Source: Paragordius varius
Taxonomy: Eukaryota; Animalia; Nematomorpha
DNA: 64,000 nucleotides
Reading direction: 5' to 3'
NCBI GenBank assembly: GCA_964247055.1
Contig: OZ176059.1
Span: 3,534,001 to 3,598,000, forward strand
Of the stretch, positions 1 to 64,000 are shown piece after piece (the stretch's first letter is position 1; each line of letters begins with the position of its first letter). Both the position numbers and the translations under genes were made by a program. The notes beneath the pieces were generated by a model. The model ran no database searches. It was not told where the DNA came from and was given only the letters and a program-made list of their open reading frames with translations.

Positions 1-1035
1 TAAGATATTATAAAAAATTTTCTACATAATCTAATGATGCTAAACATTTCAATCACCTCAAAACGTCGATTAAAAGATCTCTTTGTCTTCAAGTTAAATA
101 TAAATTTTAATAGAATCCCAATAATTTTAAAGCAAACAAACTTAATTAAAATAACTTTTTGAAATCTTTATCACTATTGAATTATATAAAATTTATTAAT
201 ATATCTAAAAGCGTTTTTATACCCTTTCCATAAAATGAATATAAAAAACGATTAACAATTTTCGGACAAATTATATCAGATAACAAACAAACCTATAAAA
301 TCCAAAATAATTTAGCATGTATTTTAAATTGAAAATAACAGAGTCGTCGTAAATAAACCTTTACATTAATTAAAGAGATGGCATATTTATGATAGGTAAA
401 AAATATAACCTTGTCCAAATAAATATTTATTCTTTGCAAGGTATTAATATTCACCTTTTTTCCTTTTATAAAGTTAAAAAACATAATATATTTAATATAC
501 TTACAAACTGTTGCGATACCTATTTAGGACCTGCTAAATATAAATTTTTGGCTAAGTATAAATATTTATATATATAACCATCTCTAAACTAATTCAATTT
601 TACAAAAACTTACTAAGATACTAACACAACTGAAACTCGCTTCATAATACCGCACAAAATTTGAATAAATATGTCGTCTTATAGACTTCAACGAATTTTT
701 AGTAATAATTTTTGGAATTTTTGTACCTAAAATTAATAAAAAATATGTTTTAAATCATTAGATTGATATAATAGATGCATTTTTAGAACCTTTATATAAT
801 GTAAAAATCCTAACACATTACTTTTTAAATATATCAAAGCGTTATAATTATTTATTAGGATATATATTTTGCACAATGATTTTTTAACATTTTATAAAAC
901 CAAAATACTGTATTTCACTGAATTTTGCTGAAATAGTCTAAAAAATTCATTAATTAATCAAAAAATATATTATTATCAATAAAGGCGGTTTTATTGAAGA
1001 ATTTAACATTTTTATTAGTAATTTAATAGTATAAA

Positions 1036-1329
1036 GAAGGGATATAAAGCACAAATGGCTTTGCGGCCGCATTTTTAGCTAACATATTTCGACGAGCCGC
1101 ATTTGGGATATATATATGCGGGCATTTATAAAAATCTATTAGATTTCAAACATAAAACTTCAAAAAGAAACCGTAATTTAACATTCTCCTTCTTGCAATT
1201 TCGATACACCTATTTAAAAAAGTTTAGGGTCAATTTTACAAAGTTGTGTAAAAATGTTTTTGCAAATTATGAATACCAACTTTTTCTGTGATCGTAGTAA
1301 AAGTCTCATATAGCCGAATGCGACCTTTG
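1036..1329 (+). mobile_element. Paralog of the hAT-type MITE at 23610
   Basis: Shared gcacaaatggctttgc.gcc.catttttagct..gagccgcatttgggatatatatgcgg; followed by gtttaaga. Confidence 0.55.
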
Positions 1330-1783
1330 GTTTAAGAACATTTGATTTTTATATTTAAGATAAATTCTAAATAAACTTTTCCAAACAATTTTCTGGCTTT
1401 TTTTGTCATTAAAAATAATTAACTGCTTATCGAAAGGTGTGATATCAGAATTGCAAGAATGATTTAAAATAAATAAATATAATTAAATATATTTTCTGAA
1501 AAATAATTATCTTTAATAAAAATTTAAATAATTATATCAATAAAAATTGATAAAATTGGTAATAAATATAGGTTGGTAATTTTAAAATAAAAAATAGTTA
1601 TTGAAAATTACCTATTTTTAAATGTAATATAAACTATAATTATATTTTAAAAAATTATAATTGTTAAACCATCAAAATAATAGAAAAAGTATAAAAAGAA
1701 ACGACAGATGATTTCTTTTCAAACATTTTTTATTAATTGTCTGATTTTTATTTATTCGAAAAAATATTCAAATTTATTTGGAA

Positions 1784-3747
1784 ATCGGTATATATTTATA
1801 ATTAGTTTATTGATATAATATTATATTTCAATTATATTATTTTAATTATTTCATGTATATATTTTTTTATTTAAATATTATGATTTTATTTAAATATTTT
1901 GATTATTTTATTTTAAATTATTTGTATATAAAACAAATAATTATTTTAATATTATTATTTAAAACTTAAATTTTGAAAAATAAATATACAATATTAGAAA
2001 AATATTGTTTGAAAATCTCAAAAATTAAATTTATAATCTATCCCAATGTTTTAACAATTAATATCCTTATAAAACATCAAAATACCTGTATATAACAATT
2101 CATATAGGTTTTTATTAATAAATAACTGGTAAAATAATATAAATTGAATCTATTATTAATAATAAACATTTCTTAAATACATTATTCATCGCTATTCTTA
2201 AGAAAAATATTAATTTGTTTTAACATTTTAGATAATTAATCTTCCATATAATAGAGTTTAATATTCATTGTGTTAATAAAATATTTTACCAATCCACGTT
2301 TATAAGCGACTTTATGTAACCTTACATTAATAATTGATTTTCATATTTAATGTTCAGTTAGTCTAGGTAACAGTTTATCTTTGCAAAGTTTCTTAAATAA
2401 TACATTAAAATTGAAATTAACGGACAAAACGTAATAATATAAAAACAAATTTTTTTTCTAAACTTGATTTAACTGACTTTTCTAACCTGAAAAGTATAAT
2501 ATAGAGATGTATATTCGCAACGCATTCAATTATATATACAATCGTAATTAAATAATTTATTTGAAAAACATTAATGTTTTTAAAATTGACTTTTGGAAAA
2601 AAATATTTGTTTTTTTTATTTTTACTTTTTGTCCGTATAATTTTAATTTTTACTGTAGTAATAACAAATAATTTTATTTCATTTTTTAGTAAATTTAATT
2701 ACAGTTCATATGGAAAGTTAATCATTAATTATATAATCATTAATATGAAACTAATTTCTGTTAACTTGATTTTAAACCATATTTTGGCGTATGCCATTTG
2801 TTTTCATTATTTATCAATCATTTTTTATATTACATTTCCAACAATGTTTTTAGATTTTGGTGATTCCACTTACAAACTTTGGTGTGATCTCGATACTAAA
2901 CTTTATAAAGTAGAACTCAAAAATCAACCAGAAACTTATATTGATGATCCATCTAAACCGGCCTAATTTATTAATTTATTGGAAAATGAAGATTTCACAA
3001 ACGATGATTTACGGAGAATTCTGAACGCTTCTTTCCATAATCTTTGCTATTTAAGGGAACATAAAAGCGAAAATACTCAACAAAATTATAACTTAGATGA
3101 TGAAAATACCGAAACCATCAAAGATGCCTTAATAATTAATTTGATAAAAGAACAGACAGAACCTTTAGATCTTTCGCTGAAAAAATCAATAAAAAGTATT
3201 AAAAAAATTACTCTGGTGTGTGACAGTATTGATTCCAATGATATAAGCATGAATGATATTAACAATCTATTTGATGATAGTAACAAAACAAAACCTAATA
3301 AGTCTTTAAACTCTTCAAAAATGGTTAATAATTATCGATGTATTCAATGTGATAAAATTTATAAGGACAAACATGTTTTAGTCACACATATTCGTTCTGT
3401 TCATGAAAAAGTTAAATACTCGTGCAAAATTTGTTCGAAAATATTTTCTAACAAAGGCAATCTTTCTAGGCATATTTATTCAGCTCATGAGAAAATTAAA
3501 GGCGAATGTCCGATTTGTAAAAAAGAAATATGCCGAAAAAGGCTATATTTCAACACATATTCAGAGTGTTCACATGAGAATTAAACATGAATGTCCAATT
3601 TGTAAAAAAGAATTTACTCAAAAATGCGCTCTTGCCACACATATTCTGGGTGTTCACAGAAAAATTAAACATGAATGTCTGATTTGTAAAAATGAATATA
3701 CTGGAAAAGGCAATCTTAACAGGCATATAAAAAATGTACATAAATGA
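1784..3747 (+). pseudogene. Zinc-finger family copy 1, 5 fingers, disabled
   Basis: Exon 2 is 2854-3747. Nonsense TAA at 2964-2966 where paralogs have TCA; frameshift near 3530 inside finger 3; exon-1 ATG is ATC at 1784. Confidence 0.85.
2403..2655. mobile_element. MITE-1 (Tc1/mariner-type, TA TSD) in the intron of copy 1
   Basis: Long TIRs ta|CAGTAAAAAT..TTATACGGACAAAACGTAA / TTTTGTCCGTATAA..TTTTTACTG|ta. Confidence 0.75.
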
Positions 3748-3818
3748 ACACTTAATTTAACATATATAATATATTAAATGTAGCATTAAATATATTTTGT
3801 TCAAATATCCATTTCGTA

Positions 3819-3824
3819 AATAAA
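3819..3824 (+). terminator. Candidate poly(A) signal AATAAA of the zinc-finger 3' UTR
   Basis: ccatttcgtAAATAAAagat about 70 nt after the stop; also after copies 3, 5 and 6. Confidence 0.5.
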
Positions 3825-4049
3825 AGATATTGAGATTCATATTATTTTATAAAGACCTTTATTGCAAAACGCATTTTCGTTAGTAGAATATTCAGGATTG
3901 TTTTACACAAAATAGAGTTAGTTTCGTAACACAACTAATTTTCTATTCAAATAATTTTCATAGGAAAAAAATTAAATTTTAATATGTATGGTTGTTTAAA
4001 AAAATTGTATTTATATTTTCATGTCCGTATAATATCAATTTTAACTGTA

Positions 4050-4253
4050 CAGTGCTTACTCACTTTATTGTTGGAAGTAGCAATACAGTAGCGTATGATA
4101 TAATAAAACTTCTGTCCATGAAGTAATAAACAAATATGTTGTAACTACAGGAAAAAATGTTTATTTCACTCCGTTTGCTAATTTTTACTCACACATTATT
4201 GTATTGCCAATTGCTAAATAAATGTAAAGTGTCTAACAATAAAGTGGGAACTG
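4050..4253. mobile_element. MITE-2 (Tc1/mariner-type, TA TSD)
   Basis: ta|CAGT..ACTCACTTTATTGTTGG ... CAATAAAGTGGGAACTG|ta; inner inverted arm gcaatacagtagcgt / tgtattgc. Confidence 0.7.
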
Positions 4254-4543
4254 TATATACTCTAAGTTTTCTATCTATAAAACAAATAGGTTCTAACGGG
4301 TTAATTTGCAAACCACGCTTTTTTAATCTAATTATCAGCTTAAACCTTCCCGATCACGTTTACCTTTTAATAAAACTTTAAAAATTGAATAAATAAAGAA
4401 TTTATAAATTTTTGGCATTAATCTATTATTTTAAAAAAAGATCAGAAATACAAAACAAAGTTAAATAATATATAAAATATAAAAAAATATTTAAAATTCT
4501 CTAATAATATTTATTAAATAAACATACAACCAAACAAGAAATA

Positions 4544-4812
4544 CAGTAATTAGTTATACCGACAAAACGTAAAAATAATAGAATATTTTCTAAAAGACAA
4601 CTGTACTTTTCGAAACGTATATTTTTTTTATATAGCTATTTATTTACAATTGTAAAATATAGAATTAATTGTTTTAGTAATATATATCTCTATTTCACAC
4701 TTTGCCATTTATAACAATGAGTTTGAAATAAATTATAATTAAAAAGTTAGGTTGTCCTTTAAAAAAATATATTCGTTTTTTTTAGTTTTGTCCGTATAAT
4801 TTTAGTTTTTTG
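4544..4812. mobile_element. MITE-1
   Basis: ta|cagtaattagttataccgacaaaacgt ... ttttgtccgtataat..tg|ta. Confidence 0.7.
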
Positions 4813-5598
4813 TAATTATAAAAACAAATATTTATTTCCAAAAGACTGTTTTACTTTATTAATCGAGATTTTTAATATAACTCATTTTTTCGAATTGTAA
4901 AATATTAAGTAGAGTGAATCGGAATCTATTATTTACAATTGGAATTTAATTGTGCAGGATAGATTTGAAAAAGATTTTTTTAGAAAAACGTAATATCGTT
5001 TTGTTTGTAAAATTAAATATTTACAAAAGTTTGATAATATTTATTAATATATTGATATAACTATTAAGTTCATATATAAAATATTGTTTTTTAAAAATTT
5101 AAATCTGTTTTGTAAATGTTTAAATTGTGGTTGTTTAATATTATTTAAGACTAACGTGTAATTTATATATATAATATAGAAATAATTGAAATGCGGACAA
5201 AACACTAAAACAAGACAAATTTTAAACCGCCATAATTTTGTTTTTTTATATATTCCTTGTTTTTAACTGCAAAGTATGAATTAGAGATATGTAAAAATTG
5301 AATTTATACGGACATAACGTTAAAATCTATAGATAAATATTTTTTATTAAAAGACGATTTTTTTTAAACCTTAGTTTTTCTTAAATAAAATATTTAATTT
5401 ACGCGTGCAATATTTAAAATTGATTTTGTCAATATACAAGTTTATTTCACACTTTGTCATTTAAAATGAGTTATATTGAAATAAATTTAATAAAGTATGG
5501 CTGTATTTTAAAAAAAATATTGATCTTTTACGTTTTATCCGTATAATTTAAGTTTTTACTGTAACTCAAATTCACAACTTCCCACAAATATTCTAATG

Positions 5599-5600
<2 letters not shown>

Positions 5601-5633
<33 letters not shown>
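5601..5633. repeat. (AT)n microsatellite; others near 8270-8300, 23120-23155, 24445-24460, 35400-35425, 36406-36435
   Basis: Directly visible. Confidence 0.95.
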
Positions 5634-5634
<1 letters not shown>

Positions 5635-7089
5635 TGACAGGAAAATGTATCAGCAATATCATGATGCTTATGGTTTAAGCCTATACCAGTAATATAAGGA
5701 TGAGTGCTCATTATCAGATAATAACATAATATAATTTCTTTAAATATTTTTTGGTTGAAAATTCTAGGCTTCATTCCAAAAAATATCACCAAAATTAAAT
5801 ATATAAAAGGCAAAATAATATTTTTAAAAATTATTTTAGGGATATCCTCAAAAGTCTCAAATTTACTAGCTCTTCTAAAATGGGCTACTCCTTTTAAAAT
5901 AAACGCAAAAATGTCAGGATTGCGCGATATTTAAATATATGTTTAAATTTGATTCTAAAAAAATTTATAAAAAAATGCAAATTTTTGTAAAATCTAAGGT
6001 TTAGCAAAATTTTGTGGAAACGTATTTCATAATATTTTTGAGGTATTATGGAAACATTAAAAGTATTTAAAATATTATAAAAACACTTTTTCTATCTAAT
6101 TCGCTGATGCTAAACTATCACCTGACAACTTTGATTGTATAATCTGTTTTTAAAGTTATAAAAATTTATTTAGAATCCCAAAAATTTGCAAGCAAACAAA
6201 CCTCTATAATTAAAATTTTAAAGCATGTTTTTAACTAATAAATAATATAGAAAAAATTTTAATATCTCAAAGCGTTTTTATACCCTTTCTATAAAATTAA
6301 AAACGAATAACAATTTTCAGTCACATTTTTTACCAAAAAAAAACAAACCTATAAAAAAATTTAGCATTTATTCTAATTGAAAATAGGAGAGCCATATAAT
6401 TAATTAAACAGATGGCATATTTTAAATTACAATAGTATTCTGTATATTATAGAGGTTAAAATAAGTAACAGGGGTTTAAAAAACCTATTCTTTGCAAGGT
6501 ATAAATATTCTCCTTTTTTTACTTTTATCAAGTTATTAGGCATAACATTTTTATCCTATGTATATTACTAAACTATTACCGATATGTGTGTTTAAGTCAC
6601 CTCAGATATGTAAATTTTTGGCTAAATATAAATAATTTCTAAAAATTTAATCATCAAAACTAATTCAAATTTTTCAAAAACCAACTACTCGAATCAAACT
6701 CGCATAAATCAGAAAAAATTTGACAAATTATGTTGAATTCAGCCTTTTATTGCTTTTATAATTATAAGTATTATATCTAGCCTCAACCTATATTATAATA
6801 ATAATTTTATTTGGTGTATTATTTATAATAATATAATATAAACTCTTAAAAACTATTAAAATTAAATTTTTATAAAATAATAACCTTTTAAATTTATATT
6901 TCGACTTTTCAATTTATTATCAGATCATAATTATTTTTTACGAAATTTAATGATTTTATCATATTTATTCAAAACAAAAATATAATTTTTTAGACTTGAA
7001 TTTTGCTAAAAATTTTACAAAATTTATTAGATTCATAAAAAATATCCTTTTATCAATAAGTCGGTTTTATTTAAGATTATTCAATTAAC

Positions 7090-7614
7090 GATTTAACAAA
7101 TGGCCTTAAGCTCAAAAAATTTTGACCGGCCGTGAAATATATATGCGGGTAAACACAGTAAAAACTAAAATTATACGGACAAAACATAAATAATAAAGAC
7201 AAATATTTTTTCTAGAAGACAACCAAAATTTTAATTTTGATCTTAATGCAACTGATTGTTTAAAATAGCAAAGTGTGTAATAGAAATATATATCACTAAT
7301 AAATTCTATATTTTACAATTATAACTAAATAGCTTAAATAGAAAAATTTAAGGTTTAAAAAAGTATGGTTGTCTTTTGAAAAAAAAAATGTTTGTTTATT
7401 TTTATTTGTCCGTATAATTTGAATATTTACTGTAATTTATCAGATTTTAAACATAAGACTTTAAAAAGAGAACGGAGGGCAACAATATATCTCGTATAAA
7501 GAAGTGTAATTATCAAAATTTCTGGATTTTGTGAACAAGTTTTTGCAAATTATAGATTTGAATTTTTCGCTGTCCGCACATAAAGTTTTGAAGGGGCGCG
7601 TGTTGGTCCCCCTG
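7090..7614 (+). mobile_element. Paralog of the hAT-type MITE, interrupted by a MITE-1
   Basis: Right end gttggtccccCTG at 7614 followed by ctttatat; MITE-1 nested at 7156-7432. Confidence 0.5.
7156..7432. mobile_element. MITE-1
   Basis: cagtaaaaactaaaattatacggacaaaac ... tttgtccgtataatttgaatatttactg|ta. Confidence 0.8.
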
Positions 7615-8050
7615 CTTTATATCATGCTATCTTCTAAGAAGTTTTTTTCAATAATAATATTGATTTCAATACAAAGGACTGTTATATTGTTTTCTCTTAG
7701 TAATAAAAAATGACATTATCACTGTAATTGAAAATAAATTTTTTTATCAAAAAAGTTTTTTCAATATAATTTAATATGATTTATTTAATTTATTAATAAA
7801 TCATCGACATTAATTACAAAAATTTAATTATTAAATTTTAAAAAAACCAAAATAAAATACAATTATATAAGATTAGTTTAAATAAATTTATTTTTAAATA
7901 AAGTTCTTTTTATATTTCAAAATTATTTTTAAATCATTAAATAATGAAAAACAATAATTGAAAAAATGAAAGGACAGACGATTTCATTTCTTAACGGTTT
8001 TTTTGATTGTCTGCTTTTTATTATTCGAAAAAATATTCAAATTTTGGAAA

Positions 8051-8268
8051 ATGGGTATATTTCAAATTTTAATATTTTTTAAATATTTAAATAATTTAAT
8101 TATTTTATTTTAAATTATTTGTATATATTAATTTAATTTTTAATTTTAATATCATTATTATTTATAACTCCAATTTTTAAATTAAATTATAAATTAATTA
8201 AATTTTGTTTAATTAATGGATTATTTTTTTAATTTAATTTAATATAATTTATCTTGTATTAAACTTAT

Positions 8269-8301
<33 letters not shown>

Positions 8302-9991
8302 TTAAGATTCGAAAATTTTGTAATTTTTTAAATTGTTTTTTATTTTATATAGTTATTGTTATCATTAATTAATTTAAAATTTATAACATAAATATAGCTA
8401 TATAATTAAAATTAAATTCATAATCAATTTTTACCAATCAATATTCCTTAATAATCATATATACGTTTTTATTGGTAAAATTTACTGATCATTTGATAAT
8501 TCTCATTATATATATTTTATTTATTTTTTTTATATTAATAACAACACCGGTTTTTTCAGAAAAACATTAAATATTTTAAAATTTTAATTAATTTTTTATT
8601 TAATAATTTTGTCAATTTAGGGTTCATTGTTTTAAATATCATACCAACCACCTTTATCAGCGACTTTCTTTAAGATATTAATTATAATTTATTTTTCAGT
8701 TGGTCTATTAACAGTTTAGCTTTGCAAAGTTTCTCAAATATTACATCAATATTGAAATTAACGGACCAAACGTAATGATATAAAAACAAATATTCTAAAA
8801 AACAAATATATTTTTAAATCTTGATTTAACTGATTTTTTTAACCTGAAAATAATATAGAGATGTATATTCGCAACGCATTTAATTATATGCTTTACAATA
8901 ATTAAATAATTTATTTGGAAAACATTAATGGTTATAAAAGTATGGTTGTCTTTTGGAAAAAAAATATTTGTCTTTATACTTTAAGGTTTTGTCCGTATAA
9001 TTCCAATTTTTACTGTATTAAGAATAAATAATTTTATTTTATTTCTGAGTAAATTTAATTACAGTTTGAATTTGAACAGTTACTCAAACAAATAATGTCA
9101 TTTAACTTAATATTAAACCGGTTTTTGGCGTGTGTCATTTTATTTCTCATTTTAAAACATTTTTTATAATTAAATTAAACAATTTTTTAGATTTTGGCGA
9201 TTCGACTTACAAACTTTGGTGTAATCTCGATACGAAACTTTATAAAAAAGAACTCAAAAATTAACAAGAAACGTATATTGATGATTCATCTAAACCGACA
9301 TCATTTATCAATTTATTGGAAAATGAAGATTTTACAAACGATGATTTACGGAGAATTTTGAACGCTTTTTTCCATAACCTTTGTTATTTAAGGGAACATA
9401 AAAGCGAGTATACTTTACAAAATAATAATTCAAATGAGGAAAATACCAAAACCAACAAAGATACCCTAATTATTGATTTGGTAGGAGAACAGACGGAACC
9501 TTTAGATCTTTCGCTGAAAAAACCACCAAAAATGAAAAAAATTACTCCGGTGTGCGACAGTATTGATTCCAATGACATAAGCTTAAATGATATTAACAAT
9601 CTAATTAATGATAACATTAATAATACAAAACCTATTGAGTTCCTATACACTCATTTGGAGAATAATCGATGTATTCAATGTGATAAAATTTATAAGGATA
9701 AACATGTTTTAACCACACATATTCGTTCGGTTTATGAACAAGTTACCGTGCAAAAGTTCAAAGTTTTTTTCAGACAAAAGCTCTCTTGCTAAGCACATTA
9801 AGTTAGTTCATGAGCAAATTAAACATGAATGTCCGATTTGCAAAAGAGAATTTACTCAAAAATATCATCTTGCAACACACATTCAATCTATTCATGAACA
9901 AGTTAAGTATCCTTGTCCGATTTGTAATAAAGATTTTTCTAGAAAAAGATCTCTTACCAAACACATTCCATCTGTTCATGAAAAAAACTAA
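8051..9991 (+). pseudogene. Zinc-finger family copy 2, 4 fingers (first two degenerate), disabled
   Basis: Exon 1 ATGG|gt at 8051-8054; exon 2 from 9191. In-frame TAA near 9262 (CAA in paralogs); deletion/frameshift near 9745 destroys finger 2. Confidence 0.85.
8744..9015. mobile_element. MITE-1 in the intron of copy 2
   Basis: Same TIR pair; same position as 2403-2655. Confidence 0.75.
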
Positions 9992-10039
9992 ACTTGATTA
10001 TCCCATATGTATATCGTTCTAATAAATTTAAATAATTGG

Positions 10040-10214
10040 ACAATGGGGATTTCACTTATGATGATTCATAATTTTTTAACTTATGGGAATATAAAAATAG
10101 AAAAACATAGCAAGCTATATCTAATCAGCCTAACAACAAAGATCAAATGTTATTGAATCCAACGAAAACCGCTTAATAATTGATTCGGTAGGACAACAGA
10201 CGAATCCTTTAGAT
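10040..10214 (+). pseudogene. Degenerate fragment of the zinc-finger gene N-terminal half
   Basis: Resembles paralog ENEDFTNDD..HN and reads LIIDSVGQQTNPLD, cut at 10214 by a hAT end. Confidence 0.65.
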
Positions 10215-10950
10215 CAGGGGTGGCCAATCTTTTTTCTGGGCTACTTTTTTGGGATTTCACGCAGGCACATATACATATTAAGTATAAAAAGATATATTAA
10301 ACACATTAGCACAAATATATATATCTCTATTTAAGGATTGGGGTGAATAGCAGTAACCATCTTAAAATAAATTTAAAAAAATAATTATTTTTGGGTAATT
10401 TATATATGAAATCCTAACTTTGTAAAAATATATATGATGATTCAGAAGACCTCTGGTTGCCACAATCAGTGTACAAATCCCAGATTTATATTATTTAATT
10501 GCGACGGATTTTAGATTAAAATAAATATAGATTTGTAGCTCTTGGCAAATACTTTATAATTTACCAGATTTTACGATTTTCCTACCCGGTTTTAAATAAA
10601 GGAATATGCTTAAAGATAGTCTTTAAGAAAAGAATGTCGGGCAGCAGTTTTGTGTTATAAGGAATCGGTGTTGACATAGTTAACTGGTTAATACAAACGA
10701 AAGATGGTTAAGTCGTGCTTTAAAAGATTAAGATTTATTACAGCTATAATTATTTAACTGACGAAAGATTATTATATCCATAGTTAAATCTGAAATTTTT
10801 TTTTGATCTTGCTACTGCAGTAAATCAATTAAATAGCAGTCATTTAAAACATAATTTTTAATTTGACGTAAACTATTAAAAATGTCGATGATATTGTCAA
10901 TATATCTCGAATATATATCCATGTTTTATCCCATTTGATAATGTGTTGAA
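10215..10950 (+). mobile_element. hAT (Buster/Charlie-type) transposon remnant: left end plus degenerate transposase
   Basis: TIR CAGGGGTGGCCAA at 10215 after ctttagat (nnnTAnnn); TNERWLSR at about 10693-10716 and FFDLATAVNQLN near 10800. No matching right end found. Confidence 0.6.
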
Positions 10951-11779
10951 TTTTTAACTAAATTACTCTCTCTATTTTCCTAAAGCAAATTTGCATTGCT
11001 TTATGAAATTTATTATCAAAATTTTTGCTACATTTTAGCTTTTCATTTTTTTGTATACGATATTTTGGGAGCAGTTTTTTATAATGGAGTTTATCGTAAA
11101 TAGACTACTGTTTTATAAGTTGTTTTGGTTAATATAATTATCAATCCTCTTCTCATGTAGATAAAAAAAATTACAGTAACCTTCTATAGCTTCTCCAAAA
11201 CCTAATAATGATAAACAGTTGATATATAATTTAATAAATGTAAACTAATTTAAAATCTATCCAGGATTTATATTTAAAATTAACGAAAAAAAATAGCGGC
11301 GAAAAAGTTTGGGATGTTATAATTACTAAAAGGCATATTTTAAATATTGGCCTGTAAAAATATTACTTAAGGTACAATATTAAATGCGAGTATGAATTTA
11401 AACCAAAAATTAATGAAATATTAAAAATATTCATTTATAGCCAAAAATTAAAAATATCTGGGTGACTTTAAAGCCACATCGGCGATAGGGTGGCAATATA
11501 TAATTGAAAAATATATAATGATTATTATAAACTTTATGGATATAAGAAAGTTGCTATTTTTAACCCTGTAAAGAACAAACTTTTAGTTAAATCAATTAAA
11601 TTATATTTAGTCATGGGTTTCAAATATAAAGTTAATTTATTCATAAATACACCATCTATATAATTACTTTTTAAAATAACCGGCCAAAATTAAAGAGGCT
11701 AAATAATTTTTCAATGGTTTGTAGAAAAAGTGTATTTCAGAAATGTTACGTTATCCTTAGTATATTCTATAAGCTTCTA

Positions 11780-12420
11780 TTAATTTACATATACTAAGAA
11801 ATGATGTTCAGTAAATGAAACATTTATATTAGAAGTTGGGCAACATTACAAAATTTCAGGTAAATTGAGTTTTAACTTCAAACAGCTCCCTGATTCTTTT
11901 ATCGTTTTCACACTCCGAATATATACATAAAAATCAGAATTTATTAATTCTAATAATAAAATTTTATAATTAAAGTGTAATTGCTAAAACTCTATAGAAG
12001 TTCATAATTTAAATAAACGTAAAATCTGATTGTTATTATTAATACAACTTTGAGGTAATGTTCTATTTATAGATCATTAGATTGAAGGTGATGTTCTGAT
12101 ATTTAACAAAAATTGATATAATTAAACATTTTTCTATTCCTTTTCCACCAGCTTCAAGGTGGGCGTCCTTATATGGTAATAGAAAAAGAAATTCCAATAA
12201 TATAAAAAACAATATAATATATTTATAAATATATCAACTAAAAATATATAAAAAAAGTACATTGTCTTTTAGATGAACAAGTCTGAATTGGTATAAAGTT
12301 TTCAATATAAGAAATAGACGGTTTAATTAAGCCACACTAAATGTAATTTTTAGTTAAAACCTGGTTTAAACCCTTATTTGAATAGAAATATAAAAATAAA
12401 ATAAATTAAAAAATTTTTTC
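11780..12420 (+). repeat. Segmental duplication, paired with about 28930-29590
   Basis: Long collinear near-identity (gaaacatttatattagaagttgggcaacattacaaaatttcag ... ttccttttccaccagcttc). Confidence 0.9.
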
Positions 12421-12982
12421 GTGATTAAGGTGTGTTTTATTTATTTGACCAAATTGTATAAAAAATGACTCAAAATCCAATCAATCACAAGAAATAAAAT
12501 AAAAAAGTGATATAAATCTAGATAAGACAATATCTCATATTTTCTGGAAATATAAGTAAATATATAACATATTGTGCAATCAAAACACTCAGCTTCTTGC
12601 TAATGAAGGTTGATAAATGTTAATCGTAAAAAAATTATCCGTTTTTTAAGATAACACATGTATCTATATGCCTGTGCGCTCTTTATGTGATTTGAATTTT
12701 TTAATTTATAATGACTAATGACTAATGGGACTTTTGCTTTTTTTATTGGTATATTAAATAAAAATTGTAGCTTACCTTAATCATTGTTAATAAAATCCTG
12801 GTCAATGAAAATATATTTAATTTTTGACCATTAACAGGTTTAATATAATAAAATTTTTAAATCAAATAATGTTTTTTTTAATTAAAAAAAGTCAAATTTT
12901 ATTCTAATGGTTAATTATAAAATCAAATATATATTATAGAGTATCATTATTAATATACTCGTAGTTATATCTTTTTAATATA

Positions 12983-13222
12983 CAGTAAAAACTGATATTA
13001 TACGGACAAAATGTAAAAAATAAAATTTGGATTTTTATATTATAACGCATTGTTTAAAAAAAAATGAAAAATAAATACACAATCAATTCTATATTTTACA
13101 ATTTTAATTAAATAGCTAATATGGAAAATAATTAATTTTATAATTAGTATGGTTGTTTTTTAGAAAAAAGGTATTTGTTTTAATATTTTTACATTTTGTC
13201 CATATAATTTCTATTTTTACTG
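12983..13222. mobile_element. MITE-1
   Basis: ta|cagtaaaaactgatattatacggacaaaatgt ... ttttgtccatataatttctatttttactg|ta. Confidence 0.82.
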
Positions 13223-14683
13223 TAAATATGGGAGTTAAGGTCACAGTTGTTGTAGTTGTTATGTTTATTTAATTTTAAATAAAACATAGGCATCCTATCA
13301 TTAAAATCAATTATAATTGACGTGATATAAGATTATTTTAAAATAATTGCTTATTCCATTTATGCAAAGATTCAGTTATTTTATTTTTGAAAATTAAAAA
13401 GTAATGCTCAATGATGGGTCCAAACTAAACAGCCAATGGAAAGAAACTTTCACGTAATATATTTTTGATATGGCGTGACAACCATACTTTTTGAACCTTT
13501 TATCCTATAAAAAATCATTTAATTTGAAGCGTAAAATACACAATTAATTGTGTAACCAATTATTCGATATTATAATTATAAAACAATGAGTCATATTTAT
13601 AATCAAGATTTAAAAGTCGGAAATTGATTTTATTGAAAATTTTGTCCGTATATTCCGATTTTACTGTAATTTTTAATATAATTTACATGGTGATATATTA
13701 AAAATATTTATGACATACAACACAAGTTACAATAAAAAAATTAAAAAAATGTTACATTTGTTATTGATTTGTGTAGTAAATACATTAACAAATTTTTTAT
13801 AGACATTAATATACTTTATTAGGTTTCTAGATAACCAAAACATCAATTTTTTTAGCCAATACTTTGTTATTGGTCAATTTCAAAATAATATTATATTACA
13901 TGTCAAGTGAGTTTTGGTTAAATTATTTAATATTTCCATATTAATACCAAGCATAAAGAAGATGGCATATTCATATTTGCATATATACCCTTTTATATAT
14001 ATTTATTATGAAAAAACTTTTAAAACAAAATCATCACAGATTTTTTAAAACGAAAACTTTTTTACGTAAACGCCATATCTTTTTATACGATGTATTTAAA
14101 TTATCAATTTAAAAAGCAATAACTGTTAACCTTGCTCTGAACTAATTCTCAACTTCAACTAGAAGAAAGTCAAATTTTTAACCAAATTTAATTTAGCTAT
14201 ACATTATTTTATAATTTACTCTACGTAAAATACATCAGCGCATTTTAGGGTGGAATTTGTAACATAGTGTGAGTTTTTAGATGAAAATTTATCTTTTTTT
14301 ACTTTGTGTGAATAGTCAATATTTTTTTAAAGTTTTAAATATAAGTCGCTAAAAATTGAATATAAAAACTTTCTACATCATTTTGTATAAATCGTGTATT
14401 TGATTTTCATTTCAGCTATTTAGTTATCAAATGTTTCAACTTTTTAATCTATGACTTGAATTTTCAGCTCAATATATTTATAAATATAATTATTGGCATT
14501 TAAAACATGAGTTATTAAAACCTATAAATTAAAAAATAATATTCAATCCATTAGTGATTCTTTCATATATGTATGTAGTATGTAATTAGATATTATATTA
14601 ACTTATTTTATATAGCGAACTTATATTAATTTTTGCCCATTATTTCTGTTTTATAAATTTTATTTTATTAGCAAATTAAATTA

Positions 14684-15025
14684 CAACTGACTTTATTGTT
14701 GGCCAATTAGCTATACAGTAGCGTATATTTAAAAATTTTTTTGTTTATAAATAAGTAAATGATAAAATAAATACTAATTAAAATATTTTTAAAATGGATA
14801 AGATTGTAGGATGAAAATATACTAGATTTGGTATTGCAAATAAAGTTCCTATTATTTTTAATTAAATTTACATAAAGCAAATAATAATTTTTATCCAAAA
14901 CAAATTTAATGTTGTATATATCAAAAAAAAATTATTTCACACCGTTTGTTGTTTTTTACTCACACGTTACTGTATTGCCAATTGGCCTAAAATAATGCGA
15001 AATAGGCAATAAAAGTGGGTATTTG
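14684..15025. mobile_element. MITE-2
   Basis: ctttattgttggccaattagctatacagtagcgt ... acgttactgtattgccaattggcc..caataaaagtgggta. Confidence 0.7.
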
Positions 15026-15534
15026 AATATACTTTAAGTTTATCACAAATAGGCTCTAAAGGTTTAATCAGTTGGGTTTTCAATGTAATTGTCAGACTTT
15101 TTAAAAGGGTACATTTCACTCGGTTTTTGATGAAATGTTGGCTCTAAAAAACTAAAATTATAAAAATATACATTAAACTTTTAAACAGAATAACATATTT
15201 GAATTTAAATATTTTGGCAAGAAAGGTGTATTTTACATTTATAGCATAGCATGAAAATAAAAAAAATACCAAACAAATTGTACATAAAATGACTAAAACT
15301 AAGAAAAAGTGACATATATTTACCGATATATTACCAAGGTGTTTTTGGGAAACATACATAGAATTTAAATGTAAATTGAAAATGACATAAATACTGATAT
15401 AATCTAACCTACAGAAATATATTACATATTTTTTGAAGAGACTGAATAAATGACATATTTTGTGCAATCAATTATTTCCCGCTATTGTGGTTGATGAATG
15501 TTTATCATTAACAAAAGAATTTATACGATTTTCT

Positions 15535-15890
15535 AAATAGATGGCAAGTTTATTAAAATTAGATAATAAATTTTGTTTCAATTTAATTTTAATTTATAAT
15601 TTTTATTGACTGATTGTGGGACTTTTGTTTCTTTTAAATCGATAAAAAAATTGTTATTAATATTCATTAGATAAAAAGTAACTGAGGTACCTTATTCATT
15701 GTTAGTAAAATCCTCATTCATCCAAAAAATATTAAATTTTGGCTATCAACAGGCCAAATATAATAATATAAATTTTAAAATATCCTTAATAATGTTATAA
15801 AACTTTTTTTGCAAAGGAAAATATTGAAAATTTATTATAATGGTTAATTATCTAATAAAATATTATTTTATGGTGTCATTATTGTAAATT
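15535..15890 (+). promoter_or_regulatory. U2 upstream (candidate snRNA promoter) module
   Basis: Directly 5' of the U2 fragment; blocks agatggca, tgtgggact, gtaaaatcct, tttggctatcaac and ttattataatggttaatta recur in paralogous modules. Confidence 0.45.
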
Positions 15891-15922
15891 TCTCGGCCTC
15901 TTGGCTAAGATCAAAGTGTCGT
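15886..15922 (+). ncRNA. U2: U2 snRNA 5' fragment (about nt 6-38), pseudogenic
   Basis: TTCTCGGCCTCTTGGCTAAGATCAAAGTGTCGT matches the invertebrate U2 5' end TTCTCGGCCTTATGGCTAAGATCAAAGTGTAGT with 3 mismatches; similarity stops abruptly after 15922. Confidence 0.85.
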
Positions 15923-16404
15923 CCCTTCTTACCTTAAAATTTTTAATAATAATCAAACATGATTTTATGCCATCTTTTATACTTTTGCAAATGTTTAACT
16001 GTCCCTTTTTATTTATATTATCTTTTGCACTTTCATACCTTGTTTTTTTTATTTTTGTGCCTTTTTAAATCTCGCCCTTTGGTATTATTCGCTTCCCTCT
16101 TAATTATTTCTTGTGTACCCCCTTTTTAAAATTTGGCGCTTTCCTGAACCTCTTTTTCTAACGGCTGTTTTTATATACTTCCACCCTTTTTTTTACTCTT
16201 TTTGCTTTAAATTCGCGCTCTCGCCATTTTTTAACGGTTTTTTATTCATTTCCTCCATCTTTGTTATTGTTAATTGAATTCGCGCCTCTCTTCATCTTTT
16301 AGTTGCATGTGGTTTTTACTGCTAATCGTGTGTCTTTGAATTCCCGGCCCCCTTTTGGTTATAAATCAATTGTCCGGGTGACTATATCAAAAAAAATGTA
16401 AAAC

Positions 16405-16765
16405 CTATTAAATCTTTTTACTCTTCAAAATTGGATAATATTTACCTCAATGTGATAAAATTTATAGGAACAAACGTGTTTTAGCCACACATATTCGTTC
16501 GGTTCATGAACAAATTAAATATACATACAAAATTTGTTTTAAGTTGTTTTCCGACAAAAGCTCTATTACTCAGCACATTTATTCAGTCCATGAAAAAATT
16601 AAACATGAATGTCCGATTTGTAAAAATGCATTTACTAAAAAATGCCATCTTGTAACACATATTCAGAGTGTTCACAGGAAAATTAAATATGAATGTCCAA
16701 TTTGCCTTAAGGAATATACTGGAAAAGGCAATTTTACCAAGCATATTAATAATGTACATAATTGA
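16405..16765 (+). pseudogene. Zinc-finger family copy 3, 5'-truncated (fingers only)
   Basis: Two degenerate fingers, then HECPICKNAFTKKCHLVTHIQSVH and YECPICLKEYTGKGNFTKHINNVHN; shared 3' flank; no N-terminal domain. Confidence 0.8.
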
Positions 16766-16965
16766 ACACTTAATTCAACATATATAATATATTTAATGTT
16801 GCATTAAATGTATTTTGTTTAAATATCCATTTCGTAAATAAAAGATATTGAGATTCATATTATTTTATAAGACGTATTGCAATAAGCATTTTTTTTAATT
16901 AAATATTTGGCATGATATTTGACCGCTCTTGTTTAGAGTTTTTTTTGTAGATAATATATAATTTA

Positions 16966-17218
16966 CAGTAAAAATCAAAATTATACGGACAAAACGTAAA
17001 ATTTAAAGTTTTTTTCTTACAGATAACCATAACTTTTAGATCTTGATTTTCTTATTCCGACTGATTGTTTCAGATTGCAAAATAAATTAGAAACAATATG
17101 TACTTCACAATTCAACTTCATTAGTTTTTGTATGAAAAATTAAATTTTAAAATGTAGGGTTGTTTAAAAAAAATTCACTATATATTACGTTTAGTGCGTT
17201 AAGTTTCGATTTTAACTG
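16966..17218. mobile_element. MITE-1 downstream of copy 3
   Basis: ta|cagtaaaaatcaaaattatacggacaaaacgt ... gattttaactg|ta. Confidence 0.8.
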
Positions 17219-17220
17219 TA

Positions 17221-17408
17221 CTGTAGTGACTTAATTATTCGCCAATTAGCAATACAATAACGTATGATATAAACAACTTCTGTCCATGAACTAATAAACA
17301 AATATGTTGTAAAAAGAAAAATATATATACCGTTTGCTGTTTTTTATCACAAGTTACTGTATTGTCAATCAAAATAATGTGAACTGTCCAACAAAAGTGG
17401 GTATCTTG
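17221..17408. mobile_element. MITE-2 abutting MITE-1
   Basis: gccaattagcaatacaataacgt ... gttactgtattgtcaa..ccaacaaaagtgggta. Confidence 0.62.
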
Positions 17409-18340
17409 AAATACTCTAAGTTTTTTATCTATATAACAAATATGCTTTACGGTTTTAATAGGCCTGCCACGCTTTTTTAATGTAAATTATTATCAGGTTA
17501 AACCTTTCAGCCCATCACCTTTCCTTTAAATAACATAAGCACTAAGAAACTAAAACTATTAAATTTCATTAAATATATTTATAAGAATCTTTTAGTATAG
17601 GACTATTAAAAAAAGCATGAAAATTAAAAAATATTAAACAACTTTTATATAAAATGCCTTAAATAACAAAAAAATAATAGATTTACCAACATATTATTAA
17701 TTGCTTATTTGTAAGTAAACATAAAAATAATAAATTAAAAATAAAGTAATAACCAAATATCATCCAGCCTATAATATACCACATATAATTAAAATTGAAG
17801 GATAAAACGTATGGTATAAAAAGAATGTTTTTTCAAAAATTAGCATATTTTTATATGCCATGTTTTTAAATATTAGCATTTTCTATGAATTTATCCTCTT
17901 TTGTATCCACCCAATGAATAGGTTAATTAGCCAAAATTTATCAAATTAACAATTTATGGCATTAACAAAGGTTTAATTACATATAAAACCTAAATTTTAT
18001 ACATAAATAGCTTCCAAAATAATTTTATCCATATTTTTAAATCTATCAAGTGTGCCCTACACCACACTTGCACCCTAAATTTGTTTAATTATTTATGGAC
18101 ACAATTAGTTTTATATCATGCGCTACTACTATGGCTAACAATAACGTAAGTGCTGTAATTTATTTTTGAATAAAATCCAAAACAAATCGGTCAAATAGCA
18201 TTCCAAATATTTTATTAACCAAAATGCCTATTGCAAAACGTCTCCATAAAAGCTGAATCTAAATATCTTTTATTGCGAAATGGATAGTTAAACAAAATTA
18301 TATATAATGCTACATGTATTATATATGTTGAATAAAGTCT

Positions 18341-20419
18341 TCAATTATGTACATTTTTAATATGCTTGGTAAGATTGCCTTTTCCAATATATTCATTGTT
18401 GCAAATCGGGCATTCATGTTTAATTTGTCATGAACAGATTGAACGTGTCTTGCAACATCTGCTTTTCCGGTAAATTCTTTTTTACAAATCGGACATTCAT
18501 GTTTAATTTTCTCATGAACTAAATCTAGAAAGATGGCCTTTGTCAGAAAACCACTTTGAACAAATTTTGCACGGATATTTAACTTGATCATGAACAGAAC
18601 GAATATGTTTAGTTAAGGTGCTTTAATACATATATATCTTATCACATTGAATACATTGAAAATTATTACCCAATTTTGAAGAATTTAAAGATTCAAATGG
18701 TTTTGCATTATTATTGTTATCATTAAATAAATTGTTAATATTATTCAAACTTATGTCATTGGAAGCAACATTTGGGCATACCAAAGTAATATCTTTTACA
18801 TTTTTTGGTGATTTTTTTAGAGAAAGATCTAAAGGTTCTGTCTGTTCTCCTACCAAATCAATAATTAGGGTATTTTTGTTGGTTTTGGTATCATTTTTAT
18901 TTTCATAGTCTAAATTATTATTTTGTTGAGTATTTTCGCTTTTATGTTCCCTTAAATAACAAAGGTTATGGAAAGAAGCGTTCAAAATTCTCCGTAAATC
19001 ATCATTTGTAAAGTCTTCATTTTCCAATAAATTAAGAAATGATGCCGGTTTAGATGGATCATCAATATACGTTTCTTGTTGATGTGTAAGTTCTATTTAT
19101 AAAGCTTTGTATCGAGATCACACCAAAGTTTGTAAGCCGAATCGCCGAAATCTATAAAAATTTGTTAGAAATGTAATTTAATAAGTCAAGTTATCAATAA
19201 TGAAACAATAAATCTTAACAGTCCAAGAAATGACTTAAAAATCAGTTGTACAGGTTTATTATTGCAACTCTAAATAATACAAACATACATTAAAATATTA
19301 CAGCAATGATTAAATTTGACAGATAAAATTTAAAAGCATAAAGAAAAATAATTTTTTATACATTAAAACCATACTTATCAAAAGAAAAATTCTACATAGA
19401 CTATTTTATTATATGTGATATCTAGAATTGATTATATAATAAAAACAAATATTATATGGATTAAAAGTCAAAATATAAAGACAAAAATTTTCTCTAAAAG
19501 ACAACCATACTTTTATAAGCCTTTATTTTTCTTATATTAATTAAATAATTACAATTGTAATATATATTGTGTAACAATTCAAAGCAATAGTTATCTTTTT
19601 TTTAAATCAAGAATAAAAAGTAAGAAAATAGATTTGTCTTTGTATTTTCAAGTTTTGTCCGTATAATATGAAATTTTGCTGTATAACAATTATATCTTTG
19701 TGGTCTTTATTGCAACTCAAATCCATGAGTGTTATATAAATATAAGGTATGGCTGTTAAAAAATATATTTTAGCTTCTTATATCTGTACGTTATTGGATT
19801 TTAGTGGAATTAAATGTAGTCTCAAATTTTGACTAAAATATAAATCCAATATTATTGTAAGGTTGCATACGCTTATAAAGCTCGGTGAAATTTTCAAATA
19901 CAGTGAAAATTAAAAATGAAAAGGCTATTATATAGAAGATTAATTTAAATTTTATAGAGATTAAATATTTTTCTCAAAAGTGGTGTAGACTTTATGAAAT
20001 TAAAAAATTATGAACAAAAAACACAGGTATATTTGTTAATCATATTAGATATAATTTATATAATTTTACCAATTTGTTAATTAATAAAAATGTTAATGAA
20101 TAATAGTATTAGGTAATTATATGTTTAATATTAATTATTTAAAACAAGTTTTTGGAATCAGAAAATTTATTAAAAAATAAGTTAATTATTAAAAATAATT
20201 ATATGGCAATAAATTAATAAAATAAAAGTTTAAATAATCTAAAAATATAAAATTTTAAAATAATGTGTTATATATTGATGATATTTGAAAACAAAAAAAT
20301 AATATGATAATAAAAAAAATTAAGTTATAAATATAATGATATTAAAATTTTATTTAATATATGTATGCCAAATTTTAAATTGATATTTATTAAATATAAA
20401 AACTATAAAATATACCCAT
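18341..20419 (-). pseudogene. Zinc-finger family copy 4 (inverted), disabled
   Basis: Exon 1 ATG at 20419-20417; exon 2 is 19151-18341. 1-nt deletion in YKVEL codons; stop after DKIYMY; further deletions in the fingers. Confidence 0.85.
19437..19681. mobile_element. MITE-1 in the intron of copy 4
   Basis: Degenerate left arm, clear right arm ttttgtccgtataatatgaaattttgctg|ta. Confidence 0.65.
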
Positions 20420-20674
20420 TTTCCAAATAATTTGAATATTTTAATGAATAATAAAAAGCAGACAATTAAAAAACCGTTAAAAAATGAAATCGTCTGTCGT
20501 TTTATTATATTTATTTTATTGTTTTTCAATTATTTTATGGTAAAACTATATTCTAAAAATTAAAAATACTTAATTATTTAAAAATAATTTTTCATATGAA
20601 ATATTGAAATAGCCCGGCTTTATTTATTAACATTATATTAGATTATATTTTATTGATTAATAAAATATTTTTAA

Positions 20675-21110
20675 AAATCCGTTTAGTTAAATCCCTAATA
20701 TTTCCTAGCATGATATACGCATCAGGAAGCAGGACAATAAAAAGGTAGACGAAAAATACATAAACGCCTTCGAAATCTGGTGACTTGGAAAGACAAAATA
20801 AAGAATACTGTATGACAAAATAAACCCCAAGATACACTGATTGACACGTGCCTCAAAATGAAATAATCATACTTTGGTCACATTACCAGAGCTAATGACT
20901 TGGAATTCCAACTAATGACAGTCAAGGGGGTCGAAGGATCCAGGAAACGTAGAGGCTACAAGATGCGCTAGATCGAAAACCTAACCAAAGAAACCAATCT
21001 CTCTTTACAACAGCTAACATCACTCACTTACAATCGAATAAACTGGAGAAAATACACCTTCGAAAAAGCAATAAATCGACAACGATCTTTGCTACAATAA
21101 ATAAGTACGT
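20675..21110 (+). mobile_element. 5'-truncated RTE-clade LINE 3' end, not in the ORF track
   Basis: Hand translation across stops: RLVKSLIFPSMIYAS..DEKYINAFEIW..YFGHITRANDLEFQLM..VEGSRKRRG..NRINWRK. Confidence 0.8.
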
Positions 21111-21618
21111 TTTCATGGAAAATGCGTCTTTCTTTCGCTTCAACAAGTGAATAGTCAAATTGAATAATTGTGCCTATTTGGGAAAAACTGAGAGCATAAA
21201 ATCGCTAAAAATTGATGGAATATAAAAAGTTAATTTGGATTTTTACAACATTTCTGCTAAAAAAATATATTAATTATTGACTTAAGTTTTATTACATGTA
21301 AATAACCATTGTATCTACGAAAATGAATTAGAACCTTAAATTAAAAAAAGTTACTCAAAAAAATAGTTTAATATCTATCTATATGTATTATTTATGTAAG
21401 GACAATGTATTTACAGTAAAAATTGAAATTATACGGACAAAACTTAAAAATATAATAACTATTTTTTTCAAAAAACAACCATACTCCTAAACTATGGTGT
21501 GTATATAAAAGTGATTGTATAATTAACATTATACTTTGTTGTTTAAAACAATGACTTAATTTAAACACTACTATCTTTATTTTATTAAAAAGCAGTTAAT
21601 TTATTTTATTTATCAATA

Positions 21619-21865
21619 CAGTTTTAATTGATATACAGACAAAACGTAAAATATAGTCAAATTTTCAGCACTTTAAATTTTTATTTTTTTTATATATCAT
21701 TCGTTAATATTTCAAAGTAGTAAAAGTTTATGCTAAACACAATCAATACATATTTCTTAATTCTAACAATACAATTTTTATGCCGAAAATGTTTATAAAA
21801 TGGATATCTTTTAAATAATTCTTTATATTTTTACGTTTTTTGCCGTATAAGTTTAATTTTTACTG
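21619..21865. mobile_element. MITE-1 (another left arm lies at 21414)
   Basis: ta|cagttttaattgatatacagacaaaacgt ... tgccgtataagtttaatttttactg. Confidence 0.65.
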
Positions 21866-23609
21866 AATCATGGAAGAATTCCCTTTATGTTGCTATTGAT
21901 ACCCAAATATGGACAAAACACAGCACTCTATATATTCGTGCCTCCTAAAAATGTTTATATTTTTTAAAAATGGTAGAATGTAGAATAATTGAGAGAATTT
22001 CGCATAATATAAAAGGTAATTTATATCAAAATAATCGAATGGATATAAATTAAAATTATTTTCGACTTTTATTTAATGCGAATTCTAGCTTAATTTCACA
22101 ATAAAATATTATAAATTTCAACATTAAACAAGATATAATGATAATTGAAAATTAATAAAAATATTTAGAAGAAAATCAAAACAATTTTTTCAGTCATGTA
22201 CTTTATTATTGGTGAGTCAACATTGTAACATAACTTTTTATACATTCCTAATAAACTATCTTTGAACTAATTACGATATATATTAAATATAAACATTAAA
22301 AAGATGGCATATACTTAACAATTCAATTTATATAGTTAATTTTTACATTTATCCGCTATAAGAAAATATATGTGAAAATGATCATTCACTTAGTATATAG
22401 GTTTTAAACGAAATTTCTGTGATGGTAATTTACCAAATAAATATGATTAGCGATAATACATACAAAATTATACGAGTAAACAATGGTTATAATATTTGCA
22501 TAGTACAAAAATATAAAATACTACAATTTTTATTATTATATATAAAAAAAAATTTCAACAAACTTGTATAATTAATAACACATATTCTCAAAGACTACTT
22601 GTTTTCGTTAATTCGACTTGAAGCACCAAATAAAGTCAAATTTTTCTTAAAAAAACTCAGCGTTATATTTTTAAACCCTCGGATTAATATTCCAATTAAT
22701 TTATATCCTCTTTCTAAAGGCTTCTTTCTTAAATTATAAAATTGAAATATATAAAAAAAATTATTCGATAGGAAAAGTATCAGGAATATCATAGGGCTTT
22801 TGGTTTGGATCCTCACGACTGATTTAACAAAATTACACTTTAATTGTAACGGTTTATTAACAGAGTATGGCGAAATTTGCGCACATTATGTTAAATATAT
22901 TTTTTTTGATAAAGGTTTTACGGTTCATTTGTAAATATCAGGAAATTATATCATAACTATTTATAAAAAGCAAAACAATATTTTAATAAAATTTTAATTT
23001 AAAGTGTGGGACTCGAAAGTCCCAAATTTCATCGATCTTCATAAATGGGCTAGTTATTTTAAAATAAACTCGAAAATGCTGAGATTAAATTTCCGAGGTG
23101 ATTGAAATGTTTAACATTATCAATATATATATATCTATATATATATATATATATGATTTATCAAGATTTAAAAAGCATGGTGTTTTTTAAAAAATATTTG
23201 TCTTTTATTTTTATATTTTGCCAACATTTTTCATTTTTATTTTGTTTGACGATATAAATATACGAATTTAGAGCAGTTAATTATTTTATGTGTAATTTTT
23301 GAAAATATTCATACATAATAAATGGCAAAATATATACAACTTATTTGTGTAAACTAAACTTTTGGGTTTTTAACTCTCCTATGTGTAATATCTTGATTGT
23401 TTTCCTAAAAACTAAAATTTTTGCCTTTTTAACCCTTAGAATTTCATTTAAATAAATTAATTTATTATAATAGGTTTTTACAATGTGTCTGGGGTTTATG
23501 TTACATACTAATTTCGTAAAATAAGCATTTTTAAGGCGGTTTTATTCAAGAAATTATACAGCAATATATTACGTCAATCAGTTTCATTTATTGAATTAAG
23601 AGTTTAAAA

Positions 23610-23894
23610 CAGGGGGTTAGCACAAATGGCTTTGCAGGCCACATTTTTAGCTTACATATTCCGACGAGCCGCATTTGGGATATATATGCGGTTCATAATA
23701 ATTTAATAGATTTTTAACATAAAACATTAAAAAGAAAACGGAAAACATTCTCGTTCTGCTATTTGGATGATACACCTATTTTGTAAAAAATTGTTTAAGG
23801 AATATCATTTTTACCAAAATTATGTGATATTATTTTCGTTAATTATGAATACCAACTTTTTCTCCAACTGCACTAAAAGTCTCACCCGCTCTTG
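23610..23894 (+). mobile_element. hAT-type MITE with 8-bp TSD
   Basis: Starts CAGGGGG; gtttaaaa at both 23602-23609 and 23895-23902; right TIR degenerate. Confidence 0.65.
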
Positions 23895-24369
23895 GTTTAA
23901 AAACATTTGATTTTATTAAAATGAATAATTTCTAAATAAACTTTTCTAACCATTTTACTAGCCTTTTTTGTCATTAAAAAATAATTAACTGCTTCTTAAA
24001 AAAGTATGATATCAGAATCGCAAAAATGATTTAAAATAAATTAATAAATATTGATTAAAAATTAAAAAAATATTTTTTACAATGAAAAATAATTATCTTT
24101 AATAAATAATTGAATAATTATATCAATAAAAACTGATAAAAATGTCAATAAATATGGGTTGGTATTTTTAAAATAAAATTAGTTATTACAAATTAACTAT
24201 TTTTATATATATAAAGTATTTATATTAAATTTTAAAAATTGTAGTTTTTAAACCATCAAAATAATAGAAAAATATATAAAATGAAACGACAGACGATTTC
24301 TTTTTAAACGGTTTTTATTAATTGTCTGCTTTTTATTTATTCGAAAAAATATTCAAATATATTTGGAAA

Positions 24370-26110
24370 ATGGGTATATTTTTTATTTTTTAATTTAAAT
24401 ATACATATGATTTAATTATATTATTTTAATTATTTTAAATTAATATATATATATATATATTTAAATAATTTACAATATCATTATTTTCATAAATTATATT
24501 TTTGAAAATATACAATATATATGTATTATTAATTGAATTTTTGATTTAATTTAGATCATCTTTTTTTTAAAATATATTAGCATATTAAAGAGTATGGATT
24601 TTGAAATTTTTATTATTTTTTATTTTTATATAATTATTTTTAATAATAATTTATTAAAAATTCATCATATAAATATAATTTCAATAAATATATCGAAAAA
24701 ATTAAATTCCATATATACCAATGTTTCATCAATAAATTCATTATTAATCAAATTGCCTCATGTAATTCATGTACGTTTTAATTAGATAATTGATAAAATT
24801 TAACTGATTATGCAATAATGAATTCTAGTTTTTTTTATTTAAAACATTTTTCTAATCTTATTTTATCACGCTTTTCTTAAAAAAATATTATGTATAGATT
24901 TTATTAATATTAATTTATAATGTCCTTTAGTTTTTTTTATAGATTATTTTACATATTTTTTTTCTTAAGTCTAATTAAAGTTTATCTTTGCAAAGTTACT
25001 CAAATATTACAGTAAAAATTAAAATTATACGGAGAAAACCTAAATATATAAAGACAAATATCAAAATATCTCTAATTTTTACTTGGCAATTCTAAACCGT
25101 GATATTTAAGTAAAAAAGCAACATTAAAAAAGTATGTGGTAACATCTATTATATATTTTAGAACGTAAGTAAATTATTTATTTGGAAAAAATAATGTTTA
25201 AAAAGGTATGGTAATCTTTTAAGAAAATTTTTTGTCTTTTTATTTCTTACATTTTCTCTTGTATTTATTTAGTAATATTCAACTAATGTCATTAAATTAA
25301 ACCGGTTTTTGGCGTATATATTTTCGAGTCGTCATTTACAAATCATTTTTTATAATTAATTTTCACAATTTTTTTAGATTTCGGCGACTCGACTTACAAA
25401 CTTTGGTGTGATCTCGATACTAAGCTTTATAAAGTGGAACTCAAAAATCAACAAGAAACATATATTGATGATCCATCTAAACCGGCCTCATTTCTTAATT
25501 TATTAGAAAATGAAGATTTTACAAATGATGATTTACGGAGAATTTTGAACGCTTCTTTCCATAACCTTTGTTATTTGAGGGAACACAAAAGCGAAAACAC
25601 TCAACAAAATAATAATTTTGACTATGAAAATAAAAATGATACCAAAACCAACAAAGATACCCTAGTTATTGATTTGGTAGGAGAACAGACGGATTAGATC
25701 TTTCTCTGAAAAAATCACCAAAAAATGTAAAAGATATTACTTCGGTGTGTTCAAATGTTGATTACAATGACATAAGCTTTAATGATATTAACAATCTATT
25801 TAATGATAACAATAAGAATGAAAAACCAATTGAGTCCTTAAACACTCAAAATTTGGAGAATCGTTATCGATGTATTGAATGTGATAAAATTTATAAGGTT
25901 AAACATGTTTTAGCCAGACATATTCGTTCTGTTCATGAACAAGTTAAATGTTCGTGCAAAATCTGTTCGAAAATATTTTCTAGCAAAGACAATCTTGGTA
26001 ATCACATTCAATCTGTTCATGAGAAAATTAAACATAAATGTCCGATTTGCCTTAAGGAATATACCGAAAAAGGCAGTCTCGCCAGGCATATTAAAAATGT
26101 ACATAATTGA
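24370..26110 (+). pseudogene. Zinc-finger family copy 5, 3 fingers, frameshifted at PLDLS
   Basis: Exon 1 ATGG|gt at 24370-24373; exon 2 from 25378. 4-nt deletion near 25692 (ggattagat versus ggaacctttagat) breaks the frame; three intact fingers in ORF 25745-26110. Confidence 0.85.
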
Positions 26111-26562
26111 ACACTTTATAAAATACATGTATAATATATTAAATGTAGCATTAAATATATTTTGTTCAAATATCCATTTCGTAAATAAAAGATATTGAAA
26201 TTCATATTATTTTATAAAGACGTTTATTGCAAAATGCATCGTTAATAAAATATTTGGAATGATATTTGACCTTTTTCTCTAGAATTTATATTGTAGTTAA
26301 AATCGAATAACGACCAAACGTAAAAATTCAAACCCAAATACTTTTTCTTAAAGACAACCATTATATCTTGATTTCCTAAATATAACTGATTGTTTTAACT
26401 GCAGATTGTAAAATAGATTTATTGGTAAGACAATCAATTATGAACTTTACAATTCTAATTATATATACGATAAATTTGATTCTAAATTATATAGTTTGTC
26501 TTTTCAAAAAAATTGTCGTTATAAGTTCACGTTTTGTCCGTATAACTTCAATTTTTACTGTC

Positions 26563-26761
26563 TAGTTCTATATTGATGGCTAAGCAATACAGTAGCGTAC
26601 AATATAAAACAAATCTTGTCCAAAATTAATAAACAAATTTAATGTTTTAATTATAGGAAAAATATGTTTATTTCACACCGTTTCTTGTTTTTACTTACAC
26701 GTTACTCTATTGCCAATTGGCTAAAAATAATGTGAAGTGGCCAACGATAAAATGGGTATTG
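26563..26761. mobile_element. MITE-2 abutting MITE-1
   Basis: Same arms; right end aatgggtattg|ta. Confidence 0.62.
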
Positions 26762-27359
26762 TATATACTTTAAGTATTTTTATCTATATAACAAATAGAC
26801 CGTACGGTTTAATCGGCGAGCTACGCTTTTTCAATGTAATTGTCAGCTAACCTTTTAATTACGCTTGACTCGGTTTAAAAAACCGTTAAGCACTAAGAAA
26901 CTAAAACTATAAAATATTTGCCTAGAAAATGAGATAAATAAAATAATTTAAAAAATTTTTGGCAAGAAAGGTAAATTTTATATATACTAATATAAATAGC
27001 ATGAAAATTAAAAAACAATAATAAAGTTGAATATAAAATTACCTAAACTATTATTAATAATATTACTAAATATTTATTATATGAACAAACACTTAATTAC
27101 ATATACCCATTTAAACCAACCTGAAATAATATCTTATATAAAAATCAAATTATAAAATGTATAATTATATTAAAAAATAATTGACTCTTTTTTTTCAAAG
27201 GGTATGATATCACAATGTGTAAAAAAGATAAACAAATAAATAAGAATATAGTATAAATTTTACAAGTATATATAAAGTTAAAAGCAAATGAAAAATCTCA
27301 AGTAAATATAAGTATTTATTAATTAAAAAATATATATTTTTAAATAATTTTAATCATTT

Positions 27360-27430
27360 CTTAACAGTTTTTTTGAATTGTCTGCTTTTTTATTTATTCA
27401 TTATTCAAATATATTTAAAAAAATGGGTAT
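27360..27430 (+). pseudogene. Orphan exon 1 of the zinc-finger gene
   Basis: attgtctgctttttatttattc...aaaATGGgtat block (ATG at 27423) like the other exon-1 copies, with no exon 2 downstream. Confidence 0.6.
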
Positions 27431-27909
27431 TTACAATAATAAATATTTTTTGAAATATATAAAGTTTAATTATTTTCAAATTAATTGTAAATAAATTAAC
27501 TTGATATCATTATTATGGGATTTTGTAATGTATAAGCCATCTTTTTTATGTGTATTGTTATGTATAATAACTTACTTTAGTTTATTTAAACAAAACTTAC
27601 TAAGAATGTATAAAAAGATGTGTTAACTGACCAAAAATTGACTGAAAAAATAATTATATATGCTAAAAACTAAATATAACGAAATCTTCGTAAAATATTT
27701 GTTTTAAATGGCAAAATGAGAAATAAACATAATCAATTTAATATTCTAAAATGTAATTAAAGAGTATAGAACAAAAATTAGTATTCGAAAAAGATTGGTT
27801 GTCTTTTAAAATAATTTGTCTTATTATGTTTTAACTGATTTAAATTTTTAATTTAAAAATTATGAATTCAATAAATATCCGAACAATTATATATTTAATA
27901 TTTTCAACA

Positions 27910-28417
27910 CTAATATGAGCGGCATATGATTTTATATAAGGTTTTTTTGGATATTTTGGATTCTCTGGGTAATTTATTGAGAATCTCATCGACAGTCAAT
28001 TCACAATCACTATCGAGGTTTGTTTTGACCTGCCCGACTAGACCTTCATTGCAATTCGTTTTCCTACTCTTTTTCAATGGCTCTTTCTCTATTCCCAGAG
28101 TCATGCTTCGTCTCATAGCATTTATGGAACTTATAGACATGTCTAAATCATCTACAAAATGACGAGACGATAATTCATTTCTGAGATTCCCGAAAATTTT
28201 ATAGGCTTTATACTTTTTTTCATCTGACCAAAAATTATATTCTAAAATTAACAAAAACGGTACTTTTCCTTTTTCCTCTACCGTTTAATGAAGTTGTCAT
28301 ATTTTCATTCCCTATCTCATTAACACCTAAATTTTAAATGAAAAAAAAACCATCGTTGCCAGGCACACTATTTTGTGTGAGTCTTATATTTTCGTCAACA
28401 TAATCTGACTCTAACAT
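27910..28417 (-). CDS. Putative 153-aa protein resembling the bipartite HTH DNA-binding region of IS630/Tc1/mariner transposases; predicted join(28417-28351,28326-28264,28241-27910)
   Basis: Removing GT-AG segments 28350-28327 (24 nt) and 28263-28242 (22 nt) gives one frame ATG to stop: MLESDY...GRGKRKKYNFWSDEKK...DLDMSISSINAMRR...KKSRK...DCELTVDEILNKLP..ISKKTLYKII. No DDE domain follows. Confidence 0.5.
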
Positions 28418-28600
28418 TCTAAAGGGAAAAAAAACCATCAAGGACACTAGGACAAGTGTGTAATATCAATTCATTCCCGCCGATCTCATTAACACCTAAA
28501 TTTAAATGAAAAAAAACCATCGTTGCCAGGCACAATATTTTGTGTGGGTCTTATATTTTCGTCAACATAATCTGAATCTAACATTATAAAGGAAAAAAGT
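28315..28600. repeat. Local tandem duplication, period about 170 bp
   Basis: tctcattaacacctaaattt..ccatcgttgccaggcac..ttttcgtcaacataatctga..taacatt occurs twice. Confidence 0.9.
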
Positions 28601-30477
28601 ACCCGCAATACCAGGGGAAATTGGATCAAATTGATTTCATATAGCGTGAAACCTTTTAAAATCGTCCCCATATCAAAAAAAAATTATAATTGAGATAAAA
28701 ATTACGATTTTCCTAACCCTTTTATACAATAATTTTAAGTGAAGGGTAAGTAGTTAGTGTATTTTCATTTTTTACCAAAGATTTCCGACGCCCTTCCCCT
28801 TCACTTTTTATTTTTTTAAAGAAATATTGTACCATATTGCTTTGTTTTTATATTCTTTACCAAATATTAATACCCAATTAACGAAAAAAGTTAATCTTTA
28901 ATAAAATAAAGTTTATATGACTGTACATATACTAAGGGATGATGTTCAATAACTGAAACATTTATATTAGAAGTTGGGCAACATTACAAAATTTCAGATA
29001 AATTGAGTTATGATTTCAAACAGCTCCCTAATTCTTTTATATTGACGTTTTCACATTCCGAATATATACATAAAAATCAGAATTTATTAATTCTAATAAT
29101 AAAATTTTATAATTAAAGTATAATTGTTAAAACTCCCTAGAGGGTCATAATTTAAATTAAATGTAAAATCTGATTGTTATTATTAATATAACTTTGACGT
29201 AATGTTCTTTTTATAGAGCATTAGATTGGAGGTCAGGTTCTGATATTTAACAAAAAATGATATAATTAAACATTTTTCTATTCCTTTTCCACCAGCTTCG
29301 AGGTTGGCGTCGTTGTATGGTAATAGAAAAAGAAATTCCAATAATATGAAAAACAATATAATATATCTATAAATATATCAACTAAAAATATATAAAAAAT
29401 GTAAATTGTCTTTCAGATGAACAATGTCTGATTTGTTATATATTTTAAGTTTTCCATAGAAGAAATAGGCTCTACGGTTTAATTGATTTACACATAATGT
29501 AATTTTTAGTTTACACCTGGTTTAAACCCTTTAGAACTAAGAAATAAAATATAATATATTTGAATATTATATAAAAAAAAATTAAAAAATATTTTGGTGA
29601 TTAAGGTGTTTTTTTAGATATCGCTATTTCTCATTTTGACATATAAAGTAAATATATAAAAAGAGACAAGATTAAATTACGGTTGATTTAACAGAATAAT
29701 ATTTGTCTTTATATTTTTACATTTTGTCTCTCTATTTTATTTTTGACTGTATATAAAATAGTTTTTATTTTATTTGTATTTCTAATGACTAATTGTGGGA
29801 CATGTTTCTTTTCAATCCTTGAAATTATTTATCAAATAAAATATAACTAAGTTGTCTTTATCATCAAAGTAAAATCCTGATTCCTGAATAAAATTATTTG
29901 GCAATCAACAATTAATTATCAGGAGATTATTGTTGATTTCGTTAACGTTCTAATTCTTTGCTATTATGATATTTGGGAACGTTAGATATACTTTTATTTT
30001 CTTAACAAATATTATGAATCATCATTCGTAAAATCTTTATCAACCAATTTAAATAATTCAAAAGCAGATTATTTATAAAAAAATAAAAAACGAACATATT
30101 TATTTATTTTTTTCAAGTATCAAACAAATGGAATATACATATATCACTTTTAAAAAGCTGGACGGTATAATTACAGCACTATCCTTAAATTAATATTTAT
30201 TCTTTATAAGGAGTTAATAGGCATTTTTTCACTCGTATGAAGGTATATATTTATAATTATCAATTATATAATATAACACTTCTCCTATATGGTATTGAAC
30301 TCACCTAGATAAACTTTTAACTATAAATAAATATATCTTTAAAATCACCAAATTTTTAATTAATTATCCACAAGCCAGCTAGGTAGAATATTAGCGGCTA
30401 TGCCCCTCCGTAAGTTATCAATAAAAACCTAATCTCTCTTTTTGGTTCCAGTAATATTATATAAGAAGGTGCATATA

Positions 30478-30753
30478 CAAAAAAAACCGAAATTAAACAG
30501 ACAAAACGTTAAATTATAAAGATTCTTTCTAAAAGACGATCATATACTTTTTCAAACCTTATTTTTCTTATATAAAAAATATAATTACAATTATATATAT
30601 AATTAATTGTGACACCAATATAGATATCAATTCTATAATATGCAATTTAAAACAATGAATTAATTTACAAAAATTAAGCTTATAAAGTATGGTTGTTTTT
30701 TACAAAAAATTTGTTTATATTACGTTTTGTCCGTATAATTTTAGCTAATACTG
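30478..30753. mobile_element. MITE-1 (a second copy follows at about 30790-31045)
   Basis: attaaacagacaaaacgtt ... tacgttttgtccgtataattttagctaatactg|ta. Confidence 0.7.
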
Positions 30754-32190
30754 TACATATATAGGTATACAATTATTACTTTTTCATTTGTAAAAATTGT
30801 ACGGGCAAACAGTAAACATATAAAGACAAATATATTTTTTTTAAACGACAAACATACTTTTTTAAATTTAAACATTTTGAATCTTTATCGTTTTTGGTAT
30901 AAGGAAGTAAAACACACTATTATATAAATTATAACGACAATTTATTGGGGAAAAATCAATGTTTGAAAGAATATGGTTGTCTTTTAGAAAAAATATGGTT
31001 GTTTTATGTTTTTACATTTTATCCGTATATTTTCAATCTTTAAAGTAAGAAACATTTTCAACGAAATTGTATATCGTTTTACCGTATAAATGTTAGATTG
31101 GTTGATTTCCATACATGTTACAAAAATCAAAGTTTTATAAATATACATATTGGGTACTATGAGGAGCTAAATGATTAGAAATTTATAAGAAATTGATACC
31201 AATTTATATCTTATTTAGTTTTAATCAAAACATATCTTTTACGAAAATGAAGGTTAAAATTTTGTCTTCTTGATAAAAACTTAATATATCTTTAACATTT
31301 TATCTTTCCTTTTATTTACTATTAAAAAAACCATGTCTTAAAACAACAACAATGGCATAAAATAAAAAAAGTAAAAAAACGCAATATAAAGATAAAATAT
31401 ATATGATTTATTTAATTACAAATATTAAATATATAGTTAATTATTTCACCAATATACAATAAATTTTAAACAATATTTAGATTATTTACCCATTGTAGTA
31501 CATTAAACATTTTATTATGTAATTAATGGCTATATTATTTAAAAAAAAGTAAAATCGAAAATTATCCAATTGATGGCTAAATTTTTTTTATAGGAGACAA
31601 GTTTACTTATTCATTAATAGAGAACGAAATTGATTTTGTTTATAAAGAAAAACATGGTGAGGAAAAGTTTGATATCAATGTGTCTTCAGAATTTTACTTT
31701 TTAAAAAAAATGGAATGCGTTCACAAATAGTGTAGTAATATTTGTCCGATAATGATATATCGCTTTGGGATACAAAACTACCTCAAATAACACTGTGCAA
31801 CAAATTTTATCCTTTTCTTTTAGACCAGAGTGAAAATTACTACATCTTATAGAGAATTTTTTCTGAAAATAATGATATATTTAATATTTTCCAAGCACAT
31901 TTTCACGAGCCGCTAAAAGGTTTCAAAAATCCAAAAACCATCAAAAATGCCTGTTTTTGTAACCCTATAATTTTTTGATATTATATTTTTTGGTGGGGAT
32001 ATTACAAATTATATTTTAAAATTCATGTAACATTTAATAATTTTTAAAAGTCTCTACTACTTTTTGATTTATTTGGAAAAAACAAATTTAGCTCCAAAAA
32101 AATAGCGTTTCAAAACAATGAAAAAATAAGAGACCTACTGGCATCATTTGATTGACAGCTTTTCATTATACATTACTAAAATAATAAAAT

Positions 32191-32309
32191 TTGACTGGAA
32201 AAACGTTTTTATTGATTGGGAAAACGTTTCGATTGACTGGGAAAACGTTTCGATTGACTGAGAAAACGATTTGATTGACTGGGAAAACGTTTCGATTGAC
32301 TGGGAAAAC
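32191..32309 (+). repeat. 21-bp minisatellite, about 5.5 units (gattgactgggaaaacgtttc)
   Basis: Head-to-tail copies directly visible. Confidence 0.95.
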
Positions 32310-32629
32310 TTAGTCTGGGAAATGGTATATTTAAAAATCGAAAAATTTTATTTTATGAATATTAAAAATTGTGGATAACAATAATCATTTAAAATTAATT
32401 TATAAATTACAAAATAAAATTTATAATTTAAAAAAAAATCCATAAATATTATCTATTTTACAACTATAAACTATATTAAAGAATATATTTAAAACAAGAT
32501 AATTAATATTGAATTGCAAAAAATTCCATAATTAAACAATTTATAATTACAAATTATTTCTTAAAATTATAGTTATAAATAATATCATTAAAATTAATAA
32601 AATTATTTTTATATCTAAATAATTTAATA

Positions 32630-34430
32630 GGTCCATATGTTCAAGATGGAAAAGGGTCGTACCCACTTTATCTTGATAGTATAGATCCTAAAATAAACCT
32701 ATTTATTCTCTTCTTATTGCCCACGGCATTTAACTCCCTTCATCCTTTATTATCTTCCTAACTATCCATCAAATTTGCTATTATTTTATTTTTTAATTTT
32801 TTTTGGTATTATTTTACATATTAAAATATTTACATTTTATATTAATTCCTCTCATAATTGTGCTGCTAGACTCCTATGAATTTCCCGAATATATCAAATA
32901 TTCTAAAAATTGGAAATCTAAATCTGCAGGGATACTCCCTACCAAAATTCAGACTTCTCCATAGCCATGAAAAACCACACTATTCCAATTATTGAATTAT
33001 TGGAAACCTATGTAATGAACAATGAATATATAATCGATAACAATTATATATTATACCATTCCGGCCATCCCAATCTCAGAAGATACGGTACAGGCATCAG
33101 TATTCACATATCTTTTGCTTCATTCGCTGACGAACCCAATTTTATCAACGATGGAATCATTAAAATTACATTCAATACACTTCCATTGAAACTTAATTTG
33201 ATCCAAGCATATGCTCCTACCAGCATTTCCTCAGAGGAAGATATTGAACAATTCTGATCTCACTGGACTTTGAAATATCTGAGAGGCAGGCTGGCTTTAG
33301 ACCAAAGAGAAACACTGCTAATCACATATTTAATCTTAACAATGAATTTTGGAAAAGTCTATACTGCTTTTTGGACTTCAGTATGGCATTCAGTCTACCA
33401 CGACTGCCTATGGAACATATTACGATCTCCGGAGTTTCCCTCACATAATATTCTTGCTTAATCGCTGTATTCTAGACAAACAGCTGCGATTAAAACCCAA
33501 TTAGGTCCCACACTGATTTCCTATCCTCAGAGGTGTGAGACAAGGATGCGTCCTTTCTCCCCTCTTTAACCTATACACAGAAACATTAACACGCAATTGT
33601 AGCTTTCCCCAACATATTGGGGCACGGATCGGTGGTCTTACTATTTGCAATCTCCAGTACGCCGACGGCACCATTCTCTTGTCAGAATCCCACACGGACA
33701 TGACCTATCTTTTAAATAATCTCACCATCGAAGCAAGTTTGATGGGTCTTAAGCTGAACCCAGCTAAATCTAAAATAATGATCCTAAACGCTCCACCAAA
33801 CATTTACAATTAATAACTCCCCCATCGAACTAACCGATCACTGTAAATATCTAGGCTCCATAATTACATCCGACGGTAGCTCGGACCCCGACATATGAGC
33901 ACGACTAGCATTGGGACGTGCTACTATAGGTAAACTGTCCAAAATTTGGAACTCGTCGGTCATAAGACTTCCAAATAAACTTGCCATCTTGAAGGCGATG
34001 ATATACCCCGTGGCAATTTATGGGTCCGAATCATGGATATGCAATTTCATTGACAAAGCCCGCATAAACTCTTTTCAAATGTGGTGCTTTCGAAAAATAT
34101 TGAGAACTCCTGGAAAGCCCACATCTCCAATTCTTACATACTCAAATTCATTAAACCCCAATTTTTACTTTACGATTTAATAACCTTTAAACAGCTAAAA
34201 TATCTGGGTTATATCCTGCGATCCGACTCGCTAAAAGGCATACTCTTTGGGTTGGTAGATGGCACTTGCAGAAGGGGCCGACCCAAAAAGCGGTGGATCG
34301 ATATGCTCAAATCAATATCAAATCTAACCTTTCCTCAACTGTTGAGAGAATCACAGGATCGCCTAAAATGGTGAACACTAATCTATGAGAAAGCCAAGAG
34401 TCTGTATATTACTAGCTTATAACAACAATA
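32630..34430 (+). mobile_element. Degenerate, internally deleted RTE-clade LINE (APE endonuclease plus RT)
   Basis: ATG 32876 LKIGNLNLQG; QAYAPTS; GFRPKRNT; GVRQGCVLSPLFNLYTE; LQYADG; YLGSII; YGSESW; FQMWCFRKILR; KQLKYLGYILR; GRPKKRWID. The left boundary is a guess. Confidence 0.9.
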
Positions 34431-34609
34431 GATTTTAATTAGGCCTCTCATAGTGAATTTTTAATTAATATGAGTTAATTTTATTCACTACTATAATTCT
34501 TTGTATATTTAAATTATGGAATTTTTTAATAACATTTAATTTATATTTTTAAATACAGTTTTAATTGATATTTATTTTCACGTTTTTCCGTATAGTTTCT
34601 ATTACTGTC

Positions 34610-34811
34610 CAGTTCTATATTGATGGCTAATTAGCAATACAGTAGCTTACAATATAAAACAAATCTTGTCCATGAATTAATAAATAATTTTAATGTTGTA
34701 AAAATAGAAAAAATGGTTATTTCACACCGTTTGTTGTTTTTAAATCACACGTTGCTGTATGGCCAATTGTTTAAAAATAATGTGAAGTGACCAACAATAA
34801 AATGGTTACTG
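34610..34811. mobile_element. MITE-2 abutting a MITE-1 right arm
   Basis: cagttctatattgatggctaattagcaatacagtagc ... caataaaatggttactg|ta. Confidence 0.65.
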
Positions 34812-35827
34812 TATATACTTTAAGTTTTATACCTATATATCAAATAGGCTCCCGAGTTTAATCTGCATGCTACGCTTTTCCAATGTAATTGTCAGCTCAA
34901 ACATAAAAGGTTACGATGAGCCTTTTCATAAAAACCGTAAAGCACTAAGAAACTAAAACTATAAAACATTTGCATAGAAATTTTAGGATTAAAAATAAAA
35001 AAATTTTAGCTATAAAGGTTGTTTTTTTAGATAGGATAGCATAAAAATTAAAAATTTAACTAAATCACTATTATATAATTAATACTATTACTAAAACTTT
35101 ATTACATATAAACAAAAATATAGAAACAATAAATGAGAAATAGAAATGACATATATCCAGATATAATCCAACCTATAATAATATCTCATATAAAATTGAA
35201 ATTATACGGGCAAAAGGTAACTGTGTAAAGAGATGTATTTTATAAGACCGCTGTACTTAAACCTGATTTTCAAATATAACTCGTTCTAATTACCCTATGA
35301 AGACTTGTAAATTCAGGCATATTAATCAAATATTTAGGATTAGAACTTATGCAGATGATTTGAAATATTTGTCTTTAAAAAAATTTTAGCCTACGTTTTG
35401 TATATATATATATATATATATATAATATAATTAAATTTTTACTATATTTTGACATTAATCAGCAATTAATTAATATATTTCCTGCAATCGAAGCGCTTAA
35501 GTTCTCGCTTTTGTTGGCTGCTAAATATCTAAAATGGAAGATATTAAAATTATTATATATAATCCATTTTAACAAGTGATTTTAGCCGATTATTTAAATA
35601 GATGGCAAGTAAATTACAAAATATGTATAATAAACAAATAAATTTATCTAAAAAAAGACATTTATAAAATATGCCTAATTGTCGGATTAGTATCGCGTTC
35701 GAATATTGAAAAAATATGTTATATATAGCCATTAATGTAATATAAATGTAAGTAACCTTGCTTTAATCTCTGTTAGGAAAATTTTCAATAATTGATATTA
35801 ATTTTTGGCTGGGTTTACACTTAATAT

Positions 35828-36280
35828 GCCGTTTGAAAAAAGACTAGAATCATTCGAAACGGCCTATAACAATAAAATAATGAAGTATAGCTGTATGGCT
35901 CAACAATTACTAGAGACCTATAATACCCAAGTAATTCCCATTGTTCTAGGGAGGTATTTGAAAAACGACATTCTTTTCGACAAAATCAAGCTTCGATGCC
36001 CTACCCAACTTAAGAAATCAATAGTTATAAGCACAATTAAATCATCCTCCGATATGTAACACATGTTTATGAGCGATAGAAATTCCCTCATAGAAAACAA
36101 CCCAACAAATGCATTTTTTTAATATTTTATATATATATTTATTTTTTTATTTTTCTTTTTTTATATATTTATATATATTAATATTTTTTCTCTTCTCCCT
36201 TGTAACTTCCCATGCCCAATATTGTTGCGTAGCACTTTTCTTCATATATTCTAAATTGTATTTTAAATATTAATAAATTA
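35828..36280 (+). mobile_element. 3'-end fragment of the same RLE retrotransposon
   Basis: Closely matches about 51748-52205 (PFEKRLESFETAYNNKIMKYSC plus the 3' UTR). Confidence 0.88.
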
Positions 36281-38824
36281 TAAAGAACACCTTTAAAAAA
36301 GGTAAGTAAAAAAATGATGTTATTGATTGAAGAAGGAAAATATATTAATTGTTTAATATAAATTATAAAATTTATATCAGGTACGCATTGTTACACTCAC
36401 TGCTGTTTATATATATATATATATATATGTATATATAAATATCGGAAACGTAAATTTCATATTTTTAAATGTTTATAGATATTAAATAAGCAATAGTTTT
36501 AAACTTATAATTAAAATGAGTTATTTTTATTCACTACTATTTTTATTGAAAAACAGTTAATTTATTTTATTTTTTTAAACGGTTTTGTCATATACAGACA
36601 ACTTAAAAATATGAAAACAAATTTTACATTGTTTTTTAAGCTCAATATATTAATTCTCTGGCTAAAAATTGCAAAGTAGGTAAAGTTTATGCTAAACACA
36701 ATCATTAAAATTTTCACAATTGCAACAATACAATTTAAATGCAATAATGTTTATAAAATGGATATCTTTTGAAATTCTTTAAATTTTTACGTTTTGGGGT
36801 ATAATTATAATTTTTACTATATTATGGGAAAACGCCCCCTATGTTGCTATTGATACCCAAATATGAACAAAAACATTCTATTTTAACAAAATATTTTTTT
36901 CGGATGTTTCCTAAAATTGTGTATATTTTTTATGCGAAATTGCTTTAACAAAAAGCTCGAAGGCATTTAAAATTAAATTAAATTTTTTTCGACTTTTATA
37001 TGAATTTTAGCTTAATAATGAAATACATGGTGAAAATAATAAATTTCTATTATATTTGCACTAGATGATCGTATGTTCTAATCAACTTGATGTTTTATCT
37101 GATATAATAAAATATATAACGGAAATGATAATGTATATATCAGAAAAATAGAGTTATATATAAAAAATTTTATGTAGTTAATTTTTATCAAACAACATAA
37201 ATATAAATTAAAGATAACCATGACGTATTTTCATGAACAAATACTATACCTCTAAAATAAAAACGTTATTTGCATCCTAATATAATTTGAATATAATGTC
37301 CCTATAATTAGTATCCATACAAAAATATTAATCTATCATATTTGCATAATTAACAACACATATAATAATACTAGACTACAGTTATCGTGAAATTTGGCTT
37401 GAAGCACCAAATAATGTCAAATTACGTCAAAGATAACAATTAGAATTTACGTTTGATAAAAATTATGACCTTCTTAACAGTTTTTAATAATTTCACTTTA
37501 GTTATAAAATTTAATTTAGGAAAATTTTGTAATTTAGCTTCAGTTATATCTGAACATCCTCCCTTAGTATATGTAAATAAAAAGAAGCTTATGGTTAAGA
37601 TACTAAGCACAACTAACTTTTATGAAACAATCTTTTTTCGACAAACCATCGAAAGATTAATTAGCATCTTTCTTTTAACAATTGTTGGCCGGTTATTTTA
37701 TATATTAATTATATAGATGGCGTTTTTTAAGTGGAACAAATATTAAATTTTAGGCCCTTGTCTAAATATAATTTAATTGATTTAACTAAAAGTTTGTTCT
37801 TTACAGGGTTAAAAATAGCAACTTTATTAAATCCATAAAGTTTATAATAATCATTATATATTTTTCAAATGTATAATACCACACTATCGCCAATGTGGCT
37901 ATTAAAGTCTCCCAGATATTTTTAATTTTTGGCTATAAATAAATATTTTATTAATATATCATAAACCTTTGGGGTAATTTCATACTCCATTCCATTTAAT
38001 ATTGTACCTAACTAATATTTTCACTGGGCTAATATTAAAAAAATGCTGCCTTTTAGGATGAAATTTTAAAGTATCTATACGTCAAACTTTTTCGCCGCCA
38101 TTTTTTTCTTAAATTTTGTAAACTGCGAATTCACGCAAATCGAAAAATATAAATTAACCTCGATAGTTTCTAAATTACAATTTACCACAAATATATTTGA
38201 TTTTATAATGTTTATTTTAATCGAGTTTTGGGGGTATCTTAATTTGGTACTTTAGAGGTTTACTGTAAATTTCTATTTTTTTATCTAGAGAAGAGAGATT
38301 GATAATTGTATTAAGCAAAACAACTTCTCAAACAGTGGTCTATTTACCAAGCTTCATTATGATGTGCCCCCAAAATATCGTCTACAAAAATAATGAAAAT
38401 GAAGTGTATAAATTAAAAATTTTAATATTAATAAATTCAGTTTTATAATTCTTCATTTATTAAAGGCCCAATATAAAACTCAAATTTAAAACTTTGTAAA
38501 AAATGAAAATTGGGTTTCATATATATTAATTCTAAAATATATTAAACTGAAAAATCTAGTAAACATTAACATAATTTCAAGAAAAATATTAAAAATTGTT
38601 TGTAATTTATTTTAATAATTTTTCATATAATAGTAATTTTTAGGGAATAAATTAATGTAATATTATAATCCTAGATCTCTTGAGAGATTTTCAGTAATTT
38701 CACATTACTATTAGTAATTATATTAATTTATTTAAAGATTTGATGATAAAAATTTAAAAATTTAAGATAAAAGGAAATAAATGAACAATATCTTTCAAAA
38801 TTCAACTATCTTTGTAAACTATAA

Positions 38825-41005
38825 TCTATATATTTATAAAAATGGAAAATGCTGGCTTTGTGATCTGGTACCGAAAAACCAGTAGACCCATTCAAATCCA
38901 AACATCGAAAAAATATAATCATTAATGAATGCCCCGACAATAGCTTCGCCCTTTTTTTGTAATAGGCCCCCAGTTCGGTCCCACCCCGTGTGAAAAACGG
39001 GTTTCTTAAAATTATGACTTTGAGACAATTTTCCGGAAAACGTGTTCGACCATTCATTTTCAAATATGATTTTTGTTTACTTATTTTCGTTTGAGCCGAA
39101 CATAGTCGTCTCGCTTTTTTGATTTAGGCCCTCTTTTTACCCGCTCCTCTTGTAAAATGCCATTTTTTCAAAAAACAAAGTCCACAAAAATAATTTTTTA
39201 ATTCTATTTTTCGCCCTAGGTATGAGACCGTAAAAATTCAATATGGATTCCACGTATTTTCTGTTAAACGGCAAAAATTTCAGTCAAGCGTTTCTTTGAT
39301 GATAGCTGTTGGTTAAGGAGACACCCGATGACTGCCTCGTCATATCGAAATAGCGTGCCTTTGGGGCTAAATTTGAAAAGCTCATCATGCCATATGAGTT
39401 TAATATTGCTTAAAGTATTACCCTAGGGAAAAATTTAAGTAGTGTGTTTTTTAAAATAAGGCTTCAATTATGCCCTTCACTCCTTGTAAAATGCGCAACC
39501 ATAGAATGATTTTTTAGTTTTAAGCAATTTTTCCATAAACCACTGAGAACATATGTAGTCAATCATTCCAGGTATTCTTTGTAAAAAGGCAAAAATTATA
39601 ATAAAGCGCTTTTTTTGTATCAGCCTTTGGTAGGGAGCTACTCGCCTAAATCTGCTCCACATAACGAAATTGCGTTGTTTAGGAGTTACTTTTTAGAAAA
39701 CTTATTACATACAAGTTTATAAAGGGCCTAAAATATTACACGTAAAAAGGCAATAATTAAATTCGAGCGGTTTTAAATAAGTCGTTCCACACCCTAAGAA
39801 ATGCGCTATCATTGAATAATTTAGTTTTCAAGCCATTTTTCCAAAAACCTTTAAGAACATATGGATTCAAGGATGATTCCAGGTATTTCCCTATAAAAGC
39901 AAAAATTTTATGGAACGCTTTTTATATTGACTTCTGAGTAGGGGGCAGCCGCTTACAACTGCGCCACCATATAGTACAGCCTGACTTTGTAAGCAAATTT
40001 TAGGAAACTTATATGGCCATATGATTTCAATAAGGGCGTTACATATTACTCGTAAACAGGCAAAAGATTAGTAAAGTGAATTTCTTAAATTATCTCGTAA
40101 TTAGGTCCTCGCATTGAAAATGCGTCACCATATGACTTATTAGTTTTGAGGAAGTTTTTCGAAAATCGTGAGCTTATGGAATCAATCATGATTCCAGTAA
40201 TTAAGGCAACAATTTTAATCGAGCGTTTTTTTGTTTCACCCCTGATTAGGGGGCTACACGCGTGGGTCACCATATCGGTACAGCTTGCCTTTTGAGCCAA
40301 ATTACAAAACACCTATTAATCAAGATATTCCGCAAAAATTTTGCCCAACGCTTTTATTGCCCTGTAGGAGCTGCCCGCCAAAAACTGCGCCACTATATAG
40401 AAATTGCGTTGTTTTGTAAAGAAAATTTATGAAGCTATATAAGCTCATAAAAGCTTGAAATATCATCCGTAACTAGGTAAAAATTAAGGTCTTTTTTATT
40501 AGCCGTTGAGGCATTTATGCCCTAAAAATAGGCCATCATAAAACAATTATTTAGTTATGAGGTATTTTTAAATATCCATGAGATGATGGTATTAAAAATG
40601 TCCAAATATTTGCCCTATAAAGCAAAGAATTTAATTCATCGCTTTTAAAAAACTTAAGAGGCCATACGAGTTTAATTTTTACATTTCTGTGGTATTTGTA
40701 AAATATCATTCTTTCCTTTAAAAAGGGACCACAAATGATTTACTTTTTATATCCCTTAATCCCAACTGTGTGAACAAAAAATCTTGAACTAATTCCAATA
40801 ATAGTTGAATACTAATTTTAATAAGGGACAGTTTAAATATGTCATTTTAGAGTCAATATTTGAGCCCATGGAAAAACCCGTAAAAGATTAATAATTTAAG
40901 ACATTCTTTTGATTAAATATTTTATTATTTTTTTTATCTTCCTTACCACTGCAAATTATTAAGATTATTATTGAAGAAACTCTGCCACGCGAAGCGGCCA
41001 GCTAG
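38825..41005 (+). mobile_element. Non-autonomous Helitron, 2181 bp
   Basis: A|TCTATATATTTATAAAAATG at 38824/38825; 3' hairpin gccacgcgaagcggc followed by CTAG|T at 41002-41006. Segment absent from the paralogous region near 46690. Confidence 0.68.
39150..40650 (+). repeat. Degenerate ~300-330 bp tandem units inside the Helitron
   Basis: Recurring aaatgcg..cat (about 39489, 39820, 40118), gattccaggtat, aaagcgctttt, tagggg..gc, ctgcgccac motifs. Confidence 0.65.
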
Positions 41006-41895
41006 TTGAAAATATTTTTCTACAGAAAATTTAGTATATTTATATTCATTAATAAGAAAAAGATATGCAAAATAAATGTGGACGATGTTATCTATCTTTG
41101 AATGTAAATTAAACAAAACTTATTATGTAATGATAGAATCATAATCATATTTGTCAACCACTTAATAATTTTATATTTAATTATAGCAATAAAAGTACAG
41201 TTTATTCTTTAAAAGAGATAGATTTATTAAAATGGTCTTTTAATATTAAAAATGGCGCTGTCTTTTATAAAATAAAAATTCATTTACATGCCAAACTTAT
41301 ACTTAGCAGAAAATCGCAAAATAAAAATATCCCGATTAAGATATTTTTACTATCTCTAAATATATTTTTAAAATATTCATGTTAAAAAAGAATTGACAGA
41401 TTGTTTTCTTTGATAAATGAAAAAAATCATTAGAAATATTTGCATTAAATTTTATCAAAAATAAATATTTTATATTTTTTTTGATAATTATAAAAAATAA
41501 TCTAAATCACAAAACATAATCAACCCCCGTCATTATTATTAATAAATAAAGTTTGGTAATTGTAAAAAGTATCAATATTTAGTAAGTGCAGGTTAAAGTA
41601 AATCAAAATTATATATAATATTTATTAGTTAAATAAATTATTTAAATTATTAATAAATAAAACCGTAATTTTTTAAAAATATTTAATATAACCTTCTAAG
41701 GTAAATTACTAGAATTTATATATATAATTTAAAAATATTAAAAAATTACTTTATTTTAAAATGTTTTAAACCCAAAAATAATTGAAAATAATTCAAATAT
41801 TATGAAATGAAACAACAGACGATTACATTAACAACAGTTTTTTTAAATTGTCTGCTTTTTGTTTATTCGAAAAAATATTCAAATTTATTTGGAAA

Positions 41896-43769
41896 ATGGG
41901 TATTTATATAATATCAAATACTTTAAATGAAATTTATTTATTATATCATATTTTATTTAAATATATATTTTTTGTAAAATAATATTAAAATAATTTGTTT
42001 TAAAAAAATTTAATATTTTTTTATGATTTAATTTAATATTATTTTTGTTTTAAAATATTATAGTAGAACCTATTATATCATTTATAGTTGATAGATAATA
42101 TTTTTAGATTATTATTTAGATTTGGAAATTTTGTATTAATTTTGATATGATTCTATTTATCAATAATTATTTTTGGTTTCAAAAAATATATGTATAAAAT
42201 TCCTAATCTATTTCAATGTTTTAATCAATACTATCATAAAACATCAAGTTACCTAATATTAAAATTAATAGACGTATTAATTTAAATAATTGGTAAAAAT
42301 ATTAAATTTGGTATAATAATAATAAAAATAATTTTAAAACAACACCGCTTTGTTTGAGAAAAATAATAAATTGTTTGATTTTTAAACTTTAAATTAATCT
42401 TCCATATAATAGTTGTTTCATTTGTGGGGTTAGTTGTCTTCTTGATAAAAAATAAATTTATTACCAATCCGCGAATTTCTGCAACCTTCTTAATATTAGA
42501 TAATTTTTTTTAAATAGTCAAAATTTTAAATTAAATCTAATACCGGTAAAATCCAACGTACTAAGGGAAAAAACTAAATATATTTTTGACAGCCATACTT
42601 TATGTTATAACACTCATGATTTACAAAATAGGGAATAGAGATGTAGATGAAAATATAAGGAATTTAAGATATCACACATAATATTATAGTTTATGAAAAG
42701 TATTAGTTTTATAAACTATGATTTCTTTATGTTTTTACATTTTGTCTGTATATTTTCAACCATTACTCTATGGTTTATGTATGCATCATTAATTTATGGT
42801 AATAACTTGATTAGGTTTTAGATTCCTTTCCTGCGTTGTTAAGATTTTTTGTTTCTTCATTGATAACTTGAGTTTTAAATTACATTTCTTTTATTTCGGC
42901 GACTCGACTTACAAACTGTGGTGTGATCTCGATACAAAGTTTTATAAAGTAGAACTCAAAAATCAACAAGAAACGTATATTGATGATCCATCTAAACCGA
43001 CATCATTTATCAATTTGTTGGAAAATGAAGATTTTACAAACGATGATTTGCGGAGAATTTTGATCGCTTCTTTCCATAACCTTTGATATTTAAGGGAACA
43101 TAAAAGCGAAAATACTCTAAAAAATAATAATTCAAATGATGAAATCACCGAAACCATCAAAGATGCCATAATAATTGATTTGGTAGGAGAACAGACGGAA
43201 CCTTTAGATCTATCGCTGAAAAAACCACCAAAAATTATAAAAGATTTTACCTCGGTATGTTCAAATGTTGATTCGACATAAATATGAATAATATAAACAA
43301 GCTATTCGATGATAGTAACACAACACCTATTTTATCTTTAAACTCTTCAAAATTGGGTAATTATCGATGTATTCAATGTGATAAACTTTATAAGGATAGA
43401 AACGGCTTGACCAACCATATTCGTTCGGTTCATGAACAAATTAAATATCCGTGTAAAATTTGTTCGAAAATGTTTTCTAAAGGCAATCTTGCTAGGCACA
43501 TTAAGTCGATTCATGAAAAAATTAAACATAAATGTCCGATTTGCAAAAAGGAATATACTGGAAAAGGCAATCTTGCAACACATATTCAGGGTGTTCACAG
43601 AAAAATTAAATATCATTGCAAAATTTGTTCGAAAATGTTTTATAAAGGCAATCTTGCTAGGCACATATATTCAGTTCATGAGAAAATCAAACATGAATGT
43701 GCGATTTGCAAAAAGGAATATACCGAAAAAAGCAGTCTTGCCAGGCATATTATAAATGTACATAATTGA
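41896..43769 (+). pseudogene. Zinc-finger family copy 6, 5 fingers, disabled
   Basis: Exon 1 ATG at 41896; acceptor AG lost before 42893; TGT>TGA at 43084-43086; deletion near 43275; finger ORF 43284-43769. Confidence 0.85.
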
Positions 43770-44216
43770 ACACTTAATTCAACATATATAATATATTACA
43801 TGTAGCATTAAATATAATTTTGTTTAAATATCCATTTCGCAAATAAAAGATGTTGAGATTCATATTATTTTAGGAAGACGTTTTGAAAAAGCATCGTTAA
43901 TAAAATATTTGGAATGATATTTGACCGGTCTTCTCTGGAGTTTATTTTGTGGGAAAAATCGATAACGACCAAACGTAAAAATTCAAACCCAAATAATTTT
44001 TTTTAAAGACAACCATTATATCTTTATTTCCTAAATATAACTGATTGTTTTAACTGCAAATTGTAAAATAGATTTATTGGTAACACAATCAATTATGTAT
44101 TTTACAATTCTAATTATATATACGATAAATTTGATTCTAAAATATATAGTTTGTCTTTTGAAAAAATTGTCTTTATATGTTCACGTTTTGTCCGTATAAT
44201 TTCAATTTTTACTGTC

Positions 44217-44417
44217 CAGTTCTATATTGATGGCTAATTAGCAATACAGTAATGTAGAATATAAATCAAATCTTTTCCATAAATTGATAAACAAAATTAA
44301 TGTTGTGATATAGGAAAAATATATATTTCACACCGTTTGTTGTTTTTTATTCACATGTTACTGTAATGCCAACTGGCCAAAAATAATGCGAAGTGGCCAA
44401 CAATAAAAAGGGTACTG
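44217..44417. mobile_element. MITE-2 abutting MITE-1
   Basis: Same arms; right end ggccaacaataaaaagggtactg|ta. Confidence 0.68.
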
Positions 44418-45144
44418 TATACACTTTATTTACTTTATATAACAAATACAAGGTTTAATCTGCAAGTCACAGTTTTTTCAATGTAAATAATTATCAATTT
44501 AAACCTTTCAGGCCACATCTCACTCGGTTTAAAATCCATCACTTAGAAACTAAATCTATGAAATATTTGCAAAAAATTCAAAAATAAGATAAATAAAATT
44601 AAGAAAATTTTTTTTGGCGATATAGGCCTATTAAAAAATCGCATGAAAATCAAAAAATATTAAACAAATTATAAAAAATACTTAATTAACAAAAAAATAA
44701 TAGAATTACCAACATATTATTAAGGCTTCGATTCGAATTGGGGTATCTAAATACCCCAGACTTAATTTGAGTTAGGATTTTTAAAAAATTACTGAAAGAA
44801 ACGGTCCCAATTCAAAATTTCGCCCATAATAGTTATTAAAAATATTAATTATGTTTATAATTGATCGGATATTTATGGAATTCATACTTTTTATTAATAA
44901 TATCAATTAAAACATTATAAGACAAATTATTTTAAAAGACAACCAGGCTTTCCTTTATACGCTCTTTAGTTACGATTGTAGAATATAAAATTGATTGTTT
45001 ATATATCTTTATTTCACATGCCATTTAAATCAATTATAAAAGTCAAGGTTTTGTTTTATTTAGTTTTTTAGCATACCAAAATAATTATTTTTTCAGTCAC
45101 GTAAATTGTTATTGGTCAGTTAACGTTTCAACATAAATTTTTAA

Positions 45145-45693
45145 CACTTCGATTCAAATTGGGGTATCTAAATACCCCAGACTAAATTTAAATTAATGTT
45201 TTTAAAAAACTACTGAAGGAAACGGTCCCAATTTAAATTTATGCTTCTATCCTGATAAAAATTATATAACTATGCCAAAATATCTTAATAAAATTTTGTT
45301 TTGAAAAAAAAGATCCATCTCAAACTACTTCGACGCCATTTTTATTTTACAAAATTTATGCAAAATATCGTCTTCATTTAATTTTAAGGGTAAAACTAAA
45401 GCTAATTTTTATATAAATTACATCTAACATTGATAGAAATAGAAAAGGCGGTTTATTTTGTATTATTTTTTAATTTTATAATTTGGCACATGTCACCTTG
45501 ACGAAATTTTTACCTTTCGGTTTTAGCTTATAAGTAATATCAAGTATTTTTGAATAAATTTTTTTATTTTTGGTTTATTAATGCTATATAAGTGAATAAT
45601 TTTATCATGGTTTTGATTCCTTCCATACTTATTAAGGTATTTGATTTTAAACAAGCCTGGGGTATCCAAATACCCCAATTTGAATCGAAGGAC
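45145..45693. mobile_element. MITE with ~40-bp TIRs, possibly piggyBac-type (TTAA)
   Basis: ttaa|cacttcgattcaaattggggtatctaaataccccag, with the inverted copy ctggggtatccaaataccccaatttgaatcgaag at about 45658-45690. Further left arms at about 44727 and 63905. Confidence 0.55.
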
Positions 45694-46952
45694 TAAAATG
45701 AGTGTCTTGTATCCAAGAGTTAAAAGTAATGAATGAGCCGGCTCAACTGGCTTATTCACATGGCCCCGAAGCCTCTTAATAATTTAATACCTTAATAAAT
45801 ATTTTAGCACGGGGCTCCTTTTAAAATATGCCTTTTAGGATGAAATTTTAGACCAACTATAATTTTAAAATAAACCCACATTTTCGCCGCTATTTTGTTC
45901 TTTAATTTTTTTAAACCGTAAATACAGCACGCAAATAAGTGTTGTTTATTAAGGCAAAGAAAATTAACATGGATAGTTACTAATATTGTAAATTACCGGC
46001 AAATATATTTACTTTTAATATCAACTGTTTGTATTGTGTTTTGAAGCTATTTGAATTTCTAGAGGTTTACTGTGAATTCTATTTTTTTATCTTATACCTA
46101 GAGAGAGTAATAATTATATTAAGCAAAATAACTCTTAAAACTAGTTTTTACTAAGATCATTAAGAAATGCCCCCAAAATATCGTCTACAAAAAAATGAAA
46201 AGCTAAAATGAACAGTAATTTTAATAATAATTTATTAAAATTCAGTACTATTTTAATAATAAATATTATAAGTTTACGGATTAGTCAGTTATTAAAGCCA
46301 CATTGCACTATTGAATATTTTTAAAACAATATAAAACTCAAATTTAAATGTAAAACAAATTTCTAAATTTATTAAACTGGAAAATCTTGTAAATATTAAT
46401 ATATATTTTCTCAAGAAAAACATTAAATTGGTTTATAATTTATTATAAATATTTTTCATATAATTGTGTGTCACTTTTAGAGTATATTTTATTAAAAAAA
46501 TATTTTATTTAACCAGATTTCATGTGTGTTATTCGCAGTAACCTAACATTACTATTAATAATTTAAATAATTTTATTTAATAATAATTTGAAAATATGTT
46601 AATTACAATAAAAACTAAAAATATGCAGAAAGGAAATAACAAACAATATCTTTCAAAAAGTCGACCATACTTTGTAAATTTTAATATTTTTATAAATAAT
46701 CGTCGTCAATAAATGATTGACAATTAGCAAAATAAGTAAGCTATTAATTTAAATTATTCAATAAGAATTATATGTAAAATATAAAATTAAATATATAATT
46801 TAAATAACTTAAAAATATAATACTTTTAAAATCATAAAATATAAACTTTAATATAAATATAAAATAAAAAAACAGACGATCTTATTTCAAACGATTTTTT
46901 TGAATTGTCTGCTTTTTATTTATTCGAAAAAATATTCAAATTTATTTGGAAA

Positions 46953-48845
46953 ATGGGTATTTTTTTTAAATTTTTTAATTTTAATTATTTTATTTTAATT
47001 TATTATTTTTATAAATATTATAAAATAAATATTATTTTATATTTAAATTTTTTATTTAATTATTATATAATATTTAAATAATTTTATTTTAAAACATTTG
47101 TATATATTAAATTAATTATTAATTTTTAATTTTATTTATTTAATTTTTTAAATATATATACATTATTTATAATATGAATATATTTTTTGGATTTAATATA
47201 ATATAATTTATCTTGTTTTGAAAAATTAGCATATTTTATATATTCATAAACTAAAAATTTAAATAATATGTTTTTAGCTTATTTTTTAGATTTTAAAATT
47301 TCTAATTTTTAAATTTTTTTCAAAATTAATTTATTCAGAGGTTTTTTGATTTAAATATATTTTTGTAAAATGTAAAATTAAATTCATATGTTAAAATTCA
47401 TAAACGTTTAATTAAATAAATAATTGGTAAAAAAAATTCAATTTAATTAAAACAACAACGCGTTCCTTGAGAAAAATGATATATTGTTTATATTTTTATA
47501 ACTTAATTAATATTCCTTAGTTTTGTCACTTTTAGTGTTCATTGTATTATATAAAATATTTTACCAATCCCCTTTTATAGCGACTTTTATGTAATCTTAT
47601 ATTAATAATAATTTTAATTAATGAGTATGTCTAATTAACAGTTCAATTTTGCAAAGTTCAAATATTACATATCAATTAAAATTAACGGACAAAACGTAAT
47701 AATATGCAGACAATTATGTTTTTCTAAAAATAAATATACCTTTTTAAATCTTGATTTTTTTACTTATTATTCACTGTTAACTGCGAAGTAAGAATTAGAC
47801 ATATTAATATGGTAACACATCGTAATTAAATAATTTATTTAAAAAATTAATCTTTGAAAAGTATAGTTGTCCTTTTAAAAAAATATTGTCTTTATATTTT
47901 TACGTTTTGTCCGTATAATTCCAATTTTTAGTGTATTTAATCAAATTTGGTTATAAACCATTTTTAGGGTATGTCTCGTTTCATCATTTATCAATCATTT
48001 TTTATATTACATTTCTAACAATGTTTTTAGATTTCGGCGATTGGACCTACAAACTTTGGTGTGATCTCGACACTAAGCTTTATAAAGTAGAACTCAAAAA
48101 TCAACAAGAAACTTATATTGATGATCCATCTAAACCGGCCTCATTTCTTGAATTATTGGAAAATGAAGACTTTACAAACGATGATTTAAGAAGAATTTTG
48201 AATGCTTCTTTCCATAATCTTTGTTATTTAAGGGAAAAGAAAAGCGAAAATACTCGGCAAAATAATAATTTTAATGATGAAATTAAGAAAGTTACCAACA
48301 AAATCCACAAAAACTCATTAATTGATTTGGTAGGAGAACAGACGGAACCTTTAGATCTTTCGCTGAAAAAACCACCAAAAATTAAAAAAGATATTACCTC
48401 GTTATGTTCAAATGTTGATTCCAATGGCATAAGCTTGAATTATATTAACAAGCTATATAATGATAGTAACAAAACAAAACCTATTGGTTTAAACTCTTCA
48501 AAATTGGGTAATAGTTATAGATGTAACCAATGTGATAAGATATATATGTATAAAAGCGGCTTGGCAACACATATTTGTTCTGTTCATAAACAAGTGAAAT
48601 ATCCGTGCAAAATTTGTTCGAAAATATTTTCTAACAAAGGCAATCTTGCTAGGCACATTAATTCGTTTCATGAAAAAATTAAACATGAATGTGCGATTTG
48701 CAAAAAGAAATATACTGAAAAAGGTAGTCTTGCAACACACATTCAATCTGTTCATGAAAAAATTACATATAACTGTAAGATTTGTAAAAAGGAATATACT
48801 CAAAAAGGCAATCTTGCTAGGCATATTAAAAATGTACATAATTGA
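46953..48845 (+). CDS. Intact C2H2 zinc-finger protein (copy 7): conserved N-terminal domain, PLDLS motif, 4 fingers; predicted join(46953-46956,48031-48845), 272 aa
   Basis: Open frame 48031-48845 (DFGDWTYKLWCDLDTK...EPLDLSLKK...) with four C-x2-C-x12-H-x4-H fingers. Preceded by acceptor tttttag; upstream gaaaATGG|gtat supplies M and the G of GAT. Alternative unspliced start ATG at 48021 (MFLDFGD, 274 aa). Confidence 0.88.
47668..47933. mobile_element. MITE-1 in the intron of intact copy 7
   Basis: attaacggacaaaacgtaat ... tacgttttgtccgtataattccaatttttagtg|ta. Confidence 0.75.
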
Positions 48846-49035
48846 ACACTTAATTCAACATATATAATATATTAAATGTAGCATTAAATATATTTTGTTC
48901 AAATATCCATTTCGTAAAAAAAAGATATTGAGATTCATATTATTTTATAAGACGTATTGCAAAAAGCATCGTTAATATATTTGGAATGTTTCTTGACCGG
49001 TCTTTTGTGGAGTTTTCTTTTGTAGAAATTAATTA

Positions 49036-49305
49036 CAGTAAAAATCGAAATTATACCGAAATAACGTAAGAATACAAACATAAATATTTTAGCTCTTAAA
49101 GACAACAAAATTTTAACTTGATTTCTTGGTTTCCTTAATTATAACTGATTAACCTACATTGCAGATTGTAAAATAGAGTTCAATTTGTAACATACAATTT
49201 TTTAATCAAAAAATTTTTATAGAAAAAATGGATTTTAAAATCTATGGTTGTTTTAAAAATCTTTTTTTATTTTTACGATTTGTTCGTATGTTTTCAAAAT
49301 CACTG
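49036..49305. mobile_element. MITE-1 downstream of copy 7
   Basis: ta|cagtaaaaatcgaaattataccg ... tttgttcgtatgttttcaaaatcactg|ta. Confidence 0.75.
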
Positions 49306-49843
49306 TACTTTCTTCATGCGTACTTTTTGCTATATACTTTTTTAGAGGTATGGAAACAGTATAATAGTGTTTTAAGATATTATAAAAACCCTTTTTTTAC
49401 ATAATTTGATGTTGCTAAACATGAACATCGATTAAAAGTTTTTGGCAATTAAATATAAATTTTTCACATTCCCAAAAATTTGCAAGCAAACGAACTTTTT
49501 GAATTGAAATTCTGAACCATTCGTAATGTTTGCCGCTATTAAATTATATAGGAAAAGTGTTTTTTTAACAAAAGAATTTACTGCTAATTGTGGGACTGTT
49601 CAATCAGTGAAAAAAATTGATATTAATATTTATAATTATAAATGTAACTGAGCTGTTTTAATCATTGATAGTAAAACCAGACTCAATATTATTTAATTTT
49701 TGGCTATCAACATGCTTTATATATAATTATAAATTTAAAAATAACCTGAAATATAATATTTTAGTTAATATTTTTTTGGTAAAGAAAAATAAACTTTTAT
49801 TATGATAATTACTTATTTAAATGTTGATGACATTATTGTAAAT

Positions 49844-52206
49844 CTACCCTCAGGTCATTCCTAATGGAAGCAGGTGGATCCCAAAGGTATCCTTTTGGCT
49901 AAAATTTTTAATTTGTGTTTAAACCATAGAATGATTCCTAATCATTGGAAGATAACTAAGTCAATTTTTGTTTTGAAAAAAAAGGGAGACCCTTTTCTTG
50001 TTTCAAGTTGGAGACCCCTTTCTCTAAGCAATACTATTTATAAATTACTTATTGCCACCGTATTTCCAAGCATATTTTTAAAAACAACTTATTACCATCA
50101 ACCCAGAAAGGATTTATGCCATTTGATGGCTGCTTTAAGCATAATTATATTTTATAAAAATCAAATACTGATGCTAAACATAATAAAAAAGATATTTTTG
50201 TAGCTTTTATTGATATCACAGCTGCCTTTGACTCGGTTCCTCACCAGCTGATTTTTGAATGGCTCCCTAATTTTGGTATAGATGATAATATTCAAGCTTT
50301 AATTAAGGATATTTACACAAATTCATGTACTCAGTTCTTTTCCGCCTCTGGGTTAACGCAACCCATTCCTTTCTTGTCTGGCATTAAACAGTGGTGTCCA
50401 ATTTCTGGCCTTCTTTTTAATTTGTCAATCGATTCTGTGTTGAGATCTATGGAAATGGTCACATTGTCCTGGCTTATGCTGATGACATTGTTTTATTGTC
50501 TGACTCTTCTGAACGTCATCAAGTTAGCTCAACTTGTTAGAATGTCTTATTAATGATATTGGTCTTTCGATCAAAGCTGAGAAGTGCAATAGTACTTTTG
50601 CTTCTTGTAGTCCTGTTAAGATTGGTGAAGTTGTCGTTTCCTCAATCGGTCAAGGTGAGTTTGTTAAATTTCTTGGTAAGCCTGTAGGTTTTAATTTCAT
50701 TAATCCCGTTCCTTCTACGGAAATTGTGGATAAAATACATAGTTCTAGCCTCCTCCCTTGGCAAAAGCTAGACGCTATTAAAACTTTTTTCTATCCCACT
50801 ATTTCTCACCAGTTGAGAAATAATGAACTAAAATTGGTTACAGGTGAATTTTTCTAGATAAAAAGCTAACTAAAAAGTTCAAACAAATATTTAATTCCCC
50901 AAGAGATCCACTAACAATTATATTTTTGGCTTCGAAATAAGGGCGCCTTAGGGATGCCCCTATTCCGCGATGACACTAATATATTCCGTGTTGATTCCGC
51001 TTTTAAATTACTAACTAGCTTAGATCCTTCTATAAGGGTTTCTGCTCTCGAGGAACTTAAGGTTTCGGCTAGCTTTCGTTTTAATATTCGATTAGATTCT
51101 ATAACTCCCGATCAATTAGGCAAGTATTTGTCTGGTTATGAAAACCCTCTTGTCTCAAATCCAGCTAATAAATTCCAAAACATTTGGACAATAGCGAGAA
51201 TGGCTTCTGAATCTCTCAAAATTTCCTGGTGGTTTGATGATTCTTTTCAGCCTACAGTAATTACAGAGTTCTCTAAAATCTGCCAAGACAATCGCTCAGC
51301 TGTTGTTTCTAACCTTCGATTTTATAAACGAAAGTTAAAGGATACTACACCATTTTGCTTTGCAGGGTCGGGTGATGGAGTGCGTTGCTGATGATAAGGT
51401 CAGTCCCCACTTCCTATACAATAATAAGGATCTTCGTTTTAGAGACTGGAACTTCATCCATCGAGCGCGACTCAATCTCCTACCAACGAAAATGCGACTC
51501 AGGACGTCTCTGAACAAATGTGCCTTCGCTGCGGAAAGTCTAAAGAAACCCAAGCACACGTTTTAAACCATTGCCTCAAAGATGATAATATAATAACCAA
51601 GAGACAGAACGTCATAGACCTGATTAAAGATAACCTCCCATCAAATTTCAAGATCTTAAGTGAAAACCAAGCCATCGATTCGTCGAGACTACGTCCTGAC
51701 CTCATTGTAACAAATGGCACTGATTGCTTTATCATTGATCCCACAGTGCCGTTTGAAAACAGGTTAGAATCATTCGAAACGGCTTTCAACAATAAAATAA
51801 TGAAGTATAGCTGTATGGCTCAACACTTACAAGAGACCTTAGCAATACCCAGGTCATGCCAGTTGTTGTATAGAGCCTAGGCTCTTGGTATTCAAAAAAT
51901 GATATTTTTTTAAGATCAAGTTCCAAGCCCTACGCAACTTAAAAAATCAATAGTTAAAAACACAATAATTCATCCGACATGTACCACATGTATATGAGCG
52001 GTCGAAATTCCCTTATAGACAACAACCCAACAAATGCATCACTGTAATATTTTTTATATATATATTTCTTTTTATATTTATTTTATTTTTTATATATATA
52101 TATATAATATTTTTTCTTTCTTCTCCCTTGTAACTTCCTCATCCCCAATATAGTTGAGTAGCACTTTTCTTCATTATATTGTATTTTTATATATAAATAA
52201 ATAATA
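49844..52206 (+). mobile_element. Degenerate non-LTR retrotransposon with restriction-like endonuclease (NeSL/Utopia type), 5' part missing
   Basis: RT motifs WKQVDP..LAKIFNLC, KKGDP..SWRPLSLSNTIYKL, QKGFMPFDGC, AFIDITAAFDSVPH, GIKQWCPIS, LAYADDIVLL; CCHC finger CLRCGKSKETQAHVLNHC; RLE RPDLIV..FIIDPTVPFE..KIMKY. Multiple frameshifts and stops. Confidence 0.9.
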
Positions 52207-52216
52207 TCTGTTCTTA
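52205..52216 (+). ncRNA. 12-nt U2 snRNA tag (about nt 38-49) at the 3' junction of the RLE retroelement
   Basis: TATCTGTTCTTA is the U2 sequence that follows GTGTAG; it sits directly after the AT-rich tail of the element. Confidence 0.6.
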
Positions 52217-52219
52217 AAA

Positions 52220-53500
52220 GACACTTTTAAATAAAGGGTAAAATTATTGATTGAAGAAGGAAAATATATTAAATATATTGGAATTGGATAATGTTAATCA
52301 TTTAAATTTTTAAAATGTCCTCACCCGTACAAGATATGTTTTATAAAAAAATATAAACGAAATTAGGGTATATATTTGTTGTATTTTTTTTAAACATTTC
52401 ATTATTAAGCGTATATTAGTGTTGATTATTTATAATTAAAATAATTTAATCATTGGTCCTTTGTTTTGTAATTAATTACATATTATGTTTCTCCAAAGAC
52501 TCAATTTATTTTATAAGTTTAATAATAACATGGAGAAACGTCCCTTTCTCTTGCTAATACCCAAATATAGGTCAAAACATAACTGTCTATTCAAAAAATG
52601 TATTTTTTGCTTCAAATTTTTTAATATGATTTTATATGTTTTTAAAAGATGGCAATAACATAAATATCTATCACATATATACAAGATATTATAAAATAAT
52701 TTAAAAATAAAAATGTTGGTTATTTATTTATGTATTTAGAATATATATTAAAATAAAAATAACATTCATTTGTTGAGTTAGTGTCTAGAAAACCAAAATT
52801 TGTTTTTTTTTCCATATACTCTTTAGGGTCAATTATCCATCTAACATAATATAATTACATTTCTAGAGAGTTTTGCTTAAATAAATTAAAAATAGGTTAT
52901 TTTAACAGAACATACGAAAATGGCATATTGTTAACACCGTTTTATGTTTTGTAAAAATTAAATACTACTATAAAGATCGTCATTTTTTTAAAACACTTTA
53001 TATATATTTATTTGATGTAATAAAATTTATTAATTTTAAAAATACTAACCATTGACCACTTGCTGAACTAATTCTCAGCTTCAGCTAAAAGTAAGTCAAA
53101 TTTTTATTATAATATAATTTAGCAATATTTTATTTGTATATATATACTCAACGTAAAATACATATTTACATTTTAGGGTGGAATATATTTGATTTTTCAT
53201 GAAAAATGCGTCTTTTCGCTTTAACACGTGAATAGTCAATTTAAAAAGTGTGTGCGTATATGTTTACAGATAATTGAAAATAAATGACAGTCGCTTAAAG
53301 TTGAATATAGAATGTTATATCTAACAGTATATAAGCTGTGTAATAGATTTATACAACATTTCCGCCGTCTAATAATTAAATAAAATTTTCAAAAAATTTC
53401 ATAACTAATCGTAATTTTATTATATTTATAAAAATTATTTGATATTTCGAAAAATGGGTTTGTATAACTATAAATTAAAATAAATTACTCTTAGTATTAT
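52220..53500 (+). repeat. Segmental duplication, paired with about 58870-60180; parts recur at 13900-14600 and 21110-22400
   Basis: Shared ttgattgaagaaggaaaata, aaatgtcctcacccgtacaagatatg, gctgaactaattctca.cttca.cta, tagggtggaat, gtgaatagtcaa. Confidence 0.88.
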
Positions 53501-56452
53501 ATATGTAGTTAAAACAATGAAACTAGCAATAATATTTGTAATATATTTTTACCCAATTTCTCGATAAATAACATACAAATTTTTAGTGTGACTTTCAATT
53601 TTCTTAATTGAATTCTAATGGTAGTTATTTTAAAACACTTCTGACATATAGATATATATATTTTTATTATATTTTGGTTGCAAATGGGTTTTTCATTTCA
53701 AACTAGAGAGAAAGATTAAAAAGTATATACCTTGTTTTTGTATATGATATGCTTTTTTAACACAAGGAATAAGATATAAGTAAATAACATATCTGTAATC
53801 ATTTAGCTTTATAGTATGGAAAAAAATTTAATTGTGACTCGTATTGGAATCAAACAAACTAACATATTTACGGAGAACTTATATGAATCACTTTAAATAA
53901 TTTACTTGGGGCATGTAAAATATTTCGGATAATATAATTTGACAGAATATAACTTTAAGTAAAAATATAAGCGCTATTTTTATATAATATTGCCGAAGCA
54001 AAAAAGACAATAATGAATGGAGGGGCGGATAAAGCTACACTCGTTAGTAGATAAATAATTAAATTACAGTATAATTTTGAATTTATACAGATGATAAAAC
54101 ATAAAGACAAATATTTTTTCAAAAGACCGCTGTACTTTTAAAAACTTGATATAAAAATAACTCATTATTTAAAACTATAAAGTTGAAAATAGAGATGTAT
54201 ATTGGTAACACAATCAATTATATATACAGTTGCCAATTTAATAATTTATATAAGGAAAAATAAGGTTTAAAAAAATTATGAATATCTTTAAAAAAATATA
54301 TTGTTTGTCCGTGTAATTCAAATAGATGCTTATTGTTCTCTTTATATTTAATATATAAAATTATCTTTTAAGTAACTTTATAATACAATTATTATTAGAC
54401 GCAATTATAATTTAAATAAATGTGGATATTATTTAACTTTTGATATGGTATATTTTATTAAATATTAGTGGGTACTTTTGCTATACATATACATAATGTT
54501 TTATTAATCTAAAATTAAATTTTTGCCTAAAAACTATAAATATAATTAATAAATTAAGAAAAATATTAATTTATTACTTTATAAATTAGTCTGTAATTTA
54601 TTATAGCTTTATAATTGTATTAAACCAGAAAATATTTTTGATGAAAGTTAAATGTTTCATTCCAAAAAATATCACTAAAATATATCAACTACATATAAAA
54701 AGCAAAAAAAATAATATCAAAATTTATTAAATTTTTAGAAGTAGGCCCAGATTCCCAAGTATGTTTGGTATTTTAAAATGGGTTAAGCCTTTTAAAATAA
54801 ACGCACAAATGCCGAGATTGCGCGATAAATTTTAAATATATGCTAATATATAGAAATTTATAAAAATGGAAATTTTTAAATTCTATTTAGCAAAATTTTA
54901 TTGAAGCGTACTTTATGCTATTAGAGGTATGGTAACAGTATAAAAGTGTTTATGATATTATATAAGCATTTTTTCTACATAGTTCGATGATCTAAACATA
55001 ACTTCACCACAGAACTTCGTCTGTTTGTCTTCAAGTTAAATATAAATTTCTTTTCAATCTCGAAAATTTGAAAGCAAATACTTTTATAATTAAAATTTTT
55101 AACCGTTCAAAATGTTCACTATTGATTTATATAGAAATAGTTTTTGTATATCTTAAGGTTTTTAAACCATTTCCATAAAATTAATTTAAAAAACGAGTAC
55201 CGATTTCGGACAAATTTTTGTCAAATAAAAAACAAACCTATAAAATCCAAAATTTAGCATGTTAATTTTAAAAATAGCAGAGCCATACATTACCTTTATT
55301 TTAATTAAACAGATGGCATAATATTTTTTGATTCTATATTAAATAATATTCGGGGTTAAAATGAAATAACTGTGTTTACCAAAATATTTTTTCTTTTATA
55401 AGGTATAAATATTCACTTTTTTGTTACTTTTATGATGTTAGTAAGCATAAAATATTTAATCATTATATATATAAAAATCTTTATAAATAGCGTAAATAAA
55501 TTTAGCAATGGCGAAGGCCTGTTTTGAATTTTTATCAATATGATGAAAACAGTTTTACACGCGATTTATATGTGGGTCTTATTAAAAAGTTTTGTTTATA
55601 TTATTTGTAGATATCCGTGCATCTTTATAAATCCCTAAATAAATTTAGCAATGATGAAAAGCTTAAGGTCTGGAAGGCTTTAGCCAAGAAATGATCAATA
55701 TTAAATATTATTAATATACTCATTTATTGTGTAAAAATAAATTATTAATAAATTATGTCAAATTAATTCGTTTCTCCGATCTACTCCTGTCTGATGGCTA
55801 TTCGATATAAGAGCTGTCTGATCTTCTGATATAAACTTTGCTAACTCATTCTCGTCATTTATGGTTTTATAGAAATATATATTACTAAATTCAAACCAAA
55901 TTTAAAAATAATCGATAGTATTCCTGATGATATTAGCATTTAAATGGTTTCAGAGGAAAATTATATGATGTCATATTCTGAATTCTAGAAAAAACATATC
56001 AGTAGGATTTCTTAAATATTCAGTTGAACTTGGTTATAAACTTGAGCTGACTACTTATTCTTGCCTAAATATATAAAAATAAAGCACAAAACATTATAAT
56101 CTTTAACAAGCATTTCCCGAAAAATATTTTTTGATACATGTCACATAATTTCTATAACCTACCATATACATATATTAAATTTACTTTATTTAGGCTAATA
56201 CAGTTTTCACATTCAAAAAATTCATCCTAGTTTTCAAGATATCGGCTTTTGAAATAACCTTAATCCTGAAAAAACCAGGCTCAAAAATTCCTCCATCTCA
56301 ACAGGATGAGGATGGCTTATTCACCACTTTTAATAATCCAGGTGAATGAGCCGGCTCAACTGGCTTCACATGGCCCTAAGTCAATTCTTGGTCTGTAAAG
56401 ATTTATTGCATCCTTTATAAATTATTTTCTATAAATGAAACATAAATTATAG

Positions 56453-57167
56453 AATTCGGGGACTCGACCTACAAACTGTGGTGTCATCTCGATACTAAAC
56501 TTTATAAAGTAGAACTCAAAAATCAACAAGAAACTTATATTGATGATCCATCTAAACCGGCCTCATTTCTTAATTTATTGGAAAATGAAGACTTTACAAA
56601 CGATGATTTACGGAGAATTTTGAACACTTCTTTCCATAACCTTTGTTATTTAAGGGAACATAAAAACGAAAATCAACAAAATAATAATTTAGACTATGAA
56701 AATAAAAATAATACGAAAATCAACAAAGATACCCTAATTATTGATTTGGTAGGAGAACAGACGGAACCTTTAGATCTTTCGCTGAAAAACCACCAAAAAT
56801 AGAAAAAAATAATCGATTTCGACCAAATGTGCATTTATATGGCAAAAATGAGAGCCAAATCGATAGTAATTTTAACGTAAAGCCTAAAAGAATAAATAAT
56901 ATGATAGCGAGCCCGGGAAAAATGTATGAATGTATCCAATGTAACAAAGTATATAAAACGGGAGCGGGATTATATTTTCATAATAAATCATTTAATGAAC
57001 AAATTAAATATCCGTGCAAGATTTGTTGTAAGATGTTTTCTCGCAGTAGCTCTCTTACTCAGCACATTAAGTCGGTTCATGAGAAAATTAAACATAAATG
57101 TCCGATTTGCAAAAAGGAATATACTGGAAAAGGCAATACCAAGCATATTAAAAATTTACATAATTGA
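56453..57167 (+). pseudogene. Zinc-finger family copy 8, divergent linker, no exon 1 nearby
   Basis: N-terminal domain and PLDLS intact; 1-nt deletion near 56790; linker unlike paralogs; finger 1 lacks the second His and finger 3 has a deletion. Confidence 0.8.
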
Positions 57168-57618
57168 ACACTTAATTCAACATATAATATATTAAATGTA
57201 GCATTAAATATATTTTGTTCAAATATCCATTTCGTAAAATGATATTGAGATTCATATTATTTTATGAGACGTTTATTGCAATACGCATGTTCGTTAATAG
57301 AATATTTAAAATGCTATTGAACCTGTGATTTATTCTGGAGTTTTTTATTGTAAAAAGAATGTAAAAATCTAAATTATACCGACAAAAACTAATATAAAAA
57401 CAAATATTTTTTCTATAGGATATCCATAACTTTTATATTTCTTAATTATAACTGATTGTCTTACACCGCAGATTGTAAAATAGAGTTAGATTAGTAATGC
57501 AATCAATTTATTCAAATAATTTTCATAGGAAAAAATGAATTTTAAAATTTATGGATGTTTTAAAAAAAATTGTATATATTTTTTAAATTTAGTCCGTATA
57601 ATATCAATTTTAACAGTA

Positions 57619-57918
57619 CAGAACTCACTTTATTGTTGGCCAATTAGCAATACAGTAGCGTATGATATAAAAAATTGTATATAAATTAATGAACAAAGTT
57701 AATTTTATTTAATTTTTGAAAAAGTATAATGAAGTGTGCACACTAATTTCGGAAATAAAGGTCCTAATATTTTTAAACAATTTACATAAAGCAAATAAAT
57801 AAGTTTAATGTTCTATAAAATGTTTATTTCACACCGTTTGTTGTTTATTATTTACACGTTACTGTATTGCCAATCGGCCAAGAATAATGTGAAGTAGCCA
57901 ACAATAAAGTGGGTACTG
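57619..57918. mobile_element. MITE-2, best-preserved copy
   Basis: ta|cagaactcactttattgttggccaattagcaatacagtagcgt ... acgttactgtattgccaatcggcc..gccaacaataaagtgggtactg|ta. Confidence 0.78.
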
Positions 57919-60241
57919 TATATACTAAACTCTTAGTTTTCTATCTATATAACAAATAAACTCTACGGTTTAATCAGTCTGGCCCGCTTTTTCAATGTAA
58001 TTAATTATCAGCTTAAACTTTTCCTATTACTTATTATACTTTTTAAACAACCGCTAATCACTAAGAGACTAAAACTATAAAATATTTGTATAAAATCAAA
58101 AATAAGATTAAAAAAATTAGAAATCTTTTGGCGATATACACCTATTTCCTATAATAGCACAACTTAATTTCTAAAATGATTTAAACTTTTATAAAATTAA
58201 TAATTATTAAAAGTTTATTTTATATAAACAAAAACATAGAAACAATATATGAGAAATAAAAATGACATTATAATATAATCCAACCTACAATCATATCCCA
58301 GATATAATTAAAATTTTAAGGACGTATAGGATACAAAAAAGTTTGAGAGAGATATGTAAATTGGTGACGATAAAAAATAATACAATTGGAATTATATATG
58401 TGTAGAGTTTTGAAAAAATATGGTTGTCTTTGTAAAAAAAAATTTATCCTACGTTTTGTCCGTATTTTTAAGTTTTACTTTATTTGAACAAAGTTTAGAT
58501 AAATAATATATTTTCGGCCATCAAAACGCTTAACTCGCTTTTGTTAGCTGCTAAATATTTATAAATTAAAGATTTTAAGTAAATATATATTTCCATCCAT
58601 GTTAAATTAATTTATCCGATTTCATAAATAGATGGCAAATATATGAGAAAAATATGCATGGCTGTCAATATTAAGGCATTAATTGAAAATTTTTAACATC
58701 AGAAAATTGTCGAACTAGTATGGCTCTCCAATCAATGAAAAAATATGTCATATATAGCCATTAATATAATACAAATATAAGTAAGCCTCCTTTTATATTC
58801 GTTTGTGAAATCCTCATACTTTAACAAACTTTTTCTAATTTTTGGCTAACATTACACTTAATATAAAAAAACACTTTCAAATAGAGGGTAATTAATGCTA
58901 TTGATTGAAGAAGGAAAATAGATTGAATATATTGTAATCGGTTAATATTAATCATTTAAATTTTTAAAATGTCCTCACCCGTACAAGATATGTTTTATAA
59001 AAAAATATAAACGAAATTAGGGTATATAGTTGTAGTTTTTGTTTTTAACATGTTTAGATATTTTAAATTGGCGCATATTAGTGTTATGATTATTTATATT
59101 TAAAATAAACCAATTAATACAATGGTCCTTTGTTTTGTATTCAATTAAATTTTAATATTTATCCAAAGATTTAATTTTTATTATAAGTTTTTAATAATAA
59201 CATGGAGAAACTTTCCTTTCTGTTCCTGATGCCCAAATATAGGTTGAAACCTTACAATCTATTTAAAGAAAATGTTAAATCGCGTTTTTAAATTTTTTAT
59301 TATGATATATATGTTCTTTTAATAGATGGAGCAATAACCTAATTATCTATCACATATCCACATATTATGAAATAATTTAAAAAAAAATAAAAATGTTAGT
59401 TATTTATTTTGTATGTAAAATATTTTTTGCAATTAAAACAACATTAATTTGTTTTATTTGTTTCTAGAAAACCAAAATTTATTTTTCATTCATATACACC
59501 TTTATTGAGTCTAACATAATATATTTAGATTTAAGAGAGTTTTGCTTAAATAAATTAAAAATAGGTTATTTTTATAACAAAACATAAAGAAGATGGCAAT
59601 ACTTAATTTCAATTGGATTTAAATTAAATTTTAAAAAAATACTTTTATAGCGATCTTCATAAAACCATAAAAACAAATATTATCTTTTTAGGTAAAAATT
59701 TATATATATTTATTTGATGTATTAAAATTTATTTATGTAATAACCGTTGACTATTTGCTCTGAACTAATTCTCAACTTCAACTAGCAGAAATTCAAATTT
59801 TTAACCAAATTTAATTTAGCTATACATTATTTTATAATTTACGCTACGTAAATTTAATATGCATAGGGTGGAATATATTCTGATTTTGTAATGGAAAACG
59901 CGTTATCTTTCACTTTAACAAGTGAATAGTCAAATTATTTAATAATGTGTGCGTATATAATTAAAAATATAATAGAAAACAGTCGCTGGTTAAACATCGA
60001 ATGTTTATATATGCAATTGTTTAAAATCTGTGTATTTTATTTATAAAACATTTCTGACATCTAATTTTTAAATATAATTTTATAAATTTTTTACTTTAAT
60101 TACTAACCTTTATTATATTTATAAATATAATTTGGCATATGAAAAATGGGTTTGTGAATATTATATATTTAGATTAACAATAATTTTTAATATGTACAAT
60201 TTTTATATCCTGATTTTCCTAAAAAACTCATTAATTTAAAC

Positions 60242-60620
60242 CAGTGGTTCTCAACTATTTTTTGTTCACCCCCCCTCCCCCAAAATCAATCATTTACTAC
60301 CTCCCCTTCGCAAAATAGATGAAAAAAATTTTAAAATAAATCATGTTGCCTCAATTATTGAAAATTTATTTTATATCGACAATTGATAATTTGCACGTGA
60401 ATCCTCATTAATCAATTTTTATGATTTTTTATTTAATTAAGACTGAACCACTTCAGCATTAAGTTGATCCAAAAGGTGTCAAAATACATATAATTTGAAC
60501 ACATATACAGGCTTTTATTCAAAATTTTTCGATATAAAAATAAGTAAAATATTTTTTTAGTTGAATTATATTTCAACTAATGACCTCTTCCACTTCTATT
60601 AGAAAAATGTTAACATCTCC
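60242..60620 (-). mobile_element. hAT (Buster/Charlie-type) 3' end with decayed dimerisation-domain coding sequence
   Basis: TIR CAGTGGTTCTCAAC at 60242 next to atttaaac; the minus strand reads LTPFGST*C*SG-SVLIK, like the PFxSTYxCExxFS motif. Confidence 0.55.
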
Positions 60621-60702
60621 AAATGGATTAACTGATAATAATACTAAGAATTACACGTGTTAATTGTGTAAAAGCGAGCAACGGGCATTAGAAACAAAAA
60701 TA

Positions 60703-60953
60703 CATTAAAAACTGATATTATATGGACGCAACGTAAAAAAATAAAGACAAATTTTTTTATAAAATATAACCATATTTTTTTAAATCATTATATCCTATAT
60801 TAAATATAACCGAAAATATGTAATTTGTGTTACCAATGTACATTTCTACTTTATTCCTTTGCAACTCAATGTTTTATATTTAAAATAAACAAGAATTGAA
60901 AAGTAGGGTTGTCTTTTAGAAAAAAATATTTGTCTTTATTACTTTTCCGTATA
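60703..60953. mobile_element. MITE-1; further degenerate copies near 5300-5561, 25010-25270, 26300-26560, 42545-42770, 43950-44214, 54067-54320, 57359-57616
   Basis: Shared aaagacaaatattttt..aaagacaaccatac / gtatggttgtctttt arms. Confidence 0.65.
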
Positions 60954-63900
60954 CAGTATTAGTAAATATATATTGCAAGAAAGTTATTAATTATTGCCAA
61001 CAAAGAAAATTATTATTGGCCAATAATAGTTAAAATTAGAAAAAATATATAAACCAATAATACTACCCTTTGTTGTATATGCTATTTGGCAAGAATTAAT
61101 AAATTTCTAGCAATGTATACTTACTCCTTTAATTATTTTAACTGTATGTATGAATTACATAATTGTCCATTCTGTCTTTATTTAAAATTTTTAATCGATA
61201 TTTTTATATATTAAAGAAGCTGTAAAAATAATTAAATACAGTATGCATGAATTTGACAATCTAATATTCATTACTCCCCATAATGTTACTTTTATAATTT
61301 GCATTAAATAATATAAAATAAACTCTTTTTAAAAAAGATTAAACATTGTGTTTACTAACATAATTTATTGACTCAAAATCCCGCCTCCTATTTTTAGTTT
61401 AACTCTGCAGCTTTATGAGTTTTTTTGCTCTTCAGAAACAATAAATTAAAAAAGTTTAAATTCAATAATAGATCCTAATAGTTAGCCATTTATATCTACA
61501 CTTTTTGTCATTTCACCCCTTTACTTCTTTTATGTGACAACTTTTTTTCGTGTACTGCCATTTTATATAAAATTTATTTTTAGCTTTTCGAAAATGATTT
61601 TACTATTATTTATGGAAAAATAGTAGTTATAGATTAAATTTTATTTGTCGGTATTAAATGATAACAAAGCACTGTTTTTAACGTTTTAGCTCAATTATTT
61701 AATGAATATATTGCTTATATATTTATAACACAGCTTTTTTCAAAAGTATACATTATATATTTGTAAATAATATTAATTATTAACTTTTATACAAATAGAG
61801 ATTGATATACTTAAAAATATAAAATATATTTTTGTTTAAAATAGATGGCGTCTATTTCATCCCATTATTTACCAATTAAGAGTTTGAATATATCACCAAT
61901 AAAAACATAGACGGACCACACTAGACAATATTTTCTTGAGTTTATTTGTACACTATATAATATTAAAAAATTTATTTTAAAACTTAATTAGTGATATGAT
62001 GTTATATAATATGCAACAAAACATAACTCTATTTTATATATTACAGTAAAATATGTAATTATCCGGAAGAATTTTTTAACTAACAGACATAATCTTTTTA
62101 TAAGAGACAGAGTGTTTAAATCAAAAGATTATAATTTTAAATTTTTTTTTCATACGTACAAATTTTCGATTATACGGACAAATTTTTTTACGGACATAAA
62201 TCCGAAATATAATAGGGTAAGAGGAGCACTTATCTATAACAATTGACAACATTTCTGCCACTCGAGTTTTTTCATTTTTTGATATTTAGTATTATTCTAA
62301 CAGTAAGTCTAAAATAAAAATTATAACTCCTTCTAAGAATTTTGTATAATTTGATTTATTTAATTATGCGCCCTCTTTATCAAAATTAAAATGTTTTTCT
62401 TTGAAAATATACAAGTAATGCCCATTTGTAATATATCATTCGAAAAAGTAATAAAAACTCTATAAAATGTATACTAATATGTATTACAACGACAGTTAAT
62501 ATTGGACACAAAGAGCGACAAACGCGCGAAGCGAGAGCATTTTTTTTAAATATTATATTTTTAAAACTAATGGATGAAAATAGCTCAAACTTTGTTTAGA
62601 TGGTGATGAATGTCCAAAAAAGATAACACAAGAAAGTTTTTTTGATTAAAACTTTTTTATTGCTTTTATGTCACTCAAAACAGCCAAGTTTTTTAAAAAT
62701 TACCATCTCATCAATATTAATTTATTTTCTTTACGAGGCTGATAATTTCAAAATTTTAAAGATAAAAACAAAATTTAAGGTACTTTTGATCTTTTAGAGC
62801 CATTTACAGTTATAACTATGCATTTTAGTATCCACTAGGTAAAATATTTATGATAATAATAATTTTTATTAAAAAAACAAACCAAAAGCTTTTTCAAACA
62901 TTTTTTTAAATTAAATACTAATATAACCCTAATAATTATATTAAAATAATTTATATGATTTTCAAATTAGTTTGTCTGTGAAAATTCTTGACTTATTTAA
63001 GGATTGAAAATTTTGACCATTCAAATCCAAATAACTTTTACATCCGATTGATTTAAACGACTTACTACCATTTAAAAGATGCAGTTTTTTGCGCTCTTTC
63101 GAATGATATAAAATACATGGCTTCATATCTAAAACTTTTAATTTTCGAAATTTCGAGTTTAATGTTAAATCGGGGCCAAAAATTATCGATAAACTCTAAT
63201 ATAAAAAAATTATTGTATGCTAGACCAATTTTCTTTTCAGATATACTAGTTATGTACTTTGATGAAATAAATTTTAAATTTACAAGAATGGCAGTTAAAA
63301 AAAATAAAATTTGTTGTCTAGTGTTATTCTGCCTGAAAAGAAGATCTGAAAATTGATATTATTTTGCAATCATAACGTATGTTTTCGCTTTTGTTGGTTG
63401 TTGATCATCTATAAACCGAATATTTAGATAATTTTTTTATTTCTATGTTAAAGAATGAATTAACCTACTTCTATAAATAGATGGCACGTATATAATTAAA
63501 ATATGTTACTACTGTTATATTAATATTCTAACTTTAATTCATTGTTTTATTAGCTTAATTGAGGGAATATTTCCCCTTTTGATTTGTCTTAAAATTATAT
63601 TATTTTAAGTTAATGTAATAATTAAGCTAGATTTAATCTTGATTAGTAATGTCATAATACAAGAATTACAGTCATGTAGACTTTATTTTATCAAAAATTT
63701 TTGTTTTCGTTAAATGCGTATAAAATATTTGTTAAAGAATATAAAATAAGAGCTATATTGTAAAGAAGTGTGGGGGAAGGGCGTCGGAAATTTTTGGTAA
63801 AAATGAAAATCTAAAAATATTTTTAAAGGGGAATGGTTATATTTTGTTAATTTTTTAGCAAAATTTTATATATTTTTTATTTTGATAAAATATTTATTCC

Positions 63901-64000
63901 ACACCTAGATTCAAATTATGGCATCCAAATATACCCCAGACTAAATTTGAGTTAGTATTTTTAATAATCTAGTGAAAAAAAATATATAAATATGCCAAAA

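Follow-up and report, generated by a model that had tools for sequence, protein, structure and literature searches.

A tandemly amplified two-exon C2H2 zinc-finger family with a conserved N-terminal domain and a PLDLS motif

The window, by which we mean the whole 64,000-nt stretch of DNA analysed here, contains eight loci that are matched by a tblastn query with copy 7: seven with a conserved N-terminal domain (N-domain) and one finger-only fragment. The same query places the start of exon 2 at 2854, 9191, 25378, ~42895, 48031 and ~56455 on the plus strand and at 19151 on the minus strand. The copies and the transposable elements among them, in window positions, are as follows.

1701–1787, plus strand: copy 1, exon-1 relic; conserved 5′ region, sequence compared with the exon-1 consensus
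2854–3747, plus strand: copy 1, exon 2; pseudogene, TAA at 2964–2966, frameshift near 3540–3580
8043–8054, plus strand: copy 2, end of exon 1; ATG at 8051–8053 plus G, then a GT donor
9191–9991, plus strand: copy 2, exon 2; pseudogene with a premature stop, a frameshift near 9745–9790 and Tyr in place of a finger-1 His
16439–16765, plus strand: copy 3, truncated finger-only fragment; three to four fingers, neither N-domain nor PLDLS
18341–19151, minus strand: copy 4, exon 2; pseudogene, frameshifts and a stop
20416–20427, minus strand: copy 4, end of exon 1
24362–24373, plus strand: copy 5, end of exon 1; ATG at 24370–24372 plus G
25009–25254, no strand assigned: MITE in the copy 5 intron; inverted ends ACAGTAAAAATT...ACGGA.AAAAC
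25378–26110, plus strand: copy 5, exon 2; pseudogene, frameshift within the PLDLS island near 25690
32967–36348, plus strand: decayed non-LTR retrotransposon; RVT_1 at 33535–33813
41888–41899, plus strand: copy 6, end of exon 1; ATG at 41896–41898 plus G
42895–43769, plus strand: copy 6, exon 2; pseudogene that has lost its acceptor, with a TGA at 43084–43086 and a frameshift near 43275
46945–46956, plus strand: copy 7, end of exon 1; ATG at 46953–46955 plus G at 46956, intron from 46957, pattern as in the paralog consensus
48031–48845, plus strand: copy 7, exon 2, unbroken; TGA stop at 48843–48845
48031–48250, ~48330–48365 and ~48516–48839, plus strand: copy 7, N-domain, PLDLS island and four fingers, respectively
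49874–52272, plus strand: second decayed non-LTR retrotransposon fragment, directly 3′ of copy 7
56455–57167, plus strand: copy 8, exon 2; pseudogene with an altered acceptor, a frameshift near 56800 and Asn in place of the second His of finger 1

Copy 7 is the only unbroken copy in the window. The first-pass annotation had counted seven of eight copies as disabled, and lesions could indeed be located in copies 1, 2, 3, 4, 5, 6 and 8; the N-terminal sequence that it quoted is as written, and its description of eight paralogs with a shared N-terminus is correct for seven but not for the finger-only copy 3. In copy 1 the start codon is also destroyed (ATC at 1784–1786, compared with ATG in the paralogs), and copy 6 has five fingers, two of them shortened.

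Each gene consists of two exons. The first ends in ATG plus G, within the sequence TTTGGAAAATGG/GTAT that lies ~1.0–1.25 kb 5′ of the N-domain; an intron of that length follows, and then a single coding exon. The ATGG/GT junction is invariant in 23 of 38 copies, and at the acceptor, TTTTTAG/AT, conservation drops sharply on the 5′ side. Exon 1 supplies the ATG and one G, and therefore the protein begins MDFGD; this start had been given correctly as sequence, but its methionine does not adjoin the domain and is encoded by a separate exon. Other starts were considered and rejected. The ‘MFLDFGD’ reading of copies 1 and 7 begins at an in-frame ATG that is not conserved and lies within the pyrimidine tract of the intron, and an ATG mini-exon ~75 nt 5′ of exon 2 (ATGTC...GTATGT) was discarded because several intact paralogs have in-frame stops there. 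Likewise, neither an alternative genetic code nor trans-splicing is needed to account for the missing ATG or the TAA stops, because actin reads normally with the standard code and exon 1 provides the ATG. As a separate observation, the mitochondrial code of the source animal reads TGA as Trp and AGA probably as Ser.

The encoded proteins combine a 74-residue N-domain, a variable linker and 3–5 fingers. All 122 distinct fingers have the form C-x2-C-x12-H-x4-H with a 28-residue period, and copy 7 matches the Pfam C2H2 model (PF00096) with four units at 74.7 bits, compared with a cut-off of 25.2. Several details noted in the first pass were found exactly as written, namely the EQTEPLDLSLKK motif, the non-TGEKP, HEKIKHEC-type linkers between fingers, and the finger-1 contact sets DHVT (copies 1 and 2), VHVR (5), DNGN (6), YSGT (7) and TAGF (8). 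DNA binding is an assumption here, given the non-TGEKP linkers and the H-x4-H spacing of the histidines.

Genome-wide, there are at least 51 matches to the N-domain and at least 60 to the finger array, a count of about fifty tandem copies, most of them broken. Almost all N-domain matches fall where contig C10 ends and contig C11 begins; the other sites are C29 and the far ends of C2 and C11, with one distant finger match of 25% identity elsewhere. Exon 2 is unbroken in eleven of the 38 analysed copies, with open reading frames of 266–324 codons in a genome of 22% GC, and seven of these have an intact exon 1 as well. The family had been called expanding, which fits its tandem amplification but not the death of about three quarters of its copies. 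Nucleotide identity among copies is 92% in the N-domain, 75–80% in the fingers and ~55–60% in the intron. A 1.9-kb tract is 96% identical between C10 and C11 with flanks that are 86% identical, a pattern that fits conversion within an older duplication, and the copy 5 unit (24181–26093) shares 96% identity with an intact C11 copy. We rejected the idea that C11 is a haplotig of the C10 end because only the 1.9-kb gene units match at 96%. The family as a lineage-restricted, tandemly amplified set of C2H2 genes under birth-and-death evolution is supported as real.

The pattern of selection differs among the parts of the protein. For the N-domain, dN is 0.075 and dS 0.33 (dN/dS 0.23). Within the fingers, codons for the contact positions −1/+2/+3/+6 have a ratio of ~1.2–1.3 as opposed to 0.18–0.38 at other finger codons, the former being only modestly above 1 and the product of simple pairwise counts that include pseudogenes. 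Independent sister pairs give nonsynonymous change per site of 0.218 at contact positions versus 0.097 (Fisher p = 5e-5). These comparisons support purifying selection on the N-domain and the PLDLS island, and they bear out the excess variation at contact residues that the finger-1 sets had suggested.

The PLDLS island is the only conserved island of an otherwise variable, low-complexity linker. Of 25 copies, 13 have the full EQTEPLDLSLKK form exactly and seven more keep PLDLS itself, so that the motif is conserved in 20; altered forms, PLHLS (L009) and LLDLS (L023), occur in two copies that are intact in other respects. PLDLS with trailing basic residues is the textbook CtBP-docking form. The same organism has a CtBP orthologue with the conserved, PxDLS-binding N-terminal region: its exons lie on contig C7 (G000:C7) near 0.99–1.00 Mb, and one matches human CtBP1 residues 60–109 at E = 1e-13. 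The remaining dehydrogenase matches in the genome are PHGDH-like and GRHPR-like.

For the N-domain, no convincing relatives were found in Pfam, the PDB, the ESM Atlas or a profile search of 1.84 billion protein representatives, and a word search with the N-terminal region gave no match. The earlier judgement that it is not KRAB, ZAD, BTB or SCAN held up in the Pfam, PDB and profile searches. A KRAB box had no Pfam match at E up to 1 with the whole protein or up to 10 with 28 N-domains; ZAD (zf-AD) had none either, and the domain contains no CxxC, its only invariant cysteines being C10 and C64; BTB and SCAN had no Pfam match, and no PDB sequence matched below E = 1. FiNZ was covered by the 1.84-billion search, which returned no animal protein. 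AlphaFold2 yields no confident fold, with a pLDDT of 56 for the 74-residue domain and 45 when the linker to PLDLS is included, and Foldseek against the PDB found nothing.

Two other origins, one for the domain and one for the gene, have to be weighed. The only library matches of the N-domain profile were the bacterial proteins P0001 and P0003, and P0003 is TALE-like (E = 1e-27 to AvrBs3, dHax3 and BurrH). An hhalign comparison of the N-domain with the repeat unit of P0001/P0003 reached 88.8% over 48 columns, and the bacterial profile, run against the genome, matched only N-domains (26 of 26; best E = 0.016). The domain might thus derive from, or be related to, one unit of the extended TALE-like repeats of Legionellales and be a helical module that binds nucleic acid or protein rather than a new fold. 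However, the 88.8% comparison was post hoc, the score of P0001 is one weak match multiplied by 13–19 near-identical repeats, and an independent profile (P0127, P0128, P0129) gave a probability of only 14%. TALE-like proteins are defined by tandem two-helix repeats of 33–35 residues (or extended ones) with a variable-diresidue loop; the N-domain is a single unit without GGS loop or tandem two-helix repeats, and a PDB search with its profile brought up no TALE. We consider such a relationship very unlikely, and still less probable, to a degree that we come close to dismissing it, is an origin of the gene as the cargo or product of a transposable element that spread it by transposition. The setting invites that thought, as the copies lie in a transposon- and satellite-rich region at a contig end. 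The high transposon density claimed for the cluster is apparent qualitatively (RVT_1, LINE 3′ parts, a dispersed 1-kb repeat at ~27.9–28.9 kb of the window, MITEs); the intronic MITE of copy 5 is present in the introns of most copies, with another downstream of copy 5 at ~26316–26561, and a retrotransposon 3′ part at 35827–36348 is common to 51747–52272. A gene-sized unit of 1.9 kb that is 96% identical on two contigs might also be read as a transposed element, but its flanks continue at 86% identity, as under the conversion described above. Furthermore, a search for inverted repeats bounding the gene unit found only MITE ends, profile and Pfam searches found no relatives among transposases or other transposon proteins, no sign of a transposon origin was seen, and the copies are limited to two adjacent clusters and three contig-end sites.

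The reading that we favour as the probable one is a tandem family of two-exon zinc-finger repressors shaped by local amplification, gene conversion, CtBP docking and decay. Local tandem or segmental duplication would amplify the genes and conversion would partly homogenise them; the 3–5 fingers would read DNA, with contact residues diversifying from copy to copy; the EQTEPLDLSLKK peptide would dock the genome's CtBP corepressor; the N-domain would add a selected function, perhaps self-association or binding of a second partner; and most copies would afterwards decay. Functional members would then most likely be sequence-specific nucleic-acid-binding repressors. It is possible, though we think it doubtful, that the family is real and the ‘CtBP repressor’ label wrong. 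Like many ZAD-ZNFs, the proteins would then be DNA-binding factors of an architectural, insulator or activating type, or they would use PLDLS with a partner other than CtBP. The link to CtBP is a prediction from sequence, the N-domain rather than PLDLS is the largest conserved block, and the motif is altered in the two unbroken copies named above; against this, PLDLS with basic residues has the expected docking form, it is the one part of the linker that is conserved, and the genome has a CtBP gene with a conserved N-terminal region. A decaying relic without present function, in which unbroken copies are simply the youngest duplicates, is unlikely. In its favour, some 75% of copies are broken and the surroundings of the cluster are rich in repeats and adjoin satellites; in sequencing runs, words of the window occur in DNA data only, with almost none in RNA-type runs of the species, a result that carries little weight. 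Yet dN/dS is 0.23 for the N-domain and 0.2–0.4 for the finger scaffold over dS of ~0.3–0.5, the ATGG/GT junction and acceptor are invariant, and seven complete gene models of ~270 codons persist in a 22% GC genome.

Beyond the favoured repressor reading, we hesitate to go far; only tentatively would we suggest an independently invented KRAB-like defence, in which every member, with its CtBP-docking peptide and new domain, silences the animal's own transposons, MITEs or satellites. Fast-evolving zinc-finger clusters, each with an N-terminal module of its own, are thought to have arisen time and again in animals in answer to transposons (KRAB, ZAD, FiNZ), and every independent instance reveals which elements of the design are indispensable. 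The present family, with about ten live genes in a neglected lineage, is small enough to be studied whole, its 74-residue domain had no relative among 1.8 billion protein clusters, and its corepressor is apparently recruited by a short linear motif rather than a folded domain. If both CtBP recruitment and repeat targeting are true, the arms-race model would gain another phylum and another corepressor, and a KRAB-like defence here would be the first of its kind to rely on CtBP in place of TRIM28; if not, the family is still a clean case of birth-and-death evolution with gene conversion.

It is informative to compare this family with known systems. The resemblance to the Legionellales TALE-like proteins (P0003, P0127, P0128, P0129) is weak and in one register (KPxSFLxLLxxxxFTxxDLxxIL versus PLTQLxxLxxAGFSxxxLVxxL); the N-domain has no array and no GGS/RVD loop, and support collapses with the independent profile. 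PLDLS-type motifs in a disordered linker beside C2H2 fingers are found in ZEB, Kruppel/KLF3/8/12, ZNF217, ZNF516 and EVI1/PRDM16, and the basic residues after the motif recall adenovirus E1A PLDLSCK; whereas ZEB, KLF, ZNF217, ZNF516 and EVI1/PRDM16 are conserved single genes, here the motif marks a whole fast-evolving cluster. Insect ZAD-ZNFs are likewise a lineage-specific invertebrate expansion with an N-terminal domain of ~75–90 residues, a linker and C2H2 fingers, but ZAD is a C4 zinc-binding dimerisation fold and the N-domain has two invariant cysteines and no Pfam match. With tetrapod KRAB-ZNF clusters the family shares tandem arrangement, birth and death, a conserved N-terminal module with variable fingers, excess change at −1/+2/+3/+6, and a last exon that encodes most of the protein, fingers included; it differs in having no KRAB box, only 3–5 fingers, non-TGEKP linkers and H-x4-H, and in presumably using CtBP through a linear motif where KRAB-ZNFs use TRIM28 through a folded domain. 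FiNZ is a lineage-specific ZNF family with a new N-terminal domain (PMC10547256), and the FiNZ-ZNFs of cyprinid fish, for which expression and knock-down data exist, are similarly lineage-restricted, massively duplicated C2H2 genes whose short, conserved N-terminal sequence has no known relatives and whose fingers change adaptively (PMC10547256). The two have no sequence similarity, FiNZ comprising 28 residues and ~700 genes (PMC10547256) as opposed to 74 residues and ~50 copies (roughly 10 intact) here, and PLDLS is hard-wired only in the present family. By analogy, then, this zinc-finger family appears to behave like another independent family of the KRAB, ZAD or FiNZ style.

The zinc-finger family occupies eight loci in the window (C10:3534001-3598000), matched by tblastn with copy 7 as the query. 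Copy 7 keeps the sole unbroken frame (48031-48845) and lesions are present in all seven other copies, as the first-pass annotation had described. The ORF lists and three-frame walks that establish this also reproduce the N-terminal sequence and EQTEPLDLSLKK quoted in that annotation, together with its HEKIKHEC-type linkers and every one of its sets of finger-1 contact residues. The fingers are of the H-x4-H type, with non-TGEKP linkers and the usual 28-residue period; C2H2 fingers, at about residues 165-274, are the sole Pfam match on the protein, and its first 110 residues have no match in Pfam.

The exon structure of the gene was mapped by aligning 25 paralogs (a slash marks an exon boundary). 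Conservation collapses directly 5′ of TTTTTAG/ATTTCGG, and the candidate start in copies 1 and 7, at the ATG of ‘MFLDFGD’, is ruled out because it lacks conservation; for both reasons this boundary is read as a splice acceptor. Some 0.85-1.5 kb upstream of exon 2 is another conserved block, which ends in ATATTCAAATTTATTTGGAAAATGG/GTATAT. The 16-mer at its end has five exact occurrences in the window against 0.18 expected by chance, all at the right distance and on the right strand for copies 2, 4, 5, 6 and 7, and 23 of 38 genomic copies retain the ATG together with the GT. Given this block and the acceptor, the gene consists of a short exon 1, an intron and one exon holding the remaining protein. 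Splicing ATG+G onto AT-TTC-GGC gives M-D-F-G-D, which accounts for the MDFGD N-terminus proposed earlier; position 1784, proposed earlier as the start, is the start codon of copy 1, mutated to ATC. Exon 2 served as the query in all protein searches. RNA-type sequencing runs of the same species contain next to no words of the window stretch; run X3, from a related species, shares 28% of them.

The intron is in phase 1, is about 1.0-1.25 kb long and holds a MITE of roughly 230 bp. This element, with ends ACAGTAAAAATT...ATACGGACAAAACG (window 25009-25254 and 26316-26561), occupies the same two positions in most paralogs: one in the intron, about 120-340 nt ahead of exon 2, the other ~0.2-0.45 kb past the stop. 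It was already part of the duplicated unit before amplification began. A further sequence, TTTTATTTACGAAATGGATAT, which looks like an inverted form of ATTTATTTGGAAAATGGGTAT, the motif at the end of exon 1, lies ~60-80 nt past the stop of four copies:

3805-3825, minus strand, TTTTATTTACGAAATGGATAT
16823-16843, minus strand, TTTTATTTACGAAATGGATAT
26170-26190, minus strand, TTTTATTTACGAAATGGATAT
43828-43848, minus strand, TTTTATTTACGAAATGGATAT

Also in the window, at about 27930-28930, is a dispersed repeat of roughly 1 kb with copies on at least nine contigs (83-93% identity), some of them in short tandem arrays, at C4:5.46 Mb, C4:5.50 Mb and C9:1.68 Mb; it overlaps a 114-codon ORF (27910-28254, minus strand) with no Pfam match.

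Across the genome (110.6 Mb, 44 contigs, about 22% GC), the conserved 74-residue N-terminal part of the protein, hereafter the N-domain, has at least 51 matches and the finger array has at least 60, with one distant finger match elsewhere at 25% identity. The copies are located as follows:

C10, 3.46-3.60 Mb of a 3.71-Mb contig: cluster
C11, 0.10-0.64 Mb: cluster
C2 and C11 (close to their ends) and C29 (a contig of 15.7 kb): single copies

Exon 2 is unbroken in 11 of the 38 copies analysed (266-324 codons), and seven of these 11 also keep exon 1 within 1.5 kb. The copies of C10 and C11 are intermixed in the tree and may belong to a single cluster in which the assembly breaks at a satellite. 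That C11 is simply a haplotig is ruled out, since 10 kb of window sequence aligns best over a gene unit of 1.9 kb, at 96% identity. This tract (window 24181-26093 against C11:636509-638428) pairs the broken copy 5 with an intact C11 copy and begins ~190 nt ahead of the ATG and ends shortly before the stop, whereas the adjoining flank is only 86% identical. Gene conversion within an older duplication would be expected to leave such a pattern, and the putative conversion tract looks as if it covers exactly the promoter plus the gene. The two most divergent copies, at C2:15.158 Mb and C11:1.833 Mb, form their own clade, have six fingers instead of four, lie at most 40 kb from a contig end and are both broken in exon 2; they may be older founder loci.

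Conservation is distributed unevenly along the gene, and the linker is variable except for the island IIDLVGEQTEPLDLSLKK.

Mean pairwise nucleotide identity among copies
N-domain: 92%
PLDLS region: about 88%
Linker and fingers: 75-80%
Intron: 55-60%

For the N-domain, Nei-Gojobori counts give a dN of 0.075, a dS of 0.33 and a ratio of 0.23; the conservation is therefore at the protein level and reflects more than youth or conversion. The contact codons (-1/+2/+3/+6) have higher ratios than other finger codons. This comparison used fingers 1 and 2, because the linker anchors them and makes them comparable between copies, and it bears out the excess variation at contact residues anticipated from the window alone.

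Contact codons against other finger codons (the excess over 1 is modest and comes from simple pairwise counts)
All copies, dN/dS: contact 1.18-1.29; other 0.22-0.36
Intact copies only, dN/dS: contact 1.25-1.26; other 0.18-0.38
Twelve independent sister pairs, nonsynonymous change per site: contact 0.218; other 0.097

The sister-pair contrast corresponds to an odds ratio of 2.6 (Fisher p = 5e-5), and synonymous changes in these pairs amount to 0.153 per site.

The N-domain had not been recognised at first reading as KRAB, ZAD, BTB or SCAN, and profile and structure searches likewise gave no convincing relative. It has no match in Pfam, in a word-indexed search of 5.8 billion proteins, in the ESM Atlas or among PDB sequences. 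AlphaFold2 models it with low confidence (pLDDT 56, falling to 45 with the linker included), residues 6-21 perhaps forming a beta hairpin and residues 38-43 and 49-73 helices, and a Foldseek search of the PDB returned no match. A profile search of 1.84 billion representatives gave three matches. One, P0002, looks like translated repeat junk; the others are tandem-repeat proteins, P0001, whose gene is next to a ribosomal-protein operon on a bacterial contig, and P0003, which is TALE-like and comes from a Legionellales MAG. Aligned with one extended repeat unit of these two, the N-domain reaches an hhalign probability of 88.8% in a comparison chosen post hoc, and it is the sole match when the bacterial profile is searched back against the genome (best E 0.016). 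However, an independent profile from other members of the bacterial family keeps the register at a probability of only 14%, and assignment to a TALE-like family was set aside; the resemblance may serve as a weak lead. As for the bacterial proteins themselves, Legionellales-type bacteria encode TALE-like proteins (P0001, P0003, P0127-P0129) in which an additional helix (PLTQLxxLxxAGF), placed before the usual pair, extends the repeat unit to 47-58 residues. In P0001 (L055:8001-11408), which lies between IS elements, the N-terminus is NLS-like and 19 near-identical units of 52 residues are present.

Searches of the genome with Pfam dehydrogenase models gave at first one PHGDH-like and two GRHPR-like genes; a weak match on C7 turned out to be CtBP:

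C7, about 988,000-1,003,000, minus strand: CtBP orthologue (loci L054, L058, L059)

One exon matches human CtBP1 residues 60-109 (E = 1e-13) and is preceded by another, which encodes conserved N-terminal sequence; later exons encode the nucleotide-binding and C-terminal parts and then a long low-complexity tail, the last exon running on into an open frame of about 900 low-complexity residues. The docking partner implied by the PLDLS motif is thus encoded in the genome. The orthologue reads LLVTPGVSWYS where human CtBP1 has LICTPHAAWYS, with the catalytic histidine; this dehydrogenase histidine may be replaced by glycine. In the mitochondrial COX1 (C44:7480-8820, L056), TGA occurs six times in frame and is read as Trp; the best identity of this gene in the 5.8-billion-protein collection is only 76-79%, indicating that the mitochondrion of a close relative is absent from that collection.

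The anatomy and pattern of selection are shown by these data; DNA binding, repression and targets are inferred, the most likely mechanism being a combination of DNA-binding fingers, a CtBP-recruiting PLDLS motif and a constrained N-domain function. The fingers would bind DNA with a preference that differs from copy to copy, the PLDLS motif would recruit CtBP, and the N-domain could contribute self-association or contact with a second partner. New copies would come from local duplication and swap sequence by conversion; their contact residues would diversify, and most copies would decay. In this the family behaves like the KRAB-, ZAD- and FiNZ-ZNF families (PMC10547256), and its features place it outside KRAB, ZAD, BTB, SCAN and FiNZ alike. 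Compared with the KRAB-, ZAD- and FiNZ-ZNF families, it is distinguished by a new 74-residue domain, by a putative linear CtBP motif present family-wide, and by H-x4-H fingers that combine non-TGEKP linkers with the usual 28-residue period.
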